In this document: positions 1-64,000 of the stretch, piece after piece
Position numbering within the stretch: position 1 is the first letter of the stretch
Layout: every line of letters starts with the position of its first letter
The notes under the pieces: model-generated
The model's database searches: none
The model's input: the letters and a program-made list of their open reading frames with translations, nothing else
Told to the model about the DNA's origin: nothing
Source of the DNA: Patellaria atrata CBS 101060
Lineage: Eukaryota
Length of the DNA: 64,000 nt
NCBI GenBank assembly: GCA_010093705.1
Contig: MU006098.1
Coordinates: forward strand, 355,981 to 419,980
Direction: 5' to 3'
Made by a program: the position numbers and the translations under genes

Positions 1-2593
1 TGCGTTCTAGTATCGGTAGTGGCTTGAGGAGCCCTTTCTTCGACTCTCTCCAAATGGTGTTTCTTCCACATACTTCACAATTCCGGACGAACTGTCGAAC
101 ATTGCTTGCAGCACCTGGCCAGAAGAATTGCCTTGATAGAATGGTGTAAGTAAGGTCTCTTCCAGGGTGTCCAGTAATGTGAGAGTCGTGAATGTTTTAG
201 ATTATACGAGTACGTAATGGTTCACTACCAGGAATCTAGATTCTTCCACGAAATTGTAGCAAGCCTCTATCCTCTAAAGTACACTCGGTAATACTTACAG
301 ACTTCTCCTTTTGAAGCGTTGTTGGTAGGTCTCGTCCTTCATTTGCCACTAGAACTGTCAACTCCTGGTAGAGCTGGTCTTCCTATCGGCTTTAATGCTA
401 GAGCTGTTATATCTCTTCGTTCTTAAAGAGTGGTACTTCTTTAGAGAAGTTAACTTTAGCTGATAGAGCATTTATATTTAGGACTCTAGTGCTCTTAAGA
501 TGTTTATTCTAGAAGAGTTGTATAAAACGTGATCGTAGCCTTTCGTCGTTATAGTCATTTGGAAGGTCCTATTCACGACGTGATAGCGTATCAGGTTTAC
601 CCATACTTGTTCCTGGTTTCCATTCTAGAGTGAAATTAAATCTTGCAAGAAACTCTGACCATCGTACTTGTCTCTCGGATAGCTGCTTCTCTGTGTAGAA
701 GTACCTTAAATTCTTATAATCAGTCAAAATGGTGAAGTGCTTAACCATATATAGCTCCGGTTCCCAGGCTTCTAAGCATCTTATAATAGCAAGTAATTCC
801 TTATCATGAATTGGGTAATTGGCTTCAGTAGAATAATGCTTTTTTGAATGATACGCAACGGGTTTCTAGATACCTGCCTTATCTTTCTGCAAAAGTAAAC
901 CACCAGTAGTATAACCAGACGAGTCGGCTTCTATTAGTGTCTTCATATCTGGGTCAAAGTGAGCTAAGATAGGTGCGGTGATAAGTAACTCCTTTATCTT
1001 TTTAAATGCTTCATTATAAGGCTTATCCCATCGAAAGGGGACGTCCCTCTTTGTAAGATCTGTAAGAGGCCTTGCAATATCCGAGAACTTAGGTATAAAA
1101 GTCCGATAGAAGTTTATAAACCCTATAAACCCTCGAACTGTCTTGACGGATGACGGTGTGGCCCACTCCCGTATTGCAACAATCTTTTTAGGGTCAACGC
1201 GGATCCCAGTTTCAGCTTCAATAATAAACCCAAGATATTTGACCCTTTTAGTCTCAAATTCGCACTTTTCAATATCGATCTGTAGTCCGGCGTCCATTAG
1301 CCGTTGAAGAATCTTTCCAACTTTATTTCGGTGGTCTTTAAGGGTTCCTGATAAGTAGATAAGAATATCATCTACATATGCTGAGACAAAATCGTCTAGA
1401 TAATCTTGAAGAATGCTATTTAGGTATCTTTGAAATGCCGCAGGTGCTCCAGTTAATCCAAAGGGAACAACTTTCCACTCGAAAAGTCCATATCTTGTCC
1501 GGAAAGCGGTTTTCCATTCTTCCCCTTCGGCTATTCGTATCTTATGAAAAGCGGCAATAACGTCGAGTTTAGTAAACCATCGAGCCTTTACAACGTTCCT
1601 TAGGGTTTCGCTGAATAATGGTAAGGGATAGCGATCTTTCTTTGTAATGTTATTCAGTCCACGATAATCAACACAGAATCGGATACCTCTATTAGGCTTC
1701 TTTACCATTAGCACTAGTGCCGCAGCGGGTGAGTTGCTAGCTCTAATAAAGTCCTTCCCTAACAATTCAGTAAGAGTCTTCCTTAAAACAAGTAATTCTT
1801 CTCGACCCATGCTATAAAGTGGGCCCCACGGGACCGCCTTCTCATTACCATCCTGATCCTTTTCAATCTCAATATGCAAATCAACACCTTTCCGACAAGG
1901 AGGTAGCTTCTCTGCTAGGAAATGGTCGAATACCTTCAGCCAAGGAAAATATTGAGGTGGTAATTTTGTCTTAGGGTCTAACCTCTGACGTGGTTTTAAG
2001 GCTTTATCAATATCTGCCATAGAGACAGCATGCACTTCAGTATAGATATTAATTCCCCTTTGCTTAGCTTCTCTTCTATTCCTTCTTACGTCTGCCATAA
2101 ATACTGTGGCCATGACTTGTTTTGCTTTGAGTTGGGGTGGCTGGTATAACTTCTTAGCGCGGTTCTAGACACGGGTATTAGATATTCCAATGTCTAAGCA
2201 CCCTTTCCTTGCGGATATGATTGAATTGGTATCTTCTAACCAAGGATTTCCAAGGATCACTTCGTGATTAAGGCCTGGTATAATATAGAAAAAGATACGT
2301 TTTTGCTGGTGGCCATCTATATCGATTGAAGCATAGGTTATAGTATCTAAGACTGTAGAGGGCCTTACGTTCTTTCCAGCAGCTTCTTCTAGCTTTCTTA
2401 GTGCAATCCGGAGATGAGGCAGCTTTAAAGATTTGAAAAGTTGTTCACTAATTGCAGCGTAGCAAAGACAGCTAGAGTCAATAAGTCCTGTAACAAACTT
2501 GGTTCCATTGAGTCTAATATCCACTAAAAAGGGGTCTCCATCCATCTTTACTTCTCTAACTTCTTTCCATTCTCTTCGAGCTGCCGCGCGTCC
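1..2593 (-). pseudogene. pol: Pol (aspartic protease, RT, RNase H, N-terminal integrase) disrupted by nonsense mutations
   Basis: In frame with gag. Protease LIDSSC (normally DSG), RT LDVIAAFHKIRI / PFGLTGAPAAFQ / YVDD. Stops at 2165, 866, 569 and several more below 520. Confidence 0.95.
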
Positions 2594-3748
2594 CTATTGG
2601 CTTGCGTCTTCCTTAGTGTTATCATCATCTTCCTCCACCATGGCTTGGGTGATAGTGGGCCGAGGAGATACCGCTGTGCTAACATGAGTAGATTGTTTTG
2701 GTCGAATTGGTGCTGCTAGTGGGCAGGTGCTAACCCTGCAATCATCTCTACCACAACGGAAGCAACGGTTTTCCCGGATACGAGCATTTATCTCTCTCTG
2801 ATTAACCCACTTTGCCCGTTTTCCTATAAGCGCTTGGTCTTCAGGTCTTTTAGATGGGTATCCATCCTTGTTATTACGGGTGCGTGTGCTATTGACTTGG
2901 GTTAGAGTAGATACTGATGGGGTGGGTTCCCATTCCATCATGTCTCGATGTGGTGTCTTAGTATCTATGGTCTGCGCACTTTTACTACTCCTAACCTTGG
3001 TCCACTGCCCAAATAGTTCCATATCATTGCTGATTTCTTCACATCTTTGAGCAAATTCCATATAGGTATCCTTTTTCTTTCCTAAAATACCTATAAGCTT
3101 ATCCTTCATCCTCTCACTCAGCGCATTACGCAAATAGGATATCTTTGAGTCATCATCCCAATCTTCAGCATCGGCATTAGCTATCTCTTTCTCGAAGCGG
3201 GGATAGAAAGCCATAAATGTCTCGTTATCCCGTTGGCGAATAGAATGAAGGTTTTGGATGGCTTTTTGTTTACGGTTCCGCTCTCCATAGAGGATTTCAA
3301 GTCGTTCAAGTAACCGATAAGGGTTCGGTAAATCCTTTTTAACTTCCAACTCATAAAATGTTGTCGTGTTTGTCTTAGCGGTTTTCTCAAGGTGCATATA
3401 GATATAACGCAATTGGGCTTGGAGGGACCCAATGGCTATAGCGTCTTCTTCTATCTTGCCTTCCATCTCTAACTTCCAGCCCCTCCATTGTGACTTGTCA
3501 CCGCTAAACTTCGGAGGATGGGGGAGGCTATGGCGCGGCTTCGTGACGACAGGTGTGATCGCGGCGAAGGGGGGAGGGGTATCAGATTCAGGGGTTGTTG
3601 TGGGATCTAATTGGGAAGTCGTTTGCTGATGCTCTAGGGAAGGGAGTCGTTCGTTAAATTGACGACGTAGCTCAGTACACTCGCTCCTAAGGTTTTGTAT
3701 CTCTGCGAGTAGGATGCTTAAAGTATTAGGCTCGTTATTCTGTTCCAT
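2594..3748 (-). CDS. gag: Retrotransposon Gag with C-terminal zinc knuckle (CX2CX4CX4C)
   Basis: 384-aa ORF with PPKFSGDKSQWRGWK gag-like motif, IRQRDNETF major-homology-like segment and knuckle CFRCGRDDCRVSTC. Confidence 0.92.
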   Translation of the reverse strand: MEQNNEPNTLSILLAEIQNLRSECTELRRQFNERLPSLEHQQTTSQLDPTTTPESDTPPPFAAITPVVTKPRHSLPHPPKFSGDKSQWRGWKLEMEGKIEEDAIAIGSLQAQLRYIYMHLEKTAKTNTTTFYELEVKKDLPNPYRLLERLEILYGERNRKQKAIQNLHSIRQRDNETFMAFYPRFEKEIANADAEDWDDDSKISYLRNALSERMKDKLIGILGKKKDTYMEFAQRCEEISNDMELFGQWTKVRSSKSAQTIDTKTPHRDMMEWEPTPSVSTLTQVNSTRTRNNKDGYPSKRPEDQALIGKRAKWVNQREINARIRENRCFRCGRDDCRVSTCPLAAPIRPKQSTHVSTAVSPRPTITQAMVEEDDDNTKEDASQ

Positions 3749-3765
3749 CCTTAGTAACTTGAATG

Positions 3766-3777
3766 ATCTTGATTGTA
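3766..3777 (-). promoter_or_regulatory. Self-complementary primer binding site (pairs with LTR 3829-3840)
   Basis: Plus 3766-3777 ATCTTGATTGTA is the exact reverse complement of plus 3829-3840 TACAATCAAGAT. It abuts the LTR end and is not a TGG-starting tRNA PBS. Confidence 0.8.
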
Positions 3778-3941
3778 TGTGAGCGGCCTCTAGTAATTGT
3801 GTTCCAACTATCTAGTCCAGATGCTATCTACAATCAAGATAAAGAAGAAGAGAAGAGTCTGAAGGCAGGTTTGAGGAAAATATTACTGGCTGATCTTCGG
3901 ATGCAGGGCGCGCTCATACCACTAGGCTCTAGCCTGTTACA
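3778..3941 (-). repeat. Putative 5' LTR (about 164 bp, TG...CA termini)
   Basis: Minus strand begins TGTAACA (3941) and ends CTCACA (3778), directly followed by a primer-binding-like 12-mer and the gag ATG at 3748. The second LTR is outside the window, so boundaries and TSD are unconfirmed. Confidence 0.7.
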
Positions 3942-4860
3942 CATTTCTGAATTTATACAGCACATCTGTTAAATGGTGAAGCTCGCCACCGGGTAAATGA
4001 GTGCTGACTAGTTCAAAAACAGTGGTGAAAACAATGGTATGGAACGGTAGCTTGAGACAGAGCGTCAAACCATATTACAACAGATCTCTGACAAGAGCAC
4101 GGATCTGTGGTGTTTTATCTGTTCTCTTTCTGACCCAGTATCATTGTCAACTGTTCAGTATATAGTCCGTATCTCTTTCAGTAGTTGCAAATAAAGCGAC
4201 ATACTCCATGCACCTGCAGATACAGTTTATCTCACAACATCTCATCATCAATGCTTCTTTGAGGACGTGTCAGATATGAAGTCATTGCCAGCATGACTCG
4301 ACTCGGTTTAGCTGAGGAAAGACGGGACCGATGCAGGACCATAGAATTCATAATGCGGAATTATTCGAGGAAATCTTCAGGATCAAGTGTGAAGCCATGG
4401 GCCGTTATTGGCAGAACGACTGGTAGTCTGTTTTAGAAATCTGATGTTGGGTGGGTGGACGAATCAGAAGCTGTGTGCTAAGCGAGAATTGCCCAAAGCG
4501 GTAGTCGTTACAGTTTCGTCACACAACTCATAAAGGTCCTGCCCGGCATGACACGTTTACTCTTCCATTTTGTCCGCCATTAACAACGCACCCCACTACA
4601 AGCGAGTGCATAACAACGGTATAATTGAACAACTAAAGTAAAGGATATTGTTAAGGTACAACCAAAGAAATCTAGAAGCTCCTCGCATTATTGACAAGTA
4701 TAAGAGCTGCATCTCTCCCACTTCCTGGACTGTTTAAACAACAACCCAAGCACAATCTCAAAAGTATACACGCACCGAAACAATAAAACACTTTCATACT
4801 TTACGTATATACCACTTCTCAAGCGTATACATAAATCAACAATTTCTTCCGGCAACACTA

Positions 4861-5878
4861 TCTCAATCACTTCTACTGCCCCTTAAGGCACCAAAGATCA
4901 TCCTGCCAGGGGAGGCTCGCTCTATCAATGGACCAAAGATTGATGTGATCGTATACGACAGGTTTACTCTTATCCTCGCTAATATTCTTCGCAATATACT
5001 CGCCACTTACTCCGGAACCATCCGCTACAACCGTCATACGGAGCCAGTACCGAAAGAGGGTGGCAACAAGACTCTCCGTCTTGCTACCATGAACACTGAT
5101 GAACAAAAAGTTCTTACATGTATCGACGATGGGGGTAGGTTTCACCAATCCAGGAAAGAAGCTGGAGATTTGACCAGCAGCCAGTCTCAACTGTACTATC
5201 GGATTGTACAGAGCTACACTCGCATTGGACATGACCGCTCAAATCGAACTCCTCAAGCTCATTGAGTCAACTGTGTCAACCTCTCCACTATCTAAGGATG
5301 AGTTCTTAGTAATCTACGAAGGTCTGCTCGGTCCAAAGCACGAGAAGTTACAAAAGACGATGCTTCGTGAGACCACCCGCTACGCTTTCGACGAATCTCT
5401 ACCGTCTTTCAACGACATCGGTGCATAGGCAATTACCGAAACAGGTCTTGTTGAGAAGTTGAGATCTGCTCATTGGGCTGTGATGTCTCCGACTGAACGG
5501 GATGCTGAACGTGCCGCAAATAATCAAGCATACGAACAGCGCCAGCAAGCCCGTGAAGAGCGCGGCGCTCGTAATCTCAAGAACGAAGAGGAGAAAGCAG
5601 CTCGTCTCGCTCGTGCTGCTGAGAGGGCTGCTAACCGTGAGATCAATGAAAAGAAGAAGGTAATTCGCCTTGCACGCAAGGCACGCCACGAAGTGAGAAG
5701 ACGGATAGATTTGCTAGGGAAGCTGAGATGGAGCGAGTGCGCCATGAGCCTAACAAGAAGCAAAAGGCCGAGAGACTCTCCCGAGAGGAGCAAGAGGCTT
5801 AATACGCCCCTGGTGTGTATGCCCGCCAGGCACGAAGCGACGACCGGAATGGCCTGGAACACCATTACTTATCAATAA
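4861..5878 (+). pseudogene. Degenerate BTB/POZ-like gene with charged coiled-coil tail (paralogue of 7563-9142 and 9812-10669)
   Basis: INGPKIDVIV..NILRNILATYS, LYRATLAL and SPLSKDEF align by eye with the neighbouring paralogues. No ATG found, frameshift near 5135-5170, TGA at 5171 and TAG at 5426. Confidence 0.7.
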
Positions 5879-7562
5879 GGTTGCGGTGATTTATCCACCA
5901 GTTCACATTGCTTAAGGGTCCTCTTTTCGGAATTACACGAGATTGATCGTGTCTAGCACTTCTAACTGTTTCATACTGCTTATGGTTCCTTTCTTCAAGG
6001 TTGTACGGAGGTATCTGATTCAGAGGTGCTTGTTCGGGAGTTTTAAATTAGGATATGATAATTGTAATTCATAATATGCCACTATTTGATGCCTAGTGAA
6101 GATGATAGACAGTGATTCAATTGACGTTGTTGTATGACTTATTAGTGGAACATTGCAAGTGATGAGTAGGGAATCTCAGGCCCTACAATCGCCTTCGTAA
6201 ACACCTTTTTCCTCGAGAACGAGATATTAGGAAAATAAATTTTTCTTTCAGAGTATATTCTCCCTGTATACCTCCAATTCTCCTCTCCGTCTATTTAATA
6301 TTCATCATAGTCTTAGCCGTCCGTTCGGTAAAGACAGGAATTTCCCCCAAAACAAGGCACTAATAGCTACTGGTTTCATAACAAATGAAGAAGCATTTAC
6401 ATTTCACAAATATACAGTTTGTGGATTTGATCGATGCTATCAGACCTTCCAGTGACCAATCCTAGGAGACCACACGGTCAGAATGCCTCCGTATCCAGAC
6501 CTATAGGTAAATTGGTAAACCACTTCCAGTCTACAATCCATTCCTCCATTTTTAAAAGTTAACATCATGTATATGCCCTCCCCTCTACACTCCCGCTGGC
6601 TTCTATTTCTTTGCCTTCCAGTGAGCGCTGAACTTGATCAGTAGTCACCATACGTTGGCATCTTCGTGATCTGCTTAGACGATTCCGTAAGAACTTCATT
6701 GAAGTCTCTCTTTTCCTGTAGGCTTCTACTAGAGAGAACTTGTCGGTTGTGCTTTAGGGAGTGAGGACTATGGTGTCAGTCCGACGAAGCGCATACTGTA
6801 GGAATTCCACTACTACTGGGCAAAATGACATAGAGTTAGCGAACTTTGAGATAGTAATGCTTTATATTGGAATCAAAGGCGTCTTACAGTCTAATATCCA
6901 AATAGAATGCTGAAGTGTTGTTTGTATTAAGTAGACTTATCAGGGAACAGCGTAGTAGTGTTGACACTGTGTGATTCAGATTTACATTCACTACGGAATG
7001 CACTACTGACGGTATACCAAAGCTTCATATCAAATAATAACTTATTCACATAGAACTAGAAGATATAGTCAACGGAGGAAAAGAGGGAGTACAATCAATA
7101 GAATCTGTGTATGGGGGTGCAGACACTCGTCTGGTCCAGTATGCACCAGTTTGATGGTACGTTATTGATATATGTACAAGTGCGTAATATGTCATAGTCT
7201 GATGTTTGAGTTCGATGAGTCCGTGAACTGTTGCTAATTGTCATTAGACGACATTACCTCTTCACACTCACTTAGGGATCACTTCTATTATACTGAAGAT
7301 TTGACTAGAGGAAGGTTGTTCAAAGCACATGACCCGGTAGTTCTATGTTTGCACATTGTTTATCCGCAAGGTTTGAAAACTTACTGCGTGTTTCCCCTCC
7401 CAAATTCCAACCACCCCACACAATCACCTCCACACCCACTTCCAACGCCAACAAAGCAGAATATCTCTGCTTAAAAAGATCATAAACACCTCGTAGTATA
7501 CAAATCTCGTATGGGATCACGGTAGAACAGCTTTAACAAATTTTAGGATCCCACGCAAGCAA

Positions 7563-9142
7563 ATGGTCCAAACAAACTTTGGCCATCTCCAGGCTACACG
7601 CAATAAAGGTACACCTTCATCTACTATACCATTATTTGATCACTCTAATGTACAAAAAGGTCCAAACAACCAGTATCGTTATGGACAAGTAGTCAGAGCA
7701 CAGCCCTATGGAGGGCGTTCATCATATGTAAGTACCATCATCAACAGTTATCCCACAATAATAACTATGCTCTCTCAAGAAAAGTCTCATATCCAGTATT
7801 TCATTACATGGATCTTCGAGACAGAGATAATTTAAAATACTAACAAACATAACAGAAATTCTGTCCGGCTCAGTTCCCTCCTCATATTGAGGATCTCTTC
7901 AACTACGACAATGACGTGCGCCGACGCCTCCGAGAAGGTCCTACCTTCGACCTCGTGTTCGTCACTAAGGATGACTGTAAGAATATGGTGTACCAGAACG
8001 CCCCAATCCATCTCTTCGCCGCCTATTCGAAGGTGATCTATGAGCACTTCACCGATCCTGCGAGCAGGAACACCAGGGAAGTCCGTATCCCATTAGAAGG
8101 GGCTAGTATGTTGGCCCTGGACCATATCTTCACATGGATGGACAGAAATTCCTGCACTGCTATGCCCTACTGCCTCCGAACCCGTGATAAGTTCGTCGAT
8201 AATGTGAGCCTCTACAGGGCCAGCCTCCTCCTTCGTATCACTTCTGCCAGCACACGCCTCTGGAACGTAGTCCGGATGCACATCTCTTACAGCAGACCTC
8301 TCAGTGTTGGTGAGATGAGCCTAATCATGAAGTCTTTCGAGCCTAATCACCCACTTGTGCACCACATGGTGCGTAATCTTGAACACATTCTCTATAACAA
8401 GACGCATCCCGATGTTGAGGAAGTGAAGAAATTCATCGCGGAGACACCAGTGCTCGAGACGAAGCTTAAGAATATAGCAAGGGAGCCAAATGACTTTATT
8501 ACCAAGGTCAAGATGGAACAAGAGCTGCGAGCTCAGCATGGACGCCCATCCAATTACGTCCCGTCACCAGATCCAGAGAAACAGGAGCAGCAGCCAGAGG
8601 AGTCAGAGCAGGACGAAGATGTTGACTTCTGTCCCACTAAGAATGGACAGGAGTCAGAGCAAGATCACCATGATGAGCGTGTTGCCCCTGAACCGGGGCA
8701 GGAGTCACAGCAAGATTACGAAAATGAGTGCATTATCCCTGAGCCAGTGCCTGAGGCAGAGCAAGATCACCATAAAGAACATGTTACCCCCGAGCAAGTG
8801 AAGGAACCAAAACAAGTCAAGACCCCAGAACATCCTCCCACTGAGCAAGAACAGTGCCTAAAGCGAGATGATCGTGTGGGAGGCTGTGTCATCCCTCTTC
8901 GTAAACCTCAAGACCAGCTAAAGCCCCCGAAGCGGAAGCAGAAGCAGAAGCAGAAGCAGACGCAGAAGCAGAAGCAGGAATCTAAATCCCGAAAGACAAA
9001 GTATGAGACGGACGAAGAGTGGACGAAGACACAACAGGAGAAGTTCGACGAGCGGCGCAAGCTTGCTTCGGACGGTCAGCGTTGGTTATCTGACACTGAC
9101 GCTGATGCCATTATGGGTCGGCATAAGCCGCGCCAGGGATAA
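7563..9142 (+). CDS. Hypothetical protein with divergent BTB/POZ-like domain and repetitive acidic/KQ tail; exons 7563-7727, 7856-9142
   Basis: GTAAGT donor at 7728, TACTAAC branch at 7838, CAG acceptor at 7855, phase 0 into the 408-aa ORF. EGPTFDLVFV..APIHLFAAYS..ALDHIFTWM resembles fungal BTB folds. Confidence 0.8.
8596..8800 (+). repeat. Four degenerate 51-bp (17-aa) coding tandem repeats
   Basis: EESEQDEDVDFCPTKNG / QESEQDHHDERVAPEPG / QESQQDYENECIIPEPV / PEAEQDHHKEHVTPEQV. Confidence 0.8.
8930..8977 (+). repeat. (AAGCAG)n coding microsatellite encoding KQ repeats
   Basis: aagcggaagcagaagcagaagcagaagcagacgcagaagcagaagcag. Confidence 0.9.
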
Positions 9143-9811
9143 GATTCGAGAACGGTGTAAGATCAGGTTTACTTGACAATTGCATAATGAAAGGTGTGGT
9201 TTTTTTGTATATGAAAACATAATGGGATTTCTTTTGTTGTGATTTTATAGAGTACATATGAAAATAAAAGTGTATGAAAAGCAAAATAATCCCGTTTCCA
9301 TCATGCCCTGTTCGAATATTATGCATCAACAATAATGGAAGAGTCCCATATGAGCTATCCTACGATACTGTATACTTGATATGTATAGTTCTCATCGTGA
9401 TTATGCTGCCATCTTTCCGTATGTGTACCGTATAGTCCCTTTTGCTGGAAATAGGGCTACAGATTTGAATATCATATATTACATTTATGGGCTTAAAATA
9501 TCTCCTAATTCTGAAACCGATCATAACATGCTGTAGATTGTAGAATTGTAACTAGTTGCGCATTACGTCCACATATACATCAAAAGCGGTAGGATCAAGG
9601 CCGTTATGTAACTCAAAAGCCCATCACAAGTTAGGAAAATGATAATTCAAAGGTTTCATTAGGATTGTATGCCCAATTGCAGTATAACAGCACCACAGGG
9701 AGACAGTTTAGTAGTTCGTGGGGGGAGAGCTTTATCTCTGCCTTCATATCATTGGGAAGTCTATACTATACATTTTCTCCTCTCAATCAACATCATCGTC
9801 ATCCATACTAA

Positions 9812-10669
9812 TTAGTCACGGTGGATGAAAGTCCATCCCCAAACCAGACCCTCCCATTCCATATCCTTCCTAACCGTCTCCAGCACCAGTTGTCCACGCT
9901 TCTCCTCCTGGGCCTTCCTCAACCCCTCTTCCAACGACTGCGCTACCGCCTTGTCCTTCCATTGGGTTCTGTACAGGAAGTTCATACGCTCCAGCTCTTG
10001 GTTAGGTTTCTTGAGGAGGTACGCCTCGATAGCGTCCCAGTCTCCCTCCGCTCCACACACCCACCACTTCAACGTCTGTGCAAGCGCAGATTCACGCAAG
10101 GCCGCTCGGGGAGGAAGAGAGCAGACGGACGAGAGCTCCAGGACATCAAGTGGCCTATCAACCATGACTTGACGGAGATCCTCACTGATGCTCCGGAACT
10201 CGAACGGAAGATCCAGTGCTGAGATGCAGTGGTGTACGTGTAACATGTCGACGAAGGAACGCGGATAGGGTACCACCGCGAGTTTGGAGGGATCGGTTGT
10301 GTTATAGTCCATCTTTGCTTTGAACATTCCACCCCTGAGCAGGTTCTTGAGGTGGCTCTTAGTGGTCGCACTCTCATACATCCGGGCCACCACCCATACC
10401 ATTGCGGCTGCAGGCACCTTTCCCTCCACAATCGGACCATTAGTTATCATGAGAGTCCTTTCAAACCTATGGTTGCGTACCAAAAGCGAATAGTGGACGA
10501 GGAGGGCGCAGGGGACAGCGGGAACAAGGACGATACGAGCACCGCTATATGAGTCTCGATAGATGATGTCCATCTTTCTGCCCGACAGCATGGCTTCAGT
10601 CGCTGGGCCAACCTGAACACTGCGGATGGTACTACGTTGCGAAGAGAAAAAAGGATTCGTAGAGACCAT
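9812..10669 (-). CDS. Hypothetical protein, BTB/POZ-like paralogue (285 aa)
   Basis: Intact ORF with ACG-ATG-G start context. SGRKMDIIY..VPCALLVHYS..AAMVWVVARM..RPLDVLEL matches motifs of the 7563 gene. Confidence 0.75.
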   Translation of the reverse strand: MVSTNPFFSSQRSTIRSVQVGPATEAMLSGRKMDIIYRDSYSGARIVLVPAVPCALLVHYSLLVRNHRFERTLMITNGPIVEGKVPAAAMVWVVARMYESATTKSHLKNLLRGGMFKAKMDYNTTDPSKLAVVPYPRSFVDMLHVHHCISALDLPFEFRSISEDLRQVMVDRPLDVLELSSVCSLPPRAALRESALAQTLKWWVCGAEGDWDAIEAYLLKKPNQELERMNFLYRTQWKDKAVAQSLEEGLRKAQEEKRGQLVLETVRKDMEWEGLVWGWTFIHRD

Positions 10670-13600
10670 CGTGATTGCAAGGAGTGAGGAATTTGGGGAA
10701 AATTGTGATTCGTTGAGACAGAGTAAGCTTTGCGAGCGTGGTTTCCAGCTAGCTGAGAAACCGAAGTCAGTATGATGCCTAAGGTGCTAAAGTGAACCAA
10801 ATCAGATTGATAGAAGAGTGTTATGGTACAAAATGCAAATTTTCTCAGTAGCTTTGCTGGTCATGAGAGGAGCGAAGGATTGCAGAGATTCATTAAGTGC
10901 TACTGCATATTCCTGGTGTGAGTACCAAGCTAGTACAAAGCTCAACGAAGTGTTATAGGGAAATACTGATGAGGAGAATGAAGGAGTACAGGGCTTAATG
11001 ACGTGCTACTTAGTATTGACGATGAGAGGAGCGGAAGGTTGTAAAGGTGGTTGAAATTTTGTCTGTTTTGATGACGAGAGGAGCGAAGGAGTAGAGCGTC
11101 AATGATGTGATGCCAAAAGAGAACTTACTTCTGAATAAATGTCTCTGGCGACGTAGATGACGTTGTAGAAAGGAAGCTAAGAAAAAGGAAGGGTGGGCGA
11201 ATGTGTTGATATATTTCTTAGCCGGTGGAGCGTGCGTTTGATTTGGACCAATGGACCAATGGGGCAAGGGTGATAAGGAAGGTGACAGGAAGTAAAGAAG
11301 TGGTAGATTAGCTTCATGTAATCCAGTAGTTAGATAGTTTAAGCTTCCGAAGTGAAGTGGTGGTGATTCTGGTAATCAACGGCAGTCTTTCTTCCAAGAC
11401 TAGTATGCCATCATTATAGCTTAACCTACGTAGATCTGCTTAATGTATATGTTGTGTTGGTAAACTTTGAGGCTAGCAATCGCATATCGTATCTCGCTCT
11501 TGTCTGCCGTTTAAACTTGTATTGTGCTCATAGAATGTTCCTATTAGAGTTAAGCACTCATTGCACCCCAATTTCATCTCAGATCAAGGCTAAACAACTT
11601 GACTTTGCGCGAGGAAGAACTTTTATATCCTTAGGAACTAGTTTTATGTCCTAGTCGGCGCCCTGTTTCAGCTCTGGTTATGGCTATAGCTCTCAATACA
11701 TCAATTCGACCCCCCACGAAGATTCTTACAGCGTGCAGTGAAGATATAAACCGTTAGATCCCTGAAAGAACGCGAAAAGTTTCGTATCCGCATTAAAGCT
11801 GTAGGAGGATATTCAGCGCGGGTGGGCGGACACCACATTTCAGGTCGTGGTTCACCCAAGCCACGAACAACCTGTTCGAGATCTCACTCAACACGACAGT
11901 ATCAGCTATTCTAGGGACATTGGAGATTACGGGGTCCATCTCACTGAGTTTTTCTACGGCAACCTCTATTGAGACTAACGATATCTGACGCTCCAGAGTC
12001 TTGCCGCGCACGCCATTCGGCCCCAGAAGGAGATCTTTTGAAAGGTTACAACCCCATTCTCGAAGACGGCAGCACCATACTCCGGCATTAGAAATGATAG
12101 AGTAAAGCTGCTGGTATTATAGCATAGGTACAGCGGCTGATAACAACAATGTTGACATACGACCCACAAGACGCGAGGCAGTTCCTAAGGCAACATCTCA
12201 CCGAGCCAATAGGCTCTAGAAGCGATGAAGGATCTCAAGCCAACGGCGAAGAGACCTTAGACAACGCAAAATTAGGACCTTAATGTCTTGAAGTCACCGA
12301 CTCGTAGCGTCTCGACTGCAATCAGGCTGAATATAGATAGCGACCGACACGCGCTCTCTTCACACCGATTATCCATGCTACTCAAAGCCCTACTAGGAAT
12401 ATCTACGCTAGATCAGGTGGTGACGGTCCTATACCCATGTATTTAAGATTGCGTGCCAGAGGGTCCCCTCGAAATATGAACGAGCTATTTGTGATAACGA
12501 TTTCGATGCTTTGTTGTTACCGAAAAGGTCTGTCGATAAGCCTGGGTACTTTATAGCCATTAGGGAGCTGATGACCACTCGCAGTAATTTGTGGGAGCAT
12601 CTATCTCTACCACATCGATACCAACAAGATCGTTCCTCAACCATACAGCTGTTTCACGCCGTGCCGAATAGAACAGTGAGCTTATGCTCACATTGCGTAC
12701 GATATCAGGTAGCCTTTGCAGATAATTATGAGAGGAGCAATGAGCGCCTGTCTAATTGCGTCTCAATGAATTTGGCCTAGGATCGACTAAGAGCTCTGCG
12801 GAGTAATTGGACGTCCAAGTCTTGGACCTAATGGGAAATCACCCAAGTTAAGGATAACATAACATACGTCAAAGGACGTTGTGTGAGCCAATATGCTGCA
12901 CAGTATTGACAAGATATCCCTTGTTAGGACAATCTTCGCCCCGCGTATGTGCGCTTATATTTTAGTATAGAGCTGATGTTGAAGTGATAGTAGTCGAGGT
13001 CTCACAAGGAGGTAGTTTGACCTTATTCCAGTAGGTGAGAAGCAGGCATCAGCGACCGTGAAACCCCGGCCATGATGAAGGACGAGATACCAACGGCCTC
13101 GCCGAAAGACGGTCGAGGAGTGGCTACCGTTTGGGACATATCCTAGAGTGATGACAGGCCACCAACCGCATAATGCATGGTGAGGGATGGTGGCCTTCAC
13201 TATCTTCTGACTGGTGATCAGGACTCTCCGTTATAGCTCAACTTTTGTATGCTAACGTTCAACTCGAAGCTGTTGGAATCGGCAGGTGTGGTTCAGTATT
13301 GTTTTAGAATGATTGACCTAATATAATAAATAAGGTATAACGACAGGCGCATATGTTCAAAGTGATCTCAATCTTCGTAAGTCTTTGTTTCATGTACCCA
13401 GATTGAAGCGTCGATGAGAAAAGACAGGTGACTGTTGTTGGAGCACCTCCGCAGAACGCAACAGATCAGATTCGGTCCCCGGCTTCGAGCCCTCGCGCAC
13501 GATAAGATTTCAGGACCGACACATTTGAGTTGAGAGCAAGACCAATATCCATAGTTACCAAATCCTTCGTATACATTGTGCTTCCCTGTAGCGCTTAGTC

Positions 13601-16600
13601 AAGCACCCCTAGCTTGTGCTACTCGAATCACAAAGAGAATCGTAAGCCCTCTCCGCCTGTTGCCAACATGACACAACATAGAATTAAGAGTTGGAGCGAG
13701 ATTCTAGAGCATTGAAATAACCCCTAACCGGAAAGAACCAGAGGAAGGAGAAGAATAATGAGATGAATGAATTGAGAGAAGAGAGAGTAGCCATGAACGA
13801 AAGGAAGTAGAAAGGAATAACACTCAGATGAGCGCAGCTCCTAGATTAGGATGGCAACAATGAAAAAAAGAGGAATAGAGACTAGAAGAACAAGAGCTAT
13901 TGTAAAGAATTAAGACTGACTGGAGGCAATAGCAGCAAAACATAAGCTAGAAAGTATATCAGTAACTGAAAAGCATGGACTAGACAGAATATCATCAACG
14001 CGGAAAATCAGGGAGCAGAGTAGAACGGAATGCTTGGTATTGGCCGGAAATGGAATGGAAAAATGCAACGGAGATAAAAAGTGGTTCAAGAAGGAATAAA
14101 GAGGAGTCAGACGATAATGTTAAAGAACGTTCGGAATGATACAAGAGAAAGTCATATGGACTAAAGCAGTAAAGCAACTGGGACACTTTTAGTGTCAAAA
14201 TGGCGGCAACTATTGACGTATTTGGAACCTTGAAACGTGAGGATGAGATGAAATCCAGCGAAGCGCTCACAGGAGATACGACACCTGAAGGAGAAAAATG
14301 AGTAACACGCTCATTATCGACTCAATTGACGTGAGGAACGGATTCGGGCGAGTCTCTTGTTGCACAGAACGTTAGAAAGTAGGTAAAACGCCAAATAAAT
14401 GCTCTTACTAATGTGACAAATTTGCAACGAACGAAAAGGAATAGAGAGGACTGCTAAAGAGGCCGAGAGACCGGAAGTAATACGAGACGGAAAATCAACG
14501 ACTATCGAGACTTTAAGTACGCGGACGAGATTTGATTTCAGTATTATATTCGAAGTTGAAATGACGGGACAATATAGACCGAAAGAAAGTGTACAAACAT
14601 GGACCCTTAAGACGCAAGGCGCTTGGAGGAATAAACACAGGACTAGAAACTGAACTCAATATTGGAAGAAACCGACAGCATTGAACGCAGAGCTAAGATG
14701 GCTGAAGGAAAGGTCGAAACATTGGCCGTCTCAAACACGCGAGAGAAAGATGAAAGGAAAATACGTCACATCCGAAGTAAAGAGCTATGGTTAAGCTGTA
14801 GAGAGTCAAATGTATCATGGAAGCGTAAAGAGATTTAGCTGAGTTTCAAGCAGAGACTCGTATCCATGACGAGGCTATGCGACCATGACCATTTCGTTTC
14901 CCTCTCCAACGCCTACCATTATGTTCCCTGGAGGTTGCTGCAAGGAGTCCAATCCACCGCAATGAATGTACTAGAGCCCAATGTATATCCAGCTTTTCAG
15001 GTACTATCCATCTGATCTAAAATGCTGATCCTCTACAACCGTGCGGAAAACGGAATACAATCATCAACTCGGTTTGGTGTAGGTGTGGCCTGAAAATTTG
15101 GCCCGCGGAGGTGAGACACCATCAAACATATTCAAAAGCGTCTGATACTGTTCATTTTCGGGGAAGCAATTCCCGTTCTAGCCGTAAGCTATGATGTTGA
15201 GTGAAAAGGTTCTTCGGCTTAGGGAGGAATCGGTTTGCTGTCTTGGTAAAGAACCCGTCGCTTCAGCAAGAGCTTCCACGGACTTGATACCATTGTGCAC
15301 ATAAGACGAGCGCGGTGGGGCTTTGCTCGATATCATTGTAAGCTGTGATATTGAGTTATACACCTCTCTGACATCGATAAAGGGGATTGGGTTGTCATCG
15401 CGGTAGAGATGCTTCGCTCCACCGACAGCTCCGGCATACCCTCTGCAATTCTGCGGACGCGATGGGCATGTCTCAACCTCTAATAAGGATCGTATGAGGC
15501 TAAATACTCGTATACAAATCTCATAAGCGTGTTGTCATGCTGTGTGTGGTGGATGTGATGCTGTGGTCGTCGATTTAGTGTTGCTAGTGGAAAAAATTTC
15601 GTCCGGGCCTTGGGCTCCTGGACGATGGAGGAGGACCAAGGCCTTAATTGCCGATAACATCAACCAATCCTCATCATTGTCTGCTCATTCTACAACTATG
15701 AATGTTGTAGCAACGTGATGTGATGGAGGCTGTGCATATCATCATAGCATAAGTCTGTAGTCCGATATGTGGTGCTCAACTTGTTGCGGCAGCTCTTGCT
15801 AGCGGTGACCGCCCGAGCAAACAACTCGTTCCTTAACGCGCCACGATCAAGCAGACGGGACCTTCTGTTGAAATCACCAGAGTGAATAATATTCATACCC
15901 TGTTTCATTTCGCCTAGTTTGATACCTAATACCCAGTCTAGTTGGCGAGGGTATGGGAAAAGATCAGAGGGGATTGCGGTGTACGAAAAGTTACCCAGCT
16001 CTCAGGCCATAGTTTCAAAAGTCTCGCCTTCTTGATATGATACCAGTAATACCGTAGTGGCTCGGCTTCTGTTCTAATGATTGAATAGGTAAACTCTTAA
16101 GGAGCGCCGGGTATCATATCAATCAGCGACCCGACGCCGCATGGTCAAGATACTAGTAACTCGGCTTCCCGGGAATTCATACAGTTACAGCGGGTGACAA
16201 TCTCAGTCAGGTGATAGCTTCGATAAGGGCTTTGCTCGGCATAACAGATATCTAAGATTATTCATTCGAATTAGCTAGGTCTACACTTCTTCACTAATAA
16301 CCAGATTCACCCAAGCAAGAGAGGGACAGATCTAGCTACCAAACGTACAACAGTTTCAACCACCGCAGATACTATACGCCCCTGCCATATCACGGATTGA
16401 CAATTCTCAAGCAGTATAATGTGGCAACCTCTGTCATAATACCTATTATCAGCTACATTGAACATTAACGAATCCACTCCGGCATCACCGAAGCTTACTA
16501 CGTAAACTACGTTTCAGAATGCACCAACGACCTTTGACACACAGGTTCATATTCTCCAAGTCCCTTTTAGTGGGCCACGGAACTTGCAACATTACACAGA

Positions 16601-17374
16601 TCTCTGCGTCAGCTTTCAATGGGATTGAGCATTACAATTACAGCTAACTGTTCAGTTGATGGCGTGGATCTGCATAACCCGTTGTGGAGAGGCAGCTACC
16701 AGTCACCCTTCCAAAAAACGACTCGGGTTACAACATGAAGGTAAAACACAAGGAAAAAAGTCTCACGGTGTCGTATCTTTTGCTGTGCTAAATTGGGGTA
16801 CGTATATCTTACGAATGGAGATGGGTCCACTGAGCCAGAAGCTGTGCCCAGGTAAAGGGATGAGGCAGGTCAAGATTGAAAATATTAAAGCGCAAGACTG
16901 ATGTAATGACTGCCCTAGATTTACAGGTTAACAAGTGCGACTAACGTATTGAATACCTATAAAAGCTTTTACGTTTCACAGGAAGCTTGAAGAACACTAG
17001 GATATATCAAAAATGTTCGTCCTCAGTATTTGGGTGATATTAGGAGGTATTTTCTCTCCTTCGCAACAGTACGGTTTCCCCGTAGAAAGACTGACCGAGG
17101 AGACACATATGTGAGATCTTCTACAAACTTAGACAACAACTAAATATAGTCTCCTATTTTGCAAACCCTCATCTGGCTTCCTTCCGAGATCTCGCCTAGA
17201 AGGGCAGAATATAAGGTAAATATGAAAAGATCTCTAGTCGTGAAGTATAATTGAACCTCTTCGCGACAAGCGGTCAAACTCATAATATCCTGCTCCAGCA
17301 GCTACCTGTATTACTCTTATCTCCCCAAAACTTCAATCGTAAGGTAAGATAGAATTTCAACTCTACACTAAACT

Positions 17375-17758
17375 TCATTCCCTGTCACAACCCTCATCAA
17401 TTCCTCCTAGCCTGTCCCCGTACGTTGCGTCTTCCCAACACTCAACCGCAACCACCTTATCATTCCACTGAACCGCCTTAATATTTGTAACCCGCAGGAT
17501 GGGCGACTGAAGTATGAATGTGCAAGAGCCGCGCGCTCCTTGCCAGCTATACTTATCGTAGAGCAGGCAGGCGTATCCCTCGTCGATCCAAATGGTACTC
17601 GCAGCTCGCGGGTGCTCGAGAATATGGACTTGGTGATTTTTGATCAAAGACGTTTCTTGCCAACCGCCGTAGTGATCATGTTGCCAGAACTTGACGTAAA
17701 CTGCGGAGGTGAGAGGAAGGATGAGAAAAAGATAGATTAGGGTGAGAAGAATTAGCAT
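17375..17758 (-). CDS. Small secreted beta/gamma-crystallin-like protein A (127 aa)
   Basis: ATG at 17758 (CAAC-ATG context), signal peptide MLILLTLIYLFLILPLTSA, Greek-key-like WQHDHYGG and YDKYSWQG, C-terminal WNDKVVAVEC. Confidence 0.8.
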   Translation of the reverse strand: MLILLTLIYLFLILPLTSAVYVKFWQHDHYGGWQETSLIKNHQVHILEHPRAASTIWIDEGYACLLYDKYSWQGARGSCTFILQSPILRVTNIKAVQWNDKVVAVECWEDATYGDRLGGIDEGCDRE

Positions 17759-19244
17759 GTTGATATTTTTCAAGTAATTTGTTGACTGAGTTTAGGATTA
17801 TGTCTGACGAAGATTGTTCCAGATCCGATAAGTTGGAGTTGTGTACGCCACTGTGCATTCCTTTGTTGGCACTTCCCAGTCCCATACGGTAATATCAAGC
17901 TACTGTCGATTTAATGACCTCGGAGTCTTGCGGTCCTGAAACAACAATTTGGAACATATCTTCTCCTAGGGATACAACACACCAGAGATCCCACGACAGG
18001 AAAAGATCGTATGTTGCGGATCTTTAGTTGGGACTTCCGCGCTCACCCTTACGTCGTTATCAATTGACAAATACAAGGCCACAGCATATAAAAGCCACAT
18101 AGAGTTTCTCATAGACTTCTTCAAACTGTTCATTTTTTTAATACTAGTTTCTTCGTTCCCGAGCTTTTATCTTTCAAAAGGTTCTCTCTTTACCACACTT
18201 CGCCATTTACCAGATATCCGAGCAACTCAATATCCCCAAGTTTGCAATTATCACGAACATCAAATAATTCTCTTACTAAACTCCAATCTGATATACAACC
18301 AAGAAAATGACTTCAAGGTATCCTTACCCAAATCCGCCTCCTACTCCTCCCATTCATTGCCGTTCAGTCCCTACTTTCAGAACAGTCTGATCTCATTCGT
18401 CTAACCAGACTATATCAGTATATCCTTCCCGAGAGTAGGGCTTTCGACTCTTGAGTGAGCTAAGGAACACCATGGCCGGGGGAGAGATTATGGCTGCAGG
18501 CTTCGAATAAATGCGCGTGTCATGACAGCAGAGAAGTCAGCGGTGATTGTATTTGTTGGGGTCATTCGACATTCTTGTGATGATTGAAAATATTTTAATG
18601 ACCTGCGCTGCTGATTCCTCCATACTGGTTCTGTTCATAAGTTGTCGACCTCGCAATGAAGAGTCAAAGGGTGCATTGACAGTAAAGGGAGTAGGAAAGG
18701 TGTGACTACAGGCGAAGGGAGACCCCCCGACTCATACAATAGCATCTTGCACATTGGTGTGTTATTTCTTTGCCGATTGAGCATCAAAGCTTAATGGGTG
18801 CTACGCTCACGCTTATTCTGTCATGCATCAGTTATCCTTTGAACGTTGAGTCATACAAGCATGACCACAGAGACGATGTGACAATGCCCTTCGATCCCAA
18901 TATAAATCTGTTCTTTTTCATGTATTATTTTTTCTTTATTCAAATAACCTTCTTTCCAGAACTTAGACATATGAAATATCTACAATTCCAATATGCTTGA
19001 AATCTAATTTCGCTCACCAACCTCAATCAACCTCCTTAGAACATAAAAATCAGATCAACAACTACGATGCACTCTATTGTTACGGGTTAGACCCGATAGG
19101 TATAAGTGCCTTGGATGATCCAGCGGCTTAGTCATACTGTACTTTAGTAGAACAGCATAGGCTGTCCCAACACTTTCTTTCTTTAAGTTTAAGCTTCATG
19201 TACATATAGCAATATACCTTTCAGCTTCCATCTGAGGTTGAGCC

Positions 19245-19610
19245 ATAACATCTATTCTCTCCACTCTCTCCCTCCTCCTTCTACTCGCACAAGCTCCTCT
19301 CACCACCACTGAACCTGAGCCTCGGAATATCCTCGAGATTTTTAAGGACGCCAACTTCAAGAGCCATAGAGAAGTGATCGAAGTCCCCACTGGGGTTCCA
19401 CGACAAGTCGACCATCCGAACAGAGCGAGCTCCCTCAAACTTACAACGGGATTCGGTTGCCTGCGTTTCGATGAGTGGGGTTACTATGCGGGACCAAATA
19501 ATGCGCACAGCATTGTTATTAAGAGAAATAATGGAAGTATCAGCAACCTGAAGACCATAGGATGGAATGACAGAATTGGGGCCGTGTCTTGCTTCCAGGA
19601 CTCGAGTTAA
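19245..19610 (+). pseudogene. Small secreted beta/gamma-crystallin-like protein B; start codon is ATA (pseudogene or non-AUG start)
   Basis: GCC-ATA-ACA at 19245 opens an uninterrupted frame: signal peptide TSILSTLSLLLLLAQA, FKDANFKS, RASSLK, NLKTIGWNDRIGAVSC. An in-frame TGA at 19239 excludes an upstream ATG. Confidence 0.75.
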
Positions 19611-19975
19611 GAATGTCTTTAGTGCTCGGGCGTAGGATATTACTGCTGTGGTCCTGGTGTAGGAGTCATGGGTTTGATTCTTTCTTTGTAGCAGATACTG
19701 TTAGACGGACAAATATAAATATCAATCATGCTTCTGCAAATACTTGAGTGACCTGCAGCTTGGTAAATTGAGAAAAAGTTAAGAATCTAAGGAATTTTAA
19801 GGAGAACACTAGATCACTTGTCTGCATCGTCATAATCCTTATGTTTTACTCACAAAGTATCCCCGTCTACACCACGTGAGACTCCCGCGCAGATTATGTC
19901 AGTAATTGTTCAAACAAAATCCCTTCATTAAACAAGCACCTTATAAGTACTCAAACCCTGATCACTTTCAATTCT

Positions 19976-20159
19976 GGCGGCAATAGCTGAGCGGTGGCAT
20001 TTCCTTTGTCATATTTCCTTCAGTCAATTTCCTATCAGTCAAATTTCTAAGTCTTAAGTTCGAGCCCCGGCTCCGCCAGAATATAAAGTTAAATGCGTTC
20101 GCCGGGTTAACTTTCCCTCTTCGGAGGTTTTCTTTTGCATTTTTTTTCTCTTTTTTTTT
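19976..20159 (+). ncRNA. Candidate Pol III unit 1: degenerate tRNA-like head plus hairpins and oligo(T)
   Basis: TATAAG 19942; A box TAGCTGAGCGG 19984; B box GTTCGAGCC 20058; GGCGG(19976)/CCGCC-A(20073-20078) acceptor-like pairing; stem AAAGTTAA/TTAACTTT; CCTC-TTCG-GAGG 20116-20127; T8 at 20140 and T9 at 20151. Confidence 0.55.
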
Positions 20160-20492
20160 AAAAAAAAATTCCTCTAAGGTTCTAGGTGTGAAAAGAGGTG
20201 ATAGGGAAGGATAAAAGAGAAAGATCTCATGGACACGTATGAAAACACGTTTATGAGTGCTATGTCACCACACGCTTTGTGAGTTTGTTGAAGCCCATCA
20301 AGATCAGGAATCACTCTTTTGCCACGTCAGAAGCTGTCATAAAAGTGCTATATAACTCTAAAATAAACCCGCATCACCATTAGAGACCTCATAAGAAACC
20401 GAATCCTTCTATCAAGTAACACTTTATCCCTAAACTGTATTCCGAAACATCTACTTATTCAAAACCATAACAACACCACAACCAAGTTCAAC

Positions 20493-20840
20493 ATGAAACT
20501 TCTATTCACTCTCCTCCCACTCCTCCTCTCAACTCCCGTCCTCTCATGGCGCCTGCGCATCTGGACCGGGACCTCCTACCGCGGGCGCGTCCAAACAATC
20601 ACCGATCGAGACATGGTCCAATTCAGCTGCACACCGCTCTCGTCCAACAAGGGCAAGTCACTCAAAATAGACGTCGGAATGTATTGCTATATGCATGAGA
20701 ACAGTGACTGCAAAGGAAATAAGATATTGGTGAGGGGTGGGGAGGAAATAAAGGTTTTAAAGCGGTATGGGTTAGAGAATAAGATTAGCGCGGTGTGGTG
20801 TTGGGGACATTCGACGGAGTGGCAAGACTATCCGCGCTAG
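20493..20840 (+). CDS. Small secreted beta/gamma-crystallin-like protein C (115 aa)
   Basis: TATA at about 20350, CAAC-ATG, signal peptide MKLLFTLLPLLLSTPVLS, WTGTSYRG, KSLKI, HENSDCKG, ENKISAVWC. Confidence 0.85.
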   Translation: MKLLFTLLPLLLSTPVLSWRLRIWTGTSYRGRVQTITDRDMVQFSCTPLSSNKGKSLKIDVGMYCYMHENSDCKGNKILVRGGEEIKVLKRYGLENKISAVWCWGHSTEWQDYPR

Positions 20841-20996
20841 GCGAGATGTGAGGAGACAGGAATACGAGTTAGGGGTTGAAAGTTGAGTTATGGTGACTGG
20901 TTACCGTACCCAGATAATTCTCGACAAATGGAAGGTGTGTAAGAGATTGGACATCTATGGAAACGAAATAGTAACTTGTATACCAATGTAGCTGCT

Positions 20997-23199
20997 TTAG
21001 TTCATTAACTTCCCAAATCCTTTACTCTGCTCACCTTCTCTCCAGCGGACGCGTTTCTTCCACTCCTCCACAACTCCATTCCACTCAGTCACTCCATACG
21101 GCGCCACCCACTCCCCCACTCCTCCTTTTCTCCACCTCTGAAGTCCCAGATCACCCTCTAACAAATCAAAGTACGGGACTGCATCAAGTACTAAATCTGG
21201 GACCGCCTTTTCCTTCTCGGGAAACCTATACTTCTCAAACCTCGCATACAACACCGCGTTATACCTGATAGCGTCAAATTGAGGCGGGGATGGTGACGGA
21301 ATTGGGTTGAGTCTGTCGGAGAAGTACGCCGCGATCCACAGGGCCTGGAGCTCGGCGCAGACGGCGGTGCGGAGGTTTAGGAGAGCGCCGGCGAAGGCGA
21401 TGGTACGTTTGGAGTAGTACGAGGGGGGAACAATAAAGCGATAGAGTGCGTAACCCTCCCATTTCTCGCTATACGAAGATGGTAAAGTCGTATGGTGAGC
21501 CGCAAGTAGTGGGAACCGCCGTTCGATTTCCCTATCTGCGCTTGCGATGATCGAAGCATCTTTCTCTACCTCATCCTTTGTGGCGATATGTGGGAGTCCT
21601 AACTTCACGTCCAGGCCTTCTGGGAGGAATTTGATTGCAGGGATTGGTGACCATCCAGTTGCGCAGATTAGAGCATCTGTTTCCAGTGCCTCACTTGTAG
21701 AAAGATGAACGCAGCCCGCGGATAAATGAGTGATATCTGCAATATGCACCTTGATAATTCCGTTTCTGACGTACTCCAACGGATCCTCCCCGTAATTCTT
21801 AATTCCCAGCTCATTACCAGCAAACAACGCACTATGCCACGGCTTCAACTTCTTTGTCTCGGGATGTTTGTCAAACCCCATCAGTGCCACCGTGTCGGTC
21901 CCCAGTATCCAGAAGAACACTTTCACTATCATTACACCTAACCATGTCTGGTGCAAAAACCATCGGATGCCTGCGTACCCATCCGAGTCAAAGATACAAG
22001 GTGAAAGCCAGGTGGCAACCCGTGTGGAGACCAACTTCTCAAGTTGTCGTTTAAGCGGTGTTACGAACGCCGGAGCCATCCACCGCGGTCCGGCGCCTGA
22101 TGCACGGATGATCCAGTCAACGGGGATGCCGGTGGAGGCGTATTCATGCGCGACGTCCCAAGCGGACTTTCCACCGCCGAGCAGCGCGATCCTCTTCGTC
22201 TTCGCAGGATTCAAGGTTGCGGCGTTCTTCTTAAAGTCAACGGTGTGGAAGAGGGAACGGTCGAAGCTTTCGGAGCCTTTGAGTCGGGGTACGAAAGGGG
22301 TTGAAGTGAGACCGGTCGCAACGACGAGTTTAGAGGCTCTTAGAACTCTCTTTTCTCCCTCTCCTCCATCTGATTTAGTCTTGACATTGCATCCGATTCT
22401 CCACCCTCCGATCCCACTCTCAATCTCCCTCACCCACTCTACCCGCCATTCCAACCTGCACCTGCCCTTTTCCCTAAGTCCCCTCACCTCAGCATATTCC
22501 TCTAGATATGCCCCCATAATCTCCCCGGGCACATGCTCGCCTTCTTTCACCTTCAACCCCTGTCCCGCGACCACTTCTTTCAGCGGGAAATCCGGGAGTT
22601 CGTACATGCCGAGGAGATTATTAGTCCTAAGTCCAGGGTACAACCTATGGCGGGCCCAGACGCCGCCAACGTAAGGGGCGGCATCGATGATGGCGATATG
22701 AGAAGCGGGATGGAGCGTAAGGTGAGTAGAAGCAGCTGTAAGACCGCAGACGCCTAAGATGGTATTAGTGGATTTTGGGTAAGGTAATTGTAGGTTATGA
22801 AGTGAAGGGTTAGGGGGCCTGATATGCGTTCCGCATCGTCCCGAAACTGCCACACAATAAAGTGGTATACCGGTCTGATATACAGGAAGTAAGAAAACCA
22901 AAAAAAAATAAGTGGGGGGGGAAAAGATTTTATTGTACAGATATATAAAGTTGCGATATTGCGGTATGAACGGTCCTGCATTATGTTCGGCAGGCGTACA
23001 CAGGCCGAGCCTACCGAGGATGCTAACCGTGACTAGTACCGCGATATGCGAACTAAGAAAGGAACTAAATGGGAAGGATAGTGAAATAGTGAAAATAGCA
23101 GGAGTAGAGGTAGAAGAAAAGATCGCGTGACTTTAGGAGCCGAAAATAGGGTAGTTTACCTGCACCGATCACTACAAGATCGAGTTGTTCTTCCTCCAT
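20997..23199 (-). CDS. Flavin-containing monooxygenase (class B, FMO-like); exons 23199-23160 and 22753-20997
   Basis: Splicing GTAAAC..CACTAAT..TAG (intron 22754-23159) restores MEEEQLDLVVIGAGVCG (FAD GxGxxG). Also GGVW, LVVATG, FMO-like FDRSLFHTVDF and NADPH motif GGGKSAWD. Confidence 0.92.
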
Positions 23200-23714
23200 G
23201 ATGCCTAACTAAACTCGACGTGCTTTGTTCGGATTTGTGAAGATCAAACACTATCACAACTGAATATATAGTAGAAAAGGAAAAAGCAAAAAATATTGGA
23301 GCTGATAAAGTTGAAAGTTTGTGTGGGATTCTGATGATACAACAGTGTTTTAGCGCAGCCCTAGTGGTCTAGATGCTGTACGATTAATATCATCGCAGCC
23401 GCTAGCGACTTTATACGAGTAGTTGTGAACAACAAGAAACAAACGGTAAGTAGCTGAAAATGGTACGAGAAGTGGAAGAGAACACTAGAGTGGCTTATAC
23501 AAGGTGTAACTTATGCCTAAAGATGGATGAACAACGTGGTACCTGTACAATCCTAACCTCTTTCAGCTATCACAGAAATCAAACCAGATAACACCAGGGA
23601 AAGACTACCCTAGATGCCAGCCTCGTTCCCTTGAGCAAGTTTACTTGGTAATACTTTTTGTACACTATGACCCTACACTTTCGTCCATATGGTACACCTA
23701 ATATCCCTCTTTAA

Positions 23715-25047
23715 TCAACCCCCAGTAACCGGTAAATCCCTCTTCTTAAGGTTCTTCTCAATGAGCTTCCACCTACCCACCTCCTTCTCCTTGTCTATGG
23801 GTGTAAACCTCCTATCAAATATCTTAACATGTTTCAACTTGGTCAACTCGCCAATGACCAGTGATTCAACTAATTTGGTTTTTGAAGGGTGACGTAAGCC
23901 CTCATAGAGATGGCGAGCCGTTTTAGAGGTCGTGATGAGAAAATCCGGGATTCTTAGGCGAGTGAGCTGAATAACGCGCTTGATGACCTGATGTGGAGTT
24001 AGAACTTTGAGTCTGTGGGAGGCTTTGTAGTACGGTAGGAAGCCAGTGGATGCAGTAGCACTTACGTAGAACTTAACAATATCGTCTTTTAGGGAGAAAT
24101 AGTCCATCCAATGCTTAGCTTCCCAGGTGGGTTTCCGCTTATTAGATATATCGGAGACCTCTTCCGGGATTAATTCTGTCCCGTCCGTATCTTCGGCCGA
24201 AAATTCCCCCTGCTCATAGGTCTCAGCAGCCGCGTTTGAGTCGCCATTTTGTTCAGTAGGTCTTATGCCCATGATACTAAGAATTTCGTTCTGGATATCC
24301 TCACTGGGGTAGACAAGTTGCAAATCTTTGTCCACAATCTTGAATTTAACGCCCTCAGTCCAATTTGTAGGGTCCAAGCTCGGGTTCTCCCATCTCTCTT
24401 TCAGTATTGTTCTCCATGAATCTTGTGAGTCGCTGGCATAACGAAGGGCAAGGACCTCAATAGCAGCACGACGGATAGCAGAGTGGATTTCGAACTTAGA
24501 GACATCGTCTTTAAGCCGAATGAAACTACACAAGCATGATTAGCGAAACATAATCCAATGTTAAGTATTTAAACCTGGCCCAGTGAAGTGCACAAAGATC
24601 ATACCTCTCAAATTTTTCATGTGGACTCTTCAACTCTTTAACCCAAGCGTCACTCCCCACCCACTCTAGCCCATCCCAACTCTCTGCAGGCGTATAATAG
24701 CGTTCATTTTCCACCGCCTCTTGCCCCTCCCCAACATTGTCAACCTCCACCTCGTCCTCTGCCATTTCTCTTCCATCTACTTCTCGGCCAGCATACTCAG
24801 GCACCGCACTCTTCATCGGCGAGTCCCTAGAATATGGATCAACCTGGCCAGGTGGATTATCCGTGCCCCAGATCTTCCGTCTCAATTTTTCAGTATACGG
24901 TTCCTTTTGTTGGTCCTCTCGCTGGACGCGAGCTGACGAAAAAGGGCGGGCATTGCGCAATTGACAGGCGTGACATAGTGAAGAGGGACGGCGGACATGT
25001 TCGAAGAAATATTCAAATGTCTGAGTTGATCGCGGTAGACGTCGCAT
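23715..25047 (-). CDS. MRPL50: Mitochondrial large ribosomal subunit protein mL50; introns 24526-24604 and 23988-24065
   Basis: Basic presequence-like MRRLPRS, LRRKIWGTDNPPG..DPY, and C-terminal KFYVIKRVIQLT..RIPD..RRFTPIDKEKEVGRWKLIE, typical of fungal mL50. Confidence 0.82.
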
Positions 25048-25383
25048 TATTGTTGTTAGGGTTAACAATGATGGAATTGGGAGATGGGAATGTCTGGGGG
25101 TGACAATTAGGAAATTTAGCTTAGGATCGGGATAGGGGCACGGGCCATGCGGAAGAGACAGGAATTATGAACTGCAACTACCAAATGGAAATATTGGGAT
25201 TTGAGAGATATAAAAGGACTTGTTACCTTAGCATCAATGACACAATCAGTTGATCCAACTCTGAACCCATTGTAGATACATAACGCCTGATCCAACCATT
25301 TTCACTCCATACATTGCAAGAACCACACATCGTAAACATCCAAGGTACGAATATACAAAGCATCCTATAGAGGCTGGTACTTG

Positions 25384-27615
25384 TTAATACTCCACCCCCC
25401 TCCCACTACCCATCCGTTCTATATTACTCATAATCCGGCTCTTTCCTCCACTAATACTTCTGCTCAAGTTCCCTGGGGGTTTAATACCCCCGATCCTACT
25501 CTCACCTATCGAAGACGGTGCCTTGAGACCGGACGGGCGTAACATACTCTTCCTGAAATCCTCGACCACAGCTGGTGTGTTATTCGGTACATCCGCTTGA
25601 AGAGCGAGCATCTCATCGACAGCAGCAACCAATTCTCCTTTTTCGACCCTTTCTCTCTCAAGATCAGCGAGAACCACTGTGTAGTCTTCTCGCGCAGATC
25701 TGACTTCCTGCTCTAGACCGGCTAGTTTGGCCCTCTGCTTCTCGAGTTCCGTGCTTTGAGCCTCTATCTTCAACTTCTGCTCTTCGAGTCTCTTCATATC
25801 TGCCGCCCGTTCCGCGGTTGAAAGATCAGATGGCAAGACGCCGGAGAATGTGGCATCACGGCCCATTTGAAGTTCCTCCATTTGTTTGGTCATGTCGCCG
25901 ATCTTGCGTTGCAGCTCGACGCACTTCTTCTCCGCTTTCGCCTCATACGATTTCTTGAGCGCAGCGACCTTAGTCTCGTGTTTCTTCTTATACACGACAT
26001 GGAGTTCCTTGCACAAAGTAGCGACTTTGTCATCGATCTGCTTCTGGACTTGCTCCGCCGTAAAGCGCGGCGAGTGTGAACCCTCTTCTTCACCGATGAA
26101 AGCCTGTGTCTGATCAACAATCTTGCTTTCCGCTTCAACTGCTCTCTGATCAGCCTCTGCTGCTCTGAGCTCGGCATCATGAGCTCTCCGTTCACTCTCT
26201 TCAAGTCTGCGGATAAGCTCCTCCCGTTCCCTCTCGTTGCTCATAATTTCGCCCTTGATGCTACGGAGGACTTCCTCGACTTCGTTGCCTCGTTTAACCC
26301 AATCAGCCTTTTCCTTCTCTGCATCTTCACGTGCGCTCTGTTCCATACGGGCGTTCTCTTGCGCTTCCCCTGCACGGCGTTCTGAATCGGTAACAGCCTT
26401 TTTCAAACTTTCGACCTCTGCTTCCTTTCCGTTAAGAGTTGCAGTCAACGATGAGATTTGGGACTGATACGATGATTTCATCGACTCCAGTTCCCGAACC
26501 GTAATAGTGGGGACGGACCGTGGTGTGGGTGCAGGAGGAAGTTCAAAATCGAGCAGGTTAAGGATGTTTCGTTTCTCTGACGGTGTAGATGGAAGAGTAT
26601 GCTTTCCTGGTGAACGTTGGTTACTGATGTACGACAGTAAACTCGGCCCACTGTGCGACTTAGACGGAGAATGACGCCTCGTTTTAGAAGGTGTCGCGCG
26701 GGCTGAGTAAGAGAAAGACTCCATCTGCTGTGTGAAGTCGAGCAAGAGGTTTGTTGTGTCGCTATCGGCCTTGTAACCGTTTGTGCGTCGAGGTGTTGGA
26801 GAAGGTGAGCCATTAAAATCATCTACCTGGTGTCTCCTAGATGTACCTGGTGTGTAGAATGCGGCGCTTCGCGGAGTACGAGTCTGGGCGGTGTCCATGT
26901 TGAACGTCTTGGCTGGACTACCTTGTCCCAGTCTGGCAAATTGTGTCATGTCTGCATTTGGGATTTCTGAAAACGCACTGAAGCAGGTATCGTCAATATT
27001 GGTCTGCTCATCGATTTGTTCGTCGTATGAAGTGCTCTCGTGGTATCTAAACTCTTCGACTACAGTCTCCTTTCTCGTCTCAACTATGTTCCGTTCATCC
27101 TCCATCATCTTAATTGCGACTGTCAATCCTTCATTCTCGCGCAGTTGCTCAACTTGCTCATTAGAGCTTCGCTTGATGGGTGATTGTCTTGGTCGCGAGG
27201 ACTTTATTGGGGAAAGGTGCCTTGAGGCGAGCCGCGGTGTCGCCTCTACGATTGAATCATCCTGAAAGATGTCGACTTCCGCAGCGCGATCAATTGCAGT
27301 CGTCGGAGGAGTAGTAGACACCTCCGGAAGTGCTTCCGTCTGAAGGGATAACTTTACTGGAGATCTCTGCTTTGGCGGACTCTGCGTCTTAATAGGTTTT
27401 GATGCTGTAGGTGGCGCATTCTCTTGATCAATTTCTGCGACAAATGGCGAGCTTGGTGGATCGTAATGCGATATATCATCATCCGGAAAATCGCCAACAG
27501 GTTTGCTATCCGGTGATGCATTTGCCGAGAAGTAATCCACGGTCTTTGCTGCAGTGCCAGGCGTTCGATTGAGAGCAGAATTCGAAACCGGGGAAAATGG
27601 AATCAAGTCCTCCAT
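25384..27615 (-). CDS. SLK19: Kinetochore/spindle coiled-coil protein with Slk19-like central kinetochore-associated domain
   Basis: 743-aa ORF with SP/TP-rich N-terminus, long coiled coil and motif ELHVVYKKKHETKVAALKKSYE. Confidence 0.78.
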   Translation of the reverse strand: MEDLIPFSPVSNSALNRTPGTAAKTVDYFSANASPDSKPVGDFPDDDISHYDPPSSPFVAEIDQENAPPTASKPIKTQSPPKQRSPVKLSLQTEALPEVSTTPPTTAIDRAAEVDIFQDDSIVEATPRLASRHLSPIKSSRPRQSPIKRSSNEQVEQLRENEGLTVAIKMMEDERNIVETRKETVVEEFRYHESTSYDEQIDEQTNIDDTCFSAFSEIPNADMTQFARLGQGSPAKTFNMDTAQTRTPRSAAFYTPGTSRRHQVDDFNGSPSPTPRRTNGYKADSDTTNLLLDFTQQMESFSYSARATPSKTRRHSPSKSHSGPSLLSYISNQRSPGKHTLPSTPSEKRNILNLLDFELPPAPTPRSVPTITVRELESMKSSYQSQISSLTATLNGKEAEVESLKKAVTDSERRAGEAQENARMEQSAREDAEKEKADWVKRGNEVEEVLRSIKGEIMSNEREREELIRRLEESERRAHDAELRAAEADQRAVEAESKIVDQTQAFIGEEEGSHSPRFTAEQVQKQIDDKVATLCKELHVVYKKKHETKVAALKKSYEAKAEKKCVELQRKIGDMTKQMEELQMGRDATFSGVLPSDLSTAERAADMKRLEEQKLKIEAQSTELEKQRAKLAGLEQEVRSAREDYTVVLADLERERVEKGELVAAVDEMLALQADVPNNTPAVVEDFRKSMLRPSGLKAPSSIGESRIGGIKPPGNLSRSISGGKSRIMSNIERMGSGRGVEY

Positions 27616-27706
27616 TTCATAAACTTTAAAAGTATTGGTAGTCCAAATGGCGGGAGCCGAAATCGAAGTTGGTGGTGAGTGGTAAGTTGTGTGTCGGCGT
27701 CGTCAG

Positions 27707-27730
27707 TGTTTATTTTCCCGATGTAAACAA
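27707..27730. promoter_or_regulatory. Two inverted forkhead-type sites upstream of the Slk19-like gene
   Basis: TGTTTAT 27707-27713 and GTAAACAA 27723-27730, about 90-115 bp upstream of the ATG. RTAAACA is the fungal Fkh/Sep1 motif of mitotic genes. Confidence 0.45.
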
Positions 27731-28856
27731 TGCCAAGATATTAGCCTCTCCCAACGACGGCACGTGATTTCGAAAATTATACGGAGTCTTCATGCAGACC
27801 ATATTGATAAGGAGTAATCATGCAGGTTATCCTTCAGCTCCTCTCAATTCTTGAAACAAGGCTAGAGCACTTTTTCTTAGTTATATCGAGGAAGGATAAA
27901 AAATAAAATAGAATATATTATTCCCCTTATCTAGAAGAATAAGCATATAATTATCGATTTGAACAATATTCATTAGTCGGTAGTAGAATTCTACTAAGCT
28001 GAAGGCATATTCGTAGTTTTTATCGATTTTGGTGGTTGTTATCCCACGACTTATCTCGCTGAGCCTTGAAATCTTCAGTGGAGAGTCTTCTTCACATCCC
28101 CGCTCAATATCTCCGCACCTTATGTTATGGAACAATAGAACTTAGTAAGTTTACGGTACGGTAGGTCTCTACCTATGACTAACGCTACCTGGACTTCTTG
28201 CTCAGTAAAGCTAGCAATCAACACAGTTCTACCACAATACACTTACTACTTAGATCCAAATCTTTCGCAATGACGAGTAGTATATCTTCGGTACTTCTCG
28301 CCTCGTATCGCTCTAGATACTGGGAGGCCATAGGCGGTGTTGCCAGTGTCTACTGTTTGATTTTCTTACTCCATCATCTTCTAAGCATATATGCTCCTAA
28401 TCGCGCCAAGGTATCTGTGCCTAATCCCTGGTGCCCTCTTCCCGCCCATGGTAACTGGCTGACTAACGGAAAAACCTGGAGGTTAGCTACACGGTGGATT
28501 TTACTCTCGTGGCGAACTATATCCGAGAGTTAATCTACCCGCAAGAAGTAGATAATATTAGGAGATTCAACTGTATTCAAGGAGAGGGCTGTACACAAGG
28601 GATCGACTGTAACCCAAGGGGCACGCTCTAGAAAGGACACGATCACATTACCATCGATCAAAACATCTTCTGGAGATATCGATCATGATGGAAAGTTAAA
28701 GGGCGTTCGTCAGAGTACGTGTAGCAATGTCCAGAATTGGTGACCATGACTTAAACAAAGAACAAGTCCCTTTTAAATGATTGGAGCTATTTTCCATATT
28801 CCTATGTTAATTCATGACCTGTCCGCATTTTAAAGCCGTTTCAATTAATTTACCGC

Positions 28857-30153
28857 TCATCCACATGCTGGTTTCTGTCCAACACAGACCACAGGATCCA
28901 TAGTCAGACTGACCCCTTTGCTAATCTCTTCTAGGGCATGAGCCCAGATTTCGTCGAAATTTTCCTCCGTACCAATAAGCTTGCCGTCCCTCTTTGTTAA
29001 AACAACCACACTCTCCGTCATCATGAGCATGTCGTCCGTAATCGGCTTCCGTAGTTTCGGTGCCCAGGTCGTCTTATCAAACTGAACATTCTCAAAGCCA
29101 TTCTCCTTGAATTGTTGATCAAGGTTTGCAATCCAACTGCCAGGCCTATCATCAGTTGAAGAATCCAATAGAACCGTCTGGATTTCCGCCTACCTAGGAT
29201 TGAAAGTCAACACATTCGCATTCTTCATCATTACCTCCGTCATCTTCTGCGCCCATTTCGAGCTCACTCCAGCATTTGGTGAAATTGCCTTAAAGCTAGC
29301 GGAGTTGAATTCATCCCATTGCAACCATCCACCGGGCTTGAGCATTCTAGCTGCATTCTTGATCAGGGGACTTGAGTCGTTATTGCGGACGACAGCAGAG
29401 AAGACACGTATGTGTACGATGTCGAAGATCCCAGTCAGATTCTCCGGAACATCATCAAAAGCATTCAGTTGGGCAAAATGCACTTCAGGCGAGCAGTTAT
29501 CTGCTGCTGGAAAGTTTGCTAGTGAAACATCGAAACCGTAAAGCTTAGTGTGTGGCTTGATTCCAGATGGGAGCTCGTCAGCGACCTCAAGAATCCACGC
29601 GCTTGATTGTAATTGTCAGTAGTTGGGTTGAATGAAGAAGTGGAACAACGATTACCAGTTGCCTGCACCCTGGTCAGCAATTCTATATGTCTCGCCCTCA
29701 CCAAGAGTAGACGGGATATTGATCGACGGGTGGATGTTCCATCCGGTCTGTGATTTCCAAAGCCAGTGTTGTAAGTGTAATCTTTAGAAGATGATGTCAG
29801 CGTACGTATGTATGTTGTCTTCTATGACTCTTCCCCTGTTGCGGCATTCCTCAGATACCGTACACTCATCTTCAAAAGGATATCCTAACTCTGTCTGCTG
29901 CTCAAGGGAACGAAGAAGATTCAGAGAGCTCTCAACCGTCCATTACACCTAAGAAAATGTAGGGGCACAGAGAATGGAGGCATGTTGATTTGTTCGGTGT
30001 GAGTACAGAGGCCGAGAAATGCCAACTACAATCGGGAAAGAGATAACAGACTATTAGTTCCGGATATAATTACCTTGCAGATTCTTTGAAATGTCGCCCC
30101 AGCAAGTATGTTTCTTTCTGCAAAACAGCAGCTGCGTCTTGATTTCCGTTCAT
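28857..30153 (-). CDS. Class I SAM-dependent methyltransferase (LaeA-like/secondary-metabolism type), 4 exons
   Basis: Spliced product MNGNQ..YLLGRHFKESARLHLQHWLW..RIADQGAGNCAWI..LYGFDVS..FDIVHIR..MLKPGGWLQWDE. First intron 29782-30073. Confidence 0.88.
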
Positions 30154-30878
30154 ATCTCCACAGTTGATCTCTGGTGTGAAAAAGGTTTGAAAATTGATTA
30201 CCCACAGGATGATAGGTTATATGAAGTAGGTGCGGAAAGGAGACTGACTTGTATTCAGCCAAAGAGATCAGAAGATCAAAGTCGGGCTAGTGTTCAGGCA
30301 GGTGATATATGAATTTACGTACTTTCTATCATAGAACAATGCTACCGTTTGCTCTCAAACCAACACTATACCCTTGAAGCATTCATGTTATTGACCCCAT
30401 TCAGCAACGTTCATCGTAAGACCCGAAGAGGATCTACAAAACCGTTGCCCAGCAATAGGCAAGATCTTGGGTATGTTGTGCTATGAGAATAGTTCTGACA
30501 ATGCATTCAGTTGGAATTCCAAGTGAAGAATTGAGATTTGCGTATCCGTCCCGCCTTACATGCATATCCAGACTCCATGTATTTTGTTGACAACTCCACC
30601 TTTACATGATATACCCCATTAACCAATTCTCCGTAATTATTCTCTTACAGATGACCGTTAAGCAAAGAAAGTCTCCGATCATTCAGTAGTGCTGTGGGTA
30701 ATGCTTGTGGGCACACCCAAATTCTCTGCCTTATAATGGAAATACTTTGTACAACCTGCCTCTTTCAGGAGTAATATTTACCGCAATACCCCTGACCATG
30801 TTGAACGATGCATGCCCCAACATCTACCCCTGTATTACACTTCAGCTCACATACCGGCCGCACGTTTCGGTCCTTGAT

Positions 30879-30937
30879 TATTCTTCTTTTCTTTTCTTTT
30901 CTTCTTTTCTTTTCCTTTCCTCTTTTCTTTCTTTTTC
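30879..30937 (+). repeat. Pyrimidine-rich low-complexity tract (TTTTC-like)
   Basis: About 58 nt almost exclusively T/C. Confidence 0.75.
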
Positions 30938-31387
30938 AATGGTGCAGATCAGTCTCCTTTGCAGATCGCGATTTAGTCTTTCGGTACTTCTTATCCCGAC
31001 TCTGCGCCCGACTGATTCTCAGTTCACTATCCGCCACACCTTACGATCTAATTCTTTCTCCTCTATCCTGGTAGACCTTCCTCAGCTTCCGTACACTTGT
31101 TCGTACTTAGTGTATTGCTCAGTTTGTAGGCCCGACGTTTGATTTATACGGTAAAGTAGATTCAACGATACGAGTTCCCCCTAGGTTTTGACTTCTTCAT
31201 ACATGGGACTCTGATATCACTTAATGGAAGGGCGTACAGAAGATGGCTGAAGTAGTCACAAGGGAGATGATACAGCATTTCAGGTAGACATGTGGACTTC
31301 CAGGCGCAAGCAAGTAATGACTGTTTTTCAACTTTTTTTTCTAATATACACGTACAGCGAAGTCTGTAATCCGATGGAAAAAAGCGA

Positions 31388-33109
31388 TCAGAATTGCTCC
31401 CGTATATCCAATGAAGTTGTCTTCCTGATATGACCGTGGCAAGTTTCCCTGTCCCTATGTGCGCTAAGCTCCATAGTATCAATCTGCGTATTCAGTTCAC
31501 TCTGACTACCATGATCTGTCCCGTCGCTAGCAACTCTTTTCTTTCGATAGCGATCCGAAGAAATGTCGGAATAGCTCTTTCGAGTATTCGACTTAGCTGT
31601 TCCGCATCCGTACCTAACCCATAGGGCTGGCAAAGAGGGTAGACAACCACAGATGAACCCAATAGCAACCTCCGCATTTCTAATTTCGTTAGCATATCAG
31701 AGGAAGGAAGTTGGGGGTTACATACGTCCAGAGTAGTACGCTTAGCCAACCGTAAGTTTTATCCTGATTGTGCTCAAAACGAATAGTATCTACGAGTCGA
31801 AGAATGCTGGCAATACAAGCCCTACAAATCTTAGTCCTGTTGATCAAGCAAAATATCCCTTTATATATACTCACAATCCGCCTGCTACAAAGACAAGCGA
31901 CACTCCAATCCTTTTGGATACCCTCATCTTAAGTTTCCAAATTGTAGGCAGAGGGAGAATCAGGATAAAAAGGTCCGAGACAATACTAACGACGCAATCT
32001 GTTATGAAGATGGCGTCACTGTCGAGACATTTCCCTTCAATAGTAGGATTCCAAAACTTGGGGATTGGCGAGCAGATGAATATCTTGACGATGGTAATCG
32101 CAATGTAGTAGAGAGCCATCAGGAGGATTCCGTAGTTGACGGAAATTCTGAGTATTCGGTTCACGCCAAAGACGCGCTTCACCATCAGTAGAATTGCTGC
32201 CTTCGTCGCGAAAGCCAGCGGTCCGTATAGAATCTCAATGATGTAGCCATACTATTTCCGATGAGCGTGACTGCGTCATGAAACTATTGGAAAAGACTCA
32301 CGTGAAATATGTCCATCACGTCGGTAACCAGCAGGTTCCACTGGTGAGTTCCGAATCCATGGTTCGAAACTGTTCTCATTAGGATTTGCAAATAATCATA
32401 AGGATGGACTCCTTACCCACTAAGCAAAGTGCTGAGTACGGAATCATTATAGCCTTTCGCCTGTTATCAGCATAAATAAGTTAGAGTACCACTGCATGAC
32501 CTACCCAAGCACAAGTACTAGCATCTATCCAGTGTTAGCGACTCTATACATATGTTGTGCGCTCTCCTGTCATGCAATTTCTTGCATAATGTACGCTACA
32601 TCTACAATTTCTCTCCCATTCTTTTTACGAATCAAAGGAAATGAAGGGAAGATGTTTAATTGTATGAACAATTCACAAAAACAAATCCGGATCTTATACA
32701 ACCGTCTGAAGGTATATCTGACTCCGTTGTACCGAAGTCCTCAGTTCGTACGGTGTAGTACGACCCGTACGCAGAACTCAAGTGTATGCATAATGGAGTT
32801 CCATTGATATACCAGACCCGACAGTTTGCCAGTAATCTGTTCCCCAAGCGGACAGAAACCTGAGCACTACTAACCGTGACAGAAAACATAAGCGTAAAAC
32901 GACTTACAATCATCAATTGTGAAAGCTTTGAGTACGAACGTCTTTGAGAATATTCTCAGTCCAAAGAAACCAGTAGTAGCTATTACCACAAGGATTTGAG
33001 TGAGGTTGTTGACCCAAGCGAGTGATGGTGGATCGGCGAAGTTAGGTTCTTGTCCCTCCGGAGGAGGCATCGCACCACGTATAGCAGATCGAAAGATAAA
33101 GGAAAGCAT
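31388..33109 (-). CDS. Pth11-like 7-TM integral membrane protein (fungal rhodopsin-domain family), multi-intron
   Basis: GAMPPPEGQEPNFADPP, GLRIFSK..TIDDY, HGFGTHQW, YGPLAFATKAAILL, CSPIPKFWNPTIEGKC, SDLFILILPLPTIWKL, AEVAIGFICGCLP. GT-AG introns restore the frame. Confidence 0.88.
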
Positions 33110-34325
33110 CGTGACAGGAAATTAGTTCAAGTTCAGTACGACGACTCGAGGAAGGAAGATTCAACAATAAACGGATGGAGAATGAAGGGAGGAAAATGAA
33201 AGAAAATTTTAACATGTCTTCCATATTAGAAAAGGTAAGAAATTGAACAGCCCCAGAGCGAATAGAACATAGAAAGCTTGCCGACCCATGACCAGGGCAA
33301 ATGTCGCCGTTGTGTTCTGCATCTCGGGAAAGGGTTTTACCGTTTACTCCCAACTGAATATATTAAATTCTGTGGTAAGGTTTGCCTACCAGGAGGTTGC
33401 AAAGTATAGCAGAGCTAGGTATTCCAGCTGAACCCAGTGTTCATTTTACTGTACGTATACAGTTGCATCTTGGGAGTTTCAACGTCCAGTCACCTACCCT
33501 TACAAGGGATAAATCGTTGTACGGAATATAGCCGTAGCAGGAAACCCAGGAACTTTCAAAAAATCATAGCCACCTAAGCCGGGATATATTCCATGTCCTT
33601 TCGCCGCAGGCTCCTAGGGATATTTATCGATTCGGAATTACCAATTACACGCTCATTATTACCGTTTGAGTGGGTTCCAACAATTGACCTCGCATATGCA
33701 AGTACGCCCGCTTCCGTCGTTCCCTGTTATCTGTATGCACTGTCAGAAAATCGTTGACCCCACTACTAACAAATTGATGACCCCGGTGTCTGGTGTGAAA
33801 AGAAACTCTGTCGCAAACTTCTGTAGGTGGAAAATTTGACGACCTCTAAAAGAACACTGATTTTGAACCGCACACTTTTCGAGGAAATAGTATCAATGCG
33901 ATAGATTTTAATTGTTATACAGGGTTAAATATCGGAGCAGATTACCAAATTGAACTATGGTGGCCATTCATTCATGAGGTTCGCGCGGCATACGACAAGA
34001 AGATAACTGAATTTTCGACCAAAGATGATACCATGCAACTAACAACTAACTTGTGAAGTAATGGCATCCATTTCCCTGTCATGGCATTCATAACTTATTA
34101 TATGCTTCCATAAGAGCGAAAAAGTCGTAGAAAGTGGCCACAAATGGCAGTGCACCAGTATACGTTACAGTGTGCGTACATGTATCGAGGGCTACCATAT
34201 GTGGCTCGCGAGGAAATAGGTCACTGATTCCAAGGGTTAATCTAAAGGATTTTAAAGAGAAGAAGGCCGAGAGAAGCTAATGACATCTCAGAAATACGTT
34301 GGTGACGTTAGAACAAAGTAAATGT

Positions 34326-36023
34326 TTACTTTTGGCGTAACCGAAAACGCACTAGCGGTCCATCCGCGAAGGTCGTAAATCGATCTACCGCTTGACGGTC
34401 TCGCCATAGAAACATCTGGATGGTATCTAGATCGTCGGTGTCTTTTGGTCTTTCCATTTCCATATCGAAGAGCCAAACCAGCCTTGCTATCGCTACCTTC
34501 ATCTCCGTTAGAGCCCACGCCTTTCCAATACAGTTTGCGGCTCCTGAACTGAACGGATTGGTTGATGCCTCGGCTAGATGCACGCTTTCCTCGGTTACCT
34601 GGGCGCTCTTGATCCATCGAGACGGTTTGAAAGTCAAAGCATCAGGGAAATATTCCGGATTTCGATGTACAACGGATTGAGGCGCTGCAACATCCACTCC
34701 TGCGGGGATATGGTGTCCTTCTATATTGAGACCTCCTGGAAGAACAAGTCGTTGAATCATAGAATGCACAACAGGAGAGAGACGCAGAGATTCTGATATA
34801 GCCGCAGAAAGATATTCGCAGCCATTAAGGGTTTTACCGGGGCGAATTTCGTCGGCCGAGGAGAATTGTACGTCAAGTTCTTCGCGAAGTCGATTAACCT
34901 CGTTAGGATTGTTCAACAAATGGAACAGCGTATTTGAAAGTGCAACCGCCGTAGTTTCTGACCCTATGTCGCTGTTTAGCCATTTTTCGATCGGATTCGA
35001 GAAGAACTGACCTGCTGTAACAAGAAGAGCGCTCTCGCTCTCCATTTCCAGAGAGTCGAATGTTTCCGAGCCATCGATACTCCTTTTTAGTAGTGTACTA
35101 AAGACGTTCGGTTTACAACTTCCAAATTCCACTTTCTCTATAACATCTCGCGCTAACGCACCGCAGAAAGTTTGGTAATCGCGCAAATCCTTTAGTAGTA
35201 CTGGAAAAACTTTGATGATAGATGCGAATAAGGGCGCAACGCTATACATGTAACCGAGCTGCAATCTGTTTAGCACTGTCCTCGAGTAAGATGCTATCAA
35301 ACTCACAGTATTCATTCCTTTGAAGGCCATCTTCATATTTGTTAAGAGTCTTTCCATTTCAAGGTCTCCATCTAGTGCACAAAAGGATCGACCAAAGCAG
35401 AACTCTCCCATGACATCAAAAGAGAAAGCGCTGAACATATGACTCATATCTACAGGTGATGTCCAACCACTCTTTCTCTTAGCTAAGGCAATTGATTCTG
35501 TTAGTTTCTCAACTAGAGATAAGAGACTAGCTTCATATGTCTGCAGCATTTTCTCTGAAAAGGAATGACTGAGTATCCGCCTTTTTCGGGTATGTATAGC
35601 TTTGTCTCGCGTAGTGTGTATACTCGGGGAGTCTTTAGAGAGCACTGCCCATACATCATACCAATCCGACTTCATCGTGTTCGCCTTTTTGCCGTAAACA
35701 AGAGTCCATGCTTGATTACTATTGATGGAGAGGCGGTTAGGTCCATAGCGGACAAATTTCCCGTATTTCGCATGAAGACGCGCGAAGTTTGAATGGTTAT
35801 CATCCTGAAGACAGTGATACACCGCGTACCAGTCGGTTATTTGACCCATCCATGGGCCCGGGTATCGCGAGAGAGGATGAAAATATAATCGGTATATGAA
35901 GGTGCAAACGACCTATACAATTATAAGCCTATGATTTTACGAGAGAAAGAGGACTCATACCCAAGCGCAGATAATACTGCCAATAGAAAAGAGAGTTTTC
36001 AGAATCATCGACCCAGCTTCCAT
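34326..36023 (-). CDS. Cytochrome P450 monooxygenase
   Basis: N-terminal anchor exon from 36023, then FHPLSRYPGP, I-helix AGSETT (after splicing), ESLR, PSRW and heme motif PFSSGAANCIG. Confidence 0.95.
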
Positions 36024-37376
36024 TTTATGTAATTCTATAGTTCAGGGTGGATTGAATTGTTAAGTCACAAGACGAAACCACCCTTTAAGTTTTGAAAAGC
36101 TAGAATAATCGTGTTCTAGATGTTTTGTAGGTCCTTTACTGATAAACGGCGTTTTGTGCGCGAGTAGTCGACAGTAGCATAGTAGTATTAGTAGCAGTAT
36201 TAGCAGCAGAATTCCTTTGTCTCGCTTCACACTTCTAAGTAGGTCTATCAGCTCACGGTAGCTGACTTCACTGGGTTAGAATCGTAGTGAAGATATGGAA
36301 CTAGTTTCCTGCGGGAACCGCTGGTGTGAAAGTTGGAAGAGGTACAGCACCCTGAGTTTCGGGCTCTCCAAACAAGGTTTCTTTAACCAAATAACCGCAT
36401 CATTTGCCGAAACGTTCCGTTCGAGTATGGCCCAAATGTACAACTGACTCGATATCTTCGTTTTCGTGGGATGTGCGGGGTTCGGCGAAGTACTCAGTAC
36501 GAGGTGGTTGCACAACATGTGGCATCGGGGGGCAAAATATCGCTATTCTGCAAAGTCAACTCGCCTACTCATTAAGTAGAGAGTATCAAACTAAAATGAG
36601 ACTTTTGGTGAACAAATGGAAACTTTCAACGTTGGTATATGTTTGTCGCCACAAATGTATCCTGCAAATTCTGAGAAGAAGCGAATCAATTTTGATTAAT
36701 TTGACACTCAATGTAGGATATCTCTTTTCTAATGATGTGATATCTCAGGGAACATACTATTATTCATACTGTACTCTGTATGTATGAAGACTATCAACGC
36801 AAGCGAAGAGTTCTCTTTGGCTTCAAAGACTGGAGTACGAATCTGCGAGTAGGAATGCGACCTAGAGTGAAAATGTTCTGGGAAAATTTCGACAAAAGGC
36901 CAACGGCTACCAAGAAAGTGAGAGGAGTTCCATAAGGTAGCAAGACGCTATATCCACATCGGTATGCCCAATTGTTTGTAACATGTTAGGGTTGTAGTCT
37001 ACTTTCTGTAGCAAGGTACAGTTACTCCACTCTTACGAGCTAGTGAAGTAAACATGCAATGTCCTGGAAAGGGTGTCAGACCGTAGTGTTATGTGAAAGA
37101 CGCCTAGAAATAAAAATTTCGTACCCTAGTCTTTTTTGATATCGTCTTTTTCCAGGGAGCGTTGGTGATAGACTCCCATATTGTCTAAAGGGTGATGCAC
37201 ATAGAAATCACAGGTTAGACGCGCAGAGACATGTTGATCATCATAACTGCCGAATCTCACCATAGAGAGGGTGGTGATGTAACTGAGATCTTGAAGTGAC
37301 TATATAATATCAGGGTTCTGGGAGGCAAAAGCAGAGCGGCAAGTTACTCACTAGGGCAAAACAGAACTCTGATCAA

Positions 37377-38333
37377 ATGATGGCTTCTGGTGAACCTATT
37401 CAAACAGATCTTTTTCCTCAAGTTAAATCCAATTCGTCGACGGATAGTTGGATACGTTCTTTACTCTATGATGCCAAAACAGTCTGGTTTATCATTGAGA
37501 ATTACCAGAACATTATACTGGTATGGACATTCCTGAGTGGTGTTGGAGCGTTTGCTGGGCCTGCTCTAAGCAATAGAGAGGCTTGCAATATTCACCATCT
37601 CGCTACCCACATCCCATTGTCATTGCTCTGGATGATATTCACGGCTCTTGTCTTCGCCATCAGTAATCAGAGGTCTCCGTCAAGCATTATCGAGGACAAG
37701 ATCAATAAACCGCAGCGACCACTACCATCTGGCCGTATCACGGAGCATGGAATGCGCAGGCTCCTCTGTTACCTTATTCCCGTTACGTATATTCTTACGC
37801 TTTTTATCGGAGGCTCAAACATCTTTCTTTTGAGCGTTGTAACAAGTTGGTTATACAACGAGCTCGGAGCTGGTGACGAGAACTTCTACTCCCGCCAGAT
37901 ACTGAACGGGGTGGGCTTGATAGGATGGCACGCCGGATCCGTGCTCGTTGCGAGTGGAGTTGGTACTGAATTCCATACCAAGGGCATCCAATGGATCTTT
38001 CTGTTGGGAGCCGCAGTTACGTTCACTATCGCCATACAAGATTACAAAGATATGGAAGGGGACATTGCGGTAGGGAAAGTCACCAACCCGATCGTCTGGG
38101 GCATGACGCCGTCCAAGATCTTCTGTGCAGTAATGATGGTCACCTGGGCCTTTATTGCCTGTTGGTTCTGGAATGTCGACTTACTGGTGCTAGCAATATA
38201 CATGGTCATATCCCTAGTCCAAGGTATAAGAGTGGTGGTTGTTCAAGGGAAACGGGCTGAGGCATTGAGTCTCGAGCTCTGGTATGTCTGGCTTCTCATG
38301 TTATGCATTCTTCCCATTTCAACCCGCTTCTGA
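37377..38333 (+). CDS. UbiA-superfamily membrane enzyme, likely UbiA-type terpene cyclase (Fma-TC-like)
   Basis: Intronless 318-aa polytopic protein with NQ..EDKINKPQRPLPSGRI, WLYNELG and QDYKDMEGD motifs. TATA at 37301. Confidence 0.88.
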   Translation: MMASGEPIQTDLFPQVKSNSSTDSWIRSLLYDAKTVWFIIENYQNIILVWTFLSGVGAFAGPALSNREACNIHHLATHIPLSLLWMIFTALVFAISNQRSPSSIIEDKINKPQRPLPSGRITEHGMRRLLCYLIPVTYILTLFIGGSNIFLLSVVTSWLYNELGAGDENFYSRQILNGVGLIGWHAGSVLVASGVGTEFHTKGIQWIFLLGAAVTFTIAIQDYKDMEGDIAVGKVTNPIVWGMTPSKIFCAVMMVTWAFIACWFWNVDLLVLAIYMVISLVQGIRVVVVQGKRAEALSLELWYVWLLMLCILPISTRF

Positions 38334-38769
38334 TAGTTTCATTTGGGGGAGGATTCATAATGGATATACCACTGTACACAGAAATTCGTTGTATTGGAGA
38401 TCACGGAGATGCCGTACAGTATTGGGATGGAGGCTCGATGGGAACTATACTATATATAGCTTAGTTCTTAAGACTAGTTCTCAGCCTCAACATCTCCCAC
38501 AAAGTACTCCGAAAAGTGAAGGAACCCCTAACATAGCTTCGGGAAGCATTGCTACCTGATAAGATATATATCTAAGTGTATAGTGCTATTAGATATAACT
38601 ACAGGCGTAATAGAACTAATGCAAACAGTAAGCTACCTTAACCATATTTCCTTATCCCATTGGATCATTACAAGAACAACTCACGTCAACTACCTCTACC
38701 GAACTACACCACTGCTCACCTTCTTCAGAACGCTACTGTTTAGCAGACTCCCTCATTGCAAGTAGGAAG

Positions 38770-40019
38770 ATGCGTATCCTCCTAGGTCTGCCCACTGAAC
38801 TGCTCGTTATCATCGTCTCCAACCTCACACACCACCTCCCCACTCTCATCTCCCTTCTACATACCTGCAAAATTCTCTCCACAATCACGGAGACGGCCCT
38901 CTACCAAACATTTCATCTCTCTTGGGACTCCCAACTCGACCCCGCCCGCACCAAGGCCCGCGCTCGCCGTCGAGAAGGGCCCTATCTCATCCTCCCACGT
39001 TTCGTCCTCGCCCTCCTACGGTCCCCAGAAAAAGCGCGTCTGGTTCATCACATTGACATGCAAGGGCCTGTGCCATTTGAGTTGTTGGGGGAGGCAGAAA
39101 AGCCGCAGAGACGGAGGCGGAGTGGCTACCGCTTGTCAAGGTCATCGAGAAATACTCAATTCCAACATACTCCTTGACCTTGGATCTAATGCGCGGAAGC
39201 AGGAGCGCAGAATTTCTAGTGCTCTTGCTTTTGTGCGAGAACTTAGTCGAGCTGAATGTTCCAGCACCGATGAAAGTAGGCGATGGGGTGTGGGCACCGA
39301 GGATCGATTTGTTGCTTGGCCCCGACGCTCCTTTACATGCAAAAACATTCCATGGCTTTAAGAAGCTGAGGCGTATCTCGCTCAGGGGCGATAATAGAGG
39401 TCACCGTCTCGGCCAGGGCAGCGTATCACTATCACATCTGACATGGATGCTACGGCTTCCGCAACTGCGCCATTTTGAGGTTGTCGGTGCGGATCTGTGG
39501 AAAGATCATATGCATGATACTGAAACAGTCGTGTCCTACGATAATCACGGCCTCGATCTTGTTACATTTTATCAGTACCCTGACATAATTCCCAAATCCT
39601 CAAGTATAGAAACGCTAGTCTTCGAGGAATGCTCCCTTCCGTGCCTTACGCTCGCTCAGCTTATCCAGGCTTGCACATCCCTTAAGTCTTTTACAGTCCG
39701 CTGGCCAGGTTCTAAAGCGCCGCAGTACTATAGTCCATGGTTTCCGGATCTATATTCTGCGCTTGTGGAGCACGGAGGCTCTCTAGAACGGCTGGTGCTG
39801 GATGTGCGGAACACAGTTTTATGGAATTGGGATTCCTGGGACCGGGCACATTGCAAGTCAATTATGGAGGTTGCGGATAAGCTGAGTCCCATTGGGTGCT
39901 TGAGGCCTTTGGAGAGACTTGAGTATCTAGAGATATCAACAATTATACTTGGTAATCATGGAGACTTTTCAACGGCTCTCCCGTCTGGTCTGAAGAAGGC
40001 AGTGATATTAGAGTATTAG
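38770..40019 (+). CDS. F-box/leucine-rich-repeat protein with one-base frameshift near 39087-39101
   Basis: F-box LLGLPTELLVIIVSNL. Adding one base in the G5 or A4 run joins it to the LRR-like frame (LRRISL, LRHFEV, LKSFTV, LERLVL, LEYLEI). Confidence 0.75.
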
Positions 40020-40812
40020 GCAAGTACGTCCTTGTATTTGTATAAGTGATGATGGATGCTTGACCAAGGTACGGTATAAAGATATCTCAGTACAAAGGCG
40101 AATCCTTACAATAAAGGGGGCTCTGAAGTTACTAGACGTCCTGTCATACAGACTGTACGATTACTCCTAGCATTTCCAACCAAGGGTAACTTTGGGACAA
40201 AATGTTGGAAGCATTTAGATGATCGCCTCAAGTGTATACATTCACAGTACCGATTATATTCATGCAGGTAAAAGTTCCATTGCCCTACCATGATCCATGA
40301 GCGCTTCTCCTAGCTTGGTCCGTGTGGTCTCTAAAGGGCTTTGGTCCTTAATGCGAAACGAATAGCTCGCGCCGGTTGAGCAGATTGCTTGAGTCGATTT
40401 AGATTAGACTTGCTAGCCAAACTGTACAACGAAAGCAAATTGTATAAACTGACCCAGATTTTACAGTACAGTGCAAACTACCCCAAACTGTAAAGTTTGA
40501 CTGGACGAACAAGCTGGCGGGACTGTACCAAATGAGCCTATTTCGCAGGACTGACCAGGTGGAATGAATTGAATAGGTTGTATTAGGCGATGAGAGTACG
40601 AAATGAGGAGCCTGTATATCATAACCCACGGGTGCCCAAAAGCTTGAACTGTGGCAAAGGTAGACGTATACGAAAATCTTCGAGTTTGAAAGCATACCAC
40701 TGAATGTGCAGCAAGCTTATAGAAAGAAGAACACGCTAGGGGTAGGGAGAGAACATAGTCGTATTCCAGTACCTACAGTGATGATATATGATACACCTAA
40801 GTCATCCATATA

Positions 40813-42156
40813 CTACTTCCCTCGCTCCAACAACTTCACAAGAGTTTCTAGCACTAGATCCGCCTTCTCACTACACCTAACAGCAAACCTACCCGTATTA
40901 GCTGGTGGTACATTTGCGAAGAAGGTCTCCTCGCCCCTCACACCACCTAAATTAACGATTCCAACCGGCATGCCGTTCTCTGTTGCTCTTTTCACAAGCC
41001 TCCACGCAGAATAGGTCGCCAAGCTGCTCCCCACCACTAATATCCGACTTGACTCATCAACAGCGCTTTCCGCCGCCGTCTTGACAAGAGTTGGAATATT
41101 CTCCCCAAACATGACCACTGCCGGCTTCAGTATACCCCCTGTAGAGGTCGTTGCCCAGGCTCCATCCAGATCGATGTCTACCCTTATTGAGTTCCCATTC
41201 ACACCAACAGGTGAATTCTGAAGACATACAGGACACGCCGGATACCTAAAGGTGCTATACGGCGCGTTCGGGATATCCACGTCGCCATCGGGGTTCGTCT
41301 TTAGCCCCTTCTTTTTCCGTTCTTCGGGGTTCTCAGTGGTGAGGGCGCCGCTTGCGAGCATTTCGGCCAGGAACTCGGCCCAGGTAGGGTTGAGCCGGGA
41401 GAGTTCGGTTTGGAACTGGGAACGCGGGTATTCGGAGCGGCAGGTGAGGCAGATGAGGGAGCGGAGATAGCCATGCAGTTCGATTGTAGGAACGGAGGGA
41501 TGGGTGAGGGGGTGGAAAGAGTCAACGTCTAGAGATAGATAGGTCAGTTGTAATGTCTACAAGACCGCATTGTTCAAGTTCAGGAACTACGGTATGTATA
41601 TTATCCTACAGAGTTCCGATACCCTCGGAGGCTCGTTGCTCGGTTGCGACTTTTGATATTAGTCACCTTATCCCAATTGGCACTTAATACAGGTTTATGA
41701 ATGCATACTCTAAGTCAATAGAAATCTCAACCTACTCTGCGTGATCACCTTACTGACCCATCCCCGCTCTCCTAACATCCCTACAGCATGGTGTGCTCTA
41801 TTCGGCCTCGCCCTCTCTAAATTGGTCCATCCCAGGAAACTCCTCGCCCAATATCTCTTCCTCGCCTCATGATCATTTGTGAATTCGTGAAAGTATATTG
41901 GACGATATGTCTTATTCAGCGTATAAGTGCCATTGGTACCTCTATAATCAGCCAGTCCTGATGCCACACTAATCCCCGCTCCTGTCAAGAGTACAGTCTT
42001 GTCACCATCCTTCCCACGACTCTTTAACTGGTGAGATGGCGGTGCAGTAAAGAAATTATACAACGCCGCAACAGCGCCAGTGAGTGTATTCGCATTGCGG
42101 GGAATAATAGTCGGAAGCGGTAGCGGGGAGGTGTAAGGTACGCGCATTAACCCCAT
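40813..42156 (-). CDS. Sir2-family NAD-dependent deacylase, class II (SIRT4-like); intron 41529-41735
   Basis: LTGAGISVASGLADYRG, RKRYWARSFLGW, ITQ|NVDSFH, ELHG..CLTC..CPVC, LKPAVVMFGE, VGSSL, VNLG. Confidence 0.93.
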
Positions 42157-42696
42157 TCTTTAAGGGCGGGATGAGATACAGTTGAGGGACTAGACATGAT
42201 GGTGTTGGTGTTTGAGGATGGGGCGGATCGAAGATGGGAGAAGAGACGGCTTTGGGTGAGCGTCATGGCTGGCGGGCGGTTGTGCCAAGGGACAGGGCTG
42301 GATCGAGCCGATACTCTGGATAGAGGTTCAACGCGTCGCGTCGCGCCCTCCTGGGCGCAATGTGGTCCCGACGGACGGGTATGGGACGGGTGGTGTAGCG
42401 GATGCTTGATTGTGTCAGATTCAGTAATGTAAAATATGAAATGTTCATTTAGTACTTGATTAATGGAAAGAGATCTTTAGTCGTTAACTGCGCCTATTCT
42501 ACCTTACAATGCGAATTACAGAATGCCAACCCTCCCTACCGTTGATTTTACAGAAAATAATGAAGACTAAAACTACAATGAAGGGAATTCGTGCGTTATT
42601 CATGGACATTAATGCTTCATTCCGGCCCAGACGATGTTTCCCCCGGACTCCAGACACCAACAAAACTCTCTGCGTTATTTCATTCGCTTCGTAATT

Positions 42697-43366
42697 TTAT
42701 GCCGAAGGACCGGCTGCGGGAGATGGAGAGAGCATAGATTGTATGCTAAGTCCTCCACGTGGATGAGGTGCGTTGTCATTACTCGAATGACGATGCCGCG
42801 AACCACCATCATCTATCTCGTTCTCAGCATCCGAACAACCGATGCCGCTGTCGCCCTCATCCATACCTCGCTTCCTTTGTGCCGACCGATTTGCTGATTG
42901 GAGGTTCTTCAATCCCTTTTCCATACACTATGTATTGTCAGATCGTTTGAAACCGTAGCGGTATGGCGCGCACCGCAGGGCTGTACTGCGCACGTACCTT
43001 TTGCTCCACCATTGTCCACTTCTCACCAAGTCGAGTCGCAAGGATGCTCCACATCTCGCGACGGACTTCCATATATACCGACGCGAGTGTCTCCAGCTTG
43101 AGTCCATCCCAGTCTTCAGCGTTGCGCCGCTCCATCAGTCGCTCATGGCGCTTTCGACATGCGTTGGCGGTCTTTGCAGGAAAGTGTTTTGAGGCTATCG
43201 GTTGCCAATTGAGGCCCGCTGAGCGGGCAGCCAGGAGTATCTCATCATCTTGCGCGGACCATGTCGTAGCGCCCCGACTATGTGTCGACGAGGAGGGAAG
43301 TTGTTGAGGGACGCCGATAGGATTGGCCCGGTAATGGATTGTCGAGGGTTTGATGTCTTTGGGCAT
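42697..43366 (-). CDS. Myb/SANT-like DNA-binding protein, one intron near 42930-42997
   Basis: WSAQDDEILL..GLNWQPIASKHFPAKTANACRKRHERL, then EKWTMVEQK|CMEKGLKNL. Confidence 0.9.
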
Positions 43367-46300
43367 AACGTGACAGTGCCGTAGTCAGATCTGTGCGAAA
43401 AAGAAATATATGAAATAAAGACTGAAGTTGTATGAAAAAGCTTTTGACTTCGGCGTTGGGCGAGGAGCCGAGTATTAGATTAAGTACGGAGATGATGATC
43501 AAACTAGAATGAGACCAACACAGATGACTTAAGGAAATAAAAAGGAAGAAAAATGAAAATGGAGCTTCTTATATCGTGTCTCAGTAGGTTTCTGAAGGCA
43601 TGAACGAGACCGTAAGGTCATACTTTATAATCCATCATGCCAGGCCGTGACAACAAACATACGAATGGCCAGGGCTCCAATGACCTTCAAGTTTGAGATC
43701 CATGAAACAATTCTTAGTTTCTTTAATCGCCCAAGAGGCTCTGACGATCTGGAAAAGGAAAAAAGGATCCGTCTGAAACGAGACAGAAGGGGTTCGCGCT
43801 ACTGGGCGCCTTCATGGAATCAGGACGTCCTCGTTCGTTGGATTGTACGCCTACTATGTGGATTATGGGGGAAATAAGCTTAAAAGGCTTCTAAAACGGT
43901 CTGTGGAATAGGGCGCCAGTTTCGAGCTATTTAGGGGTCATTTGCGCCATTCTGTTCTATGAATATAGGAAAGCAGGCGCGTAAACATGGCGTCAGCGGC
44001 TACCTCAAAGAATGATGAATTCTTAGTGGTGGAAGTATGAGGCTCTGCCTTCGGGTGAATGAATAGCCGTGCTATGTGTTTGGAAAACTATAATCGGTTC
44101 GCATTATGGCTGTTCTTTGGGAATTGCGAATTGCAGTCTGGCCTGAAAGTGTCTTGAATGTGCGCGGAGGGGAGGTTCATGCTAGGGCTGGGCGACCCTG
44201 AGGTCAACGTATAACAAACCTGTCGCATGAACCCAACTACCGGCCATGGTAGAGTCGACGCAACAAAGTCTCTGAGTCGGCTGATTTCATAGCAAAAAGC
44301 GCATTTCGCGGACACAACAAAGTTGATGAGTGAGCGTCAAAAGGCTGGATCGATCGGTAAGTACTGTAGTTCTAGAGAAGAGTTTTGCGAAGGAGAGACG
44401 TTGAGATTAACAACCGCTAGGAAGAATAGGGACCAGACGGGGCCACTTCCCCGCCGTAGCCAAGGGGACCCTACCCGTGCCTATCCAGCTTCCGTTCACT
44501 CTCATCAATATGAATAATGGCGAGATTTGTAACATCCCATCTTCATCAAAACGGGCCTTTACTACCCTAAGCATGAGCCATTGAGACCGACGATATTCTG
44601 CTGAGATACAGTACCGATGACTTTACTTAATTCAGCACGCCTTTACCTGAGCTCCAATCTTTAAGATTAGCCATCAGTTTGTGACAACGACTGCCAATAT
44701 CCACCAGTTCTTGGGACCTCAAAGTTGTCGTACTCCGTACAGGAGACTCGTTTGAAGCATAGGGACGCGTATACGGAGGAGCTGCTAAAATGCCGAAAAA
44801 ATTGCATCACATGTCTGCCTGATCGACGGTTTACGTAGACATCTCACGCCTAACTTCATCATCCCACATCGCATCGGTGTCAGAGTTCACAGAAGACATA
44901 TGGCATGTTAAGCAGCCCTTAGAAGGCAATTCCGGAAAATCGAGTCTGTCACTTGTCAGCTACTGCAAAGAGATTCCCCTCAAACGAAAGGGCAATCCCT
45001 TCACAGAAAGTCCTCGCCTGCGATTGAATCCCCTTCGAAGAGGCTGAAACTGGTATTTCTAGGAATGCACTCGTAGGACTTTGCGCCCCATTCGAGTGCC
45101 GGAATCTGTAACATCACTTCTTCTGTTGTATTGCAACAATCAGGCGGAAATTCTTATGGACGTGGAACTGCCACCCGCTCCCTTTTGATATCTTGGGCTT
45201 CACGGCGTTTTCAGGTCCTAGAAAGTCCGCTTCAGCGTGTCCAATTATGCCTAATAGGTAATCGAACGACGCAAATATAGTCCAAGGGTCCGTAAGCAAG
45301 CCCCGGATCGTCACGGGCCTTCCGAACCGAATGTTAAGTGGCCGGGGACAGTTCCACACCGCGAAGAAGGCAAAGTATATAGAAGCTAAGGTACACTGTA
45401 CACCCTTATTACTTTTCATACGTCCAATAGAAAACTGCTACTGATCATTTAGCGGGCAGTAGAAGGCTCATCTACTTGGGACTAACCCACACCGGTGTCC
45501 GGAGAAAAGGCAATGTACTCATGAACGGCTGCAAGTACCGACTAGAGCTATAAGCGTTTTGGAACCGCACATGTTCAAGGGTATTGAGCCAGATTATTGG
45601 TATTGTACTGTACAATAATCATACAAGTACTGTACGAGCTATGTGACGTTGAGAACTTTAGAACCCAGCTTCGAAGGATTCACAGATCTAGTAACGTCTG
45701 AGCTTTATATTACGGAAGCAGTTCCTAGCAATTTGTATCATCAATATTGATGTCGGTGAGAGCGAACCTTGAACCTCACATTTAATCTCTGTTCTTGACC
45801 GCAGTTTCTTTTTTATCTATCTATCAACTAAAATTTGTTGTTCTAGCTCGCCACAACTCGTTAATCGCACAGCCGACATGTTATAGTTGGAGCGTATCGT
45901 ATGCAGCCTAAGAAGAATGGCTGGTTCCTTCATGGCCTCGCCGGTTCTGCTCTGCTGTACGGTCCGCAAGGAACCCAATGATAGACACGCTCCTCTCAGC
46001 CCTGCAGCGAAGCCCCAGTAAGGTGTTTACTTGGGATTTACTTGGGATTCTTCTGCTGATGTCCTTACTTGTCCTCACTTATCCTCCCTGCATTGTCTCG
46101 CTGGATTTCGCAAAGTCGATGCGAATCCCATGCGCGTCTCACTGCGGGGCAGCATCACAACCAATTGATTTCATGCACCTTCGCTGAATAAATTGTTCAT
46201 TACTTCGGCCGATATCAGGTCTGCGAAACCTTCTTCAGCCATCTTACGCCCAACCGGGAGTATGGTCCACTCTAATCCACCGCTTTCAGCTCTTGCTCAA

Positions 46301-46601
46301 CCTGAGCTGCCGGCAGCCCGCATATGACAGTTTACAACCCACACAGCCCGTCACTGGTACGTGACAAGCTAAAGATTTGTTATCTGTGTGACAGTAAGCA
46401 AATCTACTGAGTACCTCAATACTCAACATGGCCTTGCGGGGGTTCCTCATAATAAGCATGCATGGCTGGTTCCTCGCGCATCCTCTCCCGTCCTCACCCG
46501 CTCTCAAGTCCATGTCAGTGTCTTCTCTGCCAGAACGAAATTCGCATTCAGCGAGCTCAATGGTAACAATAAGAAGAGAAAATATGACCACGTAAATAGC
46601 A

Positions 46602-48528
46602 ATGGATCGCGAGACATGGACAAGCGATAGTACCGTCTCTCCCCCACCACCCTTTGAGTAAGTAACCGTTCAAAGCGCTCATGTCGTAAAGAAAGTGCGC
46701 TTTGTAGCAGAATATTTCATCATATCCAAGGCATAAAAACAACGTCTCTTGTCAAGCTACGCTATTTCATACCAATTCTCAAACATAGTCTAATTTTTCC
46801 GTTATAGACAACATCCCGCCTACGTTAATGCGTTTGAGAATGATGAAAATTCAGCTCCTGAGGTCTTTCAGACCTACAATCACCAAACCCCACCGGAGAA
46901 GAGCAACGTCTCCCCAGTATTAGCCAGTGACGAACCCTCCGAAGTACATTCGCCAGGTCTAGAATCAGTATTTGGTCATCCCGCTGATAAAGAAGTTGTC
47001 AACAACCGCGATCTACCTCCCCCACCGGTTGAACCGTCCACCGCTAGCTCGAGTAAGAGTAGGATATTTGGGTTTAGAAGAAAATATTTCATTGCTGTTT
47101 TTATCATTGTATTGATAGTTGTAATCGCGTTGGGTGTTGGCCTTGGGGTTGGACTAGGAACGAGAGACCATTCGTAAGTGCTCACCCTATTCATTTTCTG
47201 AAACGTCCTTACACTTACTGCAGGAGTTCACCAAAACCAACACCCTCCTCAGTGACGCCTGCTGGCCCAGTCATCACCGGTGATCCTGATTATACCATCG
47301 GTGGGTCACTGAGCGCAGCCTATTATTCCAATGAAGGTGCTTTCAATGGATCAGGGATCGCACTGGCATCTCAATCATTTGCCACGGACGAATACGGGAG
47401 TATGGTAATGTACTATCAAAATTATAACGGTCAAATTCGATGGCAAAGATTGAATAGAGGTGGAGATTGGGTTGGTGGAACGCTTTCCGAGGTCGTTGCA
47501 TCCGATGCTAAGAATGGAACTCCCATCTCGGCTGTTGCATATACAATGAATGACACCTCGATTGTAGGTTGAAACTTTTTTGACACCTTAATGCTCATCT
47601 AATCGGCCATAGTGGCATATATTCTACATCAACGAACAGAACCTTATCCGTCAAAAGAGTAATAGCAATGCAACAAACTTTTGGGCAGACGGGGAACTGA
47701 ACAAACTCAATCTTACTGCATTTGACTCTCCTTCCGTAGGTCTACAGGCTTGTTGGTACGGAAATTTCTACGGCGATTCCGACTACACCCACAGTCCTGT
47801 CCCAGAGACTGGATCCGGGTCCGATAACTCCCAGAACGAATATGGTATGCACTTGTGGTATGCTGTTAACGAGACATCATTCAAGCAATACGGCTGGCGC
47901 GATGGCGACGAAGACTGGGCTTTCCAGGATGATTGGGCCAATAAGAACGGTCATGCCGGTGTGGGCTGCTACTCCTGGGGCCCTGGCACGATCACCTATA
48001 CTATGATGGTTAACCTGGAGAACGAACTCGAAGTGTGGTGGAAAGACACAAATACTAGTCTTCCGGAGTCTGATAGCCACCCTATCAACTCCTGGACAAA
48101 AAGTATGTTTACAATCACACCAAGATAGCACAAACTATAGGTTCGCTGAATTCTTTTTGTCCGCCCGACTAATCAAAATATCAGGCAATGTAGTTATCCC
48201 TAACATCCACCCTTCCTCCTCTCTAGGCTACACCGACTTCCTCTACGCCCAAATAGAGGATTCCTATCAAATTCGCGGGTGGAACGTTTCCTGGGATGCA
48301 GAAAACTCCACCATTATCTCTCGGCAGAACCTAACAGTAGGTAATGGCGACGAGGACCAGGCTGGTTTACCTGGGACGCACTTCAGCGTCAGTACTCTGC
48401 CAGATAATAGTGGAGGTTTCAGTTTAGTGGTGTTCTATCAGAAAGAGGGAAGCGATATCACCGAGATGATGAGAGATAGAGATAATGGGCAGTGGTTTGA
48501 AACTGATTTGCCGATTCCAGATGAGTAG
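46602..48528 (+). CDS. Type II membrane protein with fungal fucose-specific-lectin-like beta-propeller, 5 exons
   Basis: Exons about 46602-46657, 46808-47173, 47225-47563, 47612-48102, 48185-48528. TM IFGFRRKYFIAVFIIVLIVVIALGVGLGVGLG; blade motifs GSGIAL..MYYQ..GQIR, AKNGTPISAV..WHIFY, VVFYQ..DITE..GQW. Confidence 0.85.
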
Positions 48529-49332
48529 AGTTTGGGTGAAAAGGCTGAGAGGAATTCGGTAAGGAGTTTTGCGCAGGGTGGATTTAACGAGTGATGAACC
48601 TTCATTTCTATATAAGCGATATCGTAACGCTATGCAATTACTCGTCATACCTATTAAGGGTAATCTATGTACACCTTATCCCTATCCCCTTTTCCTTCAA
48701 TGTTATGAGTAAGCCATACTGAATATGGCATACAGTAGCTTCTATATTCCATCCTACTCATTATCATAATTGGTCCTGTTCTCCTAATAGAAACCGTTAT
48801 CCAAATTACGTCTCATTGGAGCCAATCATACCTTCATGCCCCTCGTCAGATTTTGAGGAGACAGACACATTGTATATTCATATTACGCTGTATCCTGTCC
48901 ACTCCGCTTCTATTCTATATATTCAATCTGCAAAATTCAGATTGAAAGATTAACAACGTAGCATATGTATTGTGCACACATATCCCATTTTCGTTCCTCG
49001 TCTATTTGCAAAAACACCAACGTAGCTCCTTACTCACCTCTATCGCCTAACTGAGATCTCCCAGAATGCAGTATCAATCGCATTGTGTACTAGTATTGTA
49101 CCTACACATTCCCTATCAGTCTCCCATCAACTTCCGTCTGAATGGAAAAGCTACACCTATTTAAGTCTTCACCAATAGCCTAATCCTTTCTTCCATAATT
49201 CACTCTTATCATTCATCGACATCGAGATTCGTGGATCAATTCTCTAAATATTTAAAAGCATCAACACACTCTCAAAACCCAAACCTAACCTTACACATCT
49301 CTCAACAGATCCAACCTCTTAAACCTTGAAAC

Positions 49333-50874
49333 ATGGCACCGACGCGACCCAACCATCGCAGTTCGCATGCTCCTGGGGGAGATACGACATCCCGTGCGAG
49401 AAATACCCATAACTCCTCTAACCGGGGTTATATCCCTACGCAACTCTTCCCCAATCTTCCTCGCCCGTCTGGCTCATTGCCGACCGCGGCTAGAGTAAAC
49501 CCTCCCCTTGCTAGGCTCTTCCCGAATCTTCGTCTCGATCGGAACACGAACGGTCTGAGCGCTCGCGGAGTCGAGACCACATCCCGCGCCAGGAGCACGA
49601 ACAACACTGCTCGCCGTGGTAACGTCCCGAACCGGATCGTTCCCAACCGCCCCAGTCGAACGTTCCCCAATCTCCGTGGTAACATCCCCACCGGGACCGT
49701 CCCCAGTCCTTCTCGTCGAATCTTCCCCAGTTTCCGTCGTGATCGAGACTCATTCCGCCCCGTGGCAGGCAGGGATAACCTTCACGGAACCCAGGAGGAA
49801 GTTAAATCTTTGTCTTCTTCATCTGAGAACGAGAACATGGAAGAAGTCATAGAGGAAGACAAGCAGAAGGAAGAAGAAGAGGACGAAACCATGCAAGAAC
49901 AGGAATCTGAGGAAAATATCGACGAAGAGGGGACCTCATACGAACCTGAACACACCGCCGAACACACTCGTGCTTCCACCCCATCGCCTAGGAGCCGCCG
50001 CTCTGTCCGCACGCCCCGTACCCGAGATGCTAGAGGTCGGTTTGTCGGCACATCGAGGACCGTTTACTATCTTCGTGGTACGTTCGAGGAAATCCTCGCC
50101 AGTTCACGTCCCGTTGGGACCGGGGTGGATGCGAGGAGACGGTTGATAACCCGGTGGATTGATAATACGGTTGAGCTGCGGGGAGAAAATTCTCCGGTTC
50201 CGGAGATGGAGGAAGAAGTCATTATGTCCGTTGAAGAGAATGTAAGCGCTATGGTAGGGATTAAGGCTGATAGTGATGACGAAACGAGTGAAAAAGCAGA
50301 TGAATATGAATCCGAAGCCAAGCCTGAGACTGAAGTTAGAGTCGAAACCGAAGTCGAAAGTGAAGTTGAAACCGAAATCGAAGTCAAAGCTAATGTGGAA
50401 ACTGAAGCCGAAACTGAAGTCAAGAACAAACAAGAGGCTGATGTTGAAGAATCAGAAGCTGAGGATGAAGAATCAGAGGCTGAGTATGAACAAGCAGAGA
50501 CCAACGTGGACGAGGAGATGACAGAAGCTGATCCTGAATTCGCCGAAGGTGAACCCGACGAAGCAGAAGTCAGACTTACCTCCATTGAAAAGATCGACAC
50601 TCGTGACGCCTCGGAGGACGAGACTGAATCTGGCTCTGAGTTTTCGATAGAAGAAATGGAGTTAGATGAGCCATTCACGGTTAAGGGGAATGAATGGCGG
50701 GAGGACGACGATAAGGAGGATGGTTGTTATGAGGGATATGAAGGGGTGCAATGGGACGACGATGAATATGACGACGATACCGATGATGACGACGAGAGCG
50801 ACGATGACGATGAGGACGAGACAGAGGATGAGAATGATATTAAGCATCACACAAACAATGTTAAGAAGGTGTAG
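49333..50874 (+). CDS. Low-complexity protein: R/N/P-rich repetitive N-terminus, very acidic C-terminus
   Basis: 513-aa ORF with AAC-ATG-G context, FPNL/FPSF repeats, duplicated TTSRAR, ETEV repeats and a poly-D/E tail. Confidence 0.8.
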   Translation: MAPTRPNHRSSHAPGGDTTSRARNTHNSSNRGYIPTQLFPNLPRPSGSLPTAARVNPPLARLFPNLRLDRNTNGLSARGVETTSRARSTNNTARRGNVPNRIVPNRPSRTFPNLRGNIPTGTVPSPSRRIFPSFRRDRDSFRPVAGRDNLHGTQEEVKSLSSSSENENMEEVIEEDKQKEEEEDETMQEQESEENIDEEGTSYEPEHTAEHTRASTPSPRSRRSVRTPRTRDARGRFVGTSRTVYYLRGTFEEILASSRPVGTGVDARRRLITRWIDNTVELRGENSPVPEMEEEVIMSVEENVSAMVGIKADSDDETSEKADEYESEAKPETEVRVETEVESEVETEIEVKANVETEAETEVKNKQEADVEESEAEDEESEAEYEQAETNVDEEMTEADPEFAEGEPDEAEVRLTSIEKIDTRDASEDETESGSEFSIEEMELDEPFTVKGNEWREDDDKEDGCYEGYEGVQWDDDEYDDDTDDDDESDDDDEDETEDENDIKHHTNNVKKV

Positions 50875-51032
50875 TCCTTTTCGAGATTGAACGATCTCGT
50901 CCAGGTAGTTGGCTTGTTATGAGAGGAGTACTAGCAAGTAGATATTATTAGTCCTAAATATGAATCTTAGTGTACTAAGGTATAATCCGAACCCTAAAAG
51001 TGAGGACGAGTGATAGAAGAGACCGAAGGACC

Positions 51033-51072
51033 TGCTGTGAAGGAACTGTTGTGAAAGACCTGTTGTGAAAAG
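51033..51072 (+). repeat. Three 14-bp tandem repeats (CTGTTGTGAA core)
   Basis: ctgctgtgaagga / ctgttgtgaaaga / ctgttgtgaaaaga. Confidence 0.7.
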
Positions 51073-51193
51073 AAATGTATCTGAGTGATTTCATCGAAAG
51101 TGGAAATGTCAAGCCTGAGGCACTAGCTCTATCCTGTATAGATATATATGATCAACAGATATGATTTACTGATACTTAGGTTGCTAGAAAAAA

Positions 51194-52190
51194 TCACCAC
51201 CACTTCTCGCACAGCACTCTTTCCTTAGCTATACCCTCTTGGTCCTGCAGGAAGGCCACGAATTCATCAGTCATTGGAGGTGGACCGCAGATGTAGCAAA
51301 CGGTTGCCTCTCGTTCTGCAACATCCCCAATTGCTGATATGAGATCGTCTGACGTGATCCGTCTTGAATTCAGAGTTTCCCGGATTTTACCTTGAGTTTC
51401 CGGTAATTTTCCAGTGAGAAAGAGATCTAGTTGAAATTGACCCGGTCGCAGCTTTTGTATAGACTGGAGACGATCTACGAATAGTATCTCGTCAAGTCCT
51501 CTAGAGCCAGATTTAGTTCCGTATAGAAACTTTACGCTTGGTGGCATCTCATCCGTTTCATGAAGATGTGTCACCATTGATATTAAAGGACTGCAAAGTT
51601 CAAATCAATCAAAGGATTTCATATAAGTCGCCCGGGTCTTACTTTATTCCCACTCCACCAGCAACAAACACAATGTTCTTAACATCCCTTCCGGAAATGC
51701 AGGTCGGGGGCCATATAAAGCTACCACCTACTCTTACACGTAGTTCTGAGCCAACAATGTCATCTTCATGCCTCCAAAACCACGCAGCTGGAGGGTTGGA
51801 TGGTGATTTCTGTACAGCAAGCTCAAGATACGGTCTGGATACGTCCCCTGGAGGTAGTGCACTCTTGGGCGTTGATGTAATAGTGAACCCTCCAGCTTTG
51901 GTTAAACCAGATACAAATACATCCAACCACTGGCCTGGGAGGAACTACTGTGGTATGATCGTGTTAATAACTCGAGTCATTCATACCAAAGCAAGCCAAA
52001 ATGTCACCTTTATCCCGTGGTTCTGATCCAGAGCATCGAGACGAAAGAGTTTGATAGAATCATTTACCCGCTTAATGCCTTCGACGAGTACTGTATGGGT
52101 AATTTCTTCTCGCGGCTCTGTGGATGTACGTTCTTCGTGACTGAGGGATGAACGGACTGTGCGCATGGTACTGAAGGACGAGGAGTGCAT
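51194..52190 (-). CDS. FNR-like oxidoreductase, NAD-binding domain protein (OXNAD1-like), 2 introns; start codon uncertain
   Basis: HEERTSTEPR, FLPGQWLDV..AGGFTITSTP, LELAVQKSPSNPPAAW, RVGGSF, FVAGGVGINP, YICGPPPMTD..LCEKWW. Confidence 0.88.
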
Positions 52191-52910
52191 GTATCGTATG
52201 ACAATGCTTCTGCACGAAAATAGAGAACGGAGTCGACCCGTAACTATAACCATTAAGAATAGAATAAATTGCGTTAGTGCCAAGTCAATAAGCTATTTTC
52301 AGATTGAGAATTGATGAATACACCCAGCGTGTTACCCAGAAGAGAAAAGATACCAATCTTACCGTCAGGTCCGGAAACCTAAAGATGAGACATTGTAATA
52401 TATGCGCAAAGTAAGCCCCTAGAATTGTCCTTTTATGAAGACTTAGCGATTAGTAAGGAGGGAGGTTGGTGAAGTGGAAATGGTGTAGTTACCTTAAGGT
52501 AAACCTAAGCCGAGCGCATAAAAAAGTTAGGCTTGGCGTCCAATGGTCGTGTGCTGGTCGCCGGATCAAGAGAGCGTAATGAAGAGAGGTGTAAGTTCTA
52601 CCCCACTATATCAGATATGAGAATTCCCGATATTGCATTTCATGTTAACGGCTTTTAGACACGCTTTCAAAGGAAATATCCGACTTTCTCCTCAATAGAC
52701 CGATCACCACTATTCCCCTTGCCTGAATTTCACCGCCAACCTGTCACCACCTCACCCGACGATCCCAAAATAACACCAAGATATCTATTTATCCCATAAG
52801 GCTGCAAATCTACACCAAAACACAATTTCCATGAACCTTCCACGGTAGCAATCTGGATCTGTTCGTTTGTCGAGCTGTACCCCAGAAATCCCCTACAACA
52901 GCCGGCCGGG

Positions 52911-55900
52911 ATGGATGCCCAGGTACGTATTGGTAGCAACCGTGGTAGGGACTCTATACTGAAGCTCATACTGACTATGATGTTGTATTAGATAGAAGAA
53001 GCCGTCCAAATTGCATGGAATCCTGGCTCGAATCAAAACCTGAAATCTCAGGCGTTCAACTTCCTCAATGACCTCCGCGCCGATACCTCTGCATGGCAGG
53101 TCTGCCTATCGCTCTTCACACGCACACATCGTCCCGCAGAGACAGTAAGACATTATTCGCTTGAGATTGTCAATAATTCTGTCCAGGCCCAGCAACTGGA
53201 TCCACAGAGCCTTACTTTCATAAAGGACAATCTTATGAGCTATATAATACAGAACTACGGCCAAACATCAAATGCTGTAGACACCCCACATATCCAGAAC
53301 AAGCTTACTCAGACAATAACATATCTATTTACCTCTCTATATGCTTCATCTTGGAGAAGCTTCTTCGATGAATTTCGGGCATTATCTGGGGATGAGAACG
53401 CCATTGGTATAGCGAATCCTGTTGGCACGATTCTCTACCTCCGCATCTTACAGTCGGTACATGATGAAATAGCAGATGTTCTAGTTGCTAGGTCTCCGGA
53501 AGAGCAGAGACGGAATACCGAATTGAAAGACATTGTGCGAGTCCAGGACGCGCAGAAGATCGCCTTATCATGGCAAGAGATTCTAGCTAAGTGGAGGCAG
53601 GTAGAACTACCAGTGATTGAGATGTGTCTCAAGACCGTCAGCCGTTGGGTAAGCTGGATTGATATATCTCTAGTTGTAAATCAGGCAATTCTCAGCGCCC
53701 TCTTCGACATCGCCGGAATACAAGATGTCTCTCCGAGCGAACCGAAGCGGGCGATTGTTAGGGACACTGCAGTAGACACGTTCACCGAAATAGTGGCCAA
53801 GAAAATGAAACCTGCGGATAAGATCGAATTACTTATAGTGCTGAATCTGAACGCTATTGTCAGTCAACTGGTTTCGAGTCCTGCGCTCTCTGATCTCAGG
53901 ACGACACCAAATTACGATGTTGACCTTGCTGAAGCTGTGGCGAAGCTGGTTAATACTGCTGTATTTGACATTGTTAAGGTTCTAGAAACCGATTCGATAG
54001 ATCCAACACTATTCCAACGCGCCGATGAACTATTGCAGGCTTTTGTTCCCCATCTACTGCGTTTTTTCGCGGATGAGTATGATGAAGTCTGCTCAACCGT
54101 GATTCCTTCCCTTACAGATCTTTTGACTGTCTTTCGCAAACTTGTCAAAGTCAAAGGAACCCTTCCTTCGCATTTCTCTACTATGCTTTCGCCTATCTTG
54201 AACGCTATCATCTCGAAAATGAAGTATGACGAGACGGCCAACTGGGGGGACGAGGATGAGGAGACCGATGAAGCTGAATTTCAGGAGCTCAGGAAGCGGC
54301 TTCTAATCCTACAACAGTCAATTGCAATTGTTGACGAACAGCTCTACATGGATACCTTGAGCAATGTTGTTGGTACTACCTTTAATAGAATCACAACAAA
54401 AGACTCGAGCTTAGATTGGAGGGAACTGGACCTGGCATTACACGAGATGTACTTGTTTGGGGAACTTGCTCTTAAGAATGGTGGCATGTACGCTAAGAGG
54501 CAACCTTCTTCCATAGCGTCCCAAAGATTGGTGGAGATGATGTCGAAAATGGTCGAGTCTGGTGAGCGAAATGGAAGTGATGCGAGAGTCCTCTGCTAAC
54601 TTGCGGATAGATATTGCATCCTTCTGGCACCCTGCTGTTCAACTACAGTATATGGAGATTTGCGTTCGATATTCATCGTTCTTCGAACATAACGCACACC
54701 TAATTCCAAAGGTTCTGGAGCAATTTGTGCGCATCACTCACGTTTCTAATCGGGAATATCTAAAAGTTCAAAGTCGTTCGTGGTATCTTTTCTTACGGTT
54801 CGTTAAACCATTACGCATGCATCTTGGAGGTGTTTCACAAACCGTCATCCAGGCCATTGGAGATCTATTGACCATAAAAGCCGAGTTACCAGAGGACTCT
54901 GGGGACGATGATATGTCTTCAGACGAAGCAGATCATTCCGCGGATGCGATCTTCAACAGTCAACTTAATCTATTTGAAGCAATTGGCTGTATTTCTTCTC
55001 CACCCTCCGTTCCAATTGAAAACAAGGTTTTGTACGCACAGTCAGTTTTGAATCCCCTTTTTGCCGATTTAGAGCAAAATTTGGCACAAGCCAAAAATGG
55101 AGACGAGCGAGCAATCTTACAAATACATCACATCACAATGGCGATTGGTACATTGGCCAGAGGATTTTCAGATTGGACTCCTGGATCATCTGGCGCCCCT
55201 CCGCCAACTCGGCTATCCGAAGAATTTGCACGAGCCGCTGAAGTCATCCTAGTTGCTTTGGAGTCTTTAAGATCATCCATGAACATCAGGACGTCTGCCC
55301 GTTTCGCGTTCTCCCGATTACTTGGTGTTCTTGGATCTCGAGTGTTACAGCAGCTTCCTCGGTGGATCGACGGACTTCTATCACAAAGTTCTACGAAAGA
55401 TGAAATGGCCACATTCTTGAGGCTCCTTGATCAAGTCGTCCACAGTTTCAAAACTGAGATCTACGGCATCCTTGATACTCTCTTGACACCATTACTACAG
55501 AGAGTGTTTGCTGGGTTACAAGAGCCCACTACAGGCACCGATGATGAGATACAACTCGCTGAGCTTCGCCGCGAATATCTCAACTTTCTTCTCATCATTC
55601 TTAACAACGAGCTTGCCTCTGTGCTTGTTAGTGGTGGTAAGCATCCCAACGGCGATTTTTTAATCTATTCACTAAGTTAAACAGGCAACCAACAAACCTT
55701 CGAGTCCATTATCACTACTATCGAACACTTTGCCCGGGATTCAGCTGATTATCCTAACGCTCGTCTCGCAATTTCCGTTCTCATTCGCATGACTGTTGTC
55801 TGGGGTGGCCTAGATGTCCCTCTACCAACAGCTGCTAATCCGACACCGTTGCAACAGCCATCACCCACTCTACCTGGTTTCGACTCCTTTGCCACGACTC

Positions 55901-56175
55901 GTTTCTCGCCTCTGTGCTGGAGTATACTAACAACTCCTGGTTTCAGCCCCAAGGATCCTCAAGCTAGGCAGTTATTACTGGAAGTTGCAGGGTTACAGCG
56001 TGAAATATTGAAGAAGACGGGTAGTGCATACCTAGATAGGCTGAGGGAGGAGCTCTCAGGGATCGGCGTTCAAGAACAGGGGATGGATGAGTATCTTGGT
56101 GCTTTGGTGAACAAGGACGATAAAGGATTCAAGCAGTTTTTCCTGCAGTTTATTGGTCGTGCTACTGGAGGCTAG
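52911..56175 (+). CDS. LOS1: Exportin-T (tRNA nuclear export receptor); introns near 52923-52991, 54563-54610, 55637-55684
   Basis: [86 protein letters not shown]. Confidence 0.93.
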
Positions 56176-56228
56176 ATAGATTCATAGTTGTACAATTGAA
56201 GCCTTCAAATGATTATTCCATGATGTTT

Positions 56229-57157
56229 CTACTCAATTTCCATCCTATCGCCCTCCATCTCCAAGGCTCCCTGCTTTGCCCTGCGCAGAACACGCTTGGT
56301 TTCGCGCATTTCCGCCTTAAGTCTTTCCCGTACGACATCGAAAATGGCGTTTTCGAAATTGGTGTACGGATTAAGCTGGTGCGAAATTCTCGTGCTTCCC
56401 ATGCTCTGTACTAATTCCTCCATCGTCCCGACTTGTGCATCCTGACTGCCAAAGCCCACAAACTCCACCCATTCGAACTTCATGGTCTTGTACCGGGAGA
56501 GCTCTATGGCGCGATGCCATTCCCCCTAGCTTGGGCTTCCTGGATCCTCTCTATTATAGTACGCCACCAGTTTTCCGTACGATTGAGTCGCATTTGGAAA
56601 TTGTGACGTTGGTGTTGCGTCATTTCCTGGGTAGGGAGGAGATTCAAGTCGGGTCCGTACGTATAGACCCCTAGTACGAAGTACTCGCGGGCGGTGTAAA
56701 TATCGGGATGGTATGTTGCCTTGTAGAGAGCCTCATAGTAGATCTTATGTACATCCTGTACACCGCGTCCCTCAATCCAGTCCGTCCTCATGAAAAATTG
56801 AAGATACTCAAATGTCAGCCGTACCGTATCGATAGCCCTATCCGTTGACTACCTGGAATCGACGCCGCGGAATACGCAAATCCTCATGGCCTCAAGGCTC
56901 ATATCGTGATTCAGCTCGGCCCCATATCGCTCGAATTCGTGATGTACACAGAGCTGATCACTGGGAGTACAGCCGGGAGGTGGCTGGAGGTTATAGTTAC
57001 GGTACGCCTTGATCTCCTGCTTGTGCAGGTTGAGATGACCTTCGATAGCCATAGAGCCCAATCCCTATTTTCCTCAGTCAGTATGATAAAGGATGAATAT
57101 ACAGGCATGACTTACTCTTGTTGCAGGATCATTCAGGTTTTCAGTTTGAGAAGACAT
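56229..57157 (-). CDS. Hypothetical protein, 2 introns, one-base frameshift at the C5 run 56522-56526
   Basis: Exon 1 57157-57116 (GTAAGT donor), exon 2 from 57064, exon 3 from about 56786. One extra G gives QARGEWHRAIELSRYKTMKFEW and joins the 56229-56483 ORF. Confidence 0.62.
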
Positions 57158-57440
57158 GATTGGCGTATAGAAGTGATATTAATATGAGCAGGAAGGTAGA
57201 GTTTGTTGAGATATGAGAAAAAGGTGGGTTGAAGTGAGGTTGAAGAAGTTGGTTGCAGAAGCGGCGGAGGAGGCAATGAATAGGCAGCCCAGCGGGAGGT
57301 CGAGCATGTGATGGAGCAGGTCCATGAAGGTAATGAGAGTGACTGCAAACCGGTATTTGTATTGGAAATGTATCCCGCCGTTGGTTTTTCCGAAACCGCG
57401 TCGATGCTGTTAGTTTATAAAAGGTTTGGTAAAATCCTGA

Positions 57441-57754
57441 GCCTCGGTGGCCCGGGAGGGGCCACGCGTGATTGCAGCACGCGGGGGTGGGTTCGATTCT
57501 GGTTTATCACTGATAAGTTCACTTTCTCTCACTAATATATTCCCTAAGAACTACTAATCTACTTCAAATCAGACACAGATCCCGGAGGCTTAGGCTCCCA
57601 GGACCCGAGGATGACTCCAATACGCTTGTACTGGGTCAAATATCCTCGAAAACTTCAATCAAATAACTTTTGTGGGAGATGACAAACCCTCGCAAGAGAG
57701 AGATGTACCACACACCCTTCGGAGTGTGTGGGAAAACTTTTTTTTTTTTTTTTT
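57441..57754 (+). ncRNA. Candidate Pol III unit 2: tRNA-like head, four hairpins, T17 terminator
   Basis: TATAAAA 57416; A-box-like TGGCCCGGGAGG 57448; 5-bp/7-nt arm GCGTG-ATTGCAG-CACGC; B box GGTTCGATTC 57490; hairpins 57584-57598, 57606-57648, CTC-GCAA-GAG 57689-57698, CCACACAC..cTTCGg..GTGTGTGG 57708-57731; T17 57738-57754. Confidence 0.62.
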
Positions 57755-59036
57755 CCTTTTTGATCATTCAAATAGCATATACTTTAAAATTTATAGATGG
57801 AATTTATTTACGACTTGAACTTTGATTCACAAGATTAACTCTGACTGATAAGAGACTTTTTGGTGGTGTGTTACGGTCGACAGGTTTGACATTGGATGTG
57901 AGAAATCCTGATATTACCAAGTCCTACACGTTCTGAAATGCACAGCAACATCCCCAAACCTAAAACGAACGAGTATCTTCAAATACGATGATTGAGCGAA
58001 AGAATATCATGCGACATACTTTATCAACCTGCACGATCTATCGCAGAGCTGCTGCGACACTTTTTCGGTACCTATGAAATGACTACGGTCTGACAGTAGC
58101 AAATGCGACAAAGCTAGAAGTTCAATTGTTACTAAAGGCTGCTTCAAGCCTTTCTTTCCAGACTGCGCAAAGTGTTGATAAGCAAATCTGCTCTTGCGAG
58201 ACGGTGCCTTACGATTGAATGAAGGGCTGGTTGACGCGGAACAGTACTCACAATCGCTGAGGAATGCTTAAGGTAAGATAATCATGTCTACTTCAGCAAC
58301 TCAAGGGATTTGAAGCAACTTAGAGCAGCGAAATGAAAGCATTTACAAGTAGATAGGACGTTCTCTGATGCTTGATAGAGAGGTGTGGTCAGTATAATCA
58401 TTATTCAGACGAGCGTCAACCGAGTTTTACAAAGCTTACCATAATTAGCATGACAGTTTGGATTATTACAGAACTTACAGAAGAGATGGGCTTACAAGAA
58501 GAACTAAGAGGTGTGATTACGGTATTTAATCGCTTAGAGGTAATTATGCTAAACGCCAGAGTGATGGGATGAATGATTGGCTGGTGTATCACATATCCCC
58601 TGCAGTAACAACTCTCCGTTCTCTAGTCAGAGACCAGTCAGATTTCTGCTCTGCCATTTCTGCCGCTCACTATGCACCCAGAATCCCAGATCATCGCCAT
58701 CTTTCTCAGCGAGCACTCGCTAGCTTTAATGCGCTCGTCTCCCCTCTACGAGCGAAGCTTCGTTCGAATCCCCTTCGCGACTGTTGCTGTCTCCGTGCAA
58801 CTCACCTCGTCGCTCCCTTATCTGTGTCGACGGGAAACAGCACAGCAACAACTATCGTCGTTCTGGATACGTCGTTGAGAAGAACCCCTTTCTGCGCCTA
58901 ATCTACGTCCCCACTTCGACCTGTCCGGCTACCCGACAGAGGCCCGAGTCGAGTCCTACAAACGGCCCAGAGTTCATAAGGCTTAGACAAACTACAGGGA
59001 ACTAAGCTTAGAAGAACAGTCGTGGTAGAAACAATC

Positions 59037-60211
59037 ATGGTCTTCATACAGAAGAAATGGAGATTTCCTAAGTTCGTATGGGGTCTGGTTATACTGGAAT
59101 TCCCTTTGACAGTCGCCGCCCTCGCACTCTTCGGAATCGCCTCGCCAAATCTGTATCGCACAAAGTTATGGCAAGAGGGCGCGGATCTTGGATTCAACAG
59201 CGACCCGAGCATTATTCTATATGCATATGCGAATTATAAACCGATTGATACGCCAGTGGTATGGAGCAAATTGTACGTCGCGCTATGATCAAAACGTTGA
59301 GCCACCAGATGCTAACGTACTTTTATAGTATGACACAGTTCAATCTTATCATCTCTGTGCTCAGCATGTTCATTCTTCTCGTCAAGACGACGATGTATGT
59401 CATGCATACCTTCATACCATTAATATCGTTTCTCGTACACGGTCTCCTCGTTGGCCTCTATGCTTATAGCGTCTATATGCAATCTGCGCCGGACAAGAGT
59501 GATCCAAAACACCCTTCAAATGGCCCACCATGGTACGTCACGAAGAGTTGTTCTCTTTCGAGCACAGACGAGATTGAAGGATACTGCGAGCAAGCAAAGG
59601 CGAGCTTCTACGTCACTTGCGTTATGCTGTAAGTTACTGTACCCTATGGACCAATTGCACATGTCTGACAACAGTTAAGCGCTCTTTTCGGCATCCATAT
59701 CCTTTGGTCTATCTTTTCGTCCATCCCCACCAAAGAGCAGAAACTGGCACGTCTGTCCAAACTAACTGCTTCCCCCGCCTCATATTATCAAGAGAAGTTC
59801 AGCAACTCTCCCGAAACTGAGATCCCTGCAGAGCATCAATGGGAACTACAACAGATGGGAATGCAGGGCATGTACACTCCTGGTACAACAGGTGCTATGA
59901 AGAATCCAATGAGTAGTCGCAGCGTCGCATTTGGGCAGGGCACATTACCTGAGCACCCTACGACGCCGCGCACGACAGCATTCCAGTCCTTAGGGGGATA
60001 TTATTCGCCGCTACCACCACAACCCTATTCTTCACCGCAACCCCAGCCGGTCTCAACACAACCCTATTATTCACCACAGCCACAGTCGGTGTCACCACAC
60101 CCTATACCGACATTGTCAAGGACATCGACTGCTGGGAGCACGGGCAGTAGGAGTGCGGGAGGTATGGGTAACGCATTACCATTGAGAGAACGTTATGGTG
60201 ATGCAGTGTAA
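59037..60211 (+). CDS. Fungal multi-pass membrane protein with P/Q-rich tail, 2 introns
   Basis: LEFPLTVAALALFGIASPNLYRTKLWQEG..FNSDPS..LYAYANY, FNLIISVLSMFILLVK, PPWYVTKSCS..GYCEQAKASF. Introns near 59273-59328 and 59629-59679. Confidence 0.82.
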
Positions 60212-60622
60212 ATTCATGACGAATCGGAAAACTTTAGGGTTGTTATAATACTGAATTGTATACGCAGGTTATGAGCAGGGCGTAGATGGATTGGTCGGAG
60301 TTGAAACCTGTTGTTCTTATACCCCCTACGCTCATTTTGTATATGAGATCTAATATCGTCGATTTTGTACACCGTTTTCTTACTTCGAGATACTTCACAT
60401 ACCGAACAATATCCCTACAATGGAGGATGACTGTTCTATATCTGATATGTTTTAACACCTTCGAGATTGTGATGGAGGGTTATGACTATATAGTCAATAA
60501 TTCAATTGTTTTACCACAGAACCCTCTTCACTGCTTGATCTTGTGACTGCTACGTGATAGACATAAATTACTAATAGTCTTTGGTTCGTTGCTTGGGGAA
60601 CATAACACAAAGAGGGCGGAAG

Positions 60623-60629
60623 CGCGAAA
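60623..60629 (+). promoter_or_regulatory. SCB-like cell-cycle element upstream of separase
   Basis: CGCGAAA about 150 bp upstream of the ATG; single copy. Confidence 0.3.
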
Positions 60630-60775
60630 AGCCCGAATCATCAATAATACATCAACAGGTTTTGGAGCCTGCAACATCGGAAGACCTCAAGTCCGGCATA
60701 TATTATACTATACTGAATAGTATATAATGAATTCGAAACTCCTTCATCTACGTTTCTACCACAATATTAGTTCGA

Positions 60776-63700
60776 ATGACACCGCCAACAACAGGCCAGT
60801 CGCGTGTGCAAATAGGCAGCGTCAAGAGCGCGGTTAGCTCATACACGACATGCTCCTCGCTCACGGTCACAGAATTACAATCACTTCTAAACATCCTTCC
60901 AAATCCGGTACAAGAAGACCTTAAATCCAATGCTTCAGCTAAGGCATTAAAGACAGTGGCAAAAAAGACAAGAAACACTCGTCCTAGAGTTGACAATTCA
61001 CAAACAGTTACCCTTGAGACCCTACCTACAATCTACCCCAAACTCTCCCCCCGAGAACGATACATACTCGCTACGGATGTCGTGAACAGTTGTCTGAAGT
61101 CCCTATCCGAGGCCCTCAAATTCTCATCTAAAGTGTCACTGCCACCGCGACAGAAGCAATTAGACAAATCTTACGATGACCGCCCCTCCCGACCGAGAGC
61201 GCATACTCGAACTACGTCGAACACTCAAGAACCACTACGGCCACGTTCTATAAATGAGTCTACCTATTCCTCTGTTCAGCAACATTCTCTCAATGGACAA
61301 CCTTCTAGGGCTACGAGTTTTCCAACAGACCTACAACCCGGGTTGAAGGCAACGGCACAATGTGCAAGAGCAGCTTTTCAATACTTGAGAACTCCTGAGG
61401 CTCAGAAATTCTGTAATAATGAAACTCACCCATTCCAGGTAGAGAATGGTATGCTGGCCTTTATCGGGAAAGTGGTCAGTCTCGGCATGGATAAGACAGC
61501 AATCGAAGAGCTGCGCATTCTCAAGAGACGGTTAGATTCCAAACGGGATGCAAGTGAAGATTCTCCAGAATTGCAAAATGAACCAATCGGAGAAAATTCC
61601 AGTGCAGCTTCGGGGAAGAAAATATTCTCCAAGTTGCTCAACTTCAAGGTAGTATCAATGGATAGTGCGTTACTCGCTCTTATCATTGGTTATCAAATAC
61701 ATGTCCTGAGGATACTTGCTTCAAACCGCCGTCCGGCCGCTGTGGACGCTGTAATTGAATATATGTTGCCGTCTTCACCCTCGTCTCCTCTTAACCTTGG
61801 GATCAAGTGCGCCGAATCGCAAAACTATAGTAGCAAAATCGCAAGGCACCTGGAATCATTCTCGAATATCCTTCTCTCTCTGTGCCCTAGCAATGCGCTA
61901 GCAGAGGATGCTGAGGCGCTCAATAAGGATCTCTACCCAAGTCCCAGTAATGTCCTTAAGTTGCAATGCCTAGCGTTGCATGCTCGAGCATTATGGTGGC
62001 AAATCGCGGGACATGAAGGCAACGCTGGAAGAGACCTTCTTGACCCTTTCTCCAAGAATGTTGATGTTTTCATCCGAAGGTCACAGGAAAACCCAGATCA
62101 TCGATTGATATTGGTACAGAGTCTCTGGAAAAACTTCGAATCTGTTTTGAACCATTTATCTACCCAGATGCTTCATGCTATAGAAGCCGATAAAGCTCGA
62201 CGTAGTATACTTCAAAACCTAGCATCTCTTGCACAGTCTGCCTCAAAGATCGAGGATGCTTTGAACTGGGCCGAATTATCTGTTCCAGAAAGGGTAGCGA
62301 CCAAATCCGAAATAAGAACAGCTAGCGTTGCTGTTCGTAAAGCTACCGTAGGCTTGAAGTCCATGGAATCACCCACTAGAGGCTGCAATGTGGAAGCTCT
62401 TGTGGTTACTGCTCAAGAATCGCTGGATTGTCGGTTGAGGGGAGATGCTGCAGATCTGGATGTCCTTCTCGGTGATATCAGTGATCTGAGAAGAGCCGCT
62501 ACGAAGTTACTCATGTCGTGCGAACCTGACTCGAAACAAGATGCGGAAGGCTCCATAGAGTCACCTTGGGTCATAGGGGCTTTGTGCATTCACTCATGTG
62601 TAAGATTCTTAGCTAGATATGTGGGGAAGAGACGTGATAACTCGGATACAAAAAAGGACACCGACAGGCATGCAGAGAAACTGGCTTTGGCCCGTAGACT
62701 GGCCAAAGGTTTTATCGACTCTGCTATTGTCTGCTGTAAAAGCTTAATAGACACGCGGAACGTGAAATGGGAAGAGTTCGACGTTGTACTTCGCGATTGT
62801 GAGACTATCATATCAGGAATTCATCAGGACTTCGAGGAAAACGCCATCTCAGAATGGCACAGTTCCGCTCAATACCCTCTTGTTCGGATCTCTAATACAT
62901 ATTGGGCCTATTATCTACGTTATGATAAGAAAAACGAGCAATCGGAAAGGGTCAATCTTCTTAACGCGGTTCGACGGTCAGTCGACGTATTATCTGATAG
63001 TGGAACAGCGGAACAAGCGTCTGGATACCTGAGTATCAAGCTTGAGAGGCTTGGATTATTGTATGAAGCAGTTTCTCGCTTTAGTCGTGCACATGCTTCT
63101 TTATACAAAGCTATTCAAGTATCTATCAATTCTGGTTTCCTTCGCGGTATCGCAAAGTTGGCAGAAACAACCAGTCTAAGTGAGATAAGACAAAAGGACC
63201 GCAATGGGCTACTTCTCGACCGTATCATATTATCTTACCAGCGCATAACATTGAAATATGTACCAGAGACATCGGAGGAGGGTATTTTCTCGGGCTTCTT
63301 TGATAACCCAAGTTTGATACCTGATCAGCGTGGTCTCTTACTTGAGTGGCAGCTCGCTCTATTTGCTGAGTCTCAATCCATGTCTCGTAATGAAGACGTG
63401 CGCATATGGGATTCTATTGCGAATTTATCAGAGCTCTTAAAGGTCGTATATTCTTCTTCCGACTTCCCTCTCCGGCGACAAAGAGCAGCAATGATTATTT
63501 TACGCCTCACCCAGAAGCATAAGGACATGCCCGACCCGGGGTGGATTTCCTGGGCTGTCGAGTGTTCTAATAAGTATACGAGCTCTTTAGCCAATGATGC
63601 TGGGTTATCTATGTATCAAGGTGGTATTCGCGCATCGCTAGCTACTTGGATCACGTTTCGGGAGTACCCATCGTCAATTGATGTTCTTCAATCCTCTCTC

Positions 63701-64000
63701 CGCACATGGCAAGATATTTTAGACTCTTCAGATTCTTCTAAAGCCTTGAACAGCCAAATCGATGACTTTAACCAATGGATATCCCTGCTTAACCTGATTT
63801 CTGAGTATCTCGATGGTCAAGGTGAAGAGTATCTTCGGATTCCTGCATTAACGTTATTGTCGCGTGCCATGGAACTTCAGTCTCCCCAGGATCCCGGAAT
63901 GAGAGTTTCTTGCTACTCGAGTCTAGGGTTGTGCTTTCTACAACTAGGGTACTCTGGCAAATGCGGTCTCGTTCTGGCGAAAGCTCAATCATTACTAGAT
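60776..64000 (+). CDS. ESP1: Separase (separin; Esp1/Cut1/BimB), N-terminal part, runs off the window
   Basis: Frame from ATG 60776 is still open at the window end. ERYILATDVVN, QVENGMLAFIGKVVSLG..IEELRILKRRL, FPLRRQR and QLGYSGKCGLVLAKA match filamentous-fungal separase N-termini. The protease domain is not in the window. Confidence 0.85.
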   Translation, partial: MTPPTTGQSRVQIGSVKSAVSSYTTCSSLTVTELQSLLNILPNPVQEDLKSNASAKALKTVAKKTRNTRPRVDNSQTVTLETLPTIYPKLSPRERYILATDVVNSCLKSLSEALKFSSKVSLPPRQKQLDKSYDDRPSRPRAHTRTTSNTQEPLRPRSINESTYSSVQQHSLNGQPSRATSFPTDLQPGLKATAQCARAAFQYLRTPEAQKFCNNETHPFQVENGMLAFIGKVVSLGMDKTAIEELRILKRRLDSKRDASEDSPELQNEPIGENSSAASGKKIFSKLLNFKVVSMDSALLALIIGYQIHVLRILASNRRPAAVDAVIEYMLPSSPSSPLNLGIKCAESQNYSSKIARHLESFSNILLSLCPSNALAEDAEALNKDLYPSPSNVLKLQCLALHARALWWQIAGHEGNAGRDLLDPFSKNVDVFIRRSQENPDHRLILVQSLWKNFESVLNHLSTQMLHAIEADKARRSILQNLASLAQSASKIEDALNWAELSVPERVATKSEIRTASVAVRKATVGLKSMESPTRGCNVEALVVTAQESLDCRLRGDAADLDVLLGDISDLRRAATKLLMSCEPDSKQDAEGSIESPWVIGALCIHSCVRFLARYVGKRRDNSDTKKDTDRHAEKLALARRLAKGFIDSAIVCCKSLIDTRNVKWEEFDVVLRDCETIISGIHQDFEENAISEWHSSAQYPLVRISNTYWAYYLRYDKKNEQSERVNLLNAVRRSVDVLSDSGTAEQASGYLSIKLERLGLLYEAVSRFSRAHASLYKAIQVSINSGFLRGIAKLAETTSLSEIRQKDRNGLLLDRIILSYQRITLKYVPETSEEGIFSGFFDNPSLIPDQRGLLLEWQLALFAESQSMSRNEDVRIWDSIANLSELLKVVYSSSDFPLRRQRAAMIILRLTQKHKDMPDPGWISWAVECSNKYTSSLANDAGLSMYQGGIRASLATWITFREYPSSIDVLQSSLRTWQDILDSSDSSKALNSQIDDFNQWISLLNLISEYLDGQGEEYLRIPALTLLSRAMELQSPQDPGMRVSCYSSLGLCFLQLGYSGKCGLVLAKAQSLLD

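Follow-up and report, generated by a model that had tools for sequence, protein, structure and literature searches.

Two putative tRNA-gene derivatives with the signals of type-2 Pol III units in 64 kb of the Patellaria atrata genome

Pol III genes in which a tRNA or a tRNA-like head precedes another RNA are described from yeasts, plants and a virus. In Yarrowia lipolytica, tRNA-Trp(CCA)-RUF70 and tRNA-5S genes are dicistronic Pol III genes; RUF70 lies behind all 13 tRNA-Trp genes of that yeast and gives a band of ~70 nt on northern blots, as described by Acker et al. (2008, PMC2566860). In Saccharomyces cerevisiae, according to the account in PMC5356446, RPR1 and SNR52 carry A and B boxes in their leaders, and ZOD1 and YGR033C are ancient tRNA genes that are still occupied by the Pol III machinery, ZOD1 being weakly transcribed. 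The snR52 homologue of Neurospora is intronic (PMC2780460). For plant tRNA-snoRNA genes and for the tRNA-miRNA units of murine gammaherpesvirus 68, RNase Z is described as freeing the downstream RNA (PMC2566860, PMC2780460). Tied to tRNA genes in another way are SINE-type elements such as AfuSINE2 of Aspergillus fumigatus, which is reported to comprise eight tRNA-related units of 140-493 bp that are single or low copy and mutually dissimilar, none of which folds as a cloverleaf and five of which are transcribed (Kanhayuwa and Coutts 2016, PMC5063351). The same report defines the units by flanking target-site duplications and describes one with a LINE-related 3' end and a tail of ACT repeats. 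In rodents, the genes for 4.5SI RNA are reported to need TATA-like boxes at -31/-24 (PMC10137851).

Here we describe two loci in a 64,000-nt stretch of contig MU006098.1, called the window below, that carry the signals of such genes (Table 1). The contig is from Patellaria atrata, a wood-saprobe fungus of the Dothideomycetes; the exportin-T encoded in the window shows 100% identity to the one of P. atrata CBS 101060. In many fungi the type-2 Pol III unit also has a TATA box near -30, and both loci appear from their sequence to have the whole of this layout, that is, A and B boxes at suitable spacing, a T-run and a TATA box. Locus 2 has a weak A box and a TATA box that lies closer to its B box than in a normal tRNA gene. 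We favor the reading, at a probability of roughly 0.55, that the window holds two independent tRNA-gene derivatives with a full type-2 Pol III layout, locus 1 being a decayed Ser-like gene and locus 2 a better-built unit.

Table 1. Features of locus 1 (19942-20159) and locus 2 (57416-57754), in positions of the window
Locus	Feature	Position	Strand	Remark
1	TATA box TATAAG	19942..19947	+	42 nt before A box
1	tRNA-derived head	19972..20081	+	no ARAGORN or Rfam tRNA call
1	A box	19984..19994	+	matches TRGCNNAGNGG
1	14-nt tandem repeat, 3.3 copies	19999..20047	+	replaces anticodon and variable arms
1	B box	20057..20067	+	core GTTCGANNC from 20058
1	Trailer hairpins	20085..20127	+	20085-20114 and 20116-20127
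1	Terminator tract	20128..20168	+	T4, T4, T8 (20140), T9 (20151), A9 (20160)
2	TATA box TATAAA	57416..57421	+	75 nt before B box
2	tRNA-derived head, no 3' acceptor strand	57440..57502	+	no ARAGORN or Rfam tRNA call
2	B box	57490..57500	+	core from 57491
2	Pyrimidine-rich spacer	57503..57577	+	~75 nt, little predicted structure
2	Hairpin H2	57606..57648	+	z -4.74
2	Hairpin H3	57667..57698	+	loop carries GAUGAC motif also in H2 (by eye)
2	Terminal hairpin	57708..57731	+	10 pairs, one mismatch or bulge; CUUCGG at 57717
2	T17	57738..57754	+	sole T- or A-run of at least 10 in the window

How often such signals meet by chance was judged with a strict descriptor, consisting of the B-box core GTTCGANNC, a run of at least eight T within 320 nt downstream of it, and TATAA[AG] 65-125 nt upstream of it. 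The control set consisted of 80 loci from other ascomycetes, 911,563 nt in total; it is a rough background, drawn from other species (exportin-T 50-65% identical) and lying entirely around one gene. Exportin-T of even the nearest sequenced relatives is only 68% identical. A T-run of the required length follows two of the four B-box cores in the window versus none of 141 in the control loci, and TATAA[AG] stands upstream of the same two versus 2 of the 141 control cores; about 3% of window positions have it at the right distance. None of 300 first-order Markov simulations of the window contained one unit with the full signal set. Four T-runs and two A-runs of eight or longer occur in the window, three of these six at locus 1 and one at locus 2. 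The other two B-box cores (32362 and 58762) and a T8 at 31333, when read, had no other Pol III signal. By these statistics both loci are real, in that the co-occurrence of their signals exceeds chance, and they support the claim of the first-pass annotation that both loci combine a decayed tRNA head with a complete Pol III layout. Units of this kind were absent from the 911,563 nt of other ascomycete DNA; among six control matches to a B box followed by at least six T, one was a normal tRNA-Ser and five looked unrelated by eye.

The two heads had been called tRNA-like but non-folding, and this description holds. ARAGORN found no tRNA genes in the window, also with introns and slightly relaxed scores, and its five and seven calls at thresholds of 80% and 70%, spread over both strands, are at the level of noise. 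The Rfam tRNA model had no match at either locus even at E<=10, and the real tRNA-Trp of a control locus scored 60.2 bits in the same mode. The heads fold with z scores of -1.77 and -0.82, not better than shuffles. Neither head is a tRNA, and neither locus is a canonical nuclear tRNA gene. For the sequences as a whole, Rfam returned nothing at gathering score at either locus; at E<=10 it gave sub-threshold, unrelated matches, among which bacterial terminator-like models and snoR138 (17.8 bits, cut-off 44) ranked highest. We considered and rejected RNase P RNA, RNase MRP RNA, SRP RNA, U6 and snoRNAs behind a leader promoter, for none of which there was an Rfam family match, as well as C/D or H/ACA snoRNAs, since inspection by eye showed neither UGAUGA and CUGA in their proper order nor an ACA three bases before the end. 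Two short motifs loosely resemble what we take to be elements of snR30, a likeness to which Rfam lends no support.

Locus 1 has kept both ends of a tRNA gene. These align in register with the real tRNA-Ser of a control locus (L015), with the T loop, the 3' strand of the T stem and the 3' acceptor strand in place, and 19972-19980 can form an acceptor-like stem of 9 bp with 20073-20081. The acceptor is one base out of register on its 5' side, and the 5' T-stem strand is broken, one of five T-stem positions being able to pair. Locus 1 would thus be a decayed class-II tRNA gene, Ser-like by one alignment to a single tRNA-Ser, in which the 14-nt tandem repeat stands where the anticodon and variable region had been. 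Behind the head a spacer is essentially missing. The second trailer hairpin (CCUC-UUCG-GAGG) has a canonical C(UUCG)G loop on a 4-bp stem, and the trailer hairpins together fold with a z score of -0.66 (48 of 200 shuffles fold as well); among segments preceding runs of at least eight T, 8 of 43 controls fold at least as well as the one before the T8 of locus 1. Trailers as long lie behind both real tRNA genes of the small control set, in which the first run of at least five T comes ~66 nt past the tRNA-Ser and 115 nt past the tRNA-Trp (by eye). The ~57-nt trailer of locus 1 would be an ordinary long tRNA trailer with no sign of selected RNA. The likeliest model for its behavior is given by ZOD1 and iYGR033c, the tRNA relics of yeast; like them, locus 1 would bind TFIIIC and TFIIIB and be transcribed weakly if at all.

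Locus 2 is built differently. In its head, a D-like hairpin (57447-57465) is followed by an anticodon-like hairpin (57466-57482) whose 7-nt loop carries UGC at the anticodon position, which is the basis of the label Ala-like; the variable region measures 4 nt, and the T loop is in register. Its 140-nt 3' domain of three hairpins folds with a z score of -4.26, matched by none of 200 shuffles, and the terminal hairpin, at -15.2 kcal/mol, is the most stable of 49 segments preceding runs of at least eight T and is equaled by none of the 43 controls among them. A C.A mismatch comes after the CUUCGG of this hairpin, and the loop favored by RNAfold is a triloop.

Neither locus has a second copy inside the window. 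For comparisons beyond it we used P. atrata contigs from two runs of one sample, both sets of which behave as DNA. The segment 57604-57638 of locus 2 recurs at 32 of 35 letters on another contig, of 2397 nt, from the same genome; by eye the same hairpin can be closed there with a different 3' strand, and short motifs are kept on both sides. Since a further, diverged copy of the central hairpin lies at another place in the genome, locus 2 would belong to a low-copy family. A 17,538-nt contig runs uninterrupted through its head and body, so it is not a young multi-copy repeat. When both loci were compared by blastn with the 80 control loci, the result was T-run matches and one match of 22 nt (in L041); the latter, considered as a homologue, proved on inspection to sit in unrelated sequence. 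In five control loci, the gene found here on the right of locus 2 is situated upstream of exportin-T, and hence the region has been rearranged and has no orthologous spacer.

How locus 2 might be expressed can be sketched from these features. TFIIIC would bind the B box and the degenerate A box, TFIIIB would assemble on TATAAA, and Pol III would start near 57440-57448, pass a weak T4 (57668) and stop in the T17. The predicted product is an RNA of ~300 nt with a U tail, in which an Ala-like head devoid of an acceptor stem leads, by way of an open spacer, to the stable three-hairpin domain. Lacking that stem, the head would probably escape cleavage by RNase Z and RNase P and stay on the RNA as in tRNA-headed RNAs of the SINE type or of the BC1/4.5SI type. 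In our view its sequence features make locus 2 a reasonable candidate gene for a Pol III RNA specific to this lineage. A stronger version would make it a stably expressed, lineage-specific Patellaria RNA of ~230-300 nt with an exapted Ala-like head as promoter, a fungal counterpart of BC1 and 4.5SI whose 3' domain, with its repeated GAUGAC and a hairpin conserved in at least two gene copies, is a protein-binding module with a cellular role; we put this forward tentatively, and the odds are against it.

Are the two loci members of one class? The first-pass annotation took them for instances of a new, genome-wide family in which decayed tRNA genes drive trailer RNAs that a terminal cUUCGg hairpin protects and that RNase Z or RNase P perhaps sets free. 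The shared architecture on which it relied is there as far as TATA box, tRNA-like head, hairpins and T-run are concerned, but not in the spacer of locus 1 or in a clean cUUCGg at locus 2, and of the two supposed hairpin-bearing trailers that of locus 2 alone is folded beyond chance. CUUCGG does lie within 25 nt of the T-run at both loci, and TTCG hairpins with T5 within 15 nt are rare, averaging 0.2 per simulated window; the strict form of this descriptor, however, matches locus 1 and an unrelated site at 41294 and misses locus 2, whose hairpin has no clean UUCG tetraloop stem. (We treat the CUUCGG common to both loci as a coincidence. A generic scan for terminators of bacterial type was uninformative, with 16 sites versus 14.5 +/- 3.9 expected; the locus 2 hairpin is absent from it because the T-run begins 6 nt past the stem.) A family of trailer RNAs would have a fungal precedent in RUF70 as described from Yarrowia (PMC2566860), and the trailer of the real tRNA-Trp gene in control locus L071, 115 nt long with a z score of -2.08, closes with a 9-bp hairpin followed by T6, which makes a trailer RNA at locus 1 conceivable. 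Structured trailers with a terminal hairpin do, then, exist behind real tRNA genes. Against a single family, the loci have only T-runs in common in sequence (the annotation itself had seen no obvious identity), their heads come from different types of tRNA, units of the kind are missing from the control DNA, and release by RNase Z or RNase P is doubtful with the T stem of locus 1 broken and the acceptor stem of locus 2 absent, the acceptor/T-arm helix being what RNase Z needs. We consider a single such family very improbable. Nor would the system be undescribed, the trailer-RNA concept having been published for fungi already (PMC2566860, PMC5356446, PMC5063351). Unrelated loci, of which one has a convincingly folded extra RNA, point to familiar derivatives of tRNA genes and not to a new class of RNA.

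Two other explanations were weighed against that of two independent derivatives. Both loci could be retroposed copies of the SINE type, like the AfuSINE2 units, which as described look alike and are of low copy number (PMC5063351), the upstream TATA boxes then being coincidental. The T-rich tract of locus 1 followed by A9, with AATTC directly repeated at 19970 and 20167 (by eye), is the one retroposon-like trait of that locus, but we estimate, without computing it, that a 5-nt repeat with free ends arises about once in 10 by chance; for locus 2 the second diverged copy of its body speaks for retroposition, whereas its T17 end, lacking both an A-rich or simple-repeat tail and flanking direct repeats of more than 4 nt (by eye), and the contig that spans its head and body speak against it. 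With TATAA[AG] rightly placed at both loci, and as scarce as it is in the window and upstream of control B boxes, we think this origin unlikely. Alternatively, both loci could be inert, dead tRNA genes that at most bind TFIIIC and yield no stable RNA, the structure of locus 2 being incidental. The degeneracy of both heads to ARAGORN and Rfam would fit, as would the TFIIIC-only ETC sites and weakly transcribed relics described in yeast (PMC5356446). The 3' domain and terminal hairpin of locus 2, each surpassing all its shuffles or controls, and the core hairpin retained in the second copy despite diverged flanks make inertness of both loci distinctly unlikely.

Set beside the described systems, the two loci resemble each in part. 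RUF70, with its tRNA-type promoter, downstream structured RNA of ~70 nt and distant T-track, is exactly the trailer-RNA concept, but its leader as described is an intact, essential tRNA removed by normal tRNA processing, whereas the heads of loci 1 and 2 are decayed and neither is a processable leader tRNA. RUF70, compared here by its description only, has 13 copies with compensatory changes, and our loci have one or two. RPR1, SNR52, ZOD1 and iYGR033c share with them, in the published accounts, a 5' part that resembles a tRNA without being one and holds the A and B boxes; the RNAs downstream in RPR1 and SNR52 are RNase P RNA and a C/D snoRNA, neither of which Rfam finds at our loci. The plant and gammaherpesvirus 68 units have, as described, the same succession of tRNA or tRNA-like head, hairpin RNAs and T-run, but their heads fold as substrates of RNase Z, unlike ours; moreover, loci 1 and 2 have no snoRNA boxes by eye, and their hairpins (24-43 nt) are short for precursor miRNAs.

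In the general plan of the tRNA-derived SINE class (AfuSINE2, MgSINE, Foxy), a head joined to an unrelated body, both loci take part, the body being clear at locus 2 and minimal at locus 1. AfuSINE2 in particular, going by its published description, also belongs to a filamentous ascomycete, and its units likewise have tRNA-derived heads with degenerate A and B boxes, taken from different tRNAs (Ala and Ser included), bodies unrelated to tRNA and no similarity to one another. It differs in that our loci have a T-run terminator and an upstream TATA box, and duplications are absent at locus 2 and trivial at locus 1; transcription has been demonstrated for five of the eight AfuSINE2 units and is a prediction for loci 1 and 2. 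Rodent BC1, which is of tRNA-Ala origin, and 4.5SI resemble locus 2 in keeping a tRNA-derived head, the internal promoter, in a small RNA that is not a tRNA. They are mammalian, much shorter at ~100-150 nt and unrelated in sequence to either locus.

Finally, we note what the two loci may mean for the biology of this lineage. They have no bearing on a long-standing open question. To our knowledge, neither tRNA-gene relics nor Pol III units of the SINE-like kind appear in the gene annotation of Dothideomycetes; loci 1 and 2 indicate that such units occur there and can be found by the simple combination of a TATA box with a B box and a long T-run. Locus 2 is a candidate case, in a filamentous fungus, of a decayed tRNA head giving rise to a new structured RNA, and guide RNAs could be expressed in this lineage from its promoter and terminator, which would form a natural Pol III cassette.

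Two loci in the window carry the signals of a tRNA-type Pol III unit (see table): locus 1 (19942-20159, +), with a Ser-like tRNA-derived head, and locus 2 (57416-57754, +), with an Ala-like one. The features that a first-pass annotation had described are present at both loci, and their co-occurrence exceeds chance. As background we used 80 metagenome loci encoding exportin-T relatives (50-65% identical), which amount to 911,563 nt of DNA from other ascomycetes. To find them, we aligned 27 proteins out of the 120 listed as matches and searched with that alignment; this gave 500 pattern matches and 179 confirmed loci, of which the best 80 were kept. The strict B-box core GTTCGANNC is followed within 320 nt by a run of at least eight T at two of its four occurrences in the window and at none of 141 in the controls. 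The same two window cores have TATAA[AG] 65-125 nt upstream, as do 2 of the 141 control cores. The complete unit occurs twice in the window and in none of 300 Markov simulations of it; the window's other cores, at 32362 and 58762, and the T8 that lies outside both loci, at 31333, had no further signal. Judging from sequence, we consider the inference that both loci are Pol III units to be correct.

Features of the two loci and of the exportin-T gene
Feature	Position	Strand	Basis or remark
Locus 1 TATA box (TATAAG)	19942	+	sequence read
Locus 1 9-bp stem	19972-19980 paired with 20073-20081	+	fold
Locus 1 A box	19984	+	pattern match
Locus 1 B-box core	20058	+	pattern match
Locus 1 two trailer hairpins	second, 20116-20127	+	fold; second has a C(UUCG)G loop and a 4-bp stem
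Locus 1 end (T4, T4, T8, T9, then A9)		+	run scan
Exportin-T gene stretch	52992-54599		535 residues 100% identical to Patellaria atrata CBS 101060 exportin-T
Locus 2 TATA box (TATAAA)	57416	+	sequence read
Locus 2 B box	57490-57500	+	pattern match; A box weak
Locus 2 open spacer between head and hairpins		+	
Locus 2 hairpins	57606-57648 (H2), 57667-57698 (H3), 57708-57731	+	fold
Locus 2 T17	57738	+	window's only run of 10 or more

We found no support for treating the two loci as one family. The proposal that they form a single new class is at odds with a sensitive blastn comparison, in which they share only T-runs, with the derivation of their heads from different tRNA types, and with the finding that the trailer is structured beyond chance at just one of them, locus 2. 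Release of a trailer RNA by RNase Z was likewise not supported. A strict descriptor (UUCG stem-loop plus T-run), applied within the window, matches at locus 1 and once elsewhere, at an unrelated position (41294), and misses locus 2, whose terminal hairpin fails it because a C.A mismatch directly follows CUUCGG. The control loci contained no homologue of either locus; a B box with at least six T occurs there six times, once in a normal tRNA-Ser and five times at sites that look unrelated by eye.

No bona fide tRNA gene was found in the 64-kb window (1-64000), and no Rfam family reached its own threshold anywhere in it. For both heads ARAGORN called no gene and the Rfam tRNA model gave no match at E<=10, in a search mode that scored a real tRNA-Trp of a control locus at 60.2 bits. 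Only two credible tRNA genes are present in the control loci, a tRNA-Ser (L015) and this tRNA-Trp (L071). ARAGORN made a third call in L031, for a tRNA-Val with an intron of 1169 nt, and it looks spurious.

We read locus 1 as a decayed tRNA gene. Both of its ends align with the real tRNA-Ser, and the T loop, 3' T-stem strand and 3' acceptor strand stand in exact tRNA register, counted back from the discriminator base. The 5' T-stem strand reads TTAAG where CCGGG is needed for pairing (four transitions, by eye), and where the anticodon and variable arms would lie there is a 14-nt tandem repeat of 3.3 copies. Predicted folding does not set locus 1 apart from shuffles, either over its full length (z -0.62) or in the trailer by itself (z -0.66; 48 of 200 shuffles equally stable), and the 45 nt upstream of its T8 (-8.2 kcal/mol) are matched or beaten by 8 of 43 control segments preceding at least eight T. 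The trailer is ordinary in length: by eye, the first run of at least five T lies about 66 nt past the control tRNA-Ser and 115 nt past the tRNA-Trp, the controls' only two real tRNA genes. Locus 1 may instead be a retroposed copy, as its A9 tail and an AATTC direct repeat would suggest, but a repeat of 5 nt is weak evidence for retroposition. Around this tRNA-gene relic lie three small ORFs, 17375-17791 (-), 19242-19610 (+) and 20367-20840 (+), with signal-peptide-like starts, a common cysteine pattern, pairwise identities of 21-26% and no Pfam family, which suggests a local family of small proteins of secreted type.

For locus 2, our reading is a Pol III unit with a tRNA-derived head, present in low copy number. 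The head has kept a D-like hairpin, an anticodon-like stem of 5 bp with UGC in its 7-nt loop, a variable region of 4 nt, and a T loop that is in register. The 3' acceptor strand is missing, and the fold of the head does not differ significantly from shuffles (z -0.82). The 3' domain (57600-57741) is far stabler than chance (z -4.26; 0 of 200 shuffles), as is H2 alone (z -4.74). Among 49 segments before at least eight T, the terminal hairpin ranks first in stability at -15.2 kcal/mol, equalled by no control out of 43. By eye, a GAUGAC motif occurs on the 5' side of H2 (57610-57617) and again in the H3 loop (57677-57683), and two ACUAAU motifs in the spacer resemble intron branch sites. When contigs of two sequencing runs (one sample, behaving as DNA) were aligned onto 52000-60000, a single 17,538-nt contig spanned head and body without break, and this rules out a young repeat at locus 2. 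Another contig, of 2397 nt, matches 57604-57638 with three letters different. By eye, this second copy of the H2 core preserves short motifs on either side, and another 3' strand is able to complete the same hairpin; thus, in at least two copies, the hairpin seems to be under constraint. The product would probably be an RNA of about 300 nt that retains the tRNA-derived head.

The window is intron-rich fungal DNA from a Dothideomycete without a close sequenced relative, since identity to the next best exportin-T proteins is only 68%. Between exportin-T and locus 2 sits a minus-strand gene (56200-57157). Its start codon and the TATA box of locus 2 are about 260 nt apart, which places locus 2 in the upstream region of that gene. 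The gene to the right, 58980-60300 (+), lies downstream of exportin-T; in five control loci (L002, L005, L008, L016 and L019) its counterpart precedes exportin-T by about 1 kb. Thus, the neighbourhood is rearranged in the window's lineage relative to other fungi, which leaves the spacer surrounding locus 2 without an orthologue.

The concept of tRNA-type promoter units with downstream RNAs is already published for fungi. Among rodent tRNA-headed RNA genes, BC1 is one comparison case. Others are the 4.5SI genes, described as having tRNA-derived A and B boxes and a required TATA-like box (PMC10137851). In Saccharomyces cerevisiae, RPR1 and SNR52 are reported to carry A and B boxes within their 5' leaders, and ZOD1 (weakly transcribed) and YGR033C to be old tRNA genes with the Pol III machinery still bound (PMC5356446). 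An SNR52-type reading is unsupported in filamentous fungi, because the Neurospora snR52 homologue is described as intronic (PMC2780460). Loci 1 and 2 closely resemble AfuSINE2 of Aspergillus fumigatus, described as eight mutually dissimilar, tRNA-related units of 140-493 bp in single or low copy, with heads from Ala, Ser and other tRNAs, none foldable as a cloverleaf and five of the eight transcribed (PMC5063351).

Finally, we note the trailer of the L071 tRNA-Trp(CCA) gene (13867-14059, 60.2 bits), which lies 775 nt downstream of exportin-T on an uncultured ascomycete contig. The first 115 nt past its 3' end contain no run of at least five T, have a z of -2.08 and end in a 9-bp hairpin directly before T6. 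The arrangement is reminiscent of Yarrowia lipolytica, in which 48 5S genes are reported behind tRNA genes and RUF70, an RNA that is structured, about 70 nt long and visible on a northern blot, lies behind all 13 tRNA-Trp(CCA) genes and ends at a distant T-track (PMC2566860). Since the L071 gene is of the same type, its trailer is a possible candidate for a RUF70-like trailer RNA outside yeasts.

Follow-up and report, generated by a model that had tools for sequence, protein, structure and literature searches.

Known Pol III units with tRNA-type promoters

To our knowledge, the set of fungal Pol III transcripts is poorly charted outside budding yeast. In Saccharomyces cerevisiae, the genes RPR1 (RNase P RNA) and SNR52 (a C/D snoRNA) carry A and B boxes in a 5′ leader segment and end at a T run. 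Single-copy Pol III genes that belong to no conserved family are represented by rodent BC1 and by yeast RNA170 and ZOD1. The 5′ domain of BC1 is derived from a tRNA-Ala gene and folds as a stem-loop, not as a cloverleaf; the middle of the gene is rich in A, a T run closes it, and it serves as master gene to a SINE family.

For filamentous fungi, the milRNA precursors of Neurospora, the one well-studied case, appear, by analogy, to be the nearest documented precedent for the locus described here. In this fungus Pol III transcribes the major milRNA precursors, and milR-4 is co-transcribed with two tRNA-Ala genes; in the sequences of milR-1 to milR-4, TATA-like elements, putative A and B boxes and a poly-T run are indicated by the legend of Figure 2 (PMC3547838). 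The tRNA-derived SINEs of fungi, for example AfuSINE2 of Aspergillus fumigatus (PMC5063351), are a different kind of unit, in which an unrelated body comes after a tRNA-related 5′ part with A and B boxes.

We analysed a candidate unit of about 340 bases (57413–57754) in a window of 64 kb, by which we mean the whole stretch of DNA at its full length. As in RPR1 and SNR52, A-box-like and B-box elements precede a non-tRNA body in the candidate, and a T run closes the unit; the bodies differ, since that of the candidate lacks any Rfam match and any C/D or ACA arrangement and can be classed neither with RNase P RNA nor with the snoRNAs. With BC1, RNA170 and ZOD1 it would share the character of a low-copy Pol III gene outside families, and with BC1 in particular a 5′ domain possibly derived from tRNA-Ala that does not form a cloverleaf, as well as the T run. 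It is set apart from this group by kingdom (rodent BC1), by the absence of any sequence relation and, in the DNA contigs of the source organism, by the absence of a SINE family like that of BC1.

The comparison with Neurospora crassa milR-1 to milR-4 goes further, in that both come from a filamentous ascomycete, are intergenic, have TATA-like elements, putative A and B boxes and poly-T arranged around a hairpin, and show a link to tRNA-Ala; in milR-4, however, genuine flanking tRNA genes are cut off by RNase Z, whereas the head of the candidate unit has neither an acceptor nor a T stem (PMC3547838). In addition, the hairpin arms of the candidate are only about 20 nt long. In contrast to SINEs of the AfuSINE2 type, which have tens of copies, the candidate has about one to two, lacks target-site duplications and ends in T17 instead of an A-rich tail.

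Genomic setting of the candidate unit

The GC content across the window is 0.41–0.49, and the window looks like part of a filamentous-fungus chromosome bearing genes with short introns. The genes that define the setting of the unit are as follows:

53235–56175, plus strand: exportin-T (LOS1), in three ORF pieces
57157 down to about 56229, minus strand: small gene with its ATG at 57157 and an intron (GTAAGT...ACTGAC...TAG) after codon 14
from near 59261, plus strand: next convincing coding region, by ORF reading

The divergent genes on either side leave an intergenic space of about 2.1 kb, in which the unit lies; no ORF longer than 74 aa overlaps it. Its nearest neighbour is the minus-strand gene 56229–57157, whose ATG is 260 bp away and whose three exon-like pieces gave no Pfam family match. 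A reading of this DNA made earlier from the letters and their open reading frames (the sequence-only reading) had named LOS1 and ESP1 as the flanking genes; the assignment of LOS1 holds, while a Pfam search with the available part of the ESP1-labelled ORF (from 60776) gave no match.

Promoter-type elements and the T run

Four elements, listed in the order in which they occur on the plus strand, suggest a Pol III transcription unit:

57416–57423, plus strand: TATA element TATAAAAG, by sequence reading, some 25 nt ahead of the presumed transcription start
57448–57461, plus strand: A-box-like element TGGCCCGGGAGGGG, within the 7-bp hairpin 57447–57465
57490–57499, plus strand: B box GGTTCGATTC, the sole exact GGTTCGANTC in the window
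57738–57754, plus strand: T17, putative Pol III terminator, by sequence reading

Most of what the sequence-only reading had claimed for these elements proved correct, namely the TATA element (57416), the B box (57490), the T17 tract and the absence of any T run of five or longer between the B box and T17, where a T4 is present at 57668–57671. Its further claim of A-box-like and B-box elements at tRNA spacing stood in part: the distance from the start of the A-box-like element to the B box is 42 nt, which is tRNA-like, but the A-box-like element fits only a relaxed pattern. The criterion applied was TRGCNNAGTGG at 30–60 nt upstream of the B box. Because the relaxed pattern fitted by TGGCCCGGGAGGGG occurs 31 times in the window, counting both strands, the match carries little information.

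The remaining elements differ in how much each says by itself. The sequence at the TATA site, TTTATAAAA, is nearly palindromic and lies 260 bp upstream of the ATG of the minus-strand gene, so the element could equally serve that divergent gene; TATAWAW as such occurs 36 times on the two strands of the window. The spacing between the TATA element and the A-box-like element is 32 nt. In yeast tRNA and U6 genes the corresponding spacing is longer, roughly 45–50 nt. The B box agrees with the consensus GGTTCGANTCC at 10 of 11 positions, and as a single motif it is no more than expected by chance (one observed against 0.53 expected, with at least one in 38 of 100 shuffles). T17 is the longest homopolymer in the 64-kb window, the runners-up being T9 and A9. 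Its exact length is uncertain, since the Logan contigs from both DNA runs of the source organism break at the tract, stopping at 57723 and restarting at 57766. Long poly(dA:dT) tracts are also common in the intergenic promoters of fungi, which counts against a Pol III reading.

Taken jointly, the elements go beyond chance. We defined a composite signal as TATAWAW 55–100 nt upstream of a B box, with the first downstream T run of five or more being at least six long. This composite occurs once in the window and in none of 300 dinucleotide shuffles, in a test that was framed after the site had been seen and is thus post hoc.

The GC-rich head

The predicted fold of the segment between the TATA element and the B box has the following parts:

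57441–57488, plus strand: GC-rich head, in the MFE fold a 5-bp closing stem (57441–57445/57484–57488) around two adjacent hairpins
57447–57465, plus strand: perfect 7-bp hairpin GTGGCCC-GGGAG-GGGCCAC, by reading and MFE
57466–57482, plus strand: anticodon-arm-like hairpin with stem GCGTG/CACGC (57466–57470/57478–57482) and loop ATTGCAG, by reading and MFE

The 7-bp stem, the anticodon-like arm with its central TGC and the absence of an acceptor or T stem had all been noted in the sequence-only reading, and we find them as described. In the arm 57466–57482, the loop AUUGCAG has 7 nt, U33, the triplet UGC, which corresponds to Ala, and a purine at position 37 (A37). The description of the domain as a tRNA-like head did not survive: ARAGORN found no tRNA genes in the whole window, the Rfam tRNA model found nothing at E values up to 10 even when the search was restricted to the 91-nt head, and the fold of the head (−27.8 kcal/mol) does not stand out from shuffles (z −0.84, with 36 of 200 shuffles folding equally well). 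A tRNA gene was accordingly rejected for the locus, which has no acceptor pairing, no tRNA call by ARAGORN or Rfam and no cloverleaf. Since the head has no acceptor or T stem, cutting by RNase P or RNase Z is not expected.

RNA structure downstream of the head

Folding of the body of the unit gave four hairpins or helices:

57578–57605, minus strand: hairpin of 11 bp, including three G.U pairs, with loop CUAA; it forms well on the minus strand only
57606–57648, plus strand: hairpin of 16 bp with loop GCUU, whose upper part is the core common to a second locus
57667–57698, plus strand: 10-bp helix (57667–57676/57689–57698) with three G.U pairs, formed on the plus strand only and spanning the T4 at 57668–57671
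57708–57731, plus strand: 3′-terminal hairpin of 8 bp with a C.A mismatch and a C-G pair closing a UUCG loop

The hairpin 57606–57648 is significant, with −18.6 kcal/mol on the plus strand (z −3.65) and −23.1 kcal/mol on the minus strand (z −4.99), in both cases against 0 of 200 shuffles. The cUUCGg hairpin 57708–57731, which ends 6 nt ahead of the T run, reaches −15.2 kcal/mol on the plus strand (z −2.78, 3 of 200 shuffles) and −16.2 kcal/mol on the minus strand (z −3.20, 1 of 200). For 57578–57605, the minus strand gives −18.6 kcal/mol (z −2.90, 4 of 200) and the plus strand z −0.17. The region 57660–57740 folds at −26.9 kcal/mol on the plus strand (z −4.02, 0 of 200), compared with z −2.31 on the minus strand, and the MFE structure of the plus strand uses the helix 57667–57698 in place of the CUC-GCAA-GAG hairpin (57689–57698). 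The sequence-only reading had proposed four tetraloop hairpins on the plus strand; those with GCUU and cUUCGg loops hold up (z −3.65 and −2.78, respectively), whereas the UUAG hairpin (z −0.17) and the GCAA hairpin, which is outside the plus-strand MFE structure, do not.

In a sliding scan with 80-nt windows from 57001 to 58380, all windows with z of −2.5 or lower fell within 57401–57780, with the exception of 57221–57300 on the plus strand. Their placement indicates that the excess of structure is bounded by the TATA element and the T run. Inside the unit there are three islands of structure, with z from −2.6 to −4.4, and the flanks are near 0. Several of the helices depend on G.U pairs, which places them at the level of RNA and not of DNA palindromes. 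The exceptional segment 57221–57300, a purine-rich stretch between the ATG of the minus-strand gene and the TATA element, folds on the plus strand at −23.6 kcal/mol (z −4.64) and has z +0.81 on the minus strand.

These results bear on the possibility that the locus makes no dedicated RNA. In that case a divergent promoter region would contain a B box that is an 'extra TFIIIC' (ETC) site or there by chance, a poly(dA:dT) tract (T17) that keeps nucleosomes away, and hairpins that are palindromic cis-elements or products of chance. In yeast, ETC sites are found between Pol II genes that diverge, a setting similar to that of the unit in its roughly 2.1 kb between divergently oriented genes, and a B box by itself is expected 0.53 times per window. 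On the other hand, this account does not predict the composite signal (0 of 300 shuffles), the confinement of the three structure islands to the unit while its flanks stay near 0, the helices that need G.U pairs and so belong to RNA, or the conservation of a hairpin core at a second locus (see below). We consider a locus devoid of its own RNA to be of low probability.

Strand of the putative transcript

Over its whole length, the unit folds at −95.1 kcal/mol on the plus strand (z −2.04, 3 of 100 shuffles) and at −101.5 kcal/mol on the minus strand (z −3.43, 0 of 100 shuffles). For 57570–57652, z is −4.37 on the minus strand versus −2.66 on the plus strand. Structure does not fix the strand, because the minus strand folds as well or better. 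Wobble pairs leave it undecided too: according to the dot-bracket count, the minus strand has five G.U pairs where the plus strand has A.C mismatches (three in 57578–57605 and one in each of the two strong hairpins), against three G.U pairs confined to the plus strand, all of them in the helix 57667–57698. Two of the loops, UUCG closed by a C-G pair and GCAA, read as stable tetraloops on the plus strand only. The plus strand is favoured by this tetraloop identity and by the order of promoter and terminator elements, with the minus strand as a live rival. The statement in the sequence-only reading that the tetraloops are correct on the plus strand is thus right as to loop identity and finds no backing in the fold statistics.

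Transcription from the minus strand would mean that the structure belongs to a Pol II transcript, either a long 5′ leader or an upstream ncRNA of the gene with its ATG at 57157, and that the presence of the B box and of T17 (there read as A17) is incidental. The better fold of the whole unit and of 57570–57652 points in this direction, as do the minus-only hairpin 57578–57605 and the internal mismatches of the two strongest hairpins, which are A.C on the plus strand and become G.U on the minus strand; moreover, an intron-bearing minus-strand gene begins 260 bp from the unit, and a TATAAAT on the minus strand at 57795–57789 lies just upstream of A17. A leader of about 600 nt beginning with A17 would nevertheless be unusual, the helix 57667–57698 with its three G.U pairs exists only on the plus strand, and the surrounding region 57660–57740 also favours that strand (z −4.02 versus −2.31). 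Such a transcript would explain neither why a TATA element, an A-like box, a B box and T17 occur in the right order and orientation (0 of 300 shuffles) nor why the structure halts exactly at the TATA element. On balance we think a minus-strand Pol II origin improbable.

Known RNA families and a second genomic locus

No Rfam family matched anywhere in the window at the gathering score, and the search of the hairpin region gave no matches at all. With E values up to 10, six sub-threshold matches to unrelated families appeared in the window, the best at 24.9 bits against a gathering score of 52.1. RNase P/MRP, SRP, U6, 5S, 7SK, Y, vault and snoRNA families were rejected as identities of the unit, none giving an Rfam covariance-model match at the gathering score; resemblances to the SRP Alu domain, 5S rRNA and the conserved regions of RNase P were also considered and were rejected as the Rfam models came back empty. 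Among snoRNA models the best match was snoR138, at a sub-threshold 17.8 bits against 44. A C/D snoRNA was rejected on inspection, as the motifs GGAUGA (57609–57614) and AGAUGA (57677–57682) have no CUGA downstream, the sole CUGA of the plus strand being upstream at 57510, and an H/ACA snoRNA was rejected since reading revealed no ACA ahead of the T run. The sequence-only reading had seen no hallmarks of U1–U6, U3, SRP, RNase P/MRP or 5S RNA, and the absence of a significant Rfam hit leaves its idea of a Pol III RNA standing.

None of the sequencing runs found to contain the unit is recorded as RNA. The copy number was estimated from contigs of two DNA runs of the source organism (X1 and X2) at a likeness of at least 80%, with the X1 results read whole. 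In a third run, X3 (organism B), the share of matching words was small (0.06), and no contig could be aligned with the unit. X1 contains three matching contigs, two of which are the unit locus itself, broken at the T run, and the third a 2397-nt contig from elsewhere in the genome. The depth of the latter is 317.7, compared with 310–326 for the unit locus, which is the depth of single-copy DNA. X2 gives the same contig ends for the second locus as X1. Most of the 31 X2 contigs are short, and those listed fall within 57586–57709; they are probably error bubbles beside the long homopolymer and not copies. The part of the unit shared by the second locus is:

57604–57638, no strand assigned: 35-nt core, with three differences from the 2397-nt contig of the source organism

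By our estimate, a match of 32 of 35 nt greatly exceeds what chance would give in a fungal genome; the second locus is accordingly a diverged paralogue. Hand reading of its 30-nt flanks shows two further stretches in common with the unit, TTAGGC ahead of the core and AATCAAAT behind it. At the second locus the core's 5′ end and the 3′ flank can form the pairing CCCGAG/CUUGGG; the corresponding pairing in the unit is CGAGGA/UCCUCG (again by hand reading, with the three differences unplaced). This hints that the hairpin, beyond mere sequence, may have been kept at the second locus.

No other copy of the unit is present within the 64-kb window, and no direct repeats, i.e. target-site duplications, flank 57413–57754. 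A multi-copy SINE was rejected on these grounds, there being one other 35-nt match only in the DNA contigs of the source organism, no target-site duplications and a tail of T17 that is not A-rich; a MITE was rejected because terminal inverted repeats are missing. High copy number with target-site duplications, the sign of a SINE named in the sequence-only reading, is thus absent, and this check too leaves the idea of a Pol III RNA standing.

The weakest of the alternatives, and an unlikely one in our view, is that the unit descends from a tRNA-Ala-derived retroposon (SINE) or from an old segmental duplication and is now an immobile and functionless remnant, with the second locus as another decayed copy: tRNA-type spacing of the A and B boxes, the Ala-type anticodon arm in the head and the 35-nt core with short flanking motifs at the second locus all agree with it, but X1 has a single other 35-nt match at 80% likeness or more, direct repeats are missing from the flanks, the A/B-box strand ends in T17 with no A-rich tail, neutral decay would presumably have broken the 7-bp, 5-bp and 8-bp stems, all of them intact, and the lower stem of the conserved hairpin is, by hand reading, apparently maintained by different sequence at the two loci. 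Families of tRNA-related SINEs with target-site duplications do occur in Aspergillus fumigatus and lend the relic some plausibility (PMC5063351).

A candidate Pol III RNA gene and its possible product

We regard the unit as an unproven candidate for a Pol III RNA gene that belongs to no known family. Our leading interpretation, to which we give somewhat less than an even chance, is a single-copy, lineage-specific Pol III unit on the plus strand that would combine a promoter domain derived from tRNA-Ala with a conserved hairpin. That the locus is transcribed, by which polymerase, from which strand and between which ends, and how the product would be processed and used, we infer in every case. 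The sequence-only reading had gone as far as a possibly undescribed Pol III ncRNA or small-RNA precursor. The composite signal, the empty Rfam searches and the low copy number argue for this proposal; the head, two of the four hairpins and the fold of the plus strand do not.

In such a unit, TFIIIC would sit on the B box (57490) together with the weak A-box-like element in the head, and TFIIIB on the TATA element (57416). The head may descend from a tRNA-Ala gene and, no longer folded as a tRNA, would act as promoter and perhaps also as a structural domain. Transcripts would begin near 57441 and terminate in T17 (57738), with a possible leak at the T4 at 57668. In the predicted product of about 230–300 nt, the cUUCGg hairpin together with an oligo-U tail would protect the 3′ end. 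The hairpin 57606–57648 would be the working part, since its core is the sole piece kept at the second locus of the genome.

As to function, our first guess, by analogy with what Pol III makes in Neurospora, would be a milRNA-like precursor of hairpin small RNAs. A milRNA precursor should offer a stable hairpin beyond chance, and 57606–57648 provides one on both strands (0 of 200 shuffles on each). Its arms, at only about 20 nt, would make it a short substrate for Dicer, which counts against the milRNA reading. An alternative function, also by analogy, could be that of a stable protein-bound RNA like rodent BC1.

A more specific version of this interpretation, possible in our judgement though unlikely, is a small lineage-specific family with at least two loci, in which a two-hairpin promoter domain derived from tRNA-Ala was joined to a conserved hairpin some 43 nt long. 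The members of this family could be counterparts of the BC1 type or self-contained Pol III milRNA genes whose tRNA part has degenerated to a pure promoter.

If verified, the candidate Pol III gene would, with its degenerate tRNA-Ala head, illustrate how tRNA genes become promoters of new RNAs by exaptation; it would also be a further candidate for a small-RNA or RNP gene and would supply a compact native pair of Pol III promoter and terminator for the expression of guide RNAs in the host fungus. If not transcribed, the locus would be a curious promoter-region sequence and nothing more.

Relatives in metagenomes and in the literature

A search with the LOS1 exon retrieved 12 metagenome loci at 58–74% identity. 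Their LOS1 flanks were compared up to 10 kb on each side, or less where the contig was short. By tblastx, the C-terminus of LOS1 was matched in 11 of the 12 loci, and the minus-strand gene, the flanks of the unit, the downstream gene and the ESP1-labelled ORF in none. LOS1 alone is thus common to these loci, and the gene order around it is not conserved at 58–74% protein identity. Comparison of the unit with the 12 loci yielded one 16-nt match at E 6.1 with blastn and nothing with nhmmer. The 12 loci contain no tRNA genes, nor is there a B-box unit downstream of LOS1 in any of them; the two B-box matches found are both on the opposite strand, one of them at a contig end.

A 25-nt piece of the core gave no matches among metagenome contigs. 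The 25-mer of the core likewise has no occurrences in published papers, and none in nine supplementary files of PMC9757828, a re-analysis of fungal hairpin sRNAs. In a title-level search we found no title on a Pol III ncRNA with a tRNA-like leader in filamentous fungi.

Another Pol III-like unit in the window

A second Pol III-like unit, probably the one that the sequence-only reading had counted as its first, is located at 19940–20168 and begins with CTTATAAG at 19940. Neither an ARAGORN call nor an Rfam match above threshold was obtained for it, the sub-threshold Rfam matches being to unrelated families. It has a 7-bp acceptor-like pairing of CTGGCGG (19974–19980) with CCGCCAG (20073–20079), an exact A-box match TAGCTGAGCGG (19984–19994) and, 73 nt downstream of the A box, a B-box-like sequence AGTTCGAGCCC (20057–20067). 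A CCTC-TTCG-GAGG hairpin (20116–20127) follows, and after it come T8, T9 and A9 runs (20140–20168). Conceivably it is a tRNA gene, intron-bearing or aberrant, followed by a long trailer.
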